Below are positions 1 to 64,000 of a stretch of 64,000 nucleotides of DNA, in pieces; position 1 is the first letter of the stretch; each line of letters opens with the position of its first letter. The stretch lies in the IMG/VR virus record IMGVR_UViG_3300028797_000145, positions 1 to 64,000 of that record; one strand, 5' to 3'. The translations under genes were made by a program, and so were the position numbers. The stretch is from a virus (lineage: Duplodnaviria; Caudoviricetes). The notes under the pieces are model-generated. The model saw only the letters and a program-made list of their open reading frames with translations. It was not told the origin of the DNA and did no database searches.

Positions 1-558
1 ATAAGGGGAGGGGGTGGTTTTTGCGAGACCCCCCTATACCCTCCTTTATAAATCTCCATAGGGGGCCAAATTGCTAAAAATTGATAATTTAGCAAAAATT
101 GAAAAATTCTAAAAATTGGCAAAAAATTCAAAAATTTTACAAAATTGGCCATTTTCTAAAAAAGCTACTTTTTGTAGAAGTAGTCCATAAGTCCAAAATA
201 GTGTTATTGCATAATTTTCTATCATTTTAGAGATTTTTATTAAATGAGTATTGATGTTATTCAAATGAAGTTGAATCAAAGCTATCCGAAACAGCTTGTG
301 GTAGCAATAGCAAACTAATCCAACTGGTTCAAAAGCTATTTGCACTCAATTTCTTGAACATTGAAAGAGAACTCTTTATTAGTTTTATTGTTTAATCAGA
401 CTAGTTAATAGCAACAAAAGAAGTAAAGCACTTAGCAGGAATGGTAACTGGGAGTCTGTCCCAAATGCATGGTATCCTTGATGCTCTTAAAGTCATGTGG
501 TATACAAATCTATTCATTCCCACTAGGTGCTTACTATTCATGTTAAAGTTACTATTGA

Positions 559-1223
559 AAATATCAATACCGAAATTCTTTCTTTTTAGCTAAAGGAGGT
601 GTATACCTCCAATAAGGCCTGTATTGGAAAGGTCATATGAAAATATCAATGCGGGTAAAACCGCCATATGTGAGCCCTATATAAGGCCCTATATAGCCAA
701 AAATATCAATGGCTCTATTGATGTTTTTACTGTCGAGGATCTATAGAGACTATTAATGAGCGAAAATATCAATTTGGGTTTGCTCATAGCCTCCATAGAC
801 CCTTATAAGTATGACAGAAAGGGGTTGCAAATATCAATGCACCACAATTAGGAAAGCACTAAGAGGCCTTGTTAGGCCTCCGAGTACTGTAAATATCAAT
901 TAGCGCTTGCTTGTACATAAGAATTGTGCCTATAAGGGCTACTATTCAATGAAAATATCAATACTGTCCAAGCTGCTTCTAATACTATTGTGTAGTAAGT
1001 AATGTTTAAGCGCTAAAAATATCAATGTGTCAAATCTGAAACCCAATTATTCCACTATTGGATACTATACAAAAGCCTTTCAGAGAAAAATATCAATGCT
1101 CTAATTAGCTCTTTTAAACGTATAGCATCTATAGCGGAGAAGTAATTGATAATCTTAAAAATATCAATGCTATTTAGTGTAGTCAGACGGCCGAACCTTC
1201 TTATACAGGTTGAAAATATCATT
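559..1223. repeat. Array of AAATATCAAT repeats with unique spacers (10 exact copies plus 1 variant)
   Basis: AAATATCAAT starts at 559, 641, 701, 764, 829, 891, 953, 1017, 1088, 1159; AAATATCATT at 1214. Spacings 82, 60, 63, 65, 62, 62, 64, 71, 71, 55 bp. The region is non-coding apart from the last copy. Confidence 0.9.
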
Positions 1224-1418
1224 GTCGATGATCTCGTCAATCCCTCTTTCAACTTCAGCATCCTGTTCTTCGTCTGTCATGTCATCTGTGATGTCACAAA
1301 CTCTGTCAAGATACGAACAACTGTTGTAACCTTTCTGGGAATCAAAAAGTAACCAGGAAGTGAAATCGTTGAACGGATTATACGGATTGTCAACCGTAGT
1401 AATTGCTACATTTGCCAT
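1170..1418 (-). CDS. Small phage hypothetical protein (acidic, DNPYNPF motif) downstream of the RNA polymerase gene
   Basis: 82-aa ORF with a good RBS, directly following the 956-aa ORF on the same strand. Confidence 0.75.
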   Translation of the reverse strand: MANVAITTVDNPYNPFNDFTSWLLFDSQKGYNSCSYLDRVCDITDDMTDEEQDAEVERGIDEIIDNDIFNLYKKVRPSDYTK

Positions 1419-1436
1419 TCTTATTCACTTCCTTTC

Positions 1437-4307
1437 TTAGTTTCCACCAGTAAGATACTTCGAAACTGTCGAAGTACTAAGTCCAAGAGCTTTCGCAATC
1501 TCAGAATTTGTCTTTCCCATTGCAGCCATCGAATTGATTCTCTGTTGTTTAGCAGGAGTAACTTCTTTGAACGATCTAGGAGTTGCTCTTTCTCTAAGTT
1601 TGTCAGTATCTGTATACTGGAGAATCTGTGATAGCTTGTTTTCGGAAATTGCTCCAGACTGAATAGCTTCCCATTCTTTGTCATCAATATCAATAGGGTT
1701 TCTTTTAGCTCCTGTCTGGATTCTAGCCTTTGTTAAAGCTTGTTGACTTAACTTCTGGTATTCTTTCTTGTTGTTCTTGACAGTAGGCTCCATAGCAACT
1801 CGTCTTGCTAACTCTCTGTTTGCTATTAATTGAGCCTGTGTTTCTTTTTGCTTATTAGACTGAGCAAATTTCAGTTTCTCATCTAGAGACTTTACCTGAT
1901 CCTGGTAAACTTTAGCTGCTTCTTTCTTATACTCAAGACGATTTGTGTAAACCATCTCTTTTCTTGCCTCATTAGCCAATGACTTCAATTTATTGGCATA
2001 ATCGGCATAAGCTAGCTCTATAGGATGCCTCTTTTCAGATATCAATTTATAGGCATCGTCTACTTCTGCCATTTGCTTACTTCCCTGGGTCTTTTGTTTG
2101 ATCTTCCCAGTTTCGTAATACTTGGTACGCTCCTTACCATTCTCATCAATATAAGTCTCATTGATGAATTTTCCATTCTTATCCTTCAAATATCTACCAG
2201 TCTCAGGATCTACTTTTCTGACCGGTTTTCTATCAGGATACTCGAGGTCATATGCATTCTTAAATATCAATGCCCCTTCAGGCTTCGACGGGTCATACCA
2301 CTTTTTACCCTTCTGATTGATATTTGCATCTCCTCTTCTTCGCAAAACTGTTTCCGGAGCAGACGCTCTAGATATAATAGTACTTGCTCCCATGCTATCT
2401 TTTCCGTTCTTTCCTTCATGGAGCATGTACTTCTTTCTCAAAAGGGAAATATCATTGTCTGCTTCGGACTGTTTGTAGTCCAAATGATGCTTTTCGGCAT
2501 CGATGACAACCATAGAATGCCTAACCGCTTTTTCGATTTCATCATCGCTTGCACCTTTGATGGTCATATCAGTTATCAAGTTAGAAACCCTGCCCATTTC
2601 CTGCTGGGTATTCTTCATCTCTTTCATTCCAGGACGATATGCATATTCCATCTTTGCATCGAAATCTTTAAGTCTTTCGAAAGGTGGTCTGGAATCGATC
2701 TTTATTTTATCATTTGTGGGAATAACCATAACCGTATCCCCATCAAAGTCGGCACCAGAAAGCTGATCTGCAACTTCTTTTCGAATTCCAACCGCATCTT
2801 TGGGGTTGGTTCCAAATATCCTTTTACCTTCAGCATTCTTATTGTTAACTGTCAAGATTGGAATCTCGAAAGTGCCTCCATGAGGAAATCTCACAAGTGC
2901 AACTTTTTCACCATCTTGATAGTTTGGTGCATAGATCTCATTCTGCTTCAAAGAAGTCAATGGTAATATAACTTGATACTGTTGTCTTGGTAAAGCAGCA
3001 GCTTTCAAATGAACAGAAGCGGAATCACAATTGTTAGCAAACTCTTTTAAAAGTTTCTTCTTAATTGTTGGGTTTTCAAGATTGTTAATCTCTGCAAACT
3101 CCGTTTCTTTATCCGCAATTGCTAGATCAAGCTGTCGGTTAACCAATTTTCTGTTCTGCTTTGCCAAAAACTGAGAAGGGAGGTCATGACTCCATTCGCC
3201 CCAATCACCTTCGTCGCCTCTTTTGTTAATTAGAGACATCTTTTCTTCACCGGTCTTGGGATCAATATAATCGTACTGGCCACCTTTCTCTTTTATCAAC
3301 GATCCAAATGGATTTTCCGGATCATTTTTGATCTTCTTAAGAACTGTGTTGTTCTTGTCATCTCCTAATATCGGAGTTCCTTGCTTCTTGTTAGTATTAA
3401 ATCTCACATCAATACCATCTGGAAGGTCATCAGCATATACAGCCATACCTTTCAAATAGTGAGTTCCATCAACAAGAATTCTAACCTGAGCATAGTTAGA
3501 CTCACCCAACGAAATATCAGGCACTCCTCGTCTAAGCTCAATCACACCGTCTTTGTCAACACCGCCTTCTTCAGCGTACTTGACTTCGAGTCTTTTAGGA
3601 TCCAAACTCTGAGGATATCTAAAAGGCTTAGTGATCTTTTCTCCATCCTTGGTCAAGATTTCATCGTTGGTGTGATCCTTCAATGTATGAAGCTTCGAGA
3701 AATCGTAAATATCTTTGTACTCTGTTCCAGGAGGGCACACAACACTAACTGTTGTATACTTTCCAGGATTTGTTACCTGAGGGATTCTACGATTATAAAC
3801 TTCATAGCCTTGCTGTTGTAAAAGCAATACAGCTTCGTCAAGTTTCTCTTTAGAAACCTGAATTCCTTCTTCTCGCTCTACACCGGGCGATAATATAATT
3901 GGTCCTTTACTGTCTACAGCATTCTTCAAAAACTGGGATGCAGTTTTAGCTTTGTTTGCCCGCTCAACTGCGTTCTCGTTGAGCAACGACCTTACAGAAC
4001 TCTCTCCAGCAAGACCAAGCTCTTTCGCAATTGCTTCTTTACTCCATCCATCATTTAGTAGCTTCTTAGCTTGAGCTCGCTGATCGTTCTTAACCTCATC
4101 CTTAGCCATACGATATATCTTTCTAAGCTGTGTGGTTGTTGTATTAAACTTCTCAGCGATTTCTTTTTCGCTCAATCCTTCTGACCTGTACTTGTTGTAT
4201 CTGGTGTAAACATCAGTCATGTGCTGAAACGGATTCTCACCAGAACCCCAAGGATATCTACCAGATCTGCGAGGCATGCCATAGTGCTCAAGTTCCATAA
4301 ATATCAA
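1437..4307 (-). CDS. Putative single-subunit two-barrel (YonO/RdRP-like) DNA-dependent RNA polymerase with three HTH motifs
   Basis: Catalytic-type LSGADFDGDTV motif (DxDGD), upstream RFPHGG and YLKGMAV motifs; HTH-like segments GLSEKEIAEKFNTT and GWSKEAIAKELGLAGESSVRSLL at the N-terminus and GKTNSEIAKALGLSTSTVSKYL at the C-terminus. The start may be Met at 4298. Confidence 0.75.
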   Translation of the reverse strand: MIFMELEHYGMPRRSGRYPWGSGENPFQHMTDVYTRYNKYRSEGLSEKEIAEKFNTTTTQLRKIYRMAKDEVKNDQRAQAKKLLNDGWSKEAIAKELGLAGESSVRSLLNENAVERANKAKTASQFLKNAVDSKGPIILSPGVEREEGIQVSKEKLDEAVLLLQQQGYEVYNRRIPQVTNPGKYTTVSVVCPPGTEYKDIYDFSKLHTLKDHTNDEILTKDGEKITKPFRYPQSLDPKRLEVKYAEEGGVDKDGVIELRRGVPDISLGESNYAQVRILVDGTHYLKGMAVYADDLPDGIDVRFNTNKKQGTPILGDDKNNTVLKKIKNDPENPFGSLIKEKGGQYDYIDPKTGEEKMSLINKRGDEGDWGEWSHDLPSQFLAKQNRKLVNRQLDLAIADKETEFAEINNLENPTIKKKLLKEFANNCDSASVHLKAAALPRQQYQVILPLTSLKQNEIYAPNYQDGEKVALVRFPHGGTFEIPILTVNNKNAEGKRIFGTNPKDAVGIRKEVADQLSGADFDGDTVMVIPTNDKIKIDSRPPFERLKDFDAKMEYAYRPGMKEMKNTQQEMGRVSNLITDMTIKGASDDEIEKAVRHSMVVIDAEKHHLDYKQSEADNDISLLRKKYMLHEGKNGKDSMGASTIISRASAPETVLRRRGDANINQKGKKWYDPSKPEGALIFKNAYDLEYPDRKPVRKVDPETGRYLKDKNGKFINETYIDENGKERTKYYETGKIKQKTQGSKQMAEVDDAYKLISEKRHPIELAYADYANKLKSLANEARKEMVYTNRLEYKKEAAKVYQDQVKSLDEKLKFAQSNKQKETQAQLIANRELARRVAMEPTVKNNKKEYQKLSQQALTKARIQTGAKRNPIDIDDKEWEAIQSGAISENKLSQILQYTDTDKLRERATPRSFKEVTPAKQQRINSMAAMGKTNSEIAKALGLSTSTVSKYLTGGN

Positions 4308-4864
4308 TCCTCCTCGCTCTTAATCTTGGTGATGATCTTGTCAAAAGTAATGATCTTGTCCATGATCGGTGCAATGTCTTCCACCGTAGGATTGCATACT
4401 AAAATATCATCGTTCTGGTAGATACGCAGTTCCATTCCCAAGTCTGCTGGCTTGTACTTGTACTCCAAACAGAACAGAGCTGCATAAATCATTAACTGTT
4501 CCATGTGTGCTGGTATCAGACCAGTCTTCAAATCGTGAATTCTCAAAAGACCTTTCTTGTCCAATACAATTGCATCAGCTGTGCCGAAACAGTTGTCTGA
4601 AAAATATAAAACCTGCTCCGGTTTCATTCCGAAACCAATAGCATCATTCACGTACATGTTCAAAGTTTTCTGAGATCTTGGTAATCTCTGGTCCAACTTG
4701 ATACAAGTAGCCGCAAACTCATGAAGTTCAGTACCTCTTAAAGTTGCGAGGTGTTTAGAATATACCTCACCAATCTTTTCCGGATCGTAATTGATCCAGT
4801 GGTACTTACTTGCTCCGAGGAATGCGTGCTGTCCTACTAGGTTTGAATGCTTGTTCCAAATCAT
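4304..4864 (-). CDS. PD-(D/E)XK exonuclease (Cas4/DUF2800-like)
   Basis: CFGTADAI ... IHDLKTG ... QLMIYA motifs typical of phage RecB/Cas4-like nucleases. Confidence 0.7.
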   Translation of the reverse strand: MIWNKHSNLVGQHAFLGASKYHWINYDPEKIGEVYSKHLATLRGTELHEFAATCIKLDQRLPRSQKTLNMYVNDAIGFGMKPEQVLYFSDNCFGTADAIVLDKKGLLRIHDLKTGLIPAHMEQLMIYAALFCLEYKYKPADLGMELRIYQNDDILVCNPTVEDIAPIMDKIITFDKIITKIKSEED

Positions 4865-5126
4865 CGAGAACCTCCTCCTTGTTCTCAGGACTAATAAATC
4901 TTGAGAACGACATCTTGTTCATCAACTCAACATAGTATGGTTGATTAGGTCTCTTTTTGGCATTCTTCTCCTTTTTGCATTCCAGGGTTGCCCACTTCTT
5001 CTTGTACAATATCAATAGGTCGGGTACTCCTTGTTTGTACCTGGGATCCAGTTTCATTACCAAGCAACCTTCAAACCTTTCTTTTAGCTCTTTAATGAGC
5101 TTGGATTGAAAATCACTTTCCTTCAT
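4806..5126 (-). CDS. VRR-NUC domain nuclease (Holliday junction resolvase-like)
   Basis: MKESDFQSKL...GVPDLLIL...LECKK...RPNQ pattern; start moved to MKESDF at 5126. Confidence 0.75.
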   Translation of the reverse strand: MKESDFQSKLIKELKERFEGCLVMKLDPRYKQGVPDLLILYKKKWATLECKKEKNAKKRPNQPYYVELMNKMSFSRFISPENKEEVLDDLEQAFKPSRTARIPRSK

Positions 5127-5201
5127 AAGCAACGTCCTTTCAAAAGCAAAGAGAGAAAGAAATTTTTGTGCGTACAAAAAGTGCGCATAAAACGTCTCTC
5201 T

Positions 5202-5230
5202 CTCATAAAAGGGCATGATTTTTCTGCGAA
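5202..5230 (-). promoter_or_regulatory. Phage-specific promoter-like element (TTCGCA-N14-TTTTATGAG) upstream of the nuclease/RNAP operon
   Basis: Same 29-bp architecture as 17 other copies (see findings). Confidence 0.65.
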
Positions 5231-5282
5231 TGCCAAAAATATAAATTTTGTTAGTAGTCGGAACTTCTATACTCTGTTCTAC

Positions 5283-5621
5283 TCAGCTGTAAATATCCTC
5301 GTAGTCTAGAAATGCTCTGCTATTCTGTTCCAACTGCTCGAATACTACTTTCTCCTTTACTTCATCTTCACATTTCTTGCAAACAAACTTGCCTTCCATC
5401 CATCCGTCTGATGACTCATAGTCGAGATACTCATTACACTTCTCACAGAAGACTGCTATCTGCAAAATATCATTAGGGCTTTTGTCTGTCTTGTTGGTCT
5501 TTCCTCTAAGTTCATCTTCACCAACTTTAACACACTCGCTCTTAGCCACCAACTTCCCATTAATCTCTTTAAAGACAATTACAAAGTCTTGTCCGTAAAT
5601 ATCATTGTACTCATCTCTCAT
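5283..5621 (-). CDS. Hypothetical protein with C-terminal Zn ribbon (CEKC...CKKC)
   Basis: 112-aa ORF with two CxxC pairs. Confidence 0.65.
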   Translation of the reverse strand: MRDEYNDIYGQDFVIVFKEINGKLVAKSECVKVGEDELRGKTNKTDKSPNDILQIAVFCEKCNEYLDYESSDGWMEGKFVCKKCEDEVKEKVVFEQLEQNSRAFLDYEDIYS

Positions 5622-5734
5622 TCACTCACCGACTTTCTCAACCAGATCTCAAAAATATCAACAACCGCAAAACTAAAAGTTATTGCAATTGTACCTATAC
5701 CTCTGTTGAAAGTCAACAAGCTTCAAAGAAAATA

Positions 5735-6079
5735 TCATTCCGCGTACGGACACTCTCCAACAAACTCCGGATCTTTCTCTTTATCCTTCTTCTTATCTCT
5801 GCGATCTTTCACGAAAGCAATCACAACATCTTTTCGACAGAGTAACATTCCTCCGGTCTTAATCCCGTTGCATGCTTTCTCAACTTTGAACAAGTTGTAT
5901 CCTTCGTCAGAGAGTTCACCAAGAATATCAATAAACTCATTGTACGTAATTGAGCCGCACTCCTCAGAGCTCATCAATTCCGTGGTGATGTTAACTCCAC
6001 CTTCCTTGTCCGCTTTCTCCCTTAACCACTCTTTAACTTTTTTGTAGTCAGGAGATCTCTTGATCAACTTATTACTCAT
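5735..6079 (-). CDS. Hypothetical protein
   Basis: 114-aa ORF on the coding strand, composition like its neighbours. Confidence 0.6.
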   Translation of the reverse strand: MSNKLIKRSPDYKKVKEWLREKADKEGGVNITTELMSSEECGSITYNEFIDILGELSDEGYNLFKVEKACNGIKTGGMLLCRKDVVIAFVKDRRDKKKDKEKDPEFVGECPYAE

Positions 6080-6084
6080 AAGTC

Positions 6085-6550
6085 ACAAATCCGTCCTTTC
6101 TCCAAAAATATCATTTACAGCAACCTCAACACTAAAAATCACAATTACACATTTTTGTCCGTACATTAATCACAATTTGTTCACAATTTCTACATCACCG
6201 ATTATTGTCCGTACATTAATCACAAAAATCCTCAATTTTTACCTCGTGGCCAAAAACCCAAAAATTTTCGCTAAAACTTTTTATTTTTAGGTCTAGAATT
6301 TAAAAAGTCTTAAAAAAAAAATGGGTTTTTGGGCTTTTTCTGTACGTACAAAAACGTCTAGCCCAGTGTTTATCGGGGTTTGCGGGGTATGAGTCCGTGG
6401 CCAAACTATCAAAAAAAAATGGGCGAAAAGCCCAAATATTTGGGCGAAATCGACATTTTTTGCAAATTTTCATTTTTGTGCACACAACAATTTTCACGAT
6501 TTTTTGCAAAAACCCAAATTTTCCAAAAATATTTGGCCACAAAATTCACA
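6085..6550. repeat. AT-rich, A/T-tract non-coding region with direct repeats (origin-like)
   Basis: TGTCCGTACATTAATCACAA exact at 6156-6175 and 6206-6225; recurrent (C/G)TGGCCAAA/TTGGCCAC and AAAACCCAAA; long A/T runs. The ORFs here translate to low-complexity K/F-rich shadows. Confidence 0.55.
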
Positions 6551-6554
6551 CTTT

Positions 6555-6791
6555 TTACCCAACTTTTTCTGTTTTTGTCCGTACAAATTCGACCAGTTTT
6601 TGGCTACATTTTCGACAAAAATGCTGAATTTTACCATTATTTGAGTACAAATTCACCTGAATTTTATCCCGATTTGCCTTCGAATTACCCATATGTTCCT
6701 TCGGAATAGCCTCTCCGCACATGTCACAATGGTAAAATATCACCTGAATTGGGCCAAATTCACCCCTAAAATCCTCTCTAAAGACCTCCAT
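6555..6791 (-). CDS. Small Zn-binding hypothetical protein (CDMC...CRKC)
   Basis: RBS GGAGG, two CxxC pairs. Confidence 0.6.
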   Translation of the reverse strand: MEVFREDFRGEFGPIQVIFYHCDMCGEAIPKEHMGNSKANRDKIQVNLYSNNGKIQHFCRKCSQKLVEFVRTKTEKVG

Positions 6792-6808
6792 TTGACCTAA
6801 ATTACCTC

Positions 6809-6994
6809 CTATCTAGTCAAAAATATATAGGCCAGAACTGCAAAAAAGTACAAAATTACTGTGAAATCAGCGAAATTTGCGCCATTTGCATCCTCTTTAC
6901 CTACATTCGCAGCCAGCGTTATAGAGTATGTAATTAGGAATAGAAGGCTTAAGAACACCAAAAAGCATCTTAAAAATATCATTATTACCTCCAT
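6809..6994 (-). CDS. Small two-TM membrane protein
   Basis: 61 aa with two hydrophobic stretches; RBS GGAGG before the internal Met. Confidence 0.6.
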   Translation of the reverse strand: MEVIMIFLRCFLVFLSLLFLITYSITLAANVGKEDANGANFADFTVILYFFAVLAYIFLTR

Positions 6995-7162
6995 TTATCG
7001 ATAAAGCGTCCGTACACGGTCTTCAAAGTCATCCAAAATCTTTACTTTTTACATTTCCGGCCGAAAATATCACTTCAGAATACCTCTGTAAGGCCCAAAA
7101 TGGCCCATATAGAGCCTCCAAAAACCGCGTACAAACGCTATCGATCAACCTTTTAAAGCCTC

Positions 7163-7366
7163 TTAAATATAATTGTACGAGGCACAGGCCTTACAATCTG
7201 AGCATTGACGCTCAATACGTTCAGCCTTTATCAACTCATCAATACGCTCTTTTGACGTATTAGAAGCTACTTTCATTACACATTCCGGCATTTGATTCTT
7301 GCGAATATCCGAATCTGTGTAGCGAAGACCGGTAATTACACCGACATACTCAATTCCATTGCTCAT
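7163..7366 (-). CDS. Small hypothetical protein
   Basis: Adjacent to the upstream ORF, C-terminal CxxC pairs. Confidence 0.55.
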   Translation of the reverse strand: MSNGIEYVGVITGLRYTDSDIRKNQMPECVMKVASNTSKERIDELIKAERIERQCSDCKACASYNYI

Positions 7367-7603
7367 CTAGCAACCTCCTTTGCAACCAATATCAAGTTCT
7401 GTTCTTGGAAGGTTGTTTTCGTCTCCGCTTTTAGGTGGATTATCATGATAGTACTCAGATACGAGTTTTACCATCATGTGTTCCTTTGCTTCTTTTCGAC
7501 TACACCCTTCCTTTCTGCAGTATCGATCAATGTAACCATCGATAAGTTCCTGGATCTGTTCCTCTGTAGATTTTTTGTTATCTGCCAATGTCCTTTCCTC
7601 CAT
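7367..7603 (-). CDS. Small phage hypothetical protein
   Basis: 78 aa, good RBS, operonic spacing. Confidence 0.6.
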   Translation of the reverse strand: MEERTLADNKKSTEEQIQELIDGYIDRYCRKEGCSRKEAKEHMMVKLVSEYYHDNPPKSGDENNLPRTELDIGCKGGC

Positions 7604-7612
7604 TTACAAATA

Positions 7613-7852
7613 TCACCCGCGAACAATACCTTCTGATCCGGTATTACGAATGTTTACACGCGCAACCCCATTGTTCCAGTTCACAATAGCCAATGTCTCT
7701 GTCGGTGCTGTAAACTCCTGGTTAAACTTACAATCCAGTGACCCACATTTCAGAGAATATCTTTTTACCATTTCTGAAGGATCAGGGTGTCTCTTCACTT
7801 TAGGAGTATTTCCGCACTTAGGACAGGGGAGAATGTGAAAATTTGACTGCAT
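7613..7852 (-). CDS. Lar-family restriction alleviation-like Zn-finger protein
   Basis: LPCPKCG...CGSLDC...LAIVNWNN matches the Lar-like pattern (LxPCPFCG...C..C...A...WN). Confidence 0.55.
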   Translation of the reverse strand: MQSNFHILPCPKCGNTPKVKRHPDPSEMVKRYSLKCGSLDCKFNQEFTAPTETLAIVNWNNGVARVNIRNTGSEGIVRG

Positions 7853-8156
7853 TTCTTCTATACCTCTCTTTCAACTCAAGTAATTCTTCCAGCGTTTCGC
7901 TGTCCCTCTTAAGTAATTCTTGATGCTCACGTCTCAAACTCAGATAGTTAGACAAGAGATTTGCATACTTGTATACGAGAAGATTGTACTCTGCGTGAAT
8001 ATCATTGTCTTCCCATTCAGAAGCCTCGTCTAAGTAATCACTAAGCCCAGCCTCATCGAGATCTCCACACGTGTCTTCATCGTAGAGAATATCCTCCTCT
8101 ACCTCATCTTCTAAGTATTGGTGCTCAGGTTCGAACACTTTCTTTATACTGATCAT
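7818..8156 (-). CDS. Acidic coiled-coil hypothetical protein
   Basis: 112 aa, D/E-rich N-half and heptad-like C-half. Confidence 0.6.
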   Translation of the reverse strand: MISIKKVFEPEHQYLEDEVEEDILYDEDTCGDLDEAGLSDYLDEASEWEDNDIHAEYNLLVYKYANLLSNYLSLRREHQELLKRDSETLEELLELKERYRRNAVKFSHSPLS

Positions 8157-8167
8157 TTATTACCTCC

Positions 8168-8419
8168 TCATTCATCTTCTCTAAGCGAATCAATCATGGC
8201 TTCAATGTGATCACGGATGAAGTCCAGTTTGCATCGTTCAAGTTCTTTAGGTGCAACCACCCAGGTAATTTTTGCATCTGTGTCTTTGTCAAGAACCACG
8301 ATACGAATATAACCAGACTTTCCAAGTCGTCCTTTATTAAATGTAAAAGAGACTTCGAAGTTTTCCGGAATGAACACATTGTCCAATTCAGAATATAACT
8401 TGTATAAACAGCTGCTCAA
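8168..8419 (-). CDS. Hypothetical protein
   Basis: 83 aa, 4-bp overlap with the upstream gene. Confidence 0.6.
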   Translation of the reverse strand: MSSCLYKLYSELDNVFIPENFEVSFTFNKGRLGKSGYIRIVVLDKDTDAKITWVVAPKELERCKLDFIRDHIEAMIDSLREDE

Positions 8420-8775
8420 TTAATCACTTCCTTTTTTAAATTGTATTTGAAGAACGCTTTACGATTCTCGAAATTCTTTGGATCGTACGTACCATTCTTC
8501 AAAGCTTCGTAAATATCATGCTCCATGCTCTTAAGGAACTCCCACTCAAACCAGAATCGGCCATACCTTTCGGACTCATATAGAATGATTACCCAGCCTT
8601 CATCTAGTTCCGAGTTAAATATCCCGGTGATAGCAAATGATAGAGAGCAAGGATCGACTACTTCCATGTATTTCTTGAGAGCGTCATTACACTCACCAAA
8701 ATATAAGAAGTTAGCTTTACTTCCGATCTTGACTTTTTCTCCTTTGTACGCGTCAATAGCTTCTTCAAGAGTCAT
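8416..8775 (-). CDS. Hypothetical protein
   Basis: Start moved to MTLEE (RBS GGAG upstream). Confidence 0.55.
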   Translation of the reverse strand: MTLEEAIDAYKGEKVKIGSKANFLYFGECNDALKKYMEVVDPCSLSFAITGIFNSELDEGWVIILYESERYGRFWFEWEFLKSMEHDIYEALKNGTYDPKNFENRKAFFKYNLKKEVIN

Positions 8776-9029
8776 ATTCCAAACTCCTCCAGTTCCGAGT
8801 AAAATATCAACAAGGCTTAAGTTTGTCCGTACTGATCCAAGCACCTGCGGGACTACCACTGCTTAGTTTTACATCATCCGACCAGTACTTCTGTTCGTAA
8901 GGGTGCCGGTGAGTGAACAAGTACTTTTTGCCGTTATACAAGAAATATCTTCCTGCGAAAGGCGGTTTCTTTACGGACAGGTTAGCCTCAATCACCATGT
9001 CGTAATCCTTCATCTCAAGTTCTTTCTCT

Positions 9030-9450
9030 CTACTCATGTGTTTCCTCCTCGTTAATAGTGGGTTCGTACTTGGCAAGCTTCTCTCTTAGCTTCTGTATCG
9101 TACGCTGCTGAGCATCAATGATCTTGCGATCGAGAATCAGCAAGTTTTTCAATGCCTCAGCAAATTCATCCAGTTCATTTTTTTCTGCTTCCGAAATATC
9201 TTTATTTTCGTCTTCCAACTTACTTAACCTCCTTCTTATACTTTGGATTTGTGGTGTGCTTGCATTCCTTTTGGCACGAAGTCTTCTTGCACTCGGTGTT
9301 TTTCTCAGGATCGCACAAGTACATAGGCTCAAAACCGTAGAACGTGAATACACCTTCTTTGTCGCATGCCTTAAATACCGGTGGTTTCCTAAGAATATAA
9401 GTAGTCCCCTCGTACGTAAGACACCCGTAACCTCCTGCCTTTCCAGCCAT
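9030..9450 (-). other. Two overlapping small ORFs (9030-9353 coiled-coil; 9220-9450 Cys-rich); true starts uncertain
   Basis: ORF track; located between the helicase and the downstream small genes. Confidence 0.4.
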
Positions 9451-10745
9451 TACTTCACCTCCCCATAGTTTTTAGTAACCTGAAATGGTTGTTTGAAAAT
9501 ATCATTGCTGATGAATTTCGTTTCATTAAACTTCTTCTTTTCGCTCAGAGCCTTCTCGATGGATAAGTCAATGTGAGATCTGGTCTTGAGATGGTAATAC
9601 CAGAGATCTACATACTTGGTGTTCATTCGATCAATACGACCCGCTGCCTGCTCCATAATTCGATAGGAGTAGTTCGGTGAGAAGAATATAATAGTGTCGG
9701 TTGTGATGCAGTTCCAACCCTCAGCACCTGATGAGTACTGCACTAAATATACCCACTTGTCTCCTTCTGGTATTGGATCGTGTCTCTGGCCGTTGCACTC
9801 TGCTATTTGGTAGCCTTGATCTTCCAAGCAAGACAAGTTTTCTTTGAGCATCTCTAGTTCGGCAATCAGGTTGTAAAATATAATTGTCTTAGGATGCTTG
9901 TCTACCAGCTCAAGCACTTTAACCATTCGTGATACATCGGTGTTTACTAATCGTCGTAGGCAATAGCAATACTCGGATGCATTCTCGATTGGTTGGCCTT
10001 TGAATATGTTCCATCGCTCTTTGGTGATCTGCTTGTACAAGTTGCGGTCGTAGTCTACGTAAATATCCTCATGGTGGACTACCGTTGGCTTCTTTACAGG
10101 AATATCCACAAGTAGAGAGTCTCTGTATCGTGCCAGCTTCTTTGTTCCAAGATAGCGATCAATCTTAGGGAAGTTTGTGAATGGTGAAAATATCACATGC
10201 TCGTTGTTGAACGCTGTTCGGTTCGGATAGAATCCATTTGCGATGAAGACTGGTATGTAATCTTCCCATTTGTCTCCAGGAGTTGCAGAGAGTAGAATCC
10301 ATTTGTTTCCACGGGCAATTTTCAAGAATGACTTAACCCAAGATCCTCGACCTACAACTCTTTGCTCGTCAAATATAAAGAAGGCACCTTTTACACCGGC
10401 ATACTTTCCTATGTTGTTCCAGCTGTCAACTACTACTTTGTTTTGGTAATAGTTGAGCTCGGGAATCGTACTTAGATGGAACGGAATCATCTCGTCTTCC
10501 CATTCCTGCGAGTCTCTCTTTTTTGCTGTGGTGATGATGTATAGATCTACAGGTTGACACATCTCTTGTGGTTCGTAGTTGTTTTTTACTTTTTCCCATT
10601 CACTAAATACTTCTCCACCTTGAGAAATATAATAGTAGGCTAGAGAGGTCCGGCTTTTACCAGACCCCACTCCACCACAAAGTATGCAACCGTTGTGCAT
10701 CTTGCTTACAGCTTTCCTCTGAGCTTCATTAAGTAACTCAGCCAT
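9450..10745 (-). CDS. SNF2/DEAD-like superfamily 2 helicase
   Basis: Walker A GGVGSGKS, motif II FDEQ, LLSATPG, QYSSGAEGWN, motif VI QAAGRIDR. Confidence 0.9.
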   Translation of the reverse strand: MAELLNEAQRKAVSKMHNGCILCGGVGSGKSRTSLAYYYISQGGEVFSEWEKVKNNYEPQEMCQPVDLYIITTAKKRDSQEWEDEMIPFHLSTIPELNYYQNKVVVDSWNNIGKYAGVKGAFFIFDEQRVVGRGSWVKSFLKIARGNKWILLSATPGDKWEDYIPVFIANGFYPNRTAFNNEHVIFSPFTNFPKIDRYLGTKKLARYRDSLLVDIPVKKPTVVHHEDIYVDYDRNLYKQITKERWNIFKGQPIENASEYCYCLRRLVNTDVSRMVKVLELVDKHPKTIIFYNLIAELEMLKENLSCLEDQGYQIAECNGQRHDPIPEGDKWVYLVQYSSGAEGWNCITTDTIIFFSPNYSYRIMEQAAGRIDRMNTKYVDLWYYHLKTRSHIDLSIEKALSEKKKFNETKFISNDIFKQPFQVTKNYGEVK

Positions 10746-10772
10746 ACTTTTGTCCTTTCTTTTTTTTAAATA

Positions 10773-11498
10773 TCAACGATACAGTCTTCTGCAAGGACCG
10801 CCACGAGTTCCTTTATGCTCATTTTTCTTGAGATCTGGAAGGAGCTGCTCCATAGCTTCGAATGTCTTGCATTCCATTCGGAATGAAAGTACCCACATGT
10901 ATCCTCGCTTAAAAAGTTCGTTGTCTGTTGTATTCCTGGTAATTCTGTATTTGGAAATGGATCCGCTCTTCTTCTCATGAGCTTCGAAATCATCTTCCCA
11001 CTCAGTAGCGAACTCCTTAGCCGTCTCCTGCGATTTGAAATATATATAACGCTTTGTCGGTCTTTTCTTAGGAGTAATGTAAACGGATTCAGAAATATCA
11101 TTCTCTTTAGTTTCTTTCGAGAGCGGTTTGAGACTGCAATTTTCGGATACCAACGTAGCACCCTTGAACTGCGAAAGGTATGACCCAAGAGTCTGCGGTT
11201 CTTTAGTCTCTTTTCTTTCCTCTCTCTTTTTTCTGGCTTGTTCTTCTTTGTTCACAAAATATGAATTGTACTTGGAACGGTCCTCAAACCAGTTTTTGCT
11301 TATCTCGGAATCGTCGAGTTCTGGAACATCAGAAACCGCCTTCTCCTTAGGCTGCTCGAGACAAATATCCAGGTGGACAATCCCGGTTCCACCGGTTCCG
11401 AAGTTGTATTTACTAACTTCATACTGCCCGAGACCCATGTGATTCATGTTCATCAAATCGTTAATAAGTTCTCCAAATGTCATAATTTTTTCCTCCAT
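10773..11498 (-). CDS. Hypothetical protein
   Basis: 241-aa ORF with RBS GGAGG. Confidence 0.7.
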   Translation of the reverse strand: MEEKIMTFGELINDLMNMNHMGLGQYEVSKYNFGTGGTGIVHLDICLEQPKEKAVSDVPELDDSEISKNWFEDRSKYNSYFVNKEEQARKKREERKETKEPQTLGSYLSQFKGATLVSENCSLKPLSKETKENDISESVYITPKKRPTKRYIYFKSQETAKEFATEWEDDFEAHEKKSGSISKYRITRNTTDNELFKRGYMWVLSFRMECKTFEAMEQLLPDLKKNEHKGTRGGPCRRLYR

Positions 11499-11525
11499 TG
11501 AATTAAGCTGAACTAAATTACAACC

Positions 11526-11566
11526 AAGAAGAAAGAGCCCTGGTAAATATAACCCAGAGCTCCTTC
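11526..11566 (-). terminator. Intrinsic terminator-like hairpin with UUAUAUUU in the loop
   Basis: Minus-strand GAGCUCUGG-GUUAUAUUUA-CCAGGGCUC-UUUCUUCUU; a G-U pair indicates the minus-strand RNA. Confidence 0.7.
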
Positions 11567-11745
11567 TCCATAATGGAATGTGTTAATATTGCGATCATCT
11601 AAATAGCCTACCATTACGACCTACAGTTTTCGAATAATACTGCTGCCAAAAACCATCGATCGAACAGTAATGCATAGCTAAAAATAGATCAGGCTTGTCA
11701 TTGTCATCTTCTTCATCATCCAAATCATCTGAATCAGAAATATCA

Positions 11746-12243
11746 TCATTCATTCTCAGGTGACCTCCAGTTGTATCTGCTTGCCCAAGGATCGTCAGCT
11801 ACATCCTGCTCGACATACATCGTCTGTACGTACAAGGTCCAGGTGTCTCTTTCCGGATTATAGTTAGGATGAAGAGTAGCGTTTACGTTAAGCACATAAA
11901 CCTCATCAAGCATATGAACCCGCTCCTCATCAAGTTCGTTAGGAACTCCGTTGGTTACCAGGAAGATTCGAGGTTTACGCTTGGGATGTGCATAACCGAT
12001 GATGATCGGTACAAAATATGTAGGAACAAAGCCCTCTTCCTCACCTTCACGAGGAATGGTCGTCTTTACACGGTACCCGGCTTCCTGCATCTCGATAGCC
12101 TGCTCCTCAGTAGGGATGATCAGGTTACCACGTCTGGTTGTGGACTTGTACTTATCCTTGTTCGGATCGCCTGCAAAATTAGTTCTGTAAATGAAGTTAG
12201 TGTTCTCAATGAAGATTGGATCTCTGTAGACTCTTTCAGCCAT
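11746..12243 (-). CDS. Putative single-stranded DNA-binding protein
   Basis: Next to the polymerase gene; IENTNFIYRTNFAG N-terminus and acidic/aromatic DDPWASRY tail resemble phage SSB-like proteins. Confidence 0.55.
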   Translation of the reverse strand: MAERVYRDPIFIENTNFIYRTNFAGDPNKDKYKSTTRRGNLIIPTEEQAIEMQEAGYRVKTTIPREGEEEGFVPTYFVPIIIGYAHPKRKPRIFLVTNGVPNELDEERVHMLDEVYVLNVNATLHPNYNPERDTWTLYVQTMYVEQDVADDPWASRYNWRSPENE

Positions 12244-12281
12244 TTTAAAATTCCTCCTAAATATAAGTTTTTTGTAGTTGT

Positions 12282-15200
12282 TTATTCTTCAAGAGCCCAA
12301 GGAAGTTGTTCATCCTCAGGCTCATTCATGAAGTTCTCAGCGAAGTTTACGTCGCCTTTGTAAAACTCAGGGTTCGGATAGGACATGTCTTCTCCAGGAA
12401 TATAATCCGGTCCGACATAAGGATCCTCAGACACAAACCATGTGTAATCACCAAATTGCATGATGTCACCCATAGCATTGTGCGCTTGAGTTTCGAAATA
12501 TGACATGTCGATCTCTTTCTCTAACCCGAGACCTTTGATCAATTCCGATTCCTTCCATCTTGTGCCCTTTGTTCCACTTACTGAATAGTACTTTCCGTCC
12601 TTTTCTCTCATCAGAAGTCCTCCGCCGCTGCCCTCAATTACCGGACAGAACTGGCCAACCTTCCCGATGAAAATATAATTGTGACCCTTTTCGATTTCCT
12701 TTACCAGACGTGAACCCTCGCTCTCCCAAGTTGTATCAGACAACTCACCTTTCTTATACTTCGATTGAAGCTTCTTATACTCCTTCTCGAACAAAGAAAC
12801 ATCGGGATAGCCTTCGTTCATGTCTAAATATAACGCTGAAGTCACACTGTTTGTCACACAAAGATCCCTGAATGATACCGGATCCTTGCTAAACAATGTC
12901 TTGAAAATATAAGGTACCTGGAATTCAGTACCAGTTGCTGTCCAAGGTGTTTCTACAACTTCACCCGTGGGCAATTCGAACTTATGCGGTCCATCTGCAT
13001 ACTTAGCAATATAAACCGCATCATTGATCAGACACATTCTCTCATACGTAGCCTCATGCTCAAATGTGTAACCGTACAGTTTACCATACTCCATAACAAA
13101 CTCAATGATCTCAGGAGTTGCATCCGGGATCTTAATAGAGTCTGTCTTAATATGAGCAACTTTGTATCCCATACGTTGAACTTCGTGCTTGAGGTTGATC
13201 ATGAACAACGCTCCACGCTTTGCCACGATGTTGTCCACGTTCCGATCATCCTTAAACGGATTCGAGAATGATGCTGATGTCAAACCATACACCGAGTTAA
13301 TCGGAATCTTAATAGCATTTGCTAACTGCTTGGAAGTCATTTCTCCGTCTTTGACTTTCTGAATATACTTCTCAAGCTTTCCACCAAACATTCCAGACAG
13401 TTCTTCCCAGTTCTGGTGTTTGATGTTAAGTCTTCCTGTTACAAGATCTTCATAGTTCTCGGTGTACTTACCAAACAATTCCTCTGCAATAATACTTGAC
13501 GGATGCATTGAAGCAATATCAAGAAGTGCCACATTACCATACATTCCAGGTTCTGCGTAGACATACCCACCTTCTGAAGGATTCTCTCCTCTGTATGAGC
13601 TCTTACCAAGTTCATACTTGTACCCAGGAAATATAGGTCTACCATCTGCGTCAAACACTGTCCACTCTTTGTCATAGATCTCAGGAAGATCACTGTCTAC
13701 AGCTTTAGACATATCTCCAAGATCTCTCCAGTTTAATTCGGATTGTGTATTCCTTTCTTTTCCAAATATCAGTCTGGTGGTTAACGAGTTGGATGTGTCA
13801 TTCACAGTCATTCCTGTGATGTCGGCAAGGATCTGTCTTGCTGTCCAGTCAGCATTTAGGTAATTGAATGCTTCTTCAGTTGCATTTACATCGTTACAGC
13901 AGTACTCAGCAACTCGATCCCATAAGTTGACAGGAATGTTACCGTTTTCGTCAGCTTGCGGTGCATGAGACTCTTTTGACTCAACTTCCGGATCCGATGC
14001 GGGAACCCAATGATCACCAAGAATATAAGCCCATTCCGGAACCGGTTTGTCCCAAGGAATACCAAGCTCATCATGGTGGATTCCCATCTTGATCTCAAGT
14101 TTCTTAAGCGAAGTTTTGTTGTCCCCATTCGCGAAGTCATAAATATCAGTGTATGACAAGTTGTATGCTTCACTAAAGAAGCTCTTCTTGTCTCCACTAA
14201 TGATCTTCTGCGACAAGTTGTACAGTTGCTTATTGTTGTAACCCATTAATCGGGCATACAGGATGTGGTTATCATACCTCCTGCAATTGAAACCTACGAG
14301 TTTGAACTGAAGAAGACCTTCGATCTGTTCGGATGTAGGATTGATCATTCTGTTTACATCTTTTGCTCCAATCTTTTTCCAACATAGAACAAACAGATTC
14401 GGGAACACCTCAACGTCGAAGAATATAATTTCTCCGTCCGTACCCTTCTTAGAATCTCCTCTAACGTCGATTGAAGGATACACCATCTCTCCTACTTCTT
14501 TTAAAGCTTCTTCGTTAGGTTTTCCAAGCAGATGAATATCATCCACTACCATCAAGCATCTTTTAGACTGATGTGTACTTGACTGAGCAAACGCGATCAA
14601 TGCGTTCTTCATGTCACGAATATCATAAGCCATACCAGACTCGTATGAGTCATCCGTAAGCTTCTTAATGAAGTTGATGCTGGATGAAGTGTCTCCATGA
14701 AATTCCTTTTCGAAGTTTTTCTCGATCATGCTTCTTAAGTTCTTTTCATCCTTAATTGCGTTTTGATTAGTTGCCACTTTTCGCTCCTTTCTAAGAGGAA
14801 GTCCCGAACTAATCGTAGCGATCGCTAAATTCGTACAAAGCGTTAATTTTCTTCTTAACGACGCATTACCTTTGGCAACTTTCACCTCGACATGCTCAGA
14901 CACATGATCCGCCAACCTGCTTACATCTCCCTGGTAAATATAATGTAGATGAATACCAGCACCGGATTTGCTTAACTCCGCATAAGTTGGTGGCCACTTT
15001 GCTGCCTCTGCCAAGTTCTTTTCCAAAGACTTGTTACCGTCGTCTCCCGGAATATCAAAGTCAATAATGATGTGATTCTCCGGAACTTTCACATAGTGAA
15101 GTTTAGAAGTGTCAATATCACGAAGAGTTGTCTTGCAGTTCGACCATTTGTACATCGGTCTATTCTCTTCTGCTGAAGACAATTGCGCAGGACAGTCACC

Positions 15201-16586
15201 ATACTCCGCATCAAATCGTGAGGGCTGCTGTTGCATGACGATCCAGTTTTTTTCTTCTTCTTTCACTTCAACCTTCCTTTTGTTCTTTTCGAACTTGTCT
15301 ACACGGAAACCCGAGTACCAACTACGAACTCTACTTCCGTCTTCAAATTGTTTCCTTTCTTCGTACTCTTCCCAATACGCTTTGAACTCCTCTCTAAATA
15401 TCCTGTACTGCAGCGGATACGGTGTCTTTGTGTCATCACAGAATGTCTTGTACCGTTCCCAAGCAGCCTTAAGGGTTATGCCATCCGCCTTCTTAAACTC
15501 ATAGTAACCATCTACCATGAAGTTATAAAAGTCGTTAGTCACTTCGAGCATGTTGATCGGAATATAATCGTCGAACATTCCAGGATCTGACAAATATATA
15601 TCCAGACAATGACTAGCGATGGCACCCAGTTCGAACTTCACGTTTTTTACAAGCTGGGCATACTCACGACGACCGATGAGGTTCCCACTAGGAGTTACAT
15701 CGATCAATCTTCTGAGCAAACCTGACTTTGCGTCCGTGATCTTAACTGGTTTGTTCGTACCTAAAAATAAAAATGCCTTGAATCTGTTGGCATAAGTGGA
15801 TTTGTATTTCTCGTTTACAGTCATCGTTTCGTGAGAAACTAAACTGTTGAGTCTTGTGTTATCTTCAATTCTTGACAAGTCACCATCGTGTTGGATTGCG
15901 ACCAGAGGATTTGTCTTGAACGCTTCCAACGCAAATACGTTCGTACTCGATCCTAAAGCTTTCGCATCGAATGCCGACCAATATCCGTCGAAGAGCTGTT
16001 CAATAATGTTAAGAATTGTAGACTTACCTGTTCCTGCCTCACCATAGAATACTAAGAACTTCTGTATCTTCTTTGAGTCACCTGCTACCACACTTCCAAT
16101 AGCCCATTCGATCTTTTTTCTCTCTTCCGGAGAATATAACGTGCCGATGAGCTTGTCGTATGATGAATAGTCGCCGGGTTCCAGAGGATACGAGAGCATC
16201 TTGCTGGCATAATCTGTCTTCTTAACTTCGAAGTTCGAAAATATAAGATTCTCGTCAAGCATGTGAAAACTATCTCTACATTGCTTTTGACAATACTTAT
16301 GCCACTTGTCTATCGAACCCGAGTCTGCATCCCACATATGTAACACTCTTGCGGTTGGCATCTCAGCTTTTCTAGACTGATAGTATGCATCAAGTTCTCT
16401 GTCTATAAGTTGAATGACATCATCTTCTTCGGTAGACCACAATCCTTTGTCTTCCAACCAGATCGCATAGAAATCCCCACCTCGAATCATTAAGTCTTTT
16501 GACTTATTGTTAATAATGAATTTCGGGAAGATCTCTATTCCACCATTCTTGGTGGATCTTGTAGAAACCATGAAAAAATCCACCAT
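12282..16586 (-). CDS. Fused SF3 helicase / primase / family B DNA polymerase with 3'-5' exonuclease
   Basis: GEAGTGKST Walker A; IIDFD...SKSGAGIHLHY primase (AEP/Prim-Pol-like) motifs; exonuclease FFDVEV, GFNCRRYD, YCCNDV; PolB motifs DIASMHPS, KIPINSVYG, KTDS. Start set at MVDFF with RBS AGGAG. Confidence 0.9.
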   Translation of the reverse strand: MVDFFMVSTRSTKNGGIEIFPKFIINNKSKDLMIRGGDFYAIWLEDKGLWSTEEDDVIQLIDRELDAYYQSRKAEMPTARVLHMWDADSGSIDKWHKYCQKQCRDSFHMLDENLIFSNFEVKKTDYASKMLSYPLEPGDYSSYDKLIGTLYSPEERKKIEWAIGSVVAGDSKKIQKFLVFYGEAGTGKSTILNIIEQLFDGYWSAFDAKALGSSTNVFALEAFKTNPLVAIQHDGDLSRIEDNTRLNSLVSHETMTVNEKYKSTYANRFKAFLFLGTNKPVKITDAKSGLLRRLIDVTPSGNLIGRREYAQLVKNVKFELGAIASHCLDIYLSDPGMFDDYIPINMLEVTNDFYNFMVDGYYEFKKADGITLKAAWERYKTFCDDTKTPYPLQYRIFREEFKAYWEEYEERKQFEDGSRVRSWYSGFRVDKFEKNKRKVEVKEEEKNWIVMQQQPSRFDAEYGDCPAQLSSAEENRPMYKWSNCKTTLRDIDTSKLHYVKVPENHIIIDFDIPGDDGNKSLEKNLAEAAKWPPTYAELSKSGAGIHLHYIYQGDVSRLADHVSEHVEVKVAKGNASLRRKLTLCTNLAIATISSGLPLRKERKVATNQNAIKDEKNLRSMIEKNFEKEFHGDTSSSINFIKKLTDDSYESGMAYDIRDMKNALIAFAQSSTHQSKRCLMVVDDIHLLGKPNEEALKEVGEMVYPSIDVRGDSKKGTDGEIIFFDVEVFPNLFVLCWKKIGAKDVNRMINPTSEQIEGLLQFKLVGFNCRRYDNHILYARLMGYNNKQLYNLSQKIISGDKKSFFSEAYNLSYTDIYDFANGDNKTSLKKLEIKMGIHHDELGIPWDKPVPEWAYILGDHWVPASDPEVESKESHAPQADENGNIPVNLWDRVAEYCCNDVNATEEAFNYLNADWTARQILADITGMTVNDTSNSLTTRLIFGKERNTQSELNWRDLGDMSKAVDSDLPEIYDKEWTVFDADGRPIFPGYKYELGKSSYRGENPSEGGYVYAEPGMYGNVALLDIASMHPSSIIAEELFGKYTENYEDLVTGRLNIKHQNWEELSGMFGGKLEKYIQKVKDGEMTSKQLANAIKIPINSVYGLTSASFSNPFKDDRNVDNIVAKRGALFMINLKHEVQRMGYKVAHIKTDSIKIPDATPEIIEFVMEYGKLYGYTFEHEATYERMCLINDAVYIAKYADGPHKFELPTGEVVETPWTATGTEFQVPYIFKTLFSKDPVSFRDLCVTNSVTSALYLDMNEGYPDVSLFEKEYKKLQSKYKKGELSDTTWESEGSRLVKEIEKGHNYIFIGKVGQFCPVIEGSGGGLLMREKDGKYYSVSGTKGTRWKESELIKGLGLEKEIDMSYFETQAHNAMGDIMQFGDYTWFVSEDPYVGPDYIPGEDMSYPNPEFYKGDVNFAENFMNEPEDEQLPWALEE

Positions 16587-16636
16587 TTTTAAACTCCTAT
16601 TCTTTTTTAATTTAGACAAATTAAGAAAAATATAAC

Positions 16637-16939
16637 TCAGCTTAAGTCATCATCAAAGAAACTGTCCGCCTGACTTACGCCGGCCAACCTATCCGAAAAG
16701 TCATTAACAAATTTGTTGTGTTTTTCTCCAAGCTTGTCGAGATCTGCATCTAACTGATGTAACTTGTAGCCAAGCAGACCAACAAGCACGGTAAGCAAAT
16801 ATAACCCTAACGTCTTCCGGTTAGATTCCTTTCTTAACTGGTCGATTCTCTGGGATGCCCAAATCGCATTGTGGTTCACAACCGATTCGAGATCCTCAGT
16901 TACTTTTGCCGACTCATATAACTTTGTTCTTCCTTTCAT
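16637..16939 (-). CDS. Single-TM small protein
   Basis: Central hydrophobic segment LGLYLLTVLVGLLGY; preceded by a promoter-like element at 16986-17014. Confidence 0.65.
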   Translation of the reverse strand: MKGRTKLYESAKVTEDLESVVNHNAIWASQRIDQLRKESNRKTLGLYLLTVLVGLLGYKLHQLDADLDKLGEKHNKFVNDFSDRLAGVSQADSFFDDDLS

Positions 16940-17013
16940 GTTTTTCTCCTTTCATAGTCAAAAATATAAGTGGATGATGTCATCCCTCATACTAGACCGT
17001 GTAATTTTTGCGC

Positions 17014-17523
17014 TTAGTAGTTTTCATTAAGCCACCACAAAACCTGATCCCAAAGTTCGACTCCCCTCAGGTCTCTAGGAGGCTCAATTAGTGTGACAAT
17101 GCCACCTTTGCCATCTGGTAGGTAATCTCGTTTTAGAAAAGCTTCAATCCTAGCCATACAATATAATTCGTTGAACCGGGAATTAACTTGACCTGCTAAT
17201 CCGAGGCTTCTGATCATAGCTCCAAATATGTTTCCCATTTCCTCATTCGAGTCATCTATGATCTGGCATACCCTAAGCGTCAAGGCAGCCATCATTTCAA
17301 GCACCGAGCATTCTTTGTTGTCCAACTCGGACGCGATGAGAGACGAAGGAATGTTCTCGTCATACCCAAAACGGTATCTAAGTTCAATTCCGTCAGCCTC
17401 TCGATTCGCATCCATAGGGATGGTATACGTGAACGGTCGTCCGTACAAAAACTTTAACAAAGAATCGTACTCATCAGGTGCATCTACCAATTGGCAAATA
17501 TAATAGAAGTACTCCTCTCTCAT
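17014..17523 (-). CDS. Conserved-looking phage hypothetical protein
   Basis: 169 aa, DANREADGIELRYRF and CSVLEMM segments; operonic. Confidence 0.7.
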   Translation of the reverse strand: MREEYFYYICQLVDAPDEYDSLLKFLYGRPFTYTIPMDANREADGIELRYRFGYDENIPSSLIASELDNKECSVLEMMAALTLRVCQIIDDSNEEMGNIFGAMIRSLGLAGQVNSRFNELYCMARIEAFLKRDYLPDGKGGIVTLIEPPRDLRGVELWDQVLWWLNENY

Positions 17524-17529
17524 AACTCA

Positions 17530-18102
17530 TTACTGCTGAGCTTCTTCATATGTCCGGGAGTCAAGGGTAATTTCGTAGTATCTGTTCCTTTCACTGTTGA
17601 ACACATACACAAGGTCCGGATTCTCATCTCTGCCAAATGCATCGAGTGCAGCAAAGCCACAAGTGTTACGGATCTCTCGGTCTGTAAGTACATCATCGTC
17701 GGAATCTACCAAAATATCATCCTGGTAATACCGGTACCTGACGATTTCGTCTTCAATACCCATGGGGATCTCATCCTCAGATACAATTACCGGACCGATC
17801 TTCTCGTTTTCAGAGTCAGAGTAGTTAACATACTGATGCTCCTCAGCTTTCTGCTTGCAGAACTCCATGAGATCAGGCTTCTCTACGAATGCCGCTTTCT
17901 CTTCCGGAGTGAGTTCGCGCTCAGGTTTTTCCTCAGCTTCCTTCTTTTTCTTTTCATACTCTTTGTATGCAGCGATCTCGGAGTTAACCCTTTGATCGAC
18001 TTCTGTATTCAGTTTTTTTTCGTAAGTTTTCTTGGTTACGAGGTAGGCTGCAACCGAACCTACCGCACCTCCAAGAATGAAAAATATAACTTTATCCTTC
18101 AT
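17530..18102 (-). CDS. N-terminally membrane-anchored hypothetical protein
   Basis: IFFILGGAVGSVAAYLV anchor followed by a K/E-rich coil and an acidic C-terminal domain. Confidence 0.7.
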   Translation of the reverse strand: MKDKVIFFILGGAVGSVAAYLVTKKTYEKKLNTEVDQRVNSEIAAYKEYEKKKKEAEEKPERELTPEEKAAFVEKPDLMEFCKQKAEEHQYVNYSDSENEKIGPVIVSEDEIPMGIEDEIVRYRYYQDDILVDSDDDVLTDREIRNTCGFAALDAFGRDENPDLVYVFNSERNRYYEITLDSRTYEEAQQ

Positions 18103-18673
18103 TCGGAGCCTCCTCTCCTTTATTCTGGATCAGCTCAGTTGCACCCCGGTAGATCTTACCGAGTGTATATGCGTCAGGTTTGAATACCTCAACAGTTTTA
18201 CGAACTGCATTCAGCATATCGATCTCATGCCTGTAATGGCGATCCATAATGTTCTTCTGAGATTCCTGCATCCGATTGAATGCCGCATTCTTCTCAGCAT
18301 CCTCAAGCTCTTTCTTGCGATAGATGATGTTAGCCTTGATCTTATCGCGGGATCCCTTGGTCAGATCAGAATATAACTCAAGGAACTTGTCGCAGTTCTC
18401 CTGGTACTCGGAGATAGTTGTGGAATTGTCCATATCAGATCTTGCCTGGACCATAAGCTTCTTAGCAAATGCCTTGTCCTCAGCGTCAGAGATCAGCTCG
18501 TTCTCAACAGAAGCCTCATCCACCATCTCACCTATCTTATGGTTCGATCTGAAGTTAGCTTTAGCCTCGTCGAACTTCTTGGCGTTCTTACGATCAAATA
18601 TAATCTTAACAACGCTCACTGCCGCAAGAGCAGTTAAACCTACGCAAGCAACGATTGCATCATTCTTTGTCAT
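18092..18673 (-). CDS. N-terminally membrane-anchored coiled-coil protein
   Basis: AIVACVGLTALAAVSVV anchor. Confidence 0.7.
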   Translation of the reverse strand: MTKNDAIVACVGLTALAAVSVVKIIFDRKNAKKFDEAKANFRSNHKIGEMVDEASVENELISDAEDKAFAKKLMVQARSDMDNSTTISEYQENCDKFLELYSDLTKGSRDKIKANIIYRKKELEDAEKNAAFNRMQESQKNIMDRHYRHEIDMLNAVRKTVEVFKPDAYTLGKIYRGATELIQNKGEEAPNEG

Positions 18674-18718
18674 TGTTTATTCCTCCCTTTTCGTTTAAGT
18701 TTGATAAATATAAGTAAG

Positions 18719-19219
18719 TTACCTTCCACTGAAGTAATGGGCACCTTCCTTGAACATGGGTGTCCCGTTGTGATACCCTCCACAAGAAAAATACATTACC
18801 GAATAATTACTTCTAGCTGCCATTTCCTCTCTTACTAGTTCTCGTATAGAGTCAGTAATTTTCACTCTATTGCATCTCCCATTGTGCAAGCATGCAAACT
18901 GTCCTGATTGATAGCACACTCCGCTCACTGTGTCCGGCCAAATATCACTATCAACCCTGTTGAGAATGGTACTGGCAACAAGCCGCTTACCTAACTCAGA
19001 CTCTCCCTCAGCTTCACCAAGCACAACTTTTGCTATGAGCTCGACCTCATCCTCATCGAACTCTGGTTCCGGTTTTTCCTCCTGAATATCACCAACGTAA
19101 CTTATGGTAACAATCTCATCCGGAGTTGCGTATTCTACATTCATAGCGGATACATTTAAGCTCATAACCAAACTAGAAAATATAACACCTACAATAAAGC
19201 CCACTGACTTTTTAACCAT
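18719..19219 (-). CDS. Cell wall hydrolase, SleB/Hydrolase_2 family, with N-terminal signal or anchor
   Basis: LIAKVVLGEAEGE...VASTILNRV...GVCYQSGQF...HYF pattern. Confidence 0.85.
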   Translation of the reverse strand: MVKKSVGFIVGVIFSSLVMSLNVSAMNVEYATPDEIVTISYVGDIQEEKPEPEFDEDEVELIAKVVLGEAEGESELGKRLVASTILNRVDSDIWPDTVSGVCYQSGQFACLHNGRCNRVKITDSIRELVREEMAARSNYSVMYFSCGGYHNGTPMFKEGAHYFSGR

Positions 19220-19286
19220 AAAATGACCTCCAATTAGAAAAGACCGTCACCGACTAAATATAAGTCGGGACGATCCTTCGCGCATG

Positions 19287-20228
19287 TTACTCTTCCAAAA
19301 GTTCCCAAATGTTGTCTTCCGGCATCGGGTTGATGAGACAATCCGTGACTTCCTTGTTGACGAATGCTTTGTTCACAGGTTCAAAGATTCCCAAATCGAT
19401 CTGATGATCGGAACCTTCCGGATCGTAAATCCAACCCATGACCTGACCAGCCTTAGTCTTAAGCGGCTGATCGAATTCGTCTTTAATACCGCACATCTCA
19501 TAAATATCATTTACGCTAAGCTTACCATCACGCTTGAGGATCTCGTTTGCGCGTTCCTCGATACACTGCAGAGTGTATTTGTTCATCTCCGCGTTGTTCT
19601 CCCAAGGATCGCATCCTTTCTTAAACCACTTAGCATAAACACCGTAACCGGGAAGACCTGCATTATCGAGGTTCTGGACTGTCTTCTTAACCGTCTTGGT
19701 CTTGCCTTTGCTGTCCGTTACCTCTTCTTCGACAACTTCTGTCTGAATATCATACAGGAGCTCATTATCGACTTCTTCACCGAACCTGGCTCGCGTTCGT
19801 TCACGATAACCATTGAAGTCTGCGATCGTACTTGCCAACGCTGCACTAGCAGCCATGAACTTATCATGTTCTTCCAAATATCTTGTATGCTCACACTTGT
19901 AAGCCAACCAGATCAGTGCTGAACCAGCTACTGCCATACCAATCGCCGGTGCAAACTGCTTAAACAACTCCCACGCAGTTCTACCATACTGGCGAGTAAT
20001 TTCTTTCTTTTCAGTCTTCTCATCGATCGATCCAGCCTTACGAGCTTCCTTAATATCTTCGATCTCGTACTTGTGTGCTGTTAAAACCTTATCTGACTTA
20101 CGAGCAGACATTGCTGCTACAACACCAGATCCGATAAGAGTTCCAATACCGAATATAATTCCGATAACAGGAGCGTCTTTTCGTAATGTGTTTGCTACTT
20201 CCAGAGTAGCTTCATTGAACGTACTCAT
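19287..20228 (-). CDS. DUF6353-like membrane-anchored phage protein
   Basis: N-terminal TM, second TM, C-terminal LSVNDIY...GW domain; paralogous to 21570-22325. Family assignment from recall, not a search. Confidence 0.6.
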   Translation of the reverse strand: MSTFNEATLEVANTLRKDAPVIGIIFGIGTLIGSGVVAAMSARKSDKVLTAHKYEIEDIKEARKAGSIDEKTEKKEITRQYGRTAWELFKQFAPAIGMAVAGSALIWLAYKCEHTRYLEEHDKFMAASAALASTIADFNGYRERTRARFGEEVDNELLYDIQTEVVEEEVTDSKGKTKTVKKTVQNLDNAGLPGYGVYAKWFKKGCDPWENNAEMNKYTLQCIEERANEILKRDGKLSVNDIYEMCGIKDEFDQPLKTKAGQVMGWIYDPEGSDHQIDLGIFEPVNKAFVNKEVTDCLINPMPEDNIWELLEE

Positions 20229-20245
20229 AAATATAACTCCTTCTC

Positions 20246-20890
20246 TTAGCTTAAAGGTACCGGCTTAGGCAAGTACAAACCAAACTTACCACCCGGTAAA
20301 GTTACAGTTTCAGCTCCATCCAACTTATACCAACCGAACTTGTTAGCAGTATGCGGTGGAGTTACTCCAGCAAAGTCATAGAATCTCGCAACTGAGATCT
20401 GACCATAATGCTGAATATAATCGACCATCTCATCCAACACATCCTGTGCATACTCCCTACGATCAAAAGTCACGGATGCGAAGTCAACGGCCGACTTAGG
20501 CATGTATACATTTCGTGTGTTGCTTGATCCAGCAGGTCTGAAAGGAACGCCTTCGTCATAACGTTTGTCATACGAATAATATCCGCCAAACCCTCTACGG
20601 GCACTTCTTCCACCCCCGCTCGGATAGAAGAACACACGAATACCTTCAAATATAAGATCCTTGATGCCTTTGATGATCACCTCTTTGTAAATGTAGTCCT
20701 TCACCGATGAAATATCTTCTTCGAAGAACGCAGAAGCGAACTCCTGCCATTTACTTTTCTTGATCTCCGCTTTATGCACTACCTTCACACTATCAGGTTC
20801 TTTTTCTCTTTCCGGAGCTTCAGGTCTTGCATTGTCAGTTGGCACTAAGGAGTTTTTTGAAGATGGATAATCAGGAATTGTTGCCATCAA
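20246..20890 (-). CDS. Phage hypothetical protein
   Basis: 214 aa, C-terminal YGQISVARFYD...GW domain similar to that of the DUF6353-like neighbours. Confidence 0.7.
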   Translation of the reverse strand: MMATIPDYPSSKNSLVPTDNARPEAPEREKEPDSVKVVHKAEIKKSKWQEFASAFFEEDISSVKDYIYKEVIIKGIKDLIFEGIRVFFYPSGGGRSARRGFGGYYSYDKRYDEGVPFRPAGSSNTRNVYMPKSAVDFASVTFDRREYAQDVLDEMVDYIQHYGQISVARFYDFAGVTPPHTANKFGWYKLDGAETVTLPGGKFGLYLPKPVPLS

Positions 20891-21087
20891 TTACTACCTC
20901 CTACTAAATATACTTTTCCAGGAAGCCAGATCTGACTTCTTCCTACACGACCGCACGCTTTTTTCGCTTGATACGTTAAATTATTACGTGCCTTCGCTTC
21001 AGATTCGGCCATTGTCTCTCCGCTCCACTTGTTTTGGATACAACTTTCGAACAACATTATTGGTCCTTCGTAACGATACTTGTTCAA
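20887..21087 (-). CDS. Small hypothetical protein
   Basis: 66 aa, RBS GGAGG, TTG start, 4-bp overlap. Confidence 0.6.
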   Translation of the reverse strand: MNKYRYEGPIMLFESCIQNKWSGETMAESEAKARNNLTYQAKKACGRVGRSQIWLPGKVYLVGGSN

Positions 21088-21167
21088 ATATAATCACCTC
21101 CGTTAAGAAAGACAAAAGGAAGAGTGCCTGCTTTCGCAAGCATCTCTCCCGCCGGATCAAATATAAC

Positions 21168-21446
21168 TTACTTCTTTTTCTTGTCGGTTTCTTCCTCCTC
21201 TAATACAATGTCCTCGTCCGTGAGATCATCGTCGAAGTCGTCCTCGGATTCATCCAGGTAAGCGTCCTTCTTGAAGAACTTGTTGTAGAGCTTCTTCCCA
21301 CCTACAGCAATGCCAGCTACCAAGCTAACACCACCTACGATGCAAAGACCCACTACACCAGCCTGCATAAAGTCCACCTTCTTGGCTGCTTCCTTTGCTA
21401 CCTCTGCTGCTGCCTCATTTGCTACTTCATTGATCATTTCGTTCAT
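21168..21446 (-). CDS. Single-TM small protein with very acidic tail
   Basis: GVVGLCIVGGVSLVAGIAVGG then KK and a D/E-rich C-terminus; own promoter-like element (21489-21517) and terminator (about 21113-21150). Confidence 0.7.
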   Translation of the reverse strand: MNEMINEVANEAAAEVAKEAAKKVDFMQAGVVGLCIVGGVSLVAGIAVGGKKLYNKFFKKDAYLDESEDDFDDDLTDEDIVLEEEETDKKKK

Positions 21447-21569
21447 GTTGATACCATCCTTTCTTTAAAAAGTAGTGTTTTTGTGTTATCCATATAGGAC
21501 CATGTTTTTTCTGCGAATTGCAGAATATGAAAAAGGCCCATGCATTTCTGCACAGGCCCTCACATATGA

Positions 21570-22325
21570 TCATCGTGACATCTTCCAGTATCCGTTGTCT
21601 GGAGGACTGTCTAACATTATTACATTGCACGTTCGTCCGTCTGGCATCTGCTTCGGAACGAACCTTGGTTCAAGCTCGCCATCGATTTCGTAGATCCATC
21701 CGAGATGATCATATACTCCGATGGTTGTCAATCCGAGTTCGTAGAAGTACTCGTCGCATCCTAAATATCCTTGAGATCGATTTTCCTTATTCATCCGGTT
21801 GAATGCTTCGAGTACCTCCTGCATGGAGCTAACAAAATATCTTCCTGTTAACTCATCCTGGAAGATCTGTTCCATTCGTCCGGTTACCACAAGCTCTCTG
21901 TTAGAGATCGGAGCTTTCTCGATCGACTTCTCTGCAACTTTGCTGTTGATCTTATCAACCGTTTTCTCGTCCGTACACTCTTTAGTAGCTTCGATCCGTC
22001 TCTGAAGAGCCTCATTCGCGATTGCTGCCGACAATGTTGCTGCGCTTGCTTCCGCCAGAGCTTCTTTCTCACCAGATATAATTAGAGCAACGGATGCTAC
22101 TTCAGCCAATGCTGCAGGACCGATGTTCTTTGCGATAATAAGCGCTTTCTGTTTCTTGGTTTTGGGTTTCTTACGTTCGAACTCTTTGCACGTCCGTACA
22201 GCTCCCCAAATTCCCAGACCAAACGCAAGAGCTCCTGCTATAAGTCCACTAGCGACTTTAAGTTCAGAGCTGTGTTCCGTAAGGTTCTGAGCAATTTCTT
22301 TTGTTACCTCGTTAAAACTACTCAT
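21570..22325 (-). CDS. DUF6353-like membrane-anchored phage protein (paralog of 19287-20228)
   Basis: MSSFNEVTKEIAQNL resembles MSTFNEATLEVANTL; two TM segments; C-terminal F.DE..GR.F...YFYELGL...LGW domain. Confidence 0.6.
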   Translation of the reverse strand: MSSFNEVTKEIAQNLTEHSSELKVASGLIAGALAFGLGIWGAVRTCKEFERKKPKTKKQKALIIAKNIGPAALAEVASVALIISGEKEALAEASAATLSAAIANEALQRRIEATKECTDEKTVDKINSKVAEKSIEKAPISNRELVVTGRMEQIFQDELTGRYFVSSMQEVLEAFNRMNKENRSQGYLGCDEYFYELGLTTIGVYDHLGWIYEIDGELEPRFVPKQMPDGRTCNVIMLDSPPDNGYWKMSR

Positions 22326-22366
22326 GTCATTCTCCTTTCATGAATATAATTTTGCAAGCTAAAGAG

Positions 22367-22439
22367 AAGATGCTCCGGGATTCGAACCCGGGACCAACTG
22401 TTTGTTTGACAGATGCTCTACCATCTGAGCTAAGTATCT
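22367..22439 (-). tRNA. tRNA-like RNA with non-canonical anticodon loop (CAAACAA; nominal anticodon AAC)
   Basis: Minus strand AGATACT-TA-GCTC-AGATGGTA-GAGC-A-TCTGT-CAAACAA-ACAGT-TGGTC-CCGGG-TTCGAAT-CCCGG-AGCATCT-T: canonical D and T arms, one acceptor mismatch, T27-T43 mismatch, A33 instead of U33, no encoded CCA. Confidence 0.75.
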
Positions 22440-22472
22440 TCTCCATATAGGGGTATGTTTTTTCTGCGAATA

Positions 22473-22604
22473 TCACATATGCTCCATTCGATACTCCTGA
22501 TAATATTGCTTATCCGCAGCAACCTTACCAGCATACCTTCCGATCAAATATATCGTTAAACCGATAACAAGTACCTTTCCGAATCCGTTAATCTCAATGT
22601 TCAT
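22473..22604 (-). CDS. 43-aa single-TM peptide (below the ORF-track cutoff)
   Basis: MNIEINGFGKVLVIGLTIYLIGRYAGKVAADKQYYQEYRMEHM with RBS GGAGG. Confidence 0.6.
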   Translation of the reverse strand: MNIEINGFGKVLVIGLTIYLIGRYAGKVAADKQYYQEYRMEHM

Positions 22605-22622
22605 AGTGTTACCTCCTTTTCT

Positions 22623-23018
22623 TTAAACCAACTTGGAAATATAATCCATCAATGTGTCCTTGGTACTTCCACGAAGTGCGTTAGAAGAGATCTTCGAGAG
22701 ACTCTTCATCGCTTTGTCCTTAGTGCTAGGATCCGCATCCTTCGCGATGTTAAATATCTTTTCAGCGAACTCCAGACGAGTGCTATCGTAAAACGTTTCC
22801 ATAGCCTTGTCGGTCATGATGGAGATCGCAGTCATCTTGTTCTCATTTGGAGTGACCTTGGTGTCGTTCGTACACGGATCCATATCCAGCACACGATCGA
22901 TTACGGACTCCACATCGTCAAGCTTCATGTTGCTGAGTCCTCCGATGAACTCCTTATAAATATAATAGCCGGCGAGTGTAACCACCGTCGCTACTAAGTA
23001 GTCTTTCACCTTACTCAT
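22623..23018 (-). CDS. N-terminally anchored hypothetical protein
   Basis: YLVATVVTLAGYYIY anchor; RBS GGAGG. Confidence 0.65.
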   Translation of the reverse strand: MSKVKDYLVATVVTLAGYYIYKEFIGGLSNMKLDDVESVIDRVLDMDPCTNDTKVTPNENKMTAISIMTDKAMETFYDSTRLEFAEKIFNIAKDADPSTKDKAMKSLSKISSNALRGSTKDTLMDYISKLV

Positions 23019-23245
23019 TGCCTTCCTCCTTTAAAGTCTTATGAAAGTCCTCAGAAACTGCTTCAATAATATCAGCAGCCAATTCGTAAGTCGCCTCACA
23101 AGGAACCATACACAATCTGTCGCACATGATCTTCTCAACATTCTCACACATCTCCATGTGTAATTCGTTCATTCTGCCCATAGTACCATTCTCCTATTCT
23201 AAATATAAAAGCAAAGAGCCCAAGTTTCCTTAGGCTCTAATTTGC

Positions 23246-23431
23246 TCATTCTTCATCCTGGTCAATTCCACCGAGTCCAAATGTCTCGTTGAACAGATCT
23301 TCCATCTCGCTCATTCTTGTGTCGAACTCTTCTTGCTGTTTCTTCTGCTGGTACACCTTGCTTGCTACACCTGCTGCTGCACCTACTACTGTTCCACCAA
23401 TGCTAAGTCCTGTTAAGATTGCTTCTACCAT
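23246..23431 (-). CDS. Single-TM small protein
   Basis: AILTGLSIGGTVVGAAAGVA then KKQQEE; flanked by a promoter-like element (23466-23494) and a terminator (about 23214-23238). Confidence 0.65.
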   Translation of the reverse strand: MVEAILTGLSIGGTVVGAAAGVASKVYQQKKQQEEFDTRMSEMEDLFNETFGLGGIDQDEE

Positions 23432-23469
23432 AATCGTTCTCCTTTCTGGGATTTGGTTTCATTGTTCCA

Positions 23470-23670
23470 TTAAAGGTTGTGCAAAAATTGCGATACCTGC
23501 TGATCACTCACATAAATATCACCGTTAACGTGGAGACGATACCCACCGTCTTTTCTCCGATCGATCTGAATGTTCTCTATCTTAATGTCCTCTACGTACT
23601 TGGACAGTTTTTTCGTAACGAATTTTGCTATAAGCCCCTTCATAAAATCACTGCAAATTCTCAATTGATC
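23470..23670 (-). CDS. Small hypothetical protein
   Basis: Likely start at MDQLRI (RBS GGAGGAGG). Confidence 0.5.
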   Translation of the reverse strand, partial: DQLRICSDFMKGLIAKFVTKKLSKYVEDIKIENIQIDRRKDGGYRLHVNGDIYVSDQQVSQFLHNL

Positions 23671-23748
23671 CATGTCCTCCTCCTTTACTGACAAATATAA
23701 AACGGAAGAGCCCAAGTTTCCTCAGGCTCTTTCCTTATGGTTCGTTGT

Positions 23749-24310
23749 TTACTGTTTAAAGATCTTCTTCGTTATCTCCTTCGCTGCCGTATAGCTGAAA
23801 GAATTGTTTACTTCAAACTCCATCAACTTCGGAATCCAATCGTTCTCGTGATTGATCTTCAGCGCTACACACACAATGCCTCCAACTGCAGTTATTGATG
23901 CTGCTGCAAGAATCTGAAGGTTCTTCTTTCGCTCGAGAGCCTTTCTAGCCTCAAGTTCAGCTTCAAACTGCTCCTGTCTTTGTCTCATTTCAGCTTCCTT
24001 CAACTCGATTTCCCTTTCGAACTGCTTGATCTTCTCTTCGTTCTCCTCAGCACGAATTGAAATCTCGTCGTCGAGCTGCTTCCATTTGAACTTCATTTCT
24101 TCGTCTTTCTGCTGCTTTTCCTGCTTGATCTTCTCTTCTGCGATTTGATGATCCATCAAAGCCTTCTCAGCCTTAATCAATTCCTCGCAGTTAGATGCTA
24201 TCATCTGCGTAAGCAGTGAAAATTCATCACTATTAACGTCTACGGATTCTCGTTGCTTGATTCTGTTTTGTAAATCTTCTTCCAACAATTTTCTTGTAGT
24301 TTCGTTCATA
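23749..24310 (-). CDS. Coiled-coil protein with C-terminal TM
   Basis: Start likely MNETTRK (RBS GGAGG); long E/K/Q coil, then ILAAASITAVGGIVCVAL. Confidence 0.7.
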
Positions 24311-24437
24311 ACTAAATTCCTCCTTAAAAATTTGTTGTCAACGTGTTCCATATAAGGACAGGTTTTTATTGCGAAAGGAAAGAGGAAAAGACCTAAATAT
24401 AACTTTAAGTCTCATCCTCTTGTTTAACTCGGTCACT

Positions 24438-24494
24438 TTAACCTAAACCGAAGATTCGTACTAACATCTCCATAATCTCTTCATCCGTATACAT
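24438..24494 (-). CDS. 18-aa micro-ORF in its own transcription unit
   Basis: MYTDEEIMEMLVRIFGLG, RBS GGAGG, promoter-like element 24531-24559, terminator about 24380-24420. Confidence 0.5.
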   Translation of the reverse strand: MYTDEEIMEMLVRIFGLG

Positions 24495-24611
24495 ACTGTC
24501 ACCTCCTTTAATGTTTTAGTTTCCGTGTTTCTCATTAAAGAATGTGCAAAATGTGCGAACAAAAATCACTGTATAAATATAACTCGGTTTTTTGTCACCT
24601 GCGTACGGTTT

Positions 24612-24905
24612 TTATGAAGAGCAAGGTAAATCATACTCTTTCGCAAAATATGGCATGATCATGTTAGTATACTTTACCAACTTCATAACTGCTGTGTTTC
24701 TGGATCTCTTTGCCATGAGATCATTAACTTGGATGCCATTCTTACAAATATCGTAAACCACATCCGAGTAATTTTTGGAAAACGCGTAGATCTTTTCGTT
24801 AGGCAGGAGAATATAGTAATCTATAAGCTTATCCTTTCCCTTGAAGTTTTTAACCCCTTGGATCTTAACCGAGTTTGCTAATCTGATAATTTTACCCATA
24901 GTCAC
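24612..24905 (-). CDS. Hypothetical protein
   Basis: 97 aa, RBS GGAGG. Confidence 0.6.
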   Translation of the reverse strand: MTMGKIIRLANSVKIQGVKNFKGKDKLIDYYILLPNEKIYAFSKNYSDVVYDICKNGIQVNDLMAKRSRNTAVMKLVKYTNMIMPYFAKEYDLPCSS

Positions 24906-24921
24906 ACCTCCTAAAATATAA

Positions 24922-25086
24922 TTACGCTTCTGTCTTGTAACGCTTTATAGCCTTTAACACGATCTCCGCAATAGGCCTTTTCTCAGCAACTGACAGTGAC
25001 CGTAAGTAATTGAGATCGTTTTCTGTGATCCGCATTGTAAATCGCTTAGACTTGGCGAGTTCTGGATCTTTTTTTCGTCGCGCCAT
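24922..25086 (-). CDS. Ribbon-helix-helix (CopG/Arc-like) DNA-binding protein, 54 aa (below the ORF-track cutoff)
   Basis: MARRKKDPELAKSKRFTMRITENDLNYLRSLSVAEKRPIAEIVLKAIKRYKTEA: alternating beta strand FTMRI then two helices; RBS GGAGG. Confidence 0.6.
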   Translation of the reverse strand: MARRKKDPELAKSKRFTMRITENDLNYLRSLSVAEKRPIAEIVLKAIKRYKTEA

Positions 25087-25322
25087 TAATTCACCTCCTT
25101 AATAAAAAGAGCCCCGGAAATATAACTTCCGAAGCTCTGTGATCAGTCCTCAAGGTCGTCTTCTATCGACGGGTTGTTTCTGAGGAAGTGCTCTTTCGCT
25201 TTCTGCTTGTTAGCAGCGAATGTTGTGTCTAAAATATGACCGGCACTATCTTTTAAACAGAACAGATCATACATCTCGTCGTTTACACTTTCGTCTTTTA
25301 CTATGCTATACATAACTACCTC

Positions 25323-25739
25323 CTAATGCCTCTGGCTTAATAAATAGAAGAACTTCCTATACAGCTTATAGTAGCTGTCCTTGCAGCAAGGAATATCCTT
25401 TGACGATGTCTCGTAGCTTTCTCCGTTTACCACGTTACGGAGAATTATTGGTCCTATTATAGGATCAACCTCTTCGGCTACACTTGATATTTGATCGATG
25501 TATCCAGTAAGCTTCTCGATCACCAGAGCAGTATCTCCAGTAGGGTCCGAATACTCGTTCGTACGCGATACGTAAATATAATCAGTAGGCGTTGGATTCT
25601 GATAGCCGTACTGATAATTCATCCGCATCTTTAGGAAGTCACGATACTGCGTCACAAAGTGCTTAAGCTCATAGTACCTATGTTTTGGAATATAATACTC
25701 GTTTTTCTTACTGGTTTCCGGTCGAATGTTCGTTCCCAC
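25323..25739 (-). CDS. ArpU/RinA-like phage transcriptional regulator
   Basis: YYELKHF..QY...DPTGDTAL...ESYE...C.KDSYYKLYRKFFYLL; GTG start with RBS GGAGG. Confidence 0.55.
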   Translation of the reverse strand: MGTNIRPETSKKNEYYIPKHRYYELKHFVTQYRDFLKMRMNYQYGYQNPTPTDYIYVSRTNEYSDPTGDTALVIEKLTGYIDQISSVAEEVDPIIGPIILRNVVNGESYETSSKDIPCCKDSYYKLYRKFFYLLSQRH

Positions 25740-25942
25740 TTCTAATCCTCCTTGCTCTAGTTCCAAAGAGCTCTTGCAGCGAAACACAATCACCCCTATC
25801 GATAGTTGCTACACAGAAGTCTCTATTAAGCGCACAAGAAGCGTTCTCAACAAGACCCTTCTGTACTCTGTACTGACATCCTGCAATCGCCGCATCGATC
25901 ATATGATCAGTTATGTTCTTCATGATTATACCTCCGTTCGTA

Positions 25943-27306
25943 CTAGTCCATAGAATTGCTAGAACCGCATTTTGGACAATAAAGCATATCCTCAACCACA
26001 TTTCGAGCATACTTCCCAATGCTGCAATGACTGCAATACCACCAGCCGGTGTCTCCTTGAATCCAACGTCCCGTTTTCTTCGTAGGTATTACATACTGCA
26101 TATGTTTTATCTTTTCGACTAAGTGCAGTTTGGAATCAGCGACTGGGTCTGACATTATCATTTCGATAACCTCTTCGCGACTTATCGCATCATCAGTAAC
26201 TTGACATTTTGTGAGTTTAAGTTGGCCACTTTCCTCTCCGTACTCGAGCAGCCACTTGTCTCCTTTTTTCGCCCTTTCTAGCTTTTGACCCATTTGCACA
26301 CCCTGATTATAGGCATGCCTTAGACGATTCTCGATACTCATGAGATCATCTTTTATAGATCTTTCTTTTTCCTGTAAATATTCCTCTTCTCTCATTCTTC
26401 TACCTCACATTCCTTTTTATTAGCAACTCGATCCTTTTTATGGAACATCACAAACCGTTTTTTCTTGTCACCACAGAAGGGGCAATACTTATACTTTACA
26501 ATGTTACCAAAATATGACAGCTCCTCTGAGCATACCGAACAACGATAATTACCCGATTCTGTCTCTATCCATTTACCATACACTGATCGACCATTGTTGA
26601 TTTCAAGAGTCTCTTCAATTACACAAATTCGATCTTGAAGATTAAGTATTCTTGAATAAACATCAGATTCAAACATCGTTATTCACCTCCTTATGAAGAT
26701 ATCCTGCATATCTATAACTCTTTCACAGATATCACTCGCTAATTCCATTGCTTCTCTATCGGAACCGCTCATTTGATACCAATCAGCAATAGACTTAAGT
26801 TGATCTGGTAATGGATCATGTGTCTCTTTTACCGTTTCAAACACAAATTTACTTTTCATCGGCTTTCCACAATTGGGGCAATATTTACCCGGCATTTTTC
26901 CCCTTATACTAGTTGTGTATTCCCATTGGAAATCACAATTTTCACAATGTACCAAATATTCGTGCAATTCAATGCCTGAATCACTAGTGATAACTGTAGA
27001 TCTATCTACTATCCAATACGACATTTAATCATCTCCTTTCAAATTCTTCGAACCACACGTCGGACAATATACCGTTTTTTCTTCTGTCTCCATAGGTAAA
27101 TCACAATTAGAGCAGAAATATCCGATAATCTCCATATCTTCGTTTTCTATTGGAATCCAGCTTCCAACCTTCTGCTGTGACGTTGCGGGCGGCAATTTAT
27201 CAATAGTTATGTGCATCCTTGCAATCATGTCATCATCTATGTAACCCCTCCATCTTGAAATATCTTTTTTTACAAGGTTTCGATCTACAGCGTCACAAGT
27301 ATTCAT
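25943..27306 (-). other. Four tandem small ORFs with W-I...CxxC...YCPxCG Zn ribbons (25943-26395, 26392-26676, 26683-27024, 27025-27306)
   Basis: Shared GxWI...C(S/E)xC...YCP(K/F/N/T)CG motif, overlapping start/stop codons. Confidence 0.7.
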
Positions 27307-27683
27307 TCATCTTCACCTTCTTCCTGTTCGTCTTGGTTTTCGTTTTCAAACGGTATTTTGATCCCGTCTAATGCATTCATAAAACCCTCAATGATTTTAT
27401 TTGAAATCATTTTCAGGTTCTTGTTAAACTTCCAAAGTGAATAGTCAACTCCCAATATTTCCGGCATTTTTTCTTTTACATATTCCGCGATGTAATCATT
27501 TTCACTACCTTCTTCCGACTGTTCAAGCAGTCTTTTATAATCTTTCAACCACTCTGCTAGTTGTTTGTGTTCTTCTACACATACTTTTCTTGTTACTGTA
27601 ATATTCTTAAACGCCGTTCCATATGTGGCCTCACTATTTGATACCTTCTCGCAATACTGTATCATATCATCCAATGTCATCAT
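27303..27683 (-). CDS. Hypothetical protein
   Basis: MTLDDMIQYCE...EEHKQLAEWLKDY, a pattern common in Firmicute phages. Confidence 0.65.
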   Translation of the reverse strand: MMTLDDMIQYCEKVSNSEATYGTAFKNITVTRKVCVEEHKQLAEWLKDYKRLLEQSEEGSENDYIAEYVKEKMPEILGVDYSLWKFNKNLKMISNKIIEGFMNALDGIKIPFENENQDEQEEGEDE

Positions 27684-27826
27684 TCGCTCACCTCCCGGGG
27701 TTTATAACAAGGATACAGGCAGCAATAATAATGAGCCACTCAACAAAGTTGCTAGGGACTCTCTTCTGAGCAATGCACTCAAATATAATAATTAGTGCAA
27801 GAATCACCATTACAATAGTCAGAAGA

Positions 27827-28210
27827 CTACTCATTGCGACCACCTCCCTGCATGGTTTCTTTGAAGGTTTTCTTGAATTCCCTAGATCGCTTCTCTGCCT
27901 CTTCCGAAGATTCGGGGATTACGGAGATTTCGTCCTCCCTGTCTTTCTTAAATTCATTAAGCTCTACGGGAACCACGTAAATATAACGTTTAGCCGTGTC
28001 CCGAACCATATCGGAATAGTCAATTTGGTCACTCTCAAATTCTTTTGGTTCCCACTTTTTACATGCGTTAGAATAGTAGTAATCTATGAATCCGTTTGCC
28101 ATGTTTTTAGCAAACTCCATGTTGTACGCAACACCGATCAGCTCTTCATGAGGTTCAGGAAATTTAAATGCGGTCTCCAAAATAACATTAAAAAGCACAT
28201 ATACATTCAT
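27827..28210 (-). CDS. Hypothetical protein
   Basis: 127 aa, RBS GGAGG. Confidence 0.65.
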   Translation of the reverse strand: MNVYVLFNVILETAFKFPEPHEELIGVAYNMEFAKNMANGFIDYYYSNACKKWEPKEFESDQIDYSDMVRDTAKRYIYVVPVELNEFKKDREDEISVIPESSEEAEKRSREFKKTFKETMQGGGRNE

Positions 28211-28402
28211 GCTTAATCCTCCTTTTTTCTTTTAAGCCAGTTAATATAACAAGGCCATCCGAGTTTACAATCTATACAAGACCATACATCGCATGCATAC
28301 TTTTTAGGGACTGTATGACCCTCATCAATATACATTAGAAACTTGGCAAGCTCTTCTGTGCTTGCGGACTTAATCATTTCTTCATTCGTCATAACTGCCT
28401 CC

Positions 28403-28989
28403 TTACGGTGTAGACTCGATCACGCAGAATCTATTTTCACCCGATTTGCTTATGTACAAATATAACTGTGAAACAGGAACGGTATCGCCAACATGAGACG
28501 ATTCAAATCCTACATCTGAAACATAAACAGGCACATCACCCCATCTAGATTTTGCCATTTTAAGCAGTTCGATAAGCTCCGAAATGGTGTAGTGTCCTTC
28601 ATTGTCCGTAAACAAGCATTCGGTTGGAACACCACTCCAGTAAGCATCGTATCCTTCTGTTATTTTAATTTTTCCGTATTCCATATTTATTCTCCTCTCT
28701 TAAGTAAATGCAAGCATCCATATAATACATGCATACCCCTTTCCGGATTGTAATGGGTGCTATAGTCTACAAACTCCAGGAGATGTTCAGCAAGATAGTC
28801 AGAAATATCACGCTTAACTATCTCGTCGAATACCTCATCGGTATACAAGCATACGGCGTAGGCAGGATACTCCCTCTTGAACTTCAGAGGTACAACTTCA
28901 CGATTTACCTCAACAACTTTTGGAAGTGGAGTATTTACAAGCTGCTGATACCTCTTTTTCCAATACTTTGCTTTCTGTCGTGCGTTCAT
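28403..28989 (-). other. Two small hypothetical ORFs (28403-28684, 28687-28989)
   Basis: Operonic spacing, RBSs present. Confidence 0.6.
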
Positions 28990-29465
28990 TCTTTATCCTC
29001 CTTTCCGCTTTATTCAAAGTTCTAATGGTTTTCCATTTTGCTAAAAAACTGTAAACATATTTGTTTTCAAAATATACATCCACCTTCCTTTGTTTAATTT
29101 TCTTAGATTGTCTTTTGTTCATTCCTTATCCTCGCTTTCTCCATTATCAACTATCACGACACCATATCCTGCATGTGTTTCACTCCATACCAACCCGTCA
29201 TCTGTTTCAAGCAAAGTCATAACTGCTTTTGCTACTTTTACTTTAACTGGATAAATCTTTACTGTTTCACCATCATCAACATATATAGTCATTCCTTCTC
29301 GCTCCTTTTCTGTGGATCAAAACTCATTCATCCTTTGATAAACGATTTCGTTTTCTGTGTATAATAAATACTTTGGATAATCATTCCTTATTCCTTTGAT
29401 GTAAAATATCGGCTTACCATACTTTTTATATTTGATATGGCATAACCACATTATGATTTTATCTA

Positions 29466-29648
29466 TCATCCCTCATCCTCACTTTCTGCCTTACGACATT
29501 TTATCCACTCATTTAATGCTTCACGGCACTCGTTACACACATCCCATACTTTGCCATGACTTGATATACAAAAATTATAATTGCGTATAGGTTCAATAAT
29601 TGATGCAGGCATTTCCTTACCGCATATATCACATATTGTTTTTGTCAT
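29466..29648 (-). CDS. Small Zn-finger protein (paralog of 30818-31006)
   Basis: KTICDICGKEM...FCISSHGKVWDVCNEC. Confidence 0.7.
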   Translation of the reverse strand: MTKTICDICGKEMPASIIEPIRNYNFCISSHGKVWDVCNECREALNEWIKCRKAESEDEG

Positions 29649-29674
29649 TCCTTATCCTCACTTTCTGCAATCTA

Positions 29675-30219
29675 TCATGTAAGACACCACTGTTTTGCAG
29701 GACATTCTTCACAATAACTTTCAATCTGTTCTACACAAGACCATCCAAAATCTCTTACAAGTCTTACTCTGTGCTCGTCACTGTACCAAAAATCCACTAT
29801 TTCACTACCGTCATAGTATTTATCATACTCTGGAAATCTATATACCCTTAAATCTGTCCATTCACAATCCTCAAACGTAACATCATTGCGTAATGCTATT
29901 GCTTTTGCTTTTCCTCTCGTTGGTGCAAATACAATTACTGTACCGTATTCAGCATTTCTATCATCCACTTTCCATGCTTTCATTTCGCATCCTCTCTTTC
30001 CTGTTGATCAACCATTCTCACTCCGCAGTTAGGGCAAAATTTTTCAGTACCGTCTAATTTAGGATGACCCCATTTGCAACAATCACACATATATGAACCA
30101 CAATCATCTTCTTGTAGCGGATGTACTAATATCCAATGTGCTGTCTTTTGCTCTTGTTCTAATGCCCTAATTCGCTTCTCTAATTCTTTCAATTTAATTT
30201 CCATGTATTGATGTGTCAT
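29675..30219 (-). other. Two small hypothetical ORFs (29675-29983; 29980-30219 with Zn ribbon)
   Basis: 4-bp overlaps; CDCC...CPNCG in the second. Confidence 0.6.
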
Positions 30220-30837
30220 ACTTCCTCACCTTCCTGTGGATCAAAAATATCATTACTAGAATCCATGAAGTTCACCTCCACATCTTTCGGGCATAGGGCT
30301 ACGATGAATCCTGCAGGTAGCATTACAATCCCGGATTCCATTTGTTTGATAAGCGTATCATATGTCCTTTTCATATTTTCTTTTTTCATAAGAAATGGAG
30401 CCCGAATTACCAAAATATCATTCTTCCTATTATGTTTACTTGGCTTTTCTTTCCACGACATCTGCTTTCTCCTCCTTTTCATCAGGAACCCATTTTCCTT
30501 CATATTGAGGTAACCATCCAGGTAGACCAAATATGCTAGGCATATTGACTCTTGCATTTTTGACAAAAGTCTTGTCTGTAACAACATAACATTTCTCTTC
30601 CTCAGCAAAAGGACTCCAAACGATTGGGATGGCTAAACCTGCTTTATACCACAACTCGGGAATAATATCCTTATGCTTCGGGTTAAGGATCAGAGCGAAG
30701 TCTTCTTTGATGTCACCGGATTCTTTTCGCTCTTCAAATATCTTTTTTTCAGTGGATTCTATTATAGCCTGCATTATCTTTTCTACGTCCTGTTCGAAAG
30801 GACTACTCGTTAAAAAATCATTCATCTTTTTCCTCAC
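30216..30837 (-). other. Two small hypothetical ORFs (about 30216-30469 and about 30436-30825)
   Basis: ORF track; starts uncertain. Confidence 0.45.
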
Positions 30838-31006
30838 TTTCCTGTCTGCGTTCAGTCATCCACGTATTGAGACTTTCTCGACATTCAGTACATACATCCC
30901 ATATTCTTCCGTGACTTGAAATGCAAAAGTTCAAATCTTTGATATGATCTACAAATATTGCGGGTTCCATTTCCTTACCGCAAATATCACATACTGTTTT
31001 TTTCAT
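30818..31006 (-). CDS. Small Zn-finger protein (paralog of 29466-29648)
   Basis: KTVCDICGKEM...FCISSHGRIWDVCTEC. Confidence 0.7.
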   Translation of the reverse strand: MKKTVCDICGKEMEPAIFVDHIKDLNFCISSHGRIWDVCTECRESLNTWMTERRQESEEKDE

Positions 31007-31783
31007 TCGCTTACCTCACCTTTCTTTGGCTCGAACAAGAAGCAATATCCATCTTCCCTTGTTTTGCAGCCATCACCCCATTTTGAACAGATTTCGTGTG
31101 CTACTATAAGCGGTATTCCATCTACATTTGCAACACTATCATATTCGAAGTATTTGCAATCCTTACAATGTCCTAATATTCCTTCTGAATAAACCTTCTC
31201 TATGTCAATTCCGTGTTGACCGTAGAAAATTTTTTCATCTATTGCCATACCACAACCCTCCTAATCAAAGAAATACCTTTTATAGACGTATTCCTTATAA
31301 TTATCTAAAACCTTATTAACAATTTCCGATATTAACTTTGAAGTTTCTTCTTCATCATCAAATGAATTCTTGATGGTAAAATCATCCAATGTACCGCGGT
31401 GACACCATCTTGAATCTTTATTAGAAGGGTCATCGATCGCAATCATTATGGCAGTACCAAATATGTAAGGATCGAAGCTGCATTCAACATGCACATCTCC
31501 AATCACTTTTTCGTTAAGGGCCTCTTTAATTTGGTTACAAAGCAGTTTGTATTGTAAAATATCACTCATCCTCTTTCTCCTTTCATTCGTTAGCATTGGA
31601 CAGTATAACTTCCCCGCAAGTCTCACAAATATCACACTCAAACGGGTAAATAGTTTGTCCTTTTTTCTTTTTCATCTTTATGCCGTATCCAATAGGCAAT
31701 TCGCACCTGCAAAGCGCATATACATAATTGTCATTGTCGATAGGATATACATATTCAGGTTTCATCCTTTCTCTCCTTTCCAT
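31003..31783 (-). other. Three small hypothetical ORFs (31003-31248 Cys-rich, 31261-about 31569, about 31583-31765 Zn ribbon)
   Basis: ORF track with RBSs. Confidence 0.55.
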
Positions 31784-32004
31784 TCATACCCCGTTTCCTC
31801 AAACAGTTTCTTCGGAGAAATATAATAGTTGATCCTGCCATACCTACTATTGCACTCCTCCAAATCCTCAATAACTCTCCCTTTCCTGGTCGCCACACCG
31901 ATCGGAAGCCATCCAGATATAATCCCAGCTCTGACCCAGCACGGATCCTTCCCATAGACGCGAGCTGCCACGGCTACGGGTACGGACCCTTGAGGGAAAG
32001 TCAT
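31762..32004 (-). CDS. Excisionase-like / winged-HTH DNA-binding protein
   Basis: VPVAVAARVYGKDPCWVRAGIISGWLPIG...YYISPKKL: MerR/Xis-like wHTH pattern. Confidence 0.5.
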   Translation of the reverse strand: MTFPQGSVPVAVAARVYGKDPCWVRAGIISGWLPIGVATRKGRVIEDLEECNSRYGRINYYISPKKLFEETGYEWKGEKG

Positions 32005-32204
32005 TCTGAATACATGTATACAGTAAGACCAGTATCTTTATATACACTATTCATATTTGAAGGTTGATTACACCAATCTATTACTACATTTGCTGTTTCC
32101 TCATCAAAATCTTCCTTCACGTGTTTATACACATCATTTAAGGCGTTATAAACTATTACCATGCCTCCAGATCCCCAATTTTCCTCAACTTGATAATAAA
32201 TCAT
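32001..32204 (-). CDS. Small hypothetical protein
   Basis: 67 aa, RBS GGAGG, 4-bp overlap. Confidence 0.6.
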   Translation of the reverse strand: MIYYQVEENWGSGGMVIVYNALNDVYKHVKEDFDEETANVVIDWCNQPSNMNSVYKDTGLTVYMYSE

Positions 32205-32224
32205 AAGCTACCTCCTAAATATAA

Positions 32225-33337
32225 TTAATCAATCTGAATTACAGTTTGTGCTGGTTCGTCCGTACAAGTCCCTTGCAGTGCTTTACGGTGATGCACGCTA
32301 GGCTTAACATAAACCACACGTCCGCTTTTAAGTTTTCTTTCATGACCTCTGGTATTCCATGAAGCTACTTTATAGCGAATAATCCTCTCATAGTTTGCTT
32401 CTCTTGGAATATCCACAGATTTGATTGAGATTCCTGACTCACCGACATTTCTTATTAACTGCTTCTTTCTTTTCTCATCAGTTACCTCAGCGACGCCATT
32501 TGCCTTTCCGTTTGCTGATGATCTCTTTGTGTGCAGTTTGTTTTTGGAAAGTTCCATATTAGTTTTAACAACACACCAAATATAATTGTTTACTACATGC
32601 GGCTTACCTTCATCCTCATCCATCTGATCGATAAGCATGACGTCCGGAATAACAACTTTGTTCCAAAAGAGTTTCTCATCTTCGGTGAAATCCATATTCA
32701 ATGGAGATATCACACTAAACAGCTCTGATAATGGAGCATAAATTTCATCTATTATTGAGATGGTTCCATCTTTCCACATGAGCTCAACCACTGAAGAGCT
32801 ATTCATTGCCCAAACTGATTTGTCTTTGCCATAGTCTTCCAAATATAATTTGTATTTGTGTTCATCGACATTAAGATCAACGACATCAAATATCAAATAT
32901 CTGCCGCTGTTAACCTTAATCACTCCACGAGTCATTGGCGGAACAAAGCAATATGGATGGGTTTTAATATACTCTTCTTCGTCATCCGATCGATGATAAG
33001 ATGGCAGATCTCCTCCGGATTTTATACCATCTTTATTAATTAAACCAGTTATATCAATAGTATCTTGCTCTTTTACTTCTTTTCTTGTAAGCATATGACC
33101 TTTTTCGATAAGTGTTCTAAAATATCTATTGATAAGATCCATTTCTCTTTGTTCAAAAACCTGTCGGCCATTAGCTGGATCCTTTTCCTCGGGCGTTAGA
33201 AATAACTTATTTTCATATTTTTTAGATGCTGCAATGTACGATGCATACATCCTAGATTTTATTGTGTCATAGTTGATTTCTTTCCGCCCATTTCCTTTTG
33301 TAACGCTCGAGACATCCATCACACGTTTACGACTCAT
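32225..33337 (-). CDS. Phage hypothetical protein with C-terminal RGHxR...G..VYVKP motif
   Basis: 370 aa, RBS GGAGG. Confidence 0.75.
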   Translation of the reverse strand: MSRKRVMDVSSVTKGNGRKEINYDTIKSRMYASYIAASKKYENKLFLTPEEKDPANGRQVFEQREMDLINRYFRTLIEKGHMLTRKEVKEQDTIDITGLINKDGIKSGGDLPSYHRSDDEEEYIKTHPYCFVPPMTRGVIKVNSGRYLIFDVVDLNVDEHKYKLYLEDYGKDKSVWAMNSSSVVELMWKDGTISIIDEIYAPLSELFSVISPLNMDFTEDEKLFWNKVVIPDVMLIDQMDEDEGKPHVVNNYIWCVVKTNMELSKNKLHTKRSSANGKANGVAEVTDEKRKKQLIRNVGESGISIKSVDIPREANYERIIRYKVASWNTRGHERKLKSGRVVYVKPSVHHRKALQGTCTDEPAQTVIQID

Positions 33338-33427
33338 ACCACTACCTCCTTAAAATATCATAAATTGTCTGTTTACATAAGCCTTGTATTATCGTTAACC
33401 AAAATGAGACGATTAAAGGTTAGACTT

Positions 33428-33628
33428 TTACCAAAGCCCATAATTCTTTTCATACATCTCTTCGAACTTGGATCCAAATATAAGTTCCCGGATCAGATTG
33501 GCTTCGTATTCGTAATCGCCGTTCGCCTCTTCGATGATCTTATATCCAAAATCTTTGAGTCTGACAGGAGTTCCACCAGCAGCCCAATATCCTGCATCCA
33601 CGTTAACCCATGAATCTGTGAAAGCCAT
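33428..33628 (-). CDS. Small hypothetical protein
   Basis: 66 aa, RBS present. Confidence 0.55.
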   Translation of the reverse strand: MAFTDSWVNVDAGYWAAGGTPVRLKDFGYKIIEEANGDYEYEANLIRELIFGSKFEEMYEKNYGLW

Positions 33629-33753
33629 CTAATCATCTCCTTCCTCATCCGAAATATAATCGAGATACTCCCTTTCTGTCGGAAATGCCATGTATCGCTG
33701 CTCCTCTTCGATCCATCCCCAGTAAATTGCTCCTGTGTAGTATCCCTTAACAA

Positions 33754-34548
33754 TCATCCGAACACCTCCTTAAATATCTCGTAGTTGTCTGGATCTGCGC
33801 CTTTGTATACAGCAAATTCGATCTTGTCAAATACTTTAGGGAATACTTTGATTGCATTGAACCATGCCCCCGCAACAGTAACCGGATCATTCATGAAAGC
33901 TCCACATCCAAATGCTCCAAGGACCAAAATATCAGAACCTTCACTTGCAGCACAGGTAAGCATGTGCATAGCTCTTTTGAAATGAATAGAATATAACTCC
34001 AAAGGATTCTTATCTTCGTAACCTAAATCCGGAGCCGCCATAGTTATTACATCTACCTTGTACCAGTCAGACTTTGGAAGTAATTCCGGTCTTTCCGTAT
34101 CAGACTTGAATACCACAATATCCTTGCTGTAGATCAAAGAGTCGGTACTATCGAGTGGATCTATGTCCTCATTATTCCGATAAAAGCAATCGAGTTTTTC
34201 ATCAAGAATTACGGGATATAACGTAGAAATCCTACACAATGATTCCTCTTGAGCTGAAGCACCATTAAGAACCCCACCTCCAGGTACAACACCATTTGCA
34301 AAGTTAAGAACAGCAATCCTTGAATCCGGATTCTCGAGTCTCAATATTCTTGCTGCCTCAAAGCTACGATCACCGGATACAGAAATATCAGCTTCTTTGC
34401 TTCTAATCGGACGATTAACAATGGGCCATTCGTCTTCAAAATATACTCTGCTGTTATCAACAGAATCCTGAACGCATTTGTCTAAATGGCCAGAGTTAAA
34501 AATATAATTCAAAGTGTCAGCGAATATTTTTACGTTTTCCTCTCCCAT
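33754..34548 (-). CDS. Macrodomain, microbial PARG-like (TIGR02452/DUF2263 family) ADP-ribose glycohydrolase
   Basis: VLNFANGVVPGGGVLNGASAQEESLCRISTLY contains the GGG-x7-QEE PARG signature; LVLGAFGCGAF phosphate-binding loop. Confidence 0.9.
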   Translation of the reverse strand: MGEENVKIFADTLNYIFNSGHLDKCVQDSVDNSRVYFEDEWPIVNRPIRSKEADISVSGDRSFEAARILRLENPDSRIAVLNFANGVVPGGGVLNGASAQEESLCRISTLYPVILDEKLDCFYRNNEDIDPLDSTDSLIYSKDIVVFKSDTERPELLPKSDWYKVDVITMAAPDLGYEDKNPLELYSIHFKRAMHMLTCAASEGSDILVLGAFGCGAFMNDPVTVAGAWFNAIKVFPKVFDKIEFAVYKGADPDNYEIFKEVFG

Positions 34549-34608
34549 AAACTACCTCCTTTGCATAAAGAAAAGACCCTCAGCCGTTAAGCCAAGGGTC
34601 TCTAGTTA

Positions 34609-34926
34609 TTAGTGCATTACGAATATGATTTCGTCAAACTTTTGATCTTTTGTGAATCCGGTTATCTCTGGGATCATTGCCTCAGACATCTCTGAAAGGT
34701 CATCGAGTGATACGCTCTCAAATCCCCAGATACCATTGGGCCAGGCCTTTCCTTCAAAAGTGTTCTTTCCGGTGTCGATGAGGATCTCTGCCGCCTCATC
34801 ATTTCCTCTAAGTACCAAATATAACGCTGTGCCTCCTGCCAGGGCTAAGGTGGTTCCTACTGCGATCTTCTTCCAGTTTCTCTTGATGAATTCGTTTACC
34901 TTCTGCTTCTTTGTTACAACTTTCAT
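34609..34926 (-). CDS. Single-TM small protein
   Basis: WKKIAVGTTLALAGGTALYLVL anchor; terminator at about 34572-34603. Confidence 0.65.
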   Translation of the reverse strand: MKVVTKKQKVNEFIKRNWKKIAVGTTLALAGGTALYLVLRGNDEAAEILIDTGKNTFEGKAWPNGIWGFESVSLDDLSEMSEAMIPEITGFTKDQKFDEIIFVMH

Positions 34927-35132
34927 TTTTCTACCTCCTCTTTAACGATCTGCTTCTGAGTAATTACACCAATAATCCGTCCACGTCCAAGATCTTCTAC
35001 TTTCACTTCGTAAGCTCTTACTAATTCCGGGCAAGGCTCGAAGTTTGCAAGGAGTTCGTCAATCAAATTCCTAGCGTTGGATTTCTCATTGATCTCCATC
35101 TTGAAAGATACGTTGTAAGTTCTCGTTACCAT
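34923..35132 (-). CDS. Small hypothetical protein
   Basis: Likely start MVTRTY (RBS AGGAG), downstream of promoter-like element 35228-35256. Confidence 0.55.
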   Translation of the reverse strand: MVTRTYNVSFKMEINEKSNARNLIDELLANFEPCPELVRAYEVKVEDLGRGRIIGVITQKQIVKEEVEK

Positions 35133-35270
35133 GTTTTCGTGCTCCTTTCGTAAATATGATTTAGTTAACTGAAACAAAAGGAGAGTGTGCCACCAATTAT
35201 GGCGAGCGCATACAAGCGCTTTCACTCTCCATTAAAGAACGTGTAAAATGTGCGAACAAAAAAGAAGAGC

Positions 35271-35474
35271 CTATTTACGGCCCTTCCTAATTTCTGCTTC
35301 CTCAATAAATATTACTGCCATGAATAGCAATGTATACAATAGAAACAAAATTACTGATGGAACCAATGTTTCTTTGATACTATATCCATCCCATCTCAGG
35401 AATATGATACTTATCATCATTATGGCTCCTATCAAATATCTGATTCCATTAAGCATAACTTTTACTACTTTCAT
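35271..35474 (-). CDS. Small two-TM membrane protein
   Basis: Two hydrophobic helices; own promoter-like element 35502-35530. Confidence 0.65.
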   Translation of the reverse strand: MKVVKVMLNGIRYLIGAIMMISIIFLRWDGYSIKETLVPSVILFLLYTLLFMAVIFIEEAEIRKGRK

Positions 35475-35557
35475 TTCACAGTTCTCCTTTCTATTTTATT
35501 CTGCATAATAGCAGGTGTTATTTGTGCGAACAAAAAATAGGAAAAGCCCAAGCGGGC

Positions 35558-35767
35558 TCATCCTACTACTTCTACATCTCTATAAATCTCTACGACATCA
35601 CACGCGTTAATCGTGTAAACTACGTTTTCTCTTTTGTTCTCTTCTCTAAGTTGCTTAAGTTCTTTAGCTTTCTTACATGCCTTACTTGAGGCTTTAATTG
35701 TAGCCGTTGTAAGTTCCGTTACTGCTATGTTTATAAGTGCCTTTTGAATAAAGTTAAGTTCCTTCAT
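35558..35767 (-). CDS. Small hypothetical protein
   Basis: Likely start MKELNF (RBS GGAGG); promoter-like element 35802-35830. Confidence 0.6.
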   Translation of the reverse strand: MKELNFIQKALINIAVTELTTATIKASSKACKKAKELKQLREENKRENVVYTINACDVVEIYRDVEVVG

Positions 35768-35895
35768 AGTGTTTTCCTCCTTTTCTAAAGCGTGCTTCTG
35801 TCTCATATAAGGGTGTGTTATTTGTGCGTACAAAAATGAAAAAGAAAGAGACCTGGTTAAAACTGCTGCCAAGTCTCTTTCATTGGAAAGGAGGT

Positions 35896-36207
35896 TTAGA
35901 TTGTTCCGTTAATGACTTTTAAATATTGTTTTCTTTCTTCGGGTGTTAATTTCTGAAAGTTCTCATAAAACTCTTCTAAAACCGAAGTCCTTTTTTCTAC
36001 TGAATTTACATAATCATGAATCAACCGTTGTGCTTCATTAACATTTGTTTCTAATACTGCCATATTAACAGCATCTTTCTTAAGCCTTTCGATTTCTTCT
36101 TCCGTGTCTTTCAAAGACTTTCGATCATAGACTTTAAGTAATACTAATCCTGCTCCAGTTAAAACTACACTAACTGTTAAAGCTACAATAAGTTTGTTAT
36201 TCATATC
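35896..36207 (-). CDS. Single-TM coiled-coil protein (paralog of 36802-37113)
   Basis: MNNKLIVALTVSVVLTGAGLVLL...EEFYENFQKL...KVINGTI. Confidence 0.7.
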   Translation of the reverse strand, partial: DMNNKLIVALTVSVVLTGAGLVLLKVYDRKSLKDTEEEIERLKKDAVNMAVLETNVNEAQRLIHDYVNSVEKRTSVLEEFYENFQKLTPEERKQYLKVINGTI

Positions 36208-36483
36208 GAATACCTCCTTTACTATCCTTTCCATAATAGAAGAAGTTAATATTGCAAAAAAAAAAAATAGAACGTGGGTTTCTCGTTAATGTCGATTCTG
36301 TATACTATATCAACAGCCATACTCCCCGCTTGTGTATGTTCCTACGTATTACCTTTGAGTATATTCGACTAACCTCAATGTAATCCATGTATACCTCTTT
36401 TTCCATTAAAGGATATGCAAATTTTGCGAAAAAGAATAGGGAGTGCAAATATCACACTCCCATAATCTTTTATCCTTCTAATT

Positions 36484-36678
36484 TTACTCCGATTTCTCCT
36501 TTCCGAATGCTTTACGAATAGATTCGAAATAAGCCTCAATCGCTTCGTGTTCCTTATCCCATTCTTTTTGTTTCTTTTCATACTTTTTTATTTCATTTTT
36601 CGTTACTACTATACTAATACCACTTCCAATAATAATTGGTGCACATACTAAAGCTACTATTTTTTCCACTGCGTTCAT
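36484..36678 (-). CDS. Single-TM coiled-coil small protein
   Basis: IVALVCAPIIIGSGISIVV then K/E-rich; own promoter-like element and terminator. Confidence 0.7.
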   Translation of the reverse strand: MNAVEKIVALVCAPIIIGSGISIVVTKNEIKKYEKKQKEWDKEHEAIEAYFESIRKAFGKEKSE

Positions 36679-36801
36679 ACTGTTACCTCCTTTTTAAATA
36701 TAGATTTGCATGTGTCCATAAAGGAATATGTTATTATTGCGAAAAGAAAAGGAACAGACCTAGTAAATATCACTAGGCCTGCACCTTATTGGAAAGGAGG
36801 T

Positions 36802-37080
36802 TTAGATAAATCCGTTAATCTGCTTTAAAACTGCTTTCTTTTCTCCCTTATCTAATTGTTGAAATTGCTTGTAAAACTCATCAATTAATAAATCGTGGTC
36901 GATCCATGTACTCGAAATGTTGTCTTCAGTATCTTTTATGCTATCCCTAAGTCTTTCCTTAAGTTCTTGTAACTCTTTTTCGGTTTCTTGTTCGACCCGC
37001 TTATTAAACTTTCTGATCGTAATATAAGCTGCTCCAGTTGCCAATAAAAGGCTTGTTAAAATAATCGCATTTTTGTTCAT
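36802..37080 (-). CDS. Single-TM coiled-coil protein (paralog of 35896-36234)
   Basis: MNKNAIILTSLLLATGAAYITI...DEFYKQFQQL...KQINGFI. Confidence 0.7.
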   Translation of the reverse strand: MNKNAIILTSLLLATGAAYITIRKFNKRVEQETEKELQELKERLRDSIKDTEDNISSTWIDHDLLIDEFYKQFQQLDKGEKKAVLKQINGFI

Positions 37081-37170
37081 ATTATTACCTCCTTTTCTTA
37101 ACTTCCTTTCCATTAAAGGACATGTATTTTATGCGTACAAAAATAAAAAAAATAAAAGAGAAAGGTGCTG

Positions 37171-37440
37171 TTACGCACCAATCTCTATTGCCTTATCTAA
37201 AACCTTATTTACTTCCATGTACTGTGTCCATCCGTTCTCTCTGGTATACCACTTAGGTTCATCAAAATGGGATACACGAATATAAGGTACATACAGGTCT
37301 TTATACTTCCTAGGGTTCTTTTTCTTCTTCTCATACTCTTCTCTAGAAAGTACATACACCTGATCCAAACCATTATCCGTATATTCCGTATAATGAATAT
37401 TGTGTTCCTCCAAAAAGTTAATAAATTCTTCTTTAGTCAT
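37171..37440 (-). CDS. Small hypothetical protein
   Basis: 89 aa, RBS GGAGG, promoter-like element 37468-37496. Confidence 0.7.
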   Translation of the reverse strand: MTKEEFINFLEEHNIHYTEYTDNGLDQVYVLSREEYEKKKKNPRKYKDLYVPYIRVSHFDEPKWYTRENGWTQYMEVNKVLDKAIEIGA

Positions 37441-37533
37441 AGTCCTTTCCTCCTTTTGGTTTTTTGTTGCATAATAGACTATGCTTTTTATGCGAAAAAG
37501 AAGAGACTATGTAAGCCCTCTTCTTGCTGGTTC

Positions 37534-37866
37534 TTAGTAATGTCTCTTGATGATAAATGACTGGGTAATCTTCGGAAGCGTGAAGAGATACAATGCGGTG
37601 TCGTTCAGACCTGTTGCCAGTTCGGTTCTGCATTTTCTCTCAACTTCTTCGAAGGGAAATGCTCCTTCTTCAAAGCCGGGTTTTGATCCCCAATACTGGT
37701 TACATAATCTGATCCACCTAAGTACATCTTCAATGTTCCGATAAACGTTCCAGACAAGCTGATCGTCAAGTCCTTCTTCAGTTACCGCGCAAGAAACGGA
37801 ATATAATTCCTCTTCTCCCTGGTTCCTAAGCCGTTCTACAGCCTCGTTTAAAGTTTCAGTGTTCAT
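37534..37866 (-). CDS. Small hypothetical protein
   Basis: 110 aa, RBS GGAGG, promoter-like element 37905-37933. Confidence 0.7.
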   Translation of the reverse strand: MNTETLNEAVERLRNQGEEELYSVSCAVTEEGLDDQLVWNVYRNIEDVLRWIRLCNQYWGSKPGFEEGAFPFEEVERKCRTELATGLNDTALYLFTLPKITQSFIIKRHY

Positions 37867-37941
37867 ACTGTTACCTCCTTCTCTGGGTTGTTTAACTACT
37901 TTGTTCCATTAAAGGACGTGCCAAATATGCGAGTATAGGAC

Positions 37942-37971
37942 TTGACAATTCCTACAACAAAAATATAAAAT
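37942..37971 (+). promoter_or_regulatory. Sigma70/SigA-type promoter for the integrase
   Basis: TTGACA at 37942-37947, TATAAA/TAAAAT 16-18 bp downstream, RBS AAGGAG before ATG 38007. Confidence 0.6.
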
Positions 37972-38006
37972 AAAGGAAGTTCTAACTATGCGAAAGGAGA
38001 AATACC

Positions 38007-39200
38007 ATGTTAATCAAATGCCCCGAATGTAGTTTGCAAATATCGGATAAAGCGGTGTCTTGTCCGCACTGTGGTTACCCTCTTAAACCGGAAGCCGTCC
38101 GTACACGGTCTTCAACTAGACGTAAAAGACTTCCAAATGGTTTTGGACAAATATCGAAAATCCGAAACAAATCACTCAGGAAACCTTACAGAGCTATGGT
38201 CTCTGTTGGAAAGGATCCGGAGACAGGAAGGCCAATATGTAAATTGCTTCAACCAGTTGCTTACTTTGCAACATACAATGAAGCTTACGAGGCTCTACTT
38301 AAATATAATAGAGATCCGTCCGTACAAGGCTCTAGCATGACCGTAGAAGAGCTTTTCAATGAATGGTCCGAATGGTACTTCCCAGCTCTAAGTAAATCCG
38401 CAATAGAGACTCATATGGTTGCGTGGAAATACTCAAAACTATTACATCATGTGAGAGTTTCTGAGTTAAGAACAAAAAATATAAGAGACTGTATCGATCA
38501 ATGTGAATCTCTTACTACAAAACCTAGAATTAAGACTCTATTTAGTTTAATGCTTGACTATGCAGTAGAACATGAATATATTGATCAGAACTATGCCAAG
38601 ATTATTAAACTAAACCCTACCATTGCAAAAGAGTTAGGCGTGGTTAAGAACAAACACATAGCATTTACTGAAGAAGAGATAAATATAATGTGGAGGAATG
38701 TTGACGAAGTGCCATTCGTTGATTGGATGTTAATACAATGTTACACTGGTATGCGTCCCAGAGAACTTCTCAATGTACAAGTAGAGAATGTGGATCTAAA
38801 CCAAAATATAATCATAGCTGGAATGAAAACGGATGCCGGTAAGGATCGAGTAATTCCTATCCATGCAAAAATAAGAGGACTTGTTAAAAGTAAGATACGA
38901 GTAGCTGAGTATTTAGATAGTCCCTATCTGTTTAATCAGCCAAATAGCATTGGTATGAGCTATACAACCTATAACAAATACTTCACAGAAATCGTGTTAC
39001 AGTTAGGGTTGAACGAGAAGCACCGACCTCATGATCCTCGTAAGACTTTTGTCACTATGGCCAAAAAATATAACGTAGACGAGTACGCAATCAAAAGAAT
39101 AATAGGCCATGCGACTGGTGACTTAACTGAGGATCGATACACCGAAAGAAATATAGAATGGTTAAAAGAAGAGGTAGAGAAGATAGGGAGCCCGGTTTAG
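38007..39200 (+). CDS. int: Tyrosine recombinase (phage integrase) with N-terminal Zn ribbon and arm-binding domain
   Basis: Catalytic residues: TGMRPRE (R), GMKT (K), HDPR (HxxR), IGH (H), DRY (Y); CPEC/CPHC Zn ribbon. Confidence 0.95.
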   Translation: MLIKCPECSLQISDKAVSCPHCGYPLKPEAVRTRSSTRRKRLPNGFGQISKIRNKSLRKPYRAMVSVGKDPETGRPICKLLQPVAYFATYNEAYEALLKYNRDPSVQGSSMTVEELFNEWSEWYFPALSKSAIETHMVAWKYSKLLHHVRVSELRTKNIRDCIDQCESLTTKPRIKTLFSLMLDYAVEHEYIDQNYAKIIKLNPTIAKELGVVKNKHIAFTEEEINIMWRNVDEVPFVDWMLIQCYTGMRPRELLNVQVENVDLNQNIIIAGMKTDAGKDRVIPIHAKIRGLVKSKIRVAEYLDSPYLFNQPNSIGMSYTTYNKYFTEIVLQLGLNEKHRPHDPRKTFVTMAKKYNVDEYAIKRIIGHATGDLTEDRYTERNIEWLKEEVEKIGSPV

Positions 39201-39373
39201 GACTCCCTTCCAAGTGATTCAAGAGTTTTTATTGATTCTAAGTATAGCCTGTCTTTCTCATCTTTCTTTCTGCCAGATTTCTTTATCTTGTAGATAGAGA
39301 GCGCCAGATCTGCAACAATTGCTAAACCAGATAAAAGTAAGATTTTGTTTTTCATTTTGATTACCTCCTTTAA
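39197..39373 (-). CDS. Single-TM small protein
   Basis: Likely start in MKNKILLLSGLAIVADLAL (RBS GGAGG); exact start approximate. Confidence 0.5.
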   Translation of the reverse strand, partial: LKEVIKMKNKILLLSGLAIVADLALSIYKIKKSGRKKDEKDRLYLESIKTLESLGRES

Positions 39374-39400
39374 GAAAAAATAAGAAGAGGAAGAGACCAT

Positions 39401-39586
39401 TTAGGCCTCCTCTTCCTTTGCTTCCTCATTAAACTTCTCAGCTTGCTCATCCGCTTTCATTGCCAAGGAATCCATTGCTTGTACAAACAGTACATTTGTT
39501 GCTTTCTTTTTCATATACATACCAATTGCTACACATCCTGCTACTGCTACTACAACTACGGTTCCTAATACAACTTCTTTGTTCAT
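39401..39586 (-). CDS. Single-TM small protein
   Basis: MNKEVVLGTVVVVAVAGCVAIGMYMKKK; RBS GGAGG; promoter-like element 39617-39645. Confidence 0.65.
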   Translation of the reverse strand: MNKEVVLGTVVVVAVAGCVAIGMYMKKKATNVLFVQAMDSLAMKADEQAEKFNEEAKEEEA

Positions 39587-39680
39587 ATCGCTACCTCCTA
39601 AAAGTTTTATTGTTGTTGCATAATAGAAGGTGTTAAATTTGCGAACTGTAAAAATAAAAGGGAATGTTAAACTCACGCTC

Positions 39681-39868
39681 AGTGTAGGAATAATGTAGGA
39701 ATAAACCAAAATATAATACTATTTATTAAATTTAACCGCATCTAAAAGCCCTTATAGTAAGGACAATCCTACATAGATACGGTAGCATTAATTCTCTGAA
39801 TAAGAGAATAATGTTTGCCTAAATATAAGGCTTTGTAGCACCTCTAGTGTAGGAATAATGTAGGATTA
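39681..39868. mobile_element. Putative attP with integrase arm-type repeats
   Basis: AGTGTAGGAATAATGTAGGA direct repeat at 39681-39700 and 39846-39865 (each two TGTAGGA(A/T)TA units), inverted unit at 39765-39773, intergenic and close to the 3' end of int. Confidence 0.6.
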
Positions 39869-39936
39869 CTCACACCCGGACTGCTACGAAAAGATACTAT
39901 CCCATTCTAAATAGAATGTCAAGGATCCTTTTCAAA

Positions 39937-39976
39937 TAGTGGACCGACCTGCTTGAGGGATACAAGCCAGCCCACT
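39937..39976 (-). terminator. Hairpin terminating the late (tail) operon
   Basis: GTGGACCGACCTGCTTG...CAAGCCAGCCCAC inverted repeat with G-U pairs on the minus strand. Confidence 0.5.
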
Positions 39977-40139
39977 ATTAACGAAAAGGAAAAAATATAT
40001 AAATTAAGACAAACCAATCCTGTGGATATGCACATGAGAGTAAAGGCAACAAATTTGTATTCAAATATCTGCTTAGGAGGGTCTTCCCCGTATGGGCTAC
40101 AAGGAGACTTTCAGGAAAGGCTGTCTTAACTCCGAAATA

Positions 40140-40553
40140 TCACTCCTCCACCATGAATTTAATAGTGGCGAAGTCCCCGGGAACCATGTCGAGGTTCTCG
40201 ATCTCGGTAATACTGATGGTATCAATCTCGACGTCATTCTCAACTAGGCCAAGCTCTTTGAGTTCATTTTGCCAGTCTTCGAGATACTCTGATTTAACCT
40301 TGCGGATTACTTCACCGGATTCCAGCGTTTCCTCAACAGACTTCTCATCCGTCGAGTACGATGCAATGATGCTGTCTCGCATTGTGTGCATCTGCTCAGA
40401 AATGGTTGCGAGACGTTTCCTGTTCGTCTCGATCTTCCACAGAAGTTTGATCGAAAGCTTCTTGGAAGGATCTTTTGTATTGCAGATGCTATCCGGCGCG
40501 TCGAGTTTTGAAATAATTTCTTCAACTTCAATATTAGTAAATTTCTTTGTCAT
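40140..40553 (-). CDS. Hypothetical protein at the end of the tail operon
   Basis: 137 aa, helical/acidic. Confidence 0.7.
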   Translation of the reverse strand: MTKKFTNIEVEEIISKLDAPDSICNTKDPSKKLSIKLLWKIETNRKRLATISEQMHTMRDSIIASYSTDEKSVEETLESGEVIRKVKSEYLEDWQNELKELGLVENDVEIDTISITEIENLDMVPGDFATIKFMVEE

Positions 40554-40658
40554 TATTGTTTTTTCCTTTCTTTTGATTTAAAATAGCTTAAATTATGAAT
40601 ATCACCAGGCACGATTTACCCCACCCCGCTGTTCTGAGGTGGGGGTTGCGGTGGTTAG

Positions 40659-41432
40659 TCAAAGGTCAAGGCATACAAGGTGCATGTAAATGTTGTACTG
40701 ATGTGCCGATTCTGCTTGTGCCGTAGTCAAAAAGAAACTGATTGCTGAATCGGTAACATTGTTTAATGATATAAAATTTAACCCCGTGCTGTATTTCTGT
40801 ATTGCCGACACAACAAAACCGTTACTCCCTACCCAACCTAGCCCTGTAGGAATGTTTATACTACAACTTGCGTATTTCAAATTACCATACGCTGATGATA
40901 CAGCAATGCTGCTTGTTTGAGCAGAAATATATATATCTATAAATCCGCTACGTTGCTGAGAATAAAATACAGCTCTAGACATATTGGTACCAGCATTACT
41001 CGTTACTGTTTTGGTTGTCATATCGTCAGTGCTTTGTACCCAACTTCTAGTAGCGATCGTACTCGTTTCATTTGGAAGTGTTAAGATTCTATTGGCGGTC
41101 ATAGAAGTACTTGGTTTAATATCGCAAGTATAGGCACCACCATTATAAAATCTTAATACACCCACATTAGTTGAAGCTTTGCCAACATATAACGTATTGT
41201 AGGCATAAACATAATTTGAATAAACTGTATTTATATATCCTTCATAAAACTTTTTATCACTAGTTCCTATCCGACTATAATTTGTATATCCTGGAACTAT
41301 GGCATATGAATCACTATAATTGTTGGAATCACCAAGGGATATTTCTCCATAAACAGTAATTCCAGAGTCGGATTTTATACCGCCAATGGCCCTAATTACT
41401 CCAGTCGTTATCAATTCATTTAACTGTGCCAT
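40659..41432 (-). CDS. Tail fiber / receptor-binding-like protein
   Basis: S/T/G-rich beta-type sequence, LTLPNETSTIATRSWV knot-like segment. Confidence 0.55.
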   Translation of the reverse strand: MAQLNELITTGVIRAIGGIKSDSGITVYGEISLGDSNNYSDSYAIVPGYTNYSRIGTSDKKFYEGYINTVYSNYVYAYNTLYVGKASTNVGVLRFYNGGAYTCDIKPSTSMTANRILTLPNETSTIATRSWVQSTDDMTTKTVTSNAGTNMSRAVFYSQQRSGFIDIYISAQTSSIAVSSAYGNLKYASCSINIPTGLGWVGSNGFVVSAIQKYSTGLNFISLNNVTDSAISFFLTTAQAESAHQYNIYMHLVCLDL

Positions 41433-41446
41433 ATCAGAGCTCCTTT

Positions 41447-42160
41447 CTACATTTCGTAAAGATTGTTGCTGTACAAGTCGCCATCTCTTTTTATAGATAT
41501 ATTTCCAGTATTCTCAATAAAGCATCCCGCTTTCCAAATTCCTGGCTTTAGTACAGTAACTAAATTAGTAGATGATGTGATATCGTACAGTTTAAAATCT
41601 CTTAAATATATGTCTGTTCCTAAAGATCCTGTATCCCAATATTCATAACCAAATTTAAAATCTCTATAGCTCAAATATGTTTCACCAGCTACGAATGATG
41701 AATACGAAGAAGTACATACTTTGTAAATATCATCATTTATAGTAAAACTGTACTGAAATGGAACCCAAACAGAGGATTGAAAATTTGAAGTAACAGGATT
41801 CGATTGAACTACGTCTGTTGGCGAAGGAGATAATCCTCCTCCTCCCCATCCAGCATTATTGGACCAGTATGTGCTAGATGCGGCGTTGCTTGATTGCCCT
41901 TTAACTTCAAACTTTATCACATATCTGTGTGACTTAACCATGGCATTCGAATCTGCACTGAATGGATTTATTATCAAACCACCCCACATTGTATTTCCAT
42001 CATTTGTTGGATTTTTGTTTGGTGGTCTATAAATTCTGTAGCCATCATCCGTAAGGGTTACTTGACAATTGCTTTGTGTATATTTGTTTAGTCCGTTTGA
42101 AAATGATTTATTCCATAAGGCATCATTACATTTTGCTATGATATTATCCATATAAATCAC
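41447..42160 (-). CDS. Tail-associated carbohydrate-binding-like protein
   Basis: N/S/G/W-rich; jelly-roll-like YLRDFKLYDI strand. Confidence 0.5.
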   Translation of the reverse strand: MIYMDNIIAKCNDALWNKSFSNGLNKYTQSNCQVTLTDDGYRIYRPPNKNPTNDGNTMWGGLIINPFSADSNAMVKSHRYVIKFEVKGQSSNAASSTYWSNNAGWGGGGLSPSPTDVVQSNPVTSNFQSSVWVPFQYSFTINDDIYKVCTSSYSSFVAGETYLSYRDFKFGYEYWDTGSLGTDIYLRDFKLYDITSSTNLVTVLKPGIWKAGCFIENTGNISIKRDGDLYSNNLYEM

Positions 42161-42161
42161 C

Positions 42162-44006
42162 TCATACTTCTATAAACTCATACGCGTAACAATTGCCTTT
42201 ATTATCAATAGACGCCGAATTATTATACAGATCTTTAACATCATTTTCGGATAGTGCTGTTACATAAATCCGAAAGTCAGATATATGACTATCTTCCAAA
42301 TATGAACTAGACGAAAATCCATGTCCTACACTAACATAAGTTAATGTCATAGTTCCAGTAGTTTCTTTACTACCTTCATTTACTCCGTTTCTGTATATTG
42401 TTATGTTAGACCCATTATAAACAGCTACAAAATGAGTCCATTTATTTAAAAGACTTTCTGCGGATCCTGCATTGTGTTGATAATAGTATTCCCCTCCAGG
42501 ATACTTAAAGCTATTATCTCCATACCAATACCAATCGCTATTTGTTGAACTTGTTGAACGGTTACTCCCGAATACCATTTTTCCAATAGCAGAGTGTTTT
42601 GCCCAAAATGATATAGTATACTCTGAAAATGTTATGCTTGGATTACCAAAAATTCCAGACGATTTAATAAAAAATGTGCAATTAGAATATTTTATAGAAT
42701 CTGAATATGTTCTAATACCATTTACTTCTCCATCTTTATTTGCATTATATCCATATCCAGAAGTATCATAAACTGTACTTTCATTTCTAGTACCTAAAAC
42801 ATATGGCGTTATATGATCTTTTCCTTCTTCTAAAGACCAACATCCAACCCAATAATTTACATTAGAATTGGGATAGGCATAAAAATATAACTGAACAGAA
42901 TTCGTTGTTGAAGAGGACGTAAATACACCCCAACATCTGTACCATCCATTTCCAAGATATTGCCTCCTATCTGCACTATATACACCGGCTTCTGTTATTT
43001 TAGTACCAGGACTACTAGGAGTTCCAGTATACTCATACCTATACAAAAAATTAGCGGTTTGTGTGGAAAAATTATCGCTAGTTTTAATATATGCAGAATA
43101 ACAATATGTCGTGGATGGTTTAATTGTTCTATTATCAAACCTGATGCCAAATCCACCTCCACCGGAAGTGTAAGTACACTGAATTTCACCAAGTGAGTCT
43201 GTTGGTATTGGATCATTAGTGCTGTCATAATCAACCACTATTGCGGAATGACCACCCCATCCAGAAGGGGACGATTGAGAAGGAAATCTTGTTACAGGAA
43301 CTACATTAGACGTATTTTCAATGTATTGATCATTAAGAGGATAATGTATTAATAAACCTTTTGATAATTCTTTAATCTCCCTAGGAGAAAGCTCATTATC
43401 ATAAAGTCTTACATCATTTAATTTGCAGACTGGCCTATAATTGCTATTATCACTCCATGTAGTTGACCAATTAAATAGATCGAATGGGCTACTTGCCGAT
43501 GCATTTTCATATCCGGTCAAAGTATACTCGACTAACCCATTAACCCATAACTTCAATACCTTTGACAATTTGTTATATGTAAGAGCTAAATGACACCATT
43601 TATCTTTAATATTAGTAGTACCATAATAAGACATAAAAGTTCTAGAAGAACCATTTCCGGTGTTACAACTTATTCTATAATCTGAATCTGAAACTTGCTT
43701 TACAGTTATACCAACCCCGGTATTATTAGAATGATTGTGGTTTGTTATAAGCCCATTTGCTGTATCACCTATTGTTGCTGATACATAAGCCCAACAAGCC
43801 ATTGTTATATCACCAGATAAAGTGAAGTTTATAGAACTTCTAAATAAATCAGAATATGCCGATGCTGTTCTTTCATAGCATTTTCCAATCTTTCCATTAT
43901 TATTTGCTGATAACTTTCCATTATTATTTACATACGAAAAAGATACATCTGATATTCCTTGATTATTTAAATTCCCTAAAAGAGGAAGCCATACTAATAA
44001 ACTCAT
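42162..44006 (-). CDS. LamG/concanavalin A-like jellyroll tail protein (two LamG-like domains flanking a CBM-like domain)
   Basis: WCHLALTY...LNDVRLYDNELS and WTHFVAVY...ISDFRIYVTALS. Confidence 0.75.
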   Translation of the reverse strand: MSLLVWLPLLGNLNNQGISDVSFSYVNNNGKLSANNNGKIGKCYERTASAYSDLFRSSINFTLSGDITMACWAYVSATIGDTANGLITNHNHSNNTGVGITVKQVSDSDYRISCNTGNGSSRTFMSYYGTTNIKDKWCHLALTYNKLSKVLKLWVNGLVEYTLTGYENASASSPFDLFNWSTTWSDNSNYRPVCKLNDVRLYDNELSPREIKELSKGLLIHYPLNDQYIENTSNVVPVTRFPSQSSPSGWGGHSAIVVDYDSTNDPIPTDSLGEIQCTYTSGGGGFGIRFDNRTIKPSTTYCYSAYIKTSDNFSTQTANFLYRYEYTGTPSSPGTKITEAGVYSADRRQYLGNGWYRCWGVFTSSSTTNSVQLYFYAYPNSNVNYWVGCWSLEEGKDHITPYVLGTRNESTVYDTSGYGYNANKDGEVNGIRTYSDSIKYSNCTFFIKSSGIFGNPSITFSEYTISFWAKHSAIGKMVFGSNRSTSSTNSDWYWYGDNSFKYPGGEYYYQHNAGSAESLLNKWTHFVAVYNGSNITIYRNGVNEGSKETTGTMTLTYVSVGHGFSSSSYLEDSHISDFRIYVTALSENDVKDLYNNSASIDNKGNCYAYEFIEV

Positions 44007-44026
44007 TAATATAACCTCCTTCTTTC

Positions 44027-45724
44027 CTAAGATACAAACTGAAAATCAACAGAATTCGTTGTCGAATTAAACACCATTCGTGCTCCGGATGTGTTTGCGG
44101 TATTTCCTCCGATAGTTACGGAGCCGCTTAATACTAAGTCGCCGTTAGTAGCATACACCCCGCTATTTGAATACGTCTGAGGATTAGCTGATTGCCCAGT
44201 AGCACCGATCAAAAATAATTTACTTGTTGAATTAGTTGAACCGGCCGTGTTTTTGGTATCAGATGGTGTTGCCCAGGTTCCATCTTTTTTAAGAAACGTC
44301 GAACCACTACTAGCAATACCAAGTTTTCCCTTAATATAATTGTATAATTTACTAACAGGCCTTCTATGATAAGTAACTGTTGTGGTACCGCCATTAGCAT
44401 ATTGCGAAACATAGTAATCACCATCGACTGGATCTGCATCTCCGGTTGTCAAACCATTAATCAAATCGGAGAGTGTGAATGACTGAGCAGTTCCACTAGA
44501 AGGTGTTAAGGTTACTGTCTGGGAATTACGAGTCATAGAATACGTAGTATTTGTCCACGGCACATTAACGCTCAAATATCCGCTCTTATCCAAAGCTACG
44601 GGATAAATTCGTCCGCTAGTCTCCGTAGCAGCTGCAGAATCATTAGTCAACTTTGTGAATGAGCGAAGATTCGTTTTGATTGTGCCTGATGTAGTTATAG
44701 CTGATCCGGAAGCCGTGATAAGGCCATCACCAGCCGCAACATTTGTGACGGTTCCACTTGGCTCATCACCAGAAGGAATCATTTCCCAAGTATTGGCGGA
44801 CGAAGTCTTACCATTGCATATGAATGTATCACCGACTTTTGCTGCAGTCCCTGCATAAGTACCAGCAGTAATGACTTTGTATGTGTCACCAATAGTTGCT
44901 GTGCCATCCACGGGAAGAGCAGTAACAGTACCACCAGTTCCAACAGTACCTTTAAATACCATCGGTTTTGGAAGGTTCTCGATCCATGTAGCATGATCAG
45001 AGATTGCGGATTGGAGAATGGTATCAATACGACCTACCCAAGTTGCTAACCCAATTGTCGATGGGATTGTCTCCGCGACAACGATCTCATGATCAACCAT
45101 TGAATAGGTACGGTCATGAATATTAGAAGGACTGACTATATTACCAATCCACGTTTTATGATCGTAAATGGCTGAACTAAGTATTGTTTCAATCTCGCCA
45201 ACCCAAGTTGGAACCGATATCAGATTACTTTTAGTGATATAGGTGATACTATGATCATCCATTGAATAGGTACGATCATATACGGTAGTTCCATCAACAA
45301 TGCCTTGAAAAGCACTACCGTCATACAAATAGCATGCTTTTGAATTCTTATCAAAATATACGCAATCCTTCTTACCAATAATCTCGCCAGTACCAGAAGT
45401 TACTAAATAGTATTTTGAACCATCCCACATATACCATAAACTATCGTCCGTTGCATAATACAGAGTATCAGCTGCTGGAGTAGCGACAGAATAAGGAATC
45501 ATTTTGGTGACAAAAGTAGTGTCATCTGCCAGAAACAACCCTACAACAACCGGATATTCATAAAACTTTCCGTCGTAATAATATCCTTCTGTTACTTTAT
45601 TACCTACCTCGTATATTGTTCCATCAATTCCAACCTTTTCAAGTTGGCCGGTAGCCGAACTTTGCGGGTTAGGTGTTACTGCGGATCCAGTATATGAGTT
45701 TCCGCCGTGCATTATTACACCCAT
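44027..45724 (-). CDS. Minor tail/fiber protein with internal duplication
   Basis: Two copies of (Y/H)DRTYSM.DH...TWVG.I.TIL.SAI.DH.TWI; G/T/S-rich. Confidence 0.6.
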   Translation of the reverse strand: MGVIMHGGNSYTGSAVTPNPQSSATGQLEKVGIDGTIYEVGNKVTEGYYYDGKFYEYPVVVGLFLADDTTFVTKMIPYSVATPAADTLYYATDDSLWYMWDGSKYYLVTSGTGEIIGKKDCVYFDKNSKACYLYDGSAFQGIVDGTTVYDRTYSMDDHSITYITKSNLISVPTWVGEIETILSSAIYDHKTWIGNIVSPSNIHDRTYSMVDHEIVVAETIPSTIGLATWVGRIDTILQSAISDHATWIENLPKPMVFKGTVGTGGTVTALPVDGTATIGDTYKVITAGTYAGTAAKVGDTFICNGKTSSANTWEMIPSGDEPSGTVTNVAAGDGLITASGSAITTSGTIKTNLRSFTKLTNDSAAATETSGRIYPVALDKSGYLSVNVPWTNTTYSMTRNSQTVTLTPSSGTAQSFTLSDLINGLTTGDADPVDGDYYVSQYANGGTTTVTYHRRPVSKLYNYIKGKLGIASSGSTFLKKDGTWATPSDTKNTAGSTNSTSKLFLIGATGQSANPQTYSNSGVYATNGDLVLSGSVTIGGNTANTSGARMVFNSTTNSVDFQFVS

Positions 45725-45753
45725 AAATATAACCTCCTCTTAATAGAACAATA

Positions 45754-46779
45754 TTAGATCAGAGTGTATAGTTTCATGCCGAAGAAAGTCGCGTTATTGC
45801 CAGAAGTTTTATCTGGAGATTTATAGTGATACCATCTAACTCCATAAACTTCTTGATGTACGGCTACCTCAAATACATTTATTGGGTATGGTAGACTTCT
45901 AGTAATCAGCAAATCCTCTACATCAATCCATTGACCACCTTGAGATGTTTGAATTTGTAATGTAAACGTCAGTAATTCATTTTGATACTCATACCGACCA
46001 ATCCACAACTTAACCTTACTAAGATTAATAGGATTTGCCAATTCATAACCGCCATAGGCATATCGCTGATCTTCGTATTCGTAATAGCTAGCGTAATTAC
46101 TACTCCAACCCTCGATCATATACTGAGTGTAATCGTTGGTTAAAGCGTCATAGATCTTCGTTCCGTCATTACCGAAATGATGTTCTGTATCATAGATTGG
46201 AGTGTCATTGGAAGTGTTGTACTCCTGAGTCGGCTTATCAACCGTATTAAATACGTACCAGTTTCCTCCAGATTTGGTATATATCTTTATGTCATACTCA
46301 GCATCTTGGGTATAAATATTACCATTATCACCAAGGCTACTATCTGGAACCGTGGTACCATAGAATGTTCCACCACCTCCTCCACCAGTTCCGCCCCCAC
46401 CAGAGGCATTGCTGATGAAGTAAAATGTGTTTGGATCGTTTTTCTCATTTTGAGACAAAGCATCATACTCGTCTTGAGTAACGGTTTTGTAGATCTTAAG
46501 ATCTTCAGTACTCTTATCACCTTTCAAATCAACGCCGTTAACCGAAGCAGGTGTACCAACTTCCTCCCAATTGGCAAGGACAGTATAGTCCAATGCTGTG
46601 AGACGGTATTTCTTATTCTCTGCCACAACGTATGTTTCCATACCGACATAAGCATAAGGAAATGCGCCGCTCGTAGTCAGATCGGACTTAGCAGGTACTA
46701 TGGATCTTGCATCCATGGGTGCCCCAGCAAGCATCTCAATGTTAGCTGACAGGCTGTATGTTCCTTTTGTCCTTGCCAT
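45754..46779 (-). CDS. Modular tail/adhesin protein
   Basis: N-terminal MARTKG..SL...P.DAR domain shared with 46803-48257; C-terminal discoidin-like beta sandwich. Confidence 0.6.
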   Translation of the reverse strand: MARTKGTYSLSANIEMLAGAPMDARSIVPAKSDLTTSGAFPYAYVGMETYVVAENKKYRLTALDYTVLANWEEVGTPASVNGVDLKGDKSTEDLKIYKTVTQDEYDALSQNEKNDPNTFYFISNASGGGGTGGGGGGTFYGTTVPDSSLGDNGNIYTQDAEYDIKIYTKSGGNWYVFNTVDKPTQEYNTSNDTPIYDTEHHFGNDGTKIYDALTNDYTQYMIEGWSSNYASYYEYEDQRYAYGGYELANPINLSKVKLWIGRYEYQNELLTFTLQIQTSQGGQWIDVEDLLITRSLPYPINVFEVAVHQEVYGVRWYHYKSPDKTSGNNATFFGMKLYTLI

Positions 46780-46802
46780 GGTTTCTCTCCTTTAAAATAT
46801 CA

Positions 46803-48257
46803 TCAGGACCACTTGATCCTAATCTCTCTGCTACCCATAGCATAGCCAAGGTTGCAGGTGTAACGATCGTAAGACGTAGAATTGCCGCCAGCATCATCAT
46901 GGGTTACCGTAGTCTTTGTAAACTCGGTAGAGCAATTCTCCCACTGATTGCTGAGCGTATTCTTAACATCGATATTGGTTACAGTCCAACTGGACGGTAC
47001 GTCAAACACTTCCGGATACGTAACAGTGGTAGGCGGAAATACGAAAATATACTCTTTTGCCGAAGCAGAAACAAGACTATTCTTCGCAATTGTTCCAACT
47101 GCTGCAGTGTTACTCCACAAAGCATTAACAAACTCGTACTCGAATGCAGAAGAAGTAACAGATCCAGCACTCAAAGGTGAACTGTAGTCATTTCCAACAC
47201 TGTCCTTAGGCTGCTCACCCTGGGAATAGTTGATTTCAACAGTAAAGCTGTTATTCTGCTCGGTTACGGTCTCAGTAAAGGTATTACCAGCCTGAGCGGA
47301 ACCGCCATTCAATGCATAATCGGTAGCCGGGCCAGATCTATATCCGCTTGTGCCATATGCAGGGGTGATACCACCTCTGTTGAGTGTTGCAGTCAGAGTA
47401 ACGCTGACACTATCACCCTTCTCCAGAAGCTGATCACCGGTTCCGGTAAGCTGAGCAGAAGGATTTGTAAGTACAGGATACTCAATCGGATTAAGCATGT
47501 CTCTGAACAGAGTCTCGAAAGGTGTTCCCTGTGCATAAGTAGCACCAGCACTAATGCCACCGGTTGTCTTTGTTACGTTCAGCTGAGCATCCAGCTTATC
47601 GTCAGCATCGGCCTGGGTGTTCTTTGCAACCCAATGGTACGTTCCAGGAGTCTGAGTATCCTCCATACACTCATACCAATAGCCATTGATAAGAGTGGGC
47701 GGATTGTCCTGACCAACATACATCAAGATCTGGCCAGCATGATCGACATCTGCTGTCGGAAGGGTGTCTACCTGCAAAAGAGGCTGATAGCCTTCGAGAT
47801 TACCGGTGTATACATCGTGCTGGTATACTGGTGTAACATTATCTCCGGTATTAACGATTGCTACATCGGTACCGGCCGGATAGTTATGGCCGCTGCCTTC
47901 TACGAATGTGTTATCGGTCGTAAATGCGTCGGTAACGTTATACACAAAGCCAACTCTAGCAGCAGCCGCTGCCGGTAAGTTAGCAAATGCCACATTACCT
48001 GCAAACTGGAAGATCTGAGAATCGGTAGCTGTGCCATCTTCTCTCCAGTTAGCTAATACGGTGGGATCAGATCCGATCAGGGTGTATCGCTTAAGCTCGT
48101 CCTCGCAGAAAACCTGCATACCGATGTAGTAATACTGGAAAGTACCTACTGCGGTAAGATCTGTTTTGAGCTTTACGGTTTGTCTAGCGTCAAGAGGAGC
48201 ACTCACCAATGGCTCCAGTGTGCCTGCTAATGAAAAACTACCTTTTGTTCTTGCCAT
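46803..48257 (-). CDS. Modular tail/adhesin protein
   Basis: Shares its N-domain with 45754-46779 and its C-domain with 48273-49286. Confidence 0.6.
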   Translation of the reverse strand: MARTKGSFSLAGTLEPLVSAPLDARQTVKLKTDLTAVGTFQYYYIGMQVFCEDELKRYTLIGSDPTVLANWREDGTATDSQIFQFAGNVAFANLPAAAAARVGFVYNVTDAFTTDNTFVEGSGHNYPAGTDVAIVNTGDNVTPVYQHDVYTGNLEGYQPLLQVDTLPTADVDHAGQILMYVGQDNPPTLINGYWYECMEDTQTPGTYHWVAKNTQADADDKLDAQLNVTKTTGGISAGATYAQGTPFETLFRDMLNPIEYPVLTNPSAQLTGTGDQLLEKGDSVSVTLTATLNRGGITPAYGTSGYRSGPATDYALNGGSAQAGNTFTETVTEQNNSFTVEINYSQGEQPKDSVGNDYSSPLSAGSVTSSAFEYEFVNALWSNTAAVGTIAKNSLVSASAKEYIFVFPPTTVTYPEVFDVPSSWTVTNIDVKNTLSNQWENCSTEFTKTTVTHDDAGGNSTSYDRYTCNLGYAMGSREIRIKWS

Positions 48258-48272
48258 TTTGAATTCTCCTCC

Positions 48273-49286
48273 TTAACTCCAAGTGATTCGAATAGTTCTC
48301 GAACCTGCAGAGTAACCTCTGTTGTCTGTGTATCTCTTGTAGGCGGTAGAAGTTCCGCCAGCGTCATCGTGTGCTGTATTTGAAATATCAAACTCTCCAG
48401 CGACATCTTCCCAAGCCCCGCTCAGAGTATTTAGTACCTCAATAGTACTTACATTCCAAGTAGCAGGAACGTCAAAGACTTCGGGATTCGAAACGGTCTG
48501 TTCCGGGAATACAAATTCCTTAACTCCTGCCGACTTGCTCACAAGCGGAAGCTTAGCAATTGTCTGAATATTGCCAGTGTTAGCCCACAAAGCATTAACA
48601 AACTCGTATGTTACGATTGGCGAATTGACTGTACCAGCCGGAAGAGGCGAGTCATAGTCTTCTCCAATACTGTTCTTGGGTTGCTCACCTGCAGAGTAAT
48701 CGACAGTTCCCTGAAGAGTATTATCTTGTTCCGTTATTGTATAGAAAAACGAGTTGTTAGCCTGACCAGGACCGCCATTCAGATAATACATTGTTGCGGG
48801 ACCAGATCTGTAACCACTCGTTCCGTATGCCGGATTAATTAATCCTCTGTTGAAAGAAATAGACACTACTGTACTGAGAGTGCTACCCTTTTCGAGGAGC
48901 TTATCCCCAGTAGCGACCACAACAGCGCTCGGGTTGATGAGTCTCGGGTAATCGATGGGATTTAGCATATCTCGAATAATAGTTTCGAGCATCGTGCCTT
49001 GTTCGTATTCGTCACCGGAGTTAACACCACCAACCGTCCGAGTAGCTGTTAGGTCGTCTTTAAGGACTTCAATGTCCAACTCTGGGGAAAGCATATCGCC
49101 TTTCAACTCATGACCGTTAATAGTCATTTTGTTGTAATAGGCTTTTGCAATCTCCACATCACCTTCAACCTGGCCGTCAGCTTCGATGTCACCTTCAACT
49201 TCTCCTTGAGAAGAAATATCTCCGTCAAGTTCGTTGATAGGTGTAACATCGCCAGATAAGGAGTCGAGCATATCATTACGATCCAT
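48273..49286 (-). CDS. Modular tail/adhesin protein
   Basis: Start moved to MDRNDML; RDMLNPI.YP.L.NPSA...YEFVNALW.NT domain. Confidence 0.6.
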   Translation of the reverse strand: MDRNDMLDSLSGDVTPINELDGDISSQGEVEGDIEADGQVEGDVEIAKAYYNKMTINGHELKGDMLSPELDIEVLKDDLTATRTVGGVNSGDEYEQGTMLETIIRDMLNPIDYPRLINPSAVVVATGDKLLEKGSTLSTVVSISFNRGLINPAYGTSGYRSGPATMYYLNGGPGQANNSFFYTITEQDNTLQGTVDYSAGEQPKNSIGEDYDSPLPAGTVNSPIVTYEFVNALWANTGNIQTIAKLPLVSKSAGVKEFVFPEQTVSNPEVFDVPATWNVSTIEVLNTLSGAWEDVAGEFDISNTAHDDAGGTSTAYKRYTDNRGYSAGSRTIRITWS

Positions 49287-49647
49287 GTGTCTCCAACTCC
49301 TTTCCCATGCTGAACGGCTGGTTCTCAATAAATGTCGAATGGAAGTCGTCCGAGGTAATCAACTCAAACTCGTACCGGTATTCCTTGAATTCACAAGTCT
49401 CCGTGTCAACGGGTTCGAGGAAGAGAATGGCTTTGTTGTTCTCGAGATCGATACTTGCTTCTTTCTCGCAATGTACAGTGATCGAATCTTCAGCTTTTCT
49501 CTTAAGACGGAAGACAATCCTATCTCCATCTTGGAGTTCATACGGAACCTTCTCTCCGGTTGTCTCATCTTTTACCTTGGGCACCACCTGAATCCTAGCG
49601 GAGTCGCCTCTTGTCATATAAATTTTCAAACCGTCTATTGTTAACAT
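49276..49647 (-). CDS. BppU N-terminal-like baseplate/adaptor protein
   Basis: IYMTRGDS...YELQDGDRIVF...L...DT...Y.YEFEL pattern. Confidence 0.55.
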   Translation of the reverse strand: MLTIDGLKIYMTRGDSARIQVVPKVKDETTGEKVPYELQDGDRIVFRLKRKAEDSITVHCEKEASIDLENNKAILFLEPVDTETCEFKEYRYEFELITSDDFHSTFIENQPFSMGKELETHGS

Positions 49648-49671
49648 GATGTACCTCCGCTTTTATTTTGA

Positions 49672-49932
49672 TCAGTCTTTGTCTTCCGGGAAAATTTCCT
49701 CAAGTTCCTTCTCCGGATCCTCGAGAGTTTTGTTGAATTTGTTGTATTGCGCAGTGCTGATGCCAAGCAAAGCACCAAGGAAGCAATCGATAGCTGTAAT
49801 GGTGCCTACGATCTGTTCTGCATAAGGCAATCCCCAAATGGATGCCAAAGCAAAATATAACGTACCAATTGCCGGTAACAGGATCTGAGCGATCCATTTA
49901 AGAACGTCATATGTTTTGTTTGTGAATTTCAT
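49672..49932 (-). CDS. Holin, Dp-1 family
   Basis: NKTYDVLKWIAQILLPAIGTLYFALASIWGLPYAEQIVGTITAIDCFLGALLGIS. Confidence 0.85.
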   Translation of the reverse strand: MKFTNKTYDVLKWIAQILLPAIGTLYFALASIWGLPYAEQIVGTITAIDCFLGALLGISTAQYNKFNKTLEDPEKELEEIFPEDKD

Positions 49933-49949
49933 TTTGAGTACCTCCTTTG

Positions 49950-52865
49950 TTAGGTCTCCAAGGCTATTACTCTAGCCTCTAAATCGATCAACTTTGTTCT
50001 GAGATCGGTAAAATATACATTGCTCATCCATTCTGGAAGGTCAATGTATTTTGAAGCATTACCAACAGGAACTGGACAATCACGAGAGTCTTCGTATTCC
50101 TCTTTGCCTCCTTTATAAACAACTTGAGGCGACATATACGTTGTAGACTGCTGTGTGGTCGGAGTGGTAAGCTTGTATACCGTATTTGTTCCATCAGTAA
50201 TGGCATCTATAAGGTTCTCATCGCCGGCTTGATAAGCTCGGTAACCATACTTACGAGTTATTGAGCCATCGGGATTCTTAACATCGCCATCGTACACGAT
50301 TTTTCCATCAACTAGCTTAGCTAATCCTCTCAAATCATCCGATCCGAGATTACAAGTGTACATCAACTGGTTATCGCTGTTAAAGTACTTTTTGTTTCCA
50401 AGCTTCGCACTAATTAAACCAGACGTTACTGACTGATAGTATTCTTTAGTGAAAAGTCCAAAAGATTGAAGCCATTTCATTCCGTCGTACCCATCAAATT
50501 GGTATGAGTCTACAACATTCAATCCGTATGCGTAAGATGCTATATCGTCATTCAACATTTGAGTTAAGTCTGTGACATACACATTTTTTATTTGCCAAGT
50601 GTCCCCTGCAGCATATGATTGTTCTTCATCGCACATGGGACCGATATGTAAATATGTGTGTTCAGATCTTTCAACTTCTTGTATAATATTGAACGTGTAC
50701 CAAGTATTAGGTTCAGTGGCTGCGTAATAAAAACGATCTCCAGTGTCGATATATTGATCAGATAAATTGATATGGAACTGTGTATTGGCATGAGGCATGT
50801 TAACTGAACACGAAATCAGATATTTATGTCCTTCAACCAATGTAAGGTCACTTCTATATAGCTCATGAGTATGAGCGGCGCTCATCGGCCAAGCATATTG
50901 GATAGTTAATGTAGCAACATTATTGCTAACCGACATGGTGGAATTTTCTACGGTCCATCCAGAATCACTAGAAAAATTTCCATTTTGAATTAACTGATTC
51001 CAGTTGAATGTTACTCCAACAGGTCGCTCGTACACCGCATCATGAACAGAAATCTTTGATAGACAAGGACAATTATCTGACGTATTAAATATAACTTCGA
51101 CATCTTCTTCCTTGGCCGATCCAATGTCTGAAGGGATCAACGGCATCGCTCGTTTAATTCCGTCAGTAATGTCTTCGGATGCTTGAAGAACATCGCCAAA
51201 TGCGTCGTCGATCCAATATGAAAGGCTCATTGCTCCACCGGCACTATTAGATACTTTACAATAATCTTTAATAAGTCTAATTGGAGCTGCTTTGATGTCA
51301 TATGTTACCGGTATATTAACCTCATAAGCAATTTCATATCCAGTTAAAGCAGCTTTTAAGTCTGATGCCGTTGTGAACCTTGAATCCTTGATCCAAATAT
51401 ACTGATCGCCAATGGAAAAAGATATTGACCCGTCAGTCATCGAAGTAACTGATGTAGAAGTGGTATCAACTTTATAGCAATCGCAGTATCCGTAAGTGGC
51501 GCCACTTTTCTTAGATTCAAGTTCAACAAAGAAACAGTTGCTATAGTCCTGACTCAACTCCCAGTCGAGACTGCCAATATCTGAAACATCATAACTATCA
51601 AGTACTTTACCGTTAACTAAATCGGCAGTGCCACCATAAATAGTTACTGGAAATGATGAATTTGAAACTTCATTTTGAAAAAATTCAGCATCCCAATCGA
51701 ATGTTAACATGGGAGAACAAACCACATTGTCAAATGTAGTCCCTTCATAAATGCTGAATCCAATATCTGTAACTTTTGTCCCTTGTAAAAACGGCAAATA
51801 CTCAGAGACATTCGGTTCTAGTATATTATTGTAAGAAACTCTATCATTTCCGTTGTAATATCTAAGGAGACCTATTGGAGCGTTGTTAAAGCACTTTAAA
51901 TACAACGTGCGTCCGCTTTCCTCTGGTACATGATAGTTATAAACTGGAAGTCTAAACTTAAGCTCTATATTCTTAGTCGCTGTACCATTGAAAATATAAA
52001 CGCCATTTTCAGTCTTTACGGTAACTCCATCTTTAGTAATCGTCTGCTTAGGAACTGCTGGAAGATAGTTAACATTACTAAGCGAACTAACTAAAATATC
52101 ATTATAACCTTTAATTTTAGAAATGTTAGTATATGGTTCAAAGGTACTGCTAGAAACATCAGATCTTCGAATCATTGGGGTAACAACATAATCGCTGGAA
52201 TACGGATACTCGTAAGTCGGTATCTCTAGTATCATCTCAGCTGTTGTGGTGTTGGATCTGCTAAAAGAAACGTCATTACCAGACGTTTGAACAGACATAC
52301 CTTCTCCGTCCGCATTTCTCAAAACTAAAGTTAAACTATGAGTCATTGAGGGACCATTTAAAATATAGCTACCAGATAAATTGAATTCCCCAATTTTCAG
52401 ATAGATATACTTATCCGGCTTCCCATATGCTTTTAAACCAACAACATTATCACTATCATCGGTTAATATAGCGATTGTTACACCATATGTAGTAATTGTG
52501 TTGTCAATCCATCCAGTTAATCCAGTCGCAGATTTAATGCTTTCAACTGTCATTGGAAATAGGTTCTTGCCAAAACCGCCATACCAAGAATGCTCATAAC
52601 CATTAAGATTTTGAGCAGGTTTAAGATTAATCGACAATGCGCTGGAATATGTTTTCGAGGCGTCATTAATCTCAATGTTTCGACCTGTAACGGTTTTGGC
52701 TCCGCCTATGTTTAGCTTATCCGTATTCACCCACTTTTGGAGTTCATCATCCCAAGCAATAAACTGACCATCCGCAAGATTTGTAAGACCAACATCGGTT
52801 AACGAATTAAGAGCTGCTGATCTCATACCAGAGTAGCACTCACCCTTATACATCATCATTCCCAT
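49950..52865 (-). CDS. Large tail fiber / baseplate-associated protein
   Basis: 971 aa, GKNLF and NQLIQNGNF segments typical of Firmicute phage tail proteins with carbohydrate-binding modules. Confidence 0.65.
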   Translation of the reverse strand: MGMMMYKGECYSGMRSAALNSLTDVGLTNLADGQFIAWDDELQKWVNTDKLNIGGAKTVTGRNIEINDASKTYSSALSINLKPAQNLNGYEHSWYGGFGKNLFPMTVESIKSATGLTGWIDNTITTYGVTIAILTDDSDNVVGLKAYGKPDKYIYLKIGEFNLSGSYILNGPSMTHSLTLVLRNADGEGMSVQTSGNDVSFSRSNTTTAEMILEIPTYEYPYSSDYVVTPMIRRSDVSSSTFEPYTNISKIKGYNDILVSSLSNVNYLPAVPKQTITKDGVTVKTENGVYIFNGTATKNIELKFRLPVYNYHVPEESGRTLYLKCFNNAPIGLLRYYNGNDRVSYNNILEPNVSEYLPFLQGTKVTDIGFSIYEGTTFDNVVCSPMLTFDWDAEFFQNEVSNSSFPVTIYGGTADLVNGKVLDSYDVSDIGSLDWELSQDYSNCFFVELESKKSGATYGYCDCYKVDTTSTSVTSMTDGSISFSIGDQYIWIKDSRFTTASDLKAALTGYEIAYEVNIPVTYDIKAAPIRLIKDYCKVSNSAGGAMSLSYWIDDAFGDVLQASEDITDGIKRAMPLIPSDIGSAKEEDVEVIFNTSDNCPCLSKISVHDAVYERPVGVTFNWNQLIQNGNFSSDSGWTVENSTMSVSNNVATLTIQYAWPMSAAHTHELYRSDLTLVEGHKYLISCSVNMPHANTQFHINLSDQYIDTGDRFYYAATEPNTWYTFNIIQEVERSEHTYLHIGPMCDEEQSYAAGDTWQIKNVYVTDLTQMLNDDIASYAYGLNVVDSYQFDGYDGMKWLQSFGLFTKEYYQSVTSGLISAKLGNKKYFNSDNQLMYTCNLGSDDLRGLAKLVDGKIVYDGDVKNPDGSITRKYGYRAYQAGDENLIDAITDGTNTVYKLTTPTTQQSTTYMSPQVVYKGGKEEYEDSRDCPVPVGNASKYIDLPEWMSNVYFTDLRTKLIDLEARVIALET

Positions 52866-52883
52866 ATTGTCACCTCTTGGAAG

Positions 52884-55193
52884 TTAGTTTCTGGTATAAC
52901 ATTGAACTTTACTTAAAGTACAAGCTTTACCCCAAAGTTCAAACCAATTCGCAGTTCCTCGAATACGTATTGCTGTATACTGATGTTCGTTCAAGTAAAT
53001 GTCGTATGTCTTCCATTCATTTTGAACAAACCGAATGTTTGTTGATTCTTGCTGTTCATCTATCAGGCAGTTTTCATAAACCCCGTCAGATGTAAGACCT
53101 TCAACATAGATCGTCTGTGAAGTACTAGGGCCATTGTTTGCTGTCTCAATTCTAAGCAAATATAATTGATTAAGAGTGCCCCAATCATAAACTATCCAAG
53201 GAGCCGTATCGTCGGTATCTGGTAACCAACCACCAGACATATCGGATGCAGCAGACTGTCCATTGAATGCCATGTAAGCGGCATACGCTGAACCATACTG
53301 ACTAGAATATGTTACTTCACCGCTCGGTGTTGTATCGCTAGTCATGGTCGGTATAAGTTCTCTTAAGGTGGGATCTTCTCCACTGATCAAAACCCATTCT
53401 CCAGACATGTTAAGATACTTAGCAAGCTCTTTATGAGATCTTGGATCCAGATAATAATATACTTCCCCGTCAAGTCCTCTGTATGGAGGAGGTGCTATAG
53501 AACCATACTTATTAGTTATAGCTCCAGCGCCATTTTTTACTCCATAAATCTCATAAAGAACCCAGTTAGATCCTTGATCGACAAATGTTAATTCATCCTC
53601 ATCTGTAATTTGATATGTCCAATAATTACTACTGCTAGACCAACCGAAACCTTGAATATAATCATTCACATTAAGATTTTTAGTATCGTATGTGACATCG
53701 ACCTTATAGGTTTTATTGTCGGCTGACCTTAGATTTCTAAATATAAGCAAATCGTATGCTGTGTATTGGTCATTCAATTCGATCAACTGGGGATTAGATG
53801 TGCCGTTGCCTCTGAAGAGTAACGTATTGGATCCTACTTCAGCTATCTCATAAACTAGATCGCCAATTTGTAATTTCTGAAGAGAATAATCAGCATCCGC
53901 TAGGGGATTTCCTATAACTACAGTTCCTGGTCCACCAGATCCAGTACCGTAATTAATACCAATAACTTCTGAAATATACATTTCGTATTGGTAATCACCC
54001 TTGGAAAGTTGATTAACATCATCAACTTTGAAATAAAAATAGAACGAGTCCGAGCATATACCAATTTGCTCATTGTCGTTCATTGCTTCTATCAATTTGC
54101 TTGTAGGAAATATGTTTGGAAATCTTAATTCAAATCCACCATATGTCATAGCCGTTGTGACACAAATAGCATCAAACTCCGTAATGTCATCAGATAATGG
54201 CATTACATTTTGAACATATGTCCCGGAATACAAAGAAGTCTCGCAATATGAAGACTTGCTTGTTCCTTTACCAGAACTACCATATCTAAGACCTACTATT
54301 TTGAAACACGATAGCCCAGAATAGTCACCTCTTGTAAAGGTTTTAGAGTTTGTTACTTTAAAATACCAGTATTTCTCATCGCTGGTTATTCCGAATTGAT
54401 CATTAGATCCTGTAAACTGTAAAAGCTCACTAACGGAAAACGTCGAAACTATGTTATTACCAGCGCTATGACAATAAACCATTATAGAATCGAAGTTCAA
54501 TATTGATTGCGACAGATTCAAAGTAGAAACTTCGTCATCCGAGTCATATATCGTAATCTCGGCGTACTTATCATCTCCTCCAGGAGTTTCTAAACTTGTA
54601 TCTTTTTCAACCAAATATAGCATCCGACCAGATCCGCCGTTAATGTTACACATATAACCGGCATCATTACCGCTAAGTGTTAGAGTCTTAAAATCTTCAC
54701 TATAAGTCGCAATACAATGTATAGAACCTGAAGATCCAGGACTAGTAGGAGGCTTCGCTGATCCTCCCCCATAATGGCCATAGCATACTGGAGATCCATA
54801 CCTAAACGGTCCCATCTGGACATAGTTGTTTACACCATCGCCATCAATAGACATAATGTAAACTGGTATCTCATCAAATTCCCAGGATCTGCTAGTTTGA
54901 CCATCGCCAATCCAAGATCGGGTTTTGATCTCATAAAACTTGCCAGCAATTTTTACTCCAGAACCATCAGCCGGATCAGCATCTTTAATGTAATAAAGAA
55001 TATCAGGATCGTTCCTAAGATCAGGAGTGAGAGCATTGTATTCTTCTAATGTGACTTCTTTAACAATCCCAAGATCAGTAGTTGACTTGTCTCCTATTAG
55101 AGTCACACCGTTTACTTTTGGCTTGTACGAAAGTCTCTCGTACTCGGCGAAGCCACCAAACTGAACACCGCCATGCATGATCTTACCGGCCAT
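52884..55193 (-). CDS. Tail adhesin-like protein with three internal repeats and a C-terminal discoidin-like domain
   Basis: Three roughly 100-aa repeats (L....FDSI.V / L.DD...FDAI.V / L.D....YDLL.F); IPTMTS.TTPSG...AYMAFNG C-domain. Confidence 0.6.
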   Translation of the reverse strand: MAGKIMHGGVQFGGFAEYERLSYKPKVNGVTLIGDKSTTDLGIVKEVTLEEYNALTPDLRNDPDILYYIKDADPADGSGVKIAGKFYEIKTRSWIGDGQTSRSWEFDEIPVYIMSIDGDGVNNYVQMGPFRYGSPVCYGHYGGGSAKPPTSPGSSGSIHCIATYSEDFKTLTLSGNDAGYMCNINGGSGRMLYLVEKDTSLETPGGDDKYAEITIYDSDDEVSTLNLSQSILNFDSIMVYCHSAGNNIVSTFSVSELLQFTGSNDQFGITSDEKYWYFKVTNSKTFTRGDYSGLSCFKIVGLRYGSSGKGTSKSSYCETSLYSGTYVQNVMPLSDDITEFDAICVTTAMTYGGFELRFPNIFPTSKLIEAMNDNEQIGICSDSFYFYFKVDDVNQLSKGDYQYEMYISEVIGINYGTGSGGPGTVVIGNPLADADYSLQKLQIGDLVYEIAEVGSNTLLFRGNGTSNPQLIELNDQYTAYDLLIFRNLRSADNKTYKVDVTYDTKNLNVNDYIQGFGWSSSSNYWTYQITDEDELTFVDQGSNWVLYEIYGVKNGAGAITNKYGSIAPPPYRGLDGEVYYYLDPRSHKELAKYLNMSGEWVLISGEDPTLRELIPTMTSDTTPSGEVTYSSQYGSAYAAYMAFNGQSAASDMSGGWLPDTDDTAPWIVYDWGTLNQLYLLRIETANNGPSTSQTIYVEGLTSDGVYENCLIDEQQESTNIRFVQNEWKTYDIYLNEHQYTAIRIRGTANWFELWGKACTLSKVQCYTRN

Positions 55194-55218
55194 GGTAACT
55201 CCTCCTTGCCATTTTGAA

Positions 55219-55644
55219 TTAGATTCTGTGTTCTACATACAATTTGTGGTATGTGTCTTTAATCACTTTTGTTGTAAGGACCGTCCTGTTGTTTTCAAAC
55301 TTTGGATGATCCTTACAATACTGTTCGTAGCTGGTTATGTCATCCAGCACCTGATCAAATGATTCCTTGCTGTGTTCGATGTGGCCAACTCTGACCTCGT
55401 CACCGAACTTTAATATGTCCTTTCTTATCCTAATTGCATCATTCTCGTCTACTTTCTTCTCCAAAGCGTCAATCTTATCGGAGAGATCTTTAACCCCCAT
55501 CATCTTGCCTGCCCATTTGCCAAGCCATGACCAAGGGTTAATTTTTATTGGTGCAATCTGGATAAGAGATAGTCCTGCAATAAGCAACAGCCAATTACGC
55601 TGTACACTTACTCCTATTAATTGGAGAATCTCTTGTACATTCAT
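55219..55644 (-). CDS. Membrane protein of the lysis region (holin-associated)
   Basis: N-terminal TM, IKINPWSWLGKW, RIRKDILKF...YEQYC pattern common beside phage holins. Confidence 0.6.
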   Translation of the reverse strand: MNVQEILQLIGVSVQRNWLLLIAGLSLIQIAPIKINPWSWLGKWAGKMMGVKDLSDKIDALEKKVDENDAIRIRKDILKFGDEVRVGHIEHSKESFDQVLDDITSYEQYCKDHPKFENNRTVLTTKVIKDTYHKLYVEHRI

Positions 55645-55648
55645 TGGT

Positions 55649-56014
55649 TTACTCCTTCTTTGAATGCTTGGTTACATCAAGCTCTGTGAAAGCCATCGGA
55701 TCTATAGTGAACCGCATAGGCTCGTTGTTTGCGAACTTCTTTCTATTTGTAATCTCAAGGCGACACTGCTGCGTGTCAGGATCAAACGTAATAATACCGT
55801 CTTCCTTGGATTCAGGAAGTCCCGCTATAATTGACGTTAGCATAGAAAGTAAGCTTGCAGTCAAAGAAACCAATATAATGTGTATCCAATCAATTTCATT
55901 TATAGCAACATCGACAGTTACCATGCCTGCCATAGCTTGAAATAACGTACGAACAGCTCTTAACACAGCTGCCTTCCAAAGCTCAGTGTTTCCTAAATCA
56001 CGCAATAGTGTCAT
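55649..56014 (-). CDS. Holin, r1t family
   Basis: WKAAVLRAVRTLFQAMAG...DW...L.A.LLS.LTSI.AGLPE; start moved to MTLLRD (RBS AGGAG). Confidence 0.75.
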   Translation of the reverse strand: MTLLRDLGNTELWKAAVLRAVRTLFQAMAGMVTVDVAINEIDWIHIILVSLTASLLSMLTSIIAGLPESKEDGIITFDPDTQQCRLEITNRKKFANNEPMRFTIDPMAFTELDVTKHSKKE

Positions 56015-56033
56015 CTCCTTTCCATTTTGAATA

Positions 56034-58052
56034 TTAGAATGCAAAGCAAATCGGATACCAGTCTCCACCACCTGAGAAGTCACCATTTTCGCTAATGCCC
56101 CAATACCCATGAATATTGGATCCACCACCGTTTGGATAACCATAGTTTTTAATAGTTCTAAGAGTATATCCGGTGTATGTACTTGTGTTTGTACATTGAA
56201 CCTTCTTATACTTTTCAGGTGTGTTTGGAGTTAAAATCGGATATCGTTCCTCACCATCTACTGAAATAGTAACTCCACCATATGCAGAAGACATATCCAG
56301 GATCTTTTCATGCTGTTCGTAACCATAAATATTCGGTAAGAATGGCTCACTCCAACTATTAATTCCCATCGGACCGTACTCCATACTTCCAGCATTTCGG
56401 TCATTCAAATGGTGATGAATCAAAGTTTTGTAAGTCTCAGTAAGATTTGCCCCACTCATCTCATATAACGACGGAATCCAAATCTCGTCAACTGTTTGCA
56501 TCTCGCATCTTGTTTCAAACAAATGAGAAATTTGAACATCTTCCCACTCGCACCATGGTGCGCTGGTATAGATTGTTGTCGGAACTAAAGCATTAACAAT
56601 CGTAGCCCCATCAGAAAGTGTAGAAAGAACTTCTAGGAATTCACCATTAAGGAATTTCCTAACACCACTAGTAGGCCACGAAGCAATGGTTCCGATCATT
56701 GTATTTCGGAAAAGTGTTTTTGAACACCACAAACTGTTGGAGTGTCCAGATCCTACCTTTTCCATAATCAAAGTTCCGTACTGTTTGTCGCTAACGGAAC
56801 CAATTGTAAGAGATTTGTAGTCGCCGACATTATACTTTGTACCGGCACAAGCGACAATGTCGTCCCAACTATCAGATATCTCACCAGCTGTTCCTTCTAC
56901 CGGTTCTCCAAATTGAGCATATACATCCATATCAGATGTGACACGAACTGGAACCGGAGACCAACCCTTAAATTCAAGTGCTGCGTCTTCATGATTTAAA
57001 GGTATACTACCACTATATTGAGCAGAGCTGTATGCTCTTACTTCTTGCTCTTCAAGTGGATCATTTCCATTGTAAAAGGTAACTTTGAATGTTCCTGATA
57101 CTTTAGGCTCCTTGACATGAACACTAACCATCTTGTATCCATCACAAGCATCTGTCTCAGAAGCTACAAATGTGCCGTTGGCATCAATGTCCTTCATTTC
57201 AAGGAGACCATTTTCATCAACTTTCTTAATCTCTTCTTCATTCTCTTCGGGATTTTCAGACTTACCAGACTGGGTCGGTTTAGTTGTGCTACCACCTGTA
57301 CGTCCACTAGTACTTGTAGTCTTAGCCGCTGTAGAATTCGGAAGATTAATGCTTACTGAAGAAAATAACTTTCCTTCAGGAGGATAGTGGGTTACGTGGT
57401 TGTCGTCAAACTTGCCTTCAACCTTCAGCTCACTATCCGGAACGTTTACTTTGATACTAGAATATGCACGATAATATGTATAATTCTCGCCAGCATCGTA
57501 AACCTTATTCTTATCAAAATTACCAGCTTCGAGCTCCGGAATATCATCAGCTATGTGATTAATGATCTCTGCAAGTCCACGGAAGTCGAAATTCATGTCA
57601 GCAATCTTCTTCTTTGCTTTTACAGCATCGATCATCTTCTTTTTAGTATCTGTAAGAGTCTTCAAATAGCTCTCACAAGCAGCCAATGTTTCCATATTGG
57701 TCTTCGGATCGATTTCGTAATGCATAATAGTTCCGAAAGCTGGACGTAAATATGTACCAATAATGGTATAAAGGTTACCACTTGTCATTACGTTTTCGCT
57801 TCGCAATGCATACTCGTCATCTTCCAAAGCTTCGGCAAGATCAAACGCCAACTTTGCCCAAATATCTTCCATTGCTCTTTCATACTCAGTACGAATAGCA
57901 AATTCGCTTGCTGGAACGCCATTAAGCGAACCGGCGTTGGCTGCTGACGTCTTCAACGTCTTTGCAGCATCTATGATGGCATCTCTAACGGCTTCTCCGC
58001 TGGATGCTGATTCAATAATTTTGAAAAAACTTCGCAAATCTGAAGAAGCCAT
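56034..58052 (-). CDS. Virion-associated protein with C-terminal DUF6273-like domain
   Basis: WPTSGVRKFLNGEFL...DEIWIPSLYE; InlB-like F.GWSPVP segment. Confidence 0.55.
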   Translation of the reverse strand: MASSDLRSFFKIIESASSGEAVRDAIIDAAKTLKTSAANAGSLNGVPASEFAIRTEYERAMEDIWAKLAFDLAEALEDDEYALRSENVMTSGNLYTIIGTYLRPAFGTIMHYEIDPKTNMETLAACESYLKTLTDTKKKMIDAVKAKKKIADMNFDFRGLAEIINHIADDIPELEAGNFDKNKVYDAGENYTYYRAYSSIKVNVPDSELKVEGKFDDNHVTHYPPEGKLFSSVSINLPNSTAAKTTSTSGRTGGSTTKPTQSGKSENPEENEEEIKKVDENGLLEMKDIDANGTFVASETDACDGYKMVSVHVKEPKVSGTFKVTFYNGNDPLEEQEVRAYSSAQYSGSIPLNHEDAALEFKGWSPVPVRVTSDMDVYAQFGEPVEGTAGEISDSWDDIVACAGTKYNVGDYKSLTIGSVSDKQYGTLIMEKVGSGHSNSLWCSKTLFRNTMIGTIASWPTSGVRKFLNGEFLEVLSTLSDGATIVNALVPTTIYTSAPWCEWEDVQISHLFETRCEMQTVDEIWIPSLYEMSGANLTETYKTLIHHHLNDRNAGSMEYGPMGINSWSEPFLPNIYGYEQHEKILDMSSAYGGVTISVDGEERYPILTPNTPEKYKKVQCTNTSTYTGYTLRTIKNYGYPNGGGSNIHGYWGISENGDFSGGGDWYPICFAF

Positions 58053-58076
58053 TAAAGTATACCTCCATCATTTTGA

Positions 58077-60404
58077 TCAAATAGCAAATCCCCAGTACGC
58101 TTGTCCAGATCCGGGTGTTATAAAACCAAGACCGTCAACGCATGCTCTAGAATATACAGCGGTGCAGTGATCTGTGCCACCTTGGTAATCGGCTGGCGCC
58201 ACAGGACTTGTGTAAATTGTTTGATCACTATATGTATCGTTAATTCTTGAATCGTTAAGTGTACAACTCCTGGTCATAACATCTCTTAATATAGGACCAT
58301 AACTGTTTACCGATTGCGCGTCATACCATTCCAGAAATCTTTGGTCATTATGATCAGTCATGTTCGTTCCGTCATAGTACAGACCTTTTGAACCGTTGTA
58401 TACCAAGGTAAATCTGTCATAATTATTGCCATCGTGGGGCAGTGTCATGCCTACAACCTGTCTACCGGATTGTCCATCATGAAGACCACTCTTATAATAA
58501 CCTTTCATCGTACTAAGGTTATATGTGACAAACGGAGATTTGTAAATATCACCATCATATACCGAATCTCTAAGGATTAATCCTCTCTGGAAATCTCTAG
58601 GAATCTTAGTGGCTTTTCGGCCTGCAGCTTTGTAGTAAACCATTTTAGATATACCAGTTCTAGTATATCTTGTAATCTGCTGTCCGGTACTAGGATCAAT
58701 GTAGGGACCGGAAGTCCAAATATCTTTGTAATCAACATTATTAGAAGTGTAGATACCTTCTAAGAAATCCCCTTCTTTGTCCTGAGATGTATAAATCTGT
58801 AGCTCATCAGCGCTTGGTAACCAGATCTTTTCATCGGTATGATCATACTTCGTTCCTGCAGCAACAACATCGTTGTTCACCTGTGTGGGACTAAAATCGC
58901 CATTAGGAAGTTGAGCGCCATTAACCCCTCGGAACTCTCCTATTCTCTTGATACCACTTCGAACAGCGTGGCATTTGCTTACCGTAGCAATCTTAGACGC
59001 TAGCCAATCAGGAATGTACGTCGAAATGAAGTTTCCGTTAAGGTACGTTCTAACCGGCTCCTCATCCCAGTTTTGATCACCGATCTCATACTGCTGAGGT
59101 ATAGTTATAGGGTTCATGCAAAGAAAACATGTTCTACCAGAACCATCCTTAACCTTACCAAGCTTGATTACTCGAACAATTGAATTGTCATTGAGTCTGA
59201 GAAGCTTCATTTGATTGTCGCCAATACATCTCGGATTCTCAAGGATCTCTTCCCAACTCACAGAAGCCCAGTTGATAGCGGCACCCATTGCTGTAGGTCC
59301 AGGAGTCCACAACTCATACTGAGCGTACACATCCATATCGGTTATGACGTTCTTTGGAATAGGATCCCAACCTTTGAAATACCAGAAGTCCTTGTTGCTG
59401 TATTCGGGTATGTCTCCATCAAACACGGCTCTTTCTCCGGAATTAACCTGTTTGGTTCCAATGGTTTCGGCAGCTCCCCCATAAGGTTCATAAATGAAGT
59501 TGACAGTATATGTTCCTTCATCATCCGGCTCGAAATTTTTAACATTAACAATTACATCCGAGAATCCATCATAACCATTCGGAGGCGAATACTCTCCATT
59601 TTGAAGAATTTCTTGCGAAGTGAGTTTAACTTCGCCATTTTCTCCGCTGCCGCTTCCACCACCAGCTCCTCCGCCACTACCATTTCCAGATACATCTATC
59701 TTTGCAGATGAGAAACCATCGTATCCGGTAGGCGGTGTGTGATTACCAGTAGTTGTAAACACACCAGGGTATCCTTTCAACTGAACATTAACGGTAACCG
59801 GGTTATATGCCGTGCCTGAAATAATATGTCCTTCCCTATCCCGGACAATGTCTTCAGGTATCTCTTTACCGTTCTCTGTAATCGTAATGGGCTTAACTAA
59901 TAAGTTAGCCAACTTAATCTCCGAAATTCTAGTCGGGAGATCTTCAACACTGTCGGTGTCCTGAATTGTTACACCCTTGTTCTCAATAGCACTTTCAATA
60001 AGTCCTATAGAATTCTTAAGGATCGTTAAACAGTCGTGAATGTTGTTCCCGATCTCATCCGCCGGGTAATCATCGTATCTACCTTTGTAGTCACCGTTGA
60101 TCTGCTTAAGTTTCTTTAGAACCCCGTCCCTGAAGTATGCTGTAATGTCTTTGTTCTGCATAACCTTAAGACTATTGAGTGTCGGAACTGTATCATACTT
60201 GAGACAGTCATTGACATCTCTTTCAACCTTCTCAATCTCTTTAACAAGGACGTAATAATCAGAACCGTGGCCGTCGAGATTTTGAACATCCCCGCCAACT
60301 TCATTAAGGGTTTCAATAAGGTCGATCAAAGCCTGACGCATGGTTATACCGTCGCAAGCGGCTTCCAATTCCTCAATGGCTTCTTTGTTTGTGTCCAAAA
60401 CCAT
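58077..60404 (-). CDS. Virion-associated protein with C-terminal DUF6273-like domain (paralog of 56034-58052)
   Basis: WDEEPVRTYLNGNF...EKIWLPSADE; FKGWDPIP segment. Confidence 0.55.
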   Translation of the reverse strand: MVLDTNKEAIEELEAACDGITMRQALIDLIETLNEVGGDVQNLDGHGSDYYVLVKEIEKVERDVNDCLKYDTVPTLNSLKVMQNKDITAYFRDGVLKKLKQINGDYKGRYDDYPADEIGNNIHDCLTILKNSIGLIESAIENKGVTIQDTDSVEDLPTRISEIKLANLLVKPITITENGKEIPEDIVRDREGHIISGTAYNPVTVNVQLKGYPGVFTTTGNHTPPTGYDGFSSAKIDVSGNGSGGGAGGGSGSGENGEVKLTSQEILQNGEYSPPNGYDGFSDVIVNVKNFEPDDEGTYTVNFIYEPYGGAAETIGTKQVNSGERAVFDGDIPEYSNKDFWYFKGWDPIPKNVITDMDVYAQYELWTPGPTAMGAAINWASVSWEEILENPRCIGDNQMKLLRLNDNSIVRVIKLGKVKDGSGRTCFLCMNPITIPQQYEIGDQNWDEEPVRTYLNGNFISTYIPDWLASKIATVSKCHAVRSGIKRIGEFRGVNGAQLPNGDFSPTQVNNDVVAAGTKYDHTDEKIWLPSADELQIYTSQDKEGDFLEGIYTSNNVDYKDIWTSGPYIDPSTGQQITRYTRTGISKMVYYKAAGRKATKIPRDFQRGLILRDSVYDGDIYKSPFVTYNLSTMKGYYKSGLHDGQSGRQVVGMTLPHDGNNYDRFTLVYNGSKGLYYDGTNMTDHNDQRFLEWYDAQSVNSYGPILRDVMTRSCTLNDSRINDTYSDQTIYTSPVAPADYQGGTDHCTAVYSRACVDGLGFITPGSGQAYWGFAI

Positions 60405-60418
60405 TATCCTTACCTCCC

Positions 60419-60721
60419 TTAATTATCGAGAAAAGGGATCGGGCCAAGAATGGACCGAATACCTTTAGTCATTAGCAAATTCTCGCTTTCGGCGTTAGGT
60501 TTGCTATCCTTTTTAATACGATCTGAAAGAATCTTCGTTCTTGATATCATTTCAACAGTTTTTAAGTATTCCTCTTCGCGCCTTCCATCGAAGGATGTAG
60601 CGTTGCAATCGCCGTAGTTAAGAACGGTAAGAGCATCTATCATTACTTTTCTTGCGCCACGACCATCGGTAGTCTGTAGCTGTTGCACATACTTATTCAT
60701 GGTTGTAGCCATTTTGAGCAC
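60419..60721 (-). CDS. Small protein homologous to the N-termini of the two downstream genes
   Basis: GRGARKVMIDAL..L...NATSFDG vs MRQALIDLI..L...VQNLDG vs GEAVRDAIIDAA..L...AGSLNG. Confidence 0.6.
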   Translation of the reverse strand: MLKMATTMNKYVQQLQTTDGRGARKVMIDALTVLNYGDCNATSFDGRREEEYLKTVEMISRTKILSDRIKKDSKPNAESENLLMTKGIRSILGPIPFLDN

Positions 60722-60736
60722 CTCCGATTAGCTTCA

Positions 60737-62932
60737 TTAATTAGGGTATACTTTGAATTGCGTTACTGTCATGTTGTAACAAGAGTAGTTGTTAAGAGTT
60801 GTTCCAATAGCGGCGTAAGAAAGATTCAAAGATACAACTTTTGTTGTTTCAAAAATAAGTTCGTCGTCTTTGTATATCTTCCACAAACCTTGATTGTCAA
60901 TCCTTATTTTGAGCACGCTATTATCGAATAAGTTTGGATCTGTCAAATCACTATCTTGCCATAAATTGATAGGATCCCAAACTCCCCAGCAGTGTTCATT
61001 TCCATGCCATATGAAACCGCTATTTTGACCATTTCCTTCAATTCGGAAACTCAATACGCAGTTGTTCAAACCGCTATCCTGTACATCCATGCTTGCTATA
61101 TGCATTTCATAGGTGTATCCGGTCTGGAATATCTCAACTGGCAATCTTCCATATCGATTATTGCCAAGTATTTTGAGACCTTCACTATCCCTTACTGCGC
61201 CATTATACAGCGTTACCGCAGCACCATTATTGATGGCAACTAATGATTTTGTGAAGTCCCAAATATACTCTCCATATGGAGACCAAGGTAACCATGAACC
61301 ATTCATCTTAGCATATACGGAACATACACATATGTTGGGAATATACTTCATGTAAATATCGCCATCGTTTCCTTGTATACTAGTCGGAAACGTCGTTCCA
61401 TAAATAATAGTGTTCCCTTCAACCGGCTGAACGGTCTCATCGTTCCTGATGTAATACGCCTTACGCGCATCGTTTTTCTCTTCAGTAGTTAAAGCATCAT
61501 ACTCTTCTTGTGTTACATCAATAATGATTCCAAGATCTGAAGAAGTTTTGTTTGTGTTCAATTGAACGCTATTAATTGAAGGCATTACTGCCGATAAGCG
61601 ACCATTTTGAACTTCCATGTGATCTCCGACTGTGATTCCGCCCAATGTTTGGTCAGTCGCTTTTGGAAGATCGTATCTAATGGTATTAATACGCCCATCA
61701 ACTGTAATAGTAGCCAAATCTTCTCCGGTCTCGACTATCGGATGAACGATGACTGTGGAACCACCTCCACCACCGCCTCCTCCACTAGAGCTTGGAGATC
61801 CGCTTATAGAAGTGGCACTAGTACTTCCACTAGCTCCTGTAACTTCAGTAAGATCCTGCTTAGCAGGAGTACCGATAGTTACTTGCTTGGACGCCGAAGT
61901 AATGTCAAAGCTCATCTTTGAAATGGCTAATGTTGTATCAATAACATGAGGTGTTGAGTAGACATGGATGTTTTGGCCAAGTTCAAACGCTTCCGTTTCG
62001 GGATTCAAATATTGTAACTCCGCAACGCTGCATTCTATAGTTAAAGCGTTAAATTGCTTCTTTTCAAGGTAATCTTGTGCTTCGGATAGGAGTTTAGTCG
62101 AGTCCGATATGTCGTTGAACTCAACAACTTCTAAGATCTTACCATATAAAGCAGCAGCTTCCTGGTTAACAATATAATCCCCAGTTCCTTGCGGATTAAC
62201 GGCACTAATAGTAACCTTACCGCCATTGCCATCATCACCAAGCGGTATGATTCCGGTTATAAGATTTCCACCAGAAAATGCCTGGTTCAAATCCAGTAAG
62301 TTTAAAGCAAATTGAACAGGCTGAGAACCATTCCAAGGAATTTCCTTGTACCACGAAATATAGTTCGTGTATTTCTCGGTTACCTCGCTGTACTCTCTTT
62401 CAAGAATTATGTAGCCGCCAAGCGCTTTAAGAATCTGTTCCTGAAGTACATCAAAAGTCTTCTGGTAAGAAACAGTTCTTGTAACAATTTTATCCCCAAC
62501 TCGGCTATCGATATACCTGACAGTAAACTGTCTGCTCAAACCGACACAACTATTATGAGCAGTGATAATATCGTTAAAGAACTGGGCGGCTGTAACGTCT
62601 TGCCAAATTCCATTATTAGATAAAGGACTTGGCGCTCTTAAAATTGAATCGTTAAAATATGCTAAACCTCCCTCAGCAGAGATTTGTTTGTTGTTATTCC
62701 AATCTATTTTGATATCGGTTACTCGACCGAACCAAATGAGTTTATCATCCTCGTAAATATCGATCTCCGAGGTCATAAGCTGAGGCAAATCGTAATATAG
62801 ATGGTTGTATGGCATCGTTATGTCACAACTTCCGGCGCCATTTAATTCAGTCGAGATTGATCCTTTAATAAGTTCCAATCCTTCGGACATGTTGTGAATA
62901 CTGACGCCATCCAAATACACTTTGTAGATCAT
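60737..62932 (-). CDS. Tail-associated (Tal / prophage tail endopeptidase-like) protein with C-terminal jellyroll extension
   Basis: Position after Dit; WFGRV...EGGLAYFNDS, LITGIIPLG, LGQNIHV.S.PH motifs. Confidence 0.75.
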   Translation of the reverse strand: MIYKVYLDGVSIHNMSEGLELIKGSISTELNGAGSCDITMPYNHLYYDLPQLMTSEIDIYEDDKLIWFGRVTDIKIDWNNNKQISAEGGLAYFNDSILRAPSPLSNNGIWQDVTAAQFFNDIITAHNSCVGLSRQFTVRYIDSRVGDKIVTRTVSYQKTFDVLQEQILKALGGYIILEREYSEVTEKYTNYISWYKEIPWNGSQPVQFALNLLDLNQAFSGGNLITGIIPLGDDGNGGKVTISAVNPQGTGDYIVNQEAAALYGKILEVVEFNDISDSTKLLSEAQDYLEKKQFNALTIECSVAELQYLNPETEAFELGQNIHVYSTPHVIDTTLAISKMSFDITSASKQVTIGTPAKQDLTEVTGASGSTSATSISGSPSSSGGGGGGGGSTVIVHPIVETGEDLATITVDGRINTIRYDLPKATDQTLGGITVGDHMEVQNGRLSAVMPSINSVQLNTNKTSSDLGIIIDVTQEEYDALTTEEKNDARKAYYIRNDETVQPVEGNTIIYGTTFPTSIQGNDGDIYMKYIPNICVCSVYAKMNGSWLPWSPYGEYIWDFTKSLVAINNGAAVTLYNGAVRDSEGLKILGNNRYGRLPVEIFQTGYTYEMHIASMDVQDSGLNNCVLSFRIEGNGQNSGFIWHGNEHCWGVWDPINLWQDSDLTDPNLFDNSVLKIRIDNQGLWKIYKDDELIFETTKVVSLNLSYAAIGTTLNNYSCYNMTVTQFKVYPN

Positions 62933-63714
62933 AACGACATCATACTCCCATCATAAGAAAGAGTAACCGTACCGTTACCCTTAAACACCATGTAATTCGG
63001 ACCAGGTCCGAGTACAAATGCATTTTCAGTTTCGCCTGCTGGAAGAGTAATTGTAGGTTTACCCATCCTTTCCAAAGTCATAGGTGTAGAACAATATGTC
63101 GTTACTGGAACCTGCGAATTGTCATCCAGATCTCCATTAACAACTATACGGACCTTAGACTTTGAAACTGTAAATGTTCCATACTTAATAAATGGATCTA
63201 CAGTTCCTGAAGCAAACAAATCATTCCACAGCCATTCAGTAGAAGATCCTGCTTCTCTCCTCTTATAAGGTTCAAGAGTGTAATCAAGAACCACTTTTGA
63301 AAACTGAGGATCAGACTTCCATTCATTAACTGAAATTCTTCCCTGGTAATACCAACTTCGAGTGAATGTTCCATCACTCTTCTTAACACCTTCATCCTCC
63401 AGCCAAATACGATCGAAATATTGGCCATGGAGTTTCTTCATCAAATCTTTCCATCTAACAGCCCAAGCCTGATCACTCTTACCGTAATCATTTAGAACAT
63501 AGAACTCCCATGATCCAGTTCGATTCTGGTAAGTGAGACCATTTAATGCTTCGGTATAATCTAGCGACCCGTTTGTTCCAGGAATATCGACATAATTTGT
63601 CTTTACTCCTGGAGAAGCAACATCGGGTCGACCATCCGGTATGAGATGGAAAGAAGTATATGTATCGTATCTCTTTGAACCATCGCTCAAATCGAAGTGT
63701 ACTGAATGATACAT
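62929..63714 (-). CDS. Distal tail protein (Dit)-like
   Basis: VDIPGTNGSLDYTEAL...Y..R.G.WEF, located between tape measure and Tal. Confidence 0.7.
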   Translation of the reverse strand: MYHSVHFDLSDGSKRYDTYTSFHLIPDGRPDVASPGVKTNYVDIPGTNGSLDYTEALNGLTYQNRTGSWEFYVLNDYGKSDQAWAVRWKDLMKKLHGQYFDRIWLEDEGVKKSDGTFTRSWYYQGRISVNEWKSDPQFSKVVLDYTLEPYKRREAGSSTEWLWNDLFASGTVDPFIKYGTFTVSKSKVRIVVNGDLDDNSQVPVTTYCSTPMTLERMGKPTITLPAGETENAFVLGPGPNYMVFKGNGTVTLSYDGSMMSL

Positions 63715-63716
63715 CT

Positions 63717-64000
63717 TTACCTCCTTCCACCTCTCTGGGCTCTAATCATTTTGATCCCTAATGCACGATCCATAGGATCTGCAAGACCTCCAACAACTTC
63801 ACCACTGTCAAGTACGATTTGTTTGTTAAGAATCGCATCTCCTAACCTATCAAGCTTGTTTCCAAGTGCATTAATACCATTGTTAGTGGTATCATTGTTT
63901 TTATTTTGAAGTTCCATAGACAAACGTCTACCAGCATCCTGCATATAAGCAGCTTCGCCAGCAAGTGCCAAGGAACGCTGAGATGAAAACATGCTATTAA
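63717..64000 (-). CDS. C-terminal end of tape measure protein (partial; continues beyond window)
   Basis: IVLDSGEVVGGLADPMDRALG C-terminal motif; position upstream of Dit. Confidence 0.7.
   Translation of the reverse strand, partial: NSMFSSQRSLALAGEAAYMQDAGRRLSMELQNKNNDTTNNGINALGNKLDRLGDAILNKQIVLDSGEVVGGLADPMDRALGIKMIRAQRGGRR

Follow-up and report, generated by a model that had tools for sequence, protein, structure and literature searches.

A fixed-geometry 29-bp promoter-like element in a caudovirus and its likely reader, a single-chain two-barrel RNA polymerase of the phage

The window analyzed here is a 64,000-nucleotide stretch (positions 1 to 64,000 of IMG/VR record IMGVR_UViG_3300028797_000145, Caudoviricetes) of a complete 86,891-bp genome. 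Its minus strand carries 18 copies of a 29-bp element, at exactly checked positions from 5202 to 39645, together with a tRNA gene, the gene of a 956-aa RNA polymerase and the adjoining gene of an 82-aa protein (Table 1). The consensus of the element reads TTCGCA, seven A/T-rich nucleotides ending in R, CA, four variable nucleotides, C, TWWWATG, G/A/C and A/G. Positions G4, C5, A6, C14, C20, A25, T26 and G27 are identical in 18/18 copies, C3 in 17 and A15 in 16, and the spacer measures 14 nt in every copy, its 8th and 14th nucleotides being C without exception.

Table 1. Coordinates of the element copies and associated genes in the window
Feature	Position	Strand	Remarks
Element copy 1, first of early region	39617..39645	(-)	SD 17 nt, ATG 30 nt downstream
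Element copy, CTCGCA variant	37905..37933	(-)	Before 110-aa ORF
Element copy	37468..37496	(-)	Immediately behind terminator-like hairpin
Element copy, TACGCA variant	37109..37137	(-)	Supported by matrix and placement
Element copy	36715..36743	(-)	Behind terminator 36782-36754
Element copy	36402..36430	(-)	Behind terminator 36461-36439; 27-aa micro-ORF, its SD 2-3 nt past element
Element copy, TTTGCA variant	36230..36258	(-)	Sole copy without C3
Element copy, TACGCA	35802..35830	(-)	Behind terminator-like hairpin
Element copy	35502..35530	(-)	Behind terminator 35559-35544
Element copy	35228..35256	(-)	Behind terminator 35288-35262; 5' leader hairpin from G27
Element copy	24531..24559	(-)	Heads 18-aa micro-ORF
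Element copy, CC not CA at 14-15	24347..24375	(-)	Before 186 to 200-aa ORF
Element copy, ATCGCA	23466..23494	(-)	Supported by matrix and placement
Element copy	22442..22470	(-)	2 nt before tRNA gene; final GGAGA can pair with tRNA trailer UCUCU
tRNA gene, element as proposed driver	22366..22439	(-)	No RBS involved; ARAGORN; Rfam RF00005, 53.6 bits
Element copy	21489..21517	(-)	Behind terminator 21561-21532
Element copy, AGCGCA	16986..17014	(-)	Heads 100-aa ORF and primase-polymerase operon
Element copy	11567..11595	(-)	Heads 241-aa ORF and helicase operon; terminator-like leader hairpin from G28 (z -5.8)
Element copy	5202..5230	(-)	Heads endonuclease-exonuclease-polymerase-p82 operon; leader hairpin from G27
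956-aa single-chain two-barrel RNA polymerase (GADFDGD), proposed element reader	1437..4307	(-)	phrog_4291, E=0
82-aa protein (phrog_4303)	1170..1418	(-)	Adjoins polymerase gene in all relatives where seen

The existence of the element is established by several independent counts. A de novo repeat search without any prior returned it as the top family, and a weight matrix derived from the 18 copies found exactly 18 sites of 27-38 bits on the two strands of the complete genome, with no further site above 8 bits on either strand; the element is therefore absent from 40-87 kb. The skeleton CGCA-N7-C-N5-C-N4-ATG gave 19 matches versus 0.23 expected (shuffle maximum, 2), 17 of which are listed copies, the remaining listed copy being the TTTGCA variant. 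The information content, approximately 33-40 bits, and the scattering of invariant bases across all 29 bp are like those of phage-polymerase promoters and unlike those of host promoters. Being high in information, fixed in length, confined to one strand, placed before transcription units and absent elsewhere, the element meets the motif criterion for a phage-polymerase promoter. No published description of it was found in the literature searched, and within that scope it is most likely a promoter so far undescribed.

The placement of the copies is equally a matter of observation. Strong Shine-Dalgarno (SD) sequences lie 10-27 nt, and start codons 25-42 nt, downstream of 12 copies; in one copy these distances are 34 and 46 nt (SD/ATG), three copies are followed by structured leaders of 62-95 nt, and two are followed by micro-ORFs (27 and 18 aa). 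Because the copies occupy one strand, stand in about half of the cases behind terminator-like hairpins, and precede SD sequences and, by only 2 nt, a tRNA gene, we take the element to act on transcription and not on translation. A first-pass annotation, made from sequence alone, had claimed 18 minus-strand copies, a constant 14-nt spacer with C at positions 8 and 14, placement before an RBS and ORF or a tRNA-like gene, and absence from the 40-64 kb structural region; all 18 copies and the spacer held exactly, the placement held as promoter-like, with the tRNA gene confirmed (ARAGORN, Rfam), and the weight matrix extended the absence to 40-87 kb. The claim that copies often come right after a terminator U-tract held in part, being correct for about half, since approximately 9 of the 18 follow a stable hairpin and T-tract. 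The claimed misfit to SigA geometry held and was extended, as position 22, the equivalent of the -11 A, is T in 12/18 copies and A in 6/18.

The 956-aa protein folds as a two-barrel RNA polymerase. Its AF2 model (pLDDT 78.6) matched QDE-1 in Foldseek (E 1.6e-9), the P74-26 gp62/P23-45 gp64-type nonvirion RNA polymerases (nvRNAPs) 8f5m/8f72 (~1e-6) and also RDR2, and the match to Pfam RdRP (E 1.8e-4) fell under the family cut-off. Residues D520, D522, G523 and D524 of the DFDGD motif are invariant in 25 homologs, and ORF 1437-4307, as modeled, has the DxDGD metal-binding loop and the double-psi beta-barrel core that define a two-barrel polymerase. The protein carries three helix-turn-helix (HTH) domains, two N-terminal and one C-terminal (Pfam Sigma70_r4_2/HTH_23), it is the only family-wide conserved protein with detectable HTH domains, and the genome's sole Sigma70_r4-like matches fall within it; no Sigma70_r2 was found anywhere in the genome, which lacks a sigma factor. 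The 82-aa protein, whose function is unknown, might conceivably be an accessory factor. A T7-like promoter class was considered and set aside, the genome's only polymerase-like protein having the fold of QDE-1/P23-45 gp64 (phrog_4291).

An element of the same geometry is conserved in relatives numbering in the hundreds, phages and prophages alike, with hosts in Actinobacteria and Firmicutes. It was recovered de novo from Lactococcus phage 1706, Arthrobacter phage Mudcat and Streptomyces phage Rima and is also found in Gordonia phage Kenosha and Rhodococcus phage ReqiPoco6, the relatives sharing [G/A]CA, N7, CA, N4, C and TATART. The sites in these five phages (1706, 12; Mudcat, 7; Rima, 12; Kenosha, 10; ReqiPoco6, 14) are grouped behind the tail genes, with one further site near the polymerase operon and none on the opposite strand, and the element is co-oriented with the genes in relatives. 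Box 1 varies by lineage (CACA in 1706 versus CGCR elsewhere), and the 3' block of the actinophages reads TATAAT or TATAGT.

Scanning the full genome and relatives for co-occurrence of motif and polymerase gene, as the first-pass annotation had suggested, showed it in both directions. In the forward direction, 47 metagenomic viral contigs and 80 prophage/MAG loci of gut Clostridia, picked solely for a polymerase homolog, gave 70 and 152 element matches, respectively, on the coding strand versus 2 and 1 on the other, with a match in 74/80 prophage/MAG loci and, in most relatives, a syntenic copy ~0.95-1.15 kb upstream of the polymerase gene. In the reverse test, IMG/VR was scanned with nothing but the DNA pattern, which yielded at least 116 stretches; among the 80 listed, 68 encoded homologs of proteins of this phage, and in 21 the polymerase lay within the stretch itself. 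Of the 15 least favorable contigs, 10 held a homolog, including all five that were >=90% complete (one of these by a partial N-terminal match only). The co-occurrence criterion is thus met forward and in reverse, polymerase-less phages being covered only indirectly by the pattern scan, and the link between polymerase and element gains strength from this co-occurrence, which holds both ways in phages of the two phyla. Since element-bearing relatives carry the same single-chain polymerase, the element is most likely that enzyme's own promoter. The first-pass annotation had made two related claims: that one copy heads the polymerase operon, which held, such a copy being kept in nearly all relatives, and that the element is the cognate promoter of the phage RNA polymerase or of a phage factor, which is supported by comparison, with no experiment. 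The identity of the binder remains an inference, as mapped start sites and assays of binding or transcription are lacking for every member of the family. Co-occurrence is moreover confounded by common descent, a lineage-specific signal being bound to travel with any lineage-specific gene, and we found no covariation between the HTH recognition helices and box 1.

The first alternative is that the copies are ordinary host SigA/sigma-70 promoters of an unusual, strongly conserved flavor, without any phage factor. In its favor, (i) TTCGCA and TATAAT superficially resemble -35 and -10 blocks, and (ii) the primary sigma factors of the hosts share a universal consensus, which might account for conservation across phyla. 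We nevertheless consider it very unlikely, because (i) the distance from TTCGCA to TWWWAT is 14 nt in all 18 copies and in every phage examined, failing the sigma-70 rule of 16-18 nt (17±1); (ii) the rule of a near-invariant -11 A and -7 T is not met, T26 (the -7 equivalent) being invariant and position 22 being T in 109/171 family sites (64%) and A in 55/171; (iii) C14, C20 and G27 have no sigma-70 counterpart; (iv) the information content far exceeds that of host promoters; (v) box 1 depends on lineage; and (vi) the region shows no excess of sigma-70-like sites (47 versus 56.7 expected). Compared with bacterial sigma-70/SigA promoters as a known system, the element shares the two upstream blocks, and its proposed reader has a sigma-region-4-like HTH; the likely start directly past the A/T block and the lack of sigma region 2 in the genome are further differences.

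A second alternative retains the host holoenzyme, which would use the TATAAT-like block as a -10 while a phage DNA-binding protein at CGCA/ACA replaces the -35 contact, the phage polymerase serving other (late) genes. T4 middle promoters, which combine a MotA box with a sigma-70 -10 through sigma appropriation by MotA/AsiA, are the precedent. Several points favor this view: (i) the 3' block of the actinophage versions reads TATAAT/TATAGT, which leaves a host sigma -10 reading possible in these phages; (ii) the center of box 1 lies ~30 bp before the expected sigma-type start, like the MotA box; (iii) the late module has no copy, so that the phage enzyme might act late, as YonO does; and (iv) this phage encodes an integrase and many of its relatives are prophages, and prophage induction requires host polymerase at some step, for no virion enzyme is then present and the host enzyme must start the cascade somewhere. 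Against it, (i) the -10 rules are unmet, T standing for the -11 A at 64% of the 171 family sites; (ii) besides the polymerase there is no conserved candidate activator with a detectable DNA-binding domain; (iii) MotA and AsiA domains (PF09114, PF09010) were unmatched in six frames, although control genomes were likewise unmatched, leaving this search without a working control; (iv) leader stems and tRNA 5' ends lie 1-6 nt past the A/T block, closer than a usual sigma-70 start; and (v) Rima, Kenosha and ReqiPoco6 have CCCC/T, which is poorly suited to initiation, at the expected sigma-type start positions. On balance this explanation appears unlikely to us, though less remote than the first.

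According to a third alternative, the element is no promoter at all, being a protein-binding operator (such as the stoperator-like sites of a repressor) or an RNA-level processing or translation signal. The sites lack symmetry and follow the direction of transcription, like the stoperators of Cluster A mycobacteriophages, the Rima element is flanked by inverted repeats, and this phage encodes an integrase. On the other hand, the element is not tied to lysogeny, as it is kept in virulent 1706 and in the examined actinophages (no integrase is reported for Mudcat, cluster AM); it stands behind terminators, where an RNA-level signal would go untranscribed; it precedes tRNA genes without any RBS; and no RNA structure was found within the element itself. 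We regard this reading as very unlikely. The stoperator class proper, whose sites are tied to the immunity repressor of temperate phages, was rejected on the persistence of the motif in virulent 1706.

The preferred reading, that the 29-bp element is the promoter of the phage's own single-chain two-barrel (QDE-1/YonO/P23-45 gp64-like) RNA polymerase, is likely in our judgment, without start-site, binding or transcription data. Clues to the start site come from the leaders: hairpins begin at G27 or G28 of the element, and stems of >=6 bp start exactly at position 27 in 37/237 distinct sites, compared with 4 at position 26 and 9 at position 28. The tRNA +1 falls on position 32 of the element here and on position 31 in L036, i.e., 5-6 nt past T26, with leader stems beginning 1-2 nt past T26, the sigma-70 rule being a start some 6-8 nt past the -10 hexamer; in the absence of TSS data, we infer from these hairpins and tRNA genes that initiation takes place at the invariant G of the ATG.

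Under the proposed mechanism, the fused HTH domains would read the duplex at CGCA and ACA, blocks that are separated by one helical turn and share a face of the helix; melting would affect the invariant C and the A/T-rich TWWWAT block behind it, and RNA synthesis would begin at or beside G27, into a purine-rich initial sequence. Relative to G27, CGCA occupies -24 to -21, ACA -14 to -12, C -7 and TWWWAT -6 to -1. The element would thereby drive all nonstructural units, namely, ten short early genes (35-40 kb), the tRNA, the replication operons and the polymerase operon, this timing being likewise inferred; the copy before the polymerase operon would create positive feedback, and a terminator-like hairpin at the extreme 5' end of the transcript may temper output in three units. 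By analogy with YonO of SPbeta, it is possible that the polymerase serves, instead, the late genes, which have no copy.

A bolder version of the preferred reading is a minimal, sigma-independent system, in which one ~100-kDa polymerase alone recognizes the 29-bp duplex promoter through three fused sigma-4-like HTH domains, starts at the G past the TATAAT-like block, is possibly virion borne, and runs the whole early and middle program plus its own gene, with a grammar kept from Streptomyces phages to gut Clostridia prophages. Taken jointly, these statements seem to us as apt to fail as to hold. If true, it would offer an expression system that is portable and by nature independent of the host, as well as a living model for a primitive two-barrel polymerase gaining promoter specificity through domain fusion.

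Among known systems, T7/T3/SP6-type promoters are similarly long, conserved, of fixed length, confined to one strand and repeated before transcription units, with an A/T-rich block (TATA) directly before a G start, a purine-rich conserved initial transcript with 5' stem-loops, and one promoter feeding the polymerase's own supply; as proposed here, one polypeptide achieves both upstream duplex recognition and downstream melting. The likeness extends to the 1706, Rima and Kenosha versions, which read CTATAG / CCTATAGTGAG. The enzyme here, however, is of the two-barrel (double-psi beta-barrel) and not the Pol I-like fold, and the element reaches ~26 bp upstream versus 17, with recognition presumably by HTH and an unmapped start. 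The nonvirion RNA polymerases of phiKZ and AR9 are likewise two-barrel phage enzymes without sigma (PMC4666361; PMC5449584), and phiKZ late promoters, T(-3)ATG(+1), initiate at G (PMC4666361), much as the clues place the start at the G of an invariant ATG preceded by T or A here. Those enzymes consist of several subunits, with specificity assigned to a separate one, in contrast to a single chain with fused HTH domains, and they have short motifs (4 bp in phiKZ, PMC4666361; read on the template strand in AR9, according to the title of PMC5449584) versus a 29-bp duplex-type signal.

The nearest solved phage structures to the 956-aa enzyme are of the P23-45 gp64 nvRNAP type. The promoters of gp64 and of the gp96 vRNAP of P23-45 were assigned by TSS mapping, ChIP-seq occupancy of each polymerase and motif-polymerase co-occurrence across relatives (bioRxiv 10.1101/2022.12.01.518664), the last argument being shared with the present work; start sites and ChIP-seq exist only there, the motifs are unrelated (AT-rich and GC-rich), and no HTH fusion is reported for those enzymes (the text of that paper has 0 occurrences of "HTH"). 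YonO, from Bacillus prophage SPbeta, is also a single-chain two-barrel polymerase of a temperate Firmicutes phage, but it serves late genes (PMC5467207), whereas the motif described here marks early and middle units and its proposed reader has HTH domains; no promoter motif for YonO turned up in the literature searched.

As a side observation on the polymerase homologs, the record of phage 1706 labels its homolog (orf75) "structural protein," a label that could be compatible with an enzyme delivered along with the DNA; the same label in ReqiPoco6 rests solely on similarity to 1706.

All 18 copies of the 29-bp element that the first-pass annotation had placed between 5202 and 39645 align without gaps on the minus strand as TTCGCA, seven A/T-rich nucleotides, CA, four variable nucleotides, C, TWWWATG, G/A/C and A/G. 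Counted 5' to 3', G4, C5, A6, C14, C20, A25, T26 and G27 are present in every copy, C3 in 17 and A15 in 16, and positions 8 to 12 are always A or T. The window covers the first 64 kb of one 86,891-bp contig with a completeness rating of 100%; a weight matrix built from the 18 copies, run over both strands of the whole genome, recovers exactly those sites (27 to 38 bits), with no further site above 8 bits on either strand of the 86,891 bp. The nine-base skeleton CGCA-N7-C-N5-C-N4-ATG has 19 matches against 0.23 expected, and the motif ranks first in a repeat search made without prior knowledge. The claimed number and places of the copies held, as did their claimed absence from the structural region, which the matrix scan extends to 87 kb.

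Terminator-like sites are enriched on the element strand (24 versus 10.5 expected), and a stable hairpin with a T-tract directly precedes about nine of the 18 copies, bearing out the earlier remark that the element often follows a terminator U-tract; terminators and then the element form the layout of re-initiation after termination, which argues for a promoter. A strong Shine-Dalgarno (SD) sequence and a start codon lie 10 to 27 nt and 25 to 42 nt downstream of 12 copies, and SD and ATG lie at 34 and 46 nt downstream of one more; three copies are followed by structured leaders, and two head micro-ORFs of 27 and 18 aa. A tRNA gene starts 2 nt past the end of one copy, indicating that the signal acts on transcription. 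Readings of the element as anything other than a promoter are considered very unlikely. Repressor sites of the SPbeta/SPBRE kind were rejected: the phage's 956-aa single-chain two-barrel RNA polymerase is not YonO-like in sequence, and the relatives are 1706-like phages and actinophages. If the element is the promoter of this polymerase, it would drive all the units that it heads, including the polymerase's own operon.

Features of the window, with units headed by the element, leader structures and neighboring observations
Feature	Position	Strand	Remarks
Contig-end block	1-45 and genome 86,870-86,891		very likely cos site
p82 (82-aa protein)	1170-1418	minus	phrog_4303; no Pfam match
Polymerase ORF (956 aa)	1437-4307	minus	matches phrog_4291 over full length
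Leader stem and U-tract	5125-5206	minus	z -2.8; polymerase operon
Endonuclease-exonuclease-polymerase-p82 operon	5.2 kb		headed by element
Leader stem and U-tract	11484-11571	minus	z -5.8; helicase operon
Helicase operon	11.6 kb		headed by element
Primase-polymerase operon	17.0 kb		headed by element
Three units	21.5, 22.4 (tRNA) and 23.5 kb		headed by element
tRNA	22366-22439	minus	called Val, anticodon AAC; A·C mismatch in acceptor stem; CCA not encoded
Two units	24.3-24.6 kb		headed by element
Early-region gene	33754-34548	minus	microbial-type poly(ADP-ribose) glycohydrolase catalytic domain (PF10021, 1.4e-29); possibly a counter-defence enzyme
Leader stem and U-tract	35133-35232	minus	z -3.3
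Ten small units	35.2-39.6 kb		headed by element
TTGACA-18-TAAAAT (11/12)	37942-37971	plus	promoter-like; upstream of integrase
Tyrosine integrase	38007-39200	plus	N-terminal zinc ribbon; sole plus-strand gene seen in window
Non-coding stretch (550 nt)	39646-40139	minus	separates structural module from first element; contains two copies of direct repeat CCTACATTATTCCTACACT; possibly host-polymerase entry point or small RNA
Sigma-A-like site, TTGACA-17-TAGTAT	39922-39894		good match; inside the non-coding stretch

Several features bear on where the RNA begins. The tRNA of the window phage starts at element position 32, behind a leader GGAGA that can pair with the trailer, and a tRNA-Phe in contig L036 starts at position 31 (Infernal) or 30 (ARAGORN). 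Leader stems with their first base at G27 or G28 and a U-tract at their end follow the copies at 5202, 11567 and 35228, as well as one in MT835495.1, a contig with only two element copies and without the early and replication module; these leader hairpins are inferred, from sequence alone, to be attenuator-like or 5'-stabilizing. In 37 of 237 distinct family sites, the first stem of 6 bp or longer opens exactly at position 27, compared with 4 sites for position 26 and 9 for position 28; many of these are the syntenic polymerase-operon site and hence not independent. In the high-GC phages Rima, Kenosha and ReqiPoco6, a conserved and almost invariant leader, GAGACCCCTAYGAAAGGA, follows the A/T block (TWWWAT), with purines only at positions 27 to 30. 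Taken together, the tRNA starts, the leader stems and these purines favor initiation at or next to G27, an inference made in the absence of mapped 5' ends. The late promoters of phiKZ are similar, having TATG with +1 at the G (PMC4666361), and the T7 promoter likewise has TATA followed by G.

The claim that the element does not fit SigA also held, since its 14-nt spacer is invariant, the position equivalent to the -11 A carries T in 12 of 18 copies (109 of 171 family-wide), and the invariant C14, C20 and G27 have no sigma-70 counterpart. Sigma-70-like sites are not enriched (47 versus 56.7 expected). Plain host promoters are very unlikely, and a sigma-appropriation-like reading, in which phage factors would redirect the host enzyme, is unlikely. 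MotA/AsiA gave no match in a search without a positive control, and a six-frame search of the genome found no match to Sigma70_r2. Two points can be raised for these rivals: (i) the A/T block of the actinophages is a perfect TATAAT, and (ii) the polymerase may, like YonO, be a late enzyme. The phage is likely temperate. Since it carries a tyrosine integrase and prophages are numerous among its relatives, some step after induction must rely on host polymerase.

Recognition by the phage's own polymerase remains the preferred reading. Since the hosts are as diverse as Streptomyces, Lactococcus and Clostridia, and box 1, the CGCA block near the 5' end, varies by lineage (1706 has CACA, the others CGCR), the reader has to be encoded by the phage. 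The non-structural proteins common to the window phage, 1706, Mudcat and Rima are the primase-polymerase, helicase, exonuclease, a 213-aa protein of unknown function, the polymerase and p82, and only the polymerase among them has detectable DNA-binding domains. The sole Sigma70_r4_2-like matches in a six-frame search of the genome lie at both ends of its ORF. It is the only candidate reader seen, a likely one, inferred without binding data. Comparing the HTH recognition helices with box-1 position 6, which is A or G, for covariation gave no information; one and the same genome holds both variants. Within single genomes of relatives, the polymerase-operon copy tends to CGCG and the early copies to CGCA, possibly a promoter-strength or timing class.

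The polymerase shows a weak Pfam match to RdRP; its C terminus matches HTH_23, Sigma70_r4_2 and HTH_7, and additional HTH matches lie close to the N terminus. Its DFDGD loop is invariant in an alignment of 25 homologs. Its AlphaFold2 model (pLDDT 78.6) matches QDE-1 (E 1.6e-9), plant RDR2 and, at about 1e-6, polymerases of the P74-26 gp62/P23-45 gp64 type. Searching PDB sequences with the family profile returned HTH proteins only, and a fold search was needed for the core. Homologs occur in 250 phage records (Arthrobacter, Gordonia, Streptomyces, Microbacterium, Rhodococcus, Curtobacterium, the Lactococcus 1706 group and Faecalibacterium) and at no fewer than 302 loci in bacterial species genomes, for the most part from Lachnospiraceae, Ruminococcus and other Clostridia; gut Clostridia with such loci include Hungatella hathewayi and [Ruminococcus] torques. 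Koert et al. (bioRxiv 10.1101/842583) had already described this protein as a supercluster signature and a putative RNA polymerase bearing HTH domains at both termini; the word 'promoter' is absent from their text. The homolog is labelled a structural protein in the 1706 record, and the polymerase, if packaged, could start the early program on entry. The corresponding ReqiPoco6 label is by similarity only and was dropped as a second support, leaving this point to the 1706 record alone. In all relatives examined, the p82 gene directly follows that of the polymerase; p82 may be an accessory subunit or regulator, as a candidate only.

Megablast of 20 kb against phage records found no near relative. 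In Lactococcus phage 1706, TTCCACAtGTTTTACAnnnnCTATAGTAG recurs 12 times between 24.0 and 46.5 kb, always on the coding strand, in register with the element's geometry ([G/A]CA, N7, CA, N4, C, TATART). Seven copies were found in Arthrobacter phage Mudcat (e.g., TTCGCGTAAAATACAAGGGCTATAATGGA), 12 in Streptomyces phage Rima (60% GC; e.g., CTCGCAAGAATTACACGCCCTATAATGAG), 10 in Gordonia phage Kenosha and 14 in Rhodococcus phage ReqiPoco6. None of these five phages has an opposite-strand copy, and in each the copies cluster just behind the tail genes, with a further one near the polymerase operon. At 47 IMG/VR loci chosen solely by a polymerase homolog (44-79% identity), the matrix of the window's phage gave 70 coding-strand matches versus 2 opposite, with a syntenic element 0.95-1.15 kb upstream of the polymerase start; in 80 prophage or MAG loci it gave 152 versus 1, with at least one match in 74. 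Conversely, a scan of IMG/VR with the DNA pattern alone (about 35 bits, a handful of chance matches estimated) found at least 116 stretches; of 80 checked, 68 encode, inside the short stretch itself, homologs of the window phage's proteins and 21 the polymerase. The 15 least favorable pattern contigs include 10 with a polymerase homolog, among them each of the five with a completeness of 90% or more (one with a partial N-terminal match only); the pattern contigs that lack a match are fragmentary. The motif thus predicts the polymerase and the polymerase the motif: the co-occurrence with the DFDGD gene, proposed as a check at first pass, held in both directions, with the caveat that shared descent confounds it.

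Within the 47-kb structural module there are few gaps and no copy or half copy of the element. In 93 relatives the polymerase gene is followed without interruption by p82, a gap that mostly measures 250-500 nt, and the first late gene. A highly conserved block in this gap coincides with both ends of the window's contig, where …CCCCCTCCC…ATCGCGGCGGTCTTTAAAAATTCTCCGGGGG… is conserved in more than 60 relatives (loci L056-L135), and also with the cohesive ends annotated or reported for Mudcat (9-base 3' ends) and ReqiPoco6 (3' cos overhang). The block is very likely the cos site, which would make the contig a genome opened at, or close to, its physical ends. The idea of a late promoter within this gap was rejected, the dominant conserved block being the cos region, and no full or half element was found there. 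Late genes may be transcribed (i) by read-through from the polymerase operon after end joining, (ii) from a different signal or (iii) by host polymerase. The gap of L056-L135 also conserves TTTCTCCTTTC, the reverse complement of an SD, with a flanking inverted repeat, possibly marking a small opposite-strand gene beside cos, like Mudcat gene 2.

Known phage-polymerase promoters include those of the T7-like, N4, jumbo-phage and P23-45 enzymes. No description of this element or promoter was found in the searchable literature, with no mention of the word 'promoter' in the Arthrobacter phage paper; older subscription papers on 1706 and ReqiPoco6 may mention one. What is new, in all likelihood and by inference, is a phage-polymerase promoter for an uncharacterized family of HTH-fused two-barrel polymerases. 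With so sharply defined a 29-bp signal, start sites become predictable, the enzyme can be tested on a minimal template, and invariant bases and HTHs can be mutated. The finding bears on how two-barrel polymerases gain promoter specificity without sigma and on transcription-unit annotation in many actinophages and gut prophages, and offers a possible orthogonal expression system working in both Actinobacteria and Firmicutes.

Two minor observations concern individual relatives. The IMG/VR contig of locus L138 (G015:C1:50130-50390), rated 92% complete, bears the motif pattern, and its polymerase-profile match is limited to the N-terminal 85 residues (HYG..R.SGRYPWGSG and the first HTH), within a frame of 162 aa; this N-terminal part may occur as a module by itself. 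In Rima (L007, 25.9-34.1 kb), inverted repeats of 10-14 bp flank the element, e.g., CCGTTAGGGGTCTC … GAGACCCCTAACGG, and could represent an RNA processing site in read-through transcripts.
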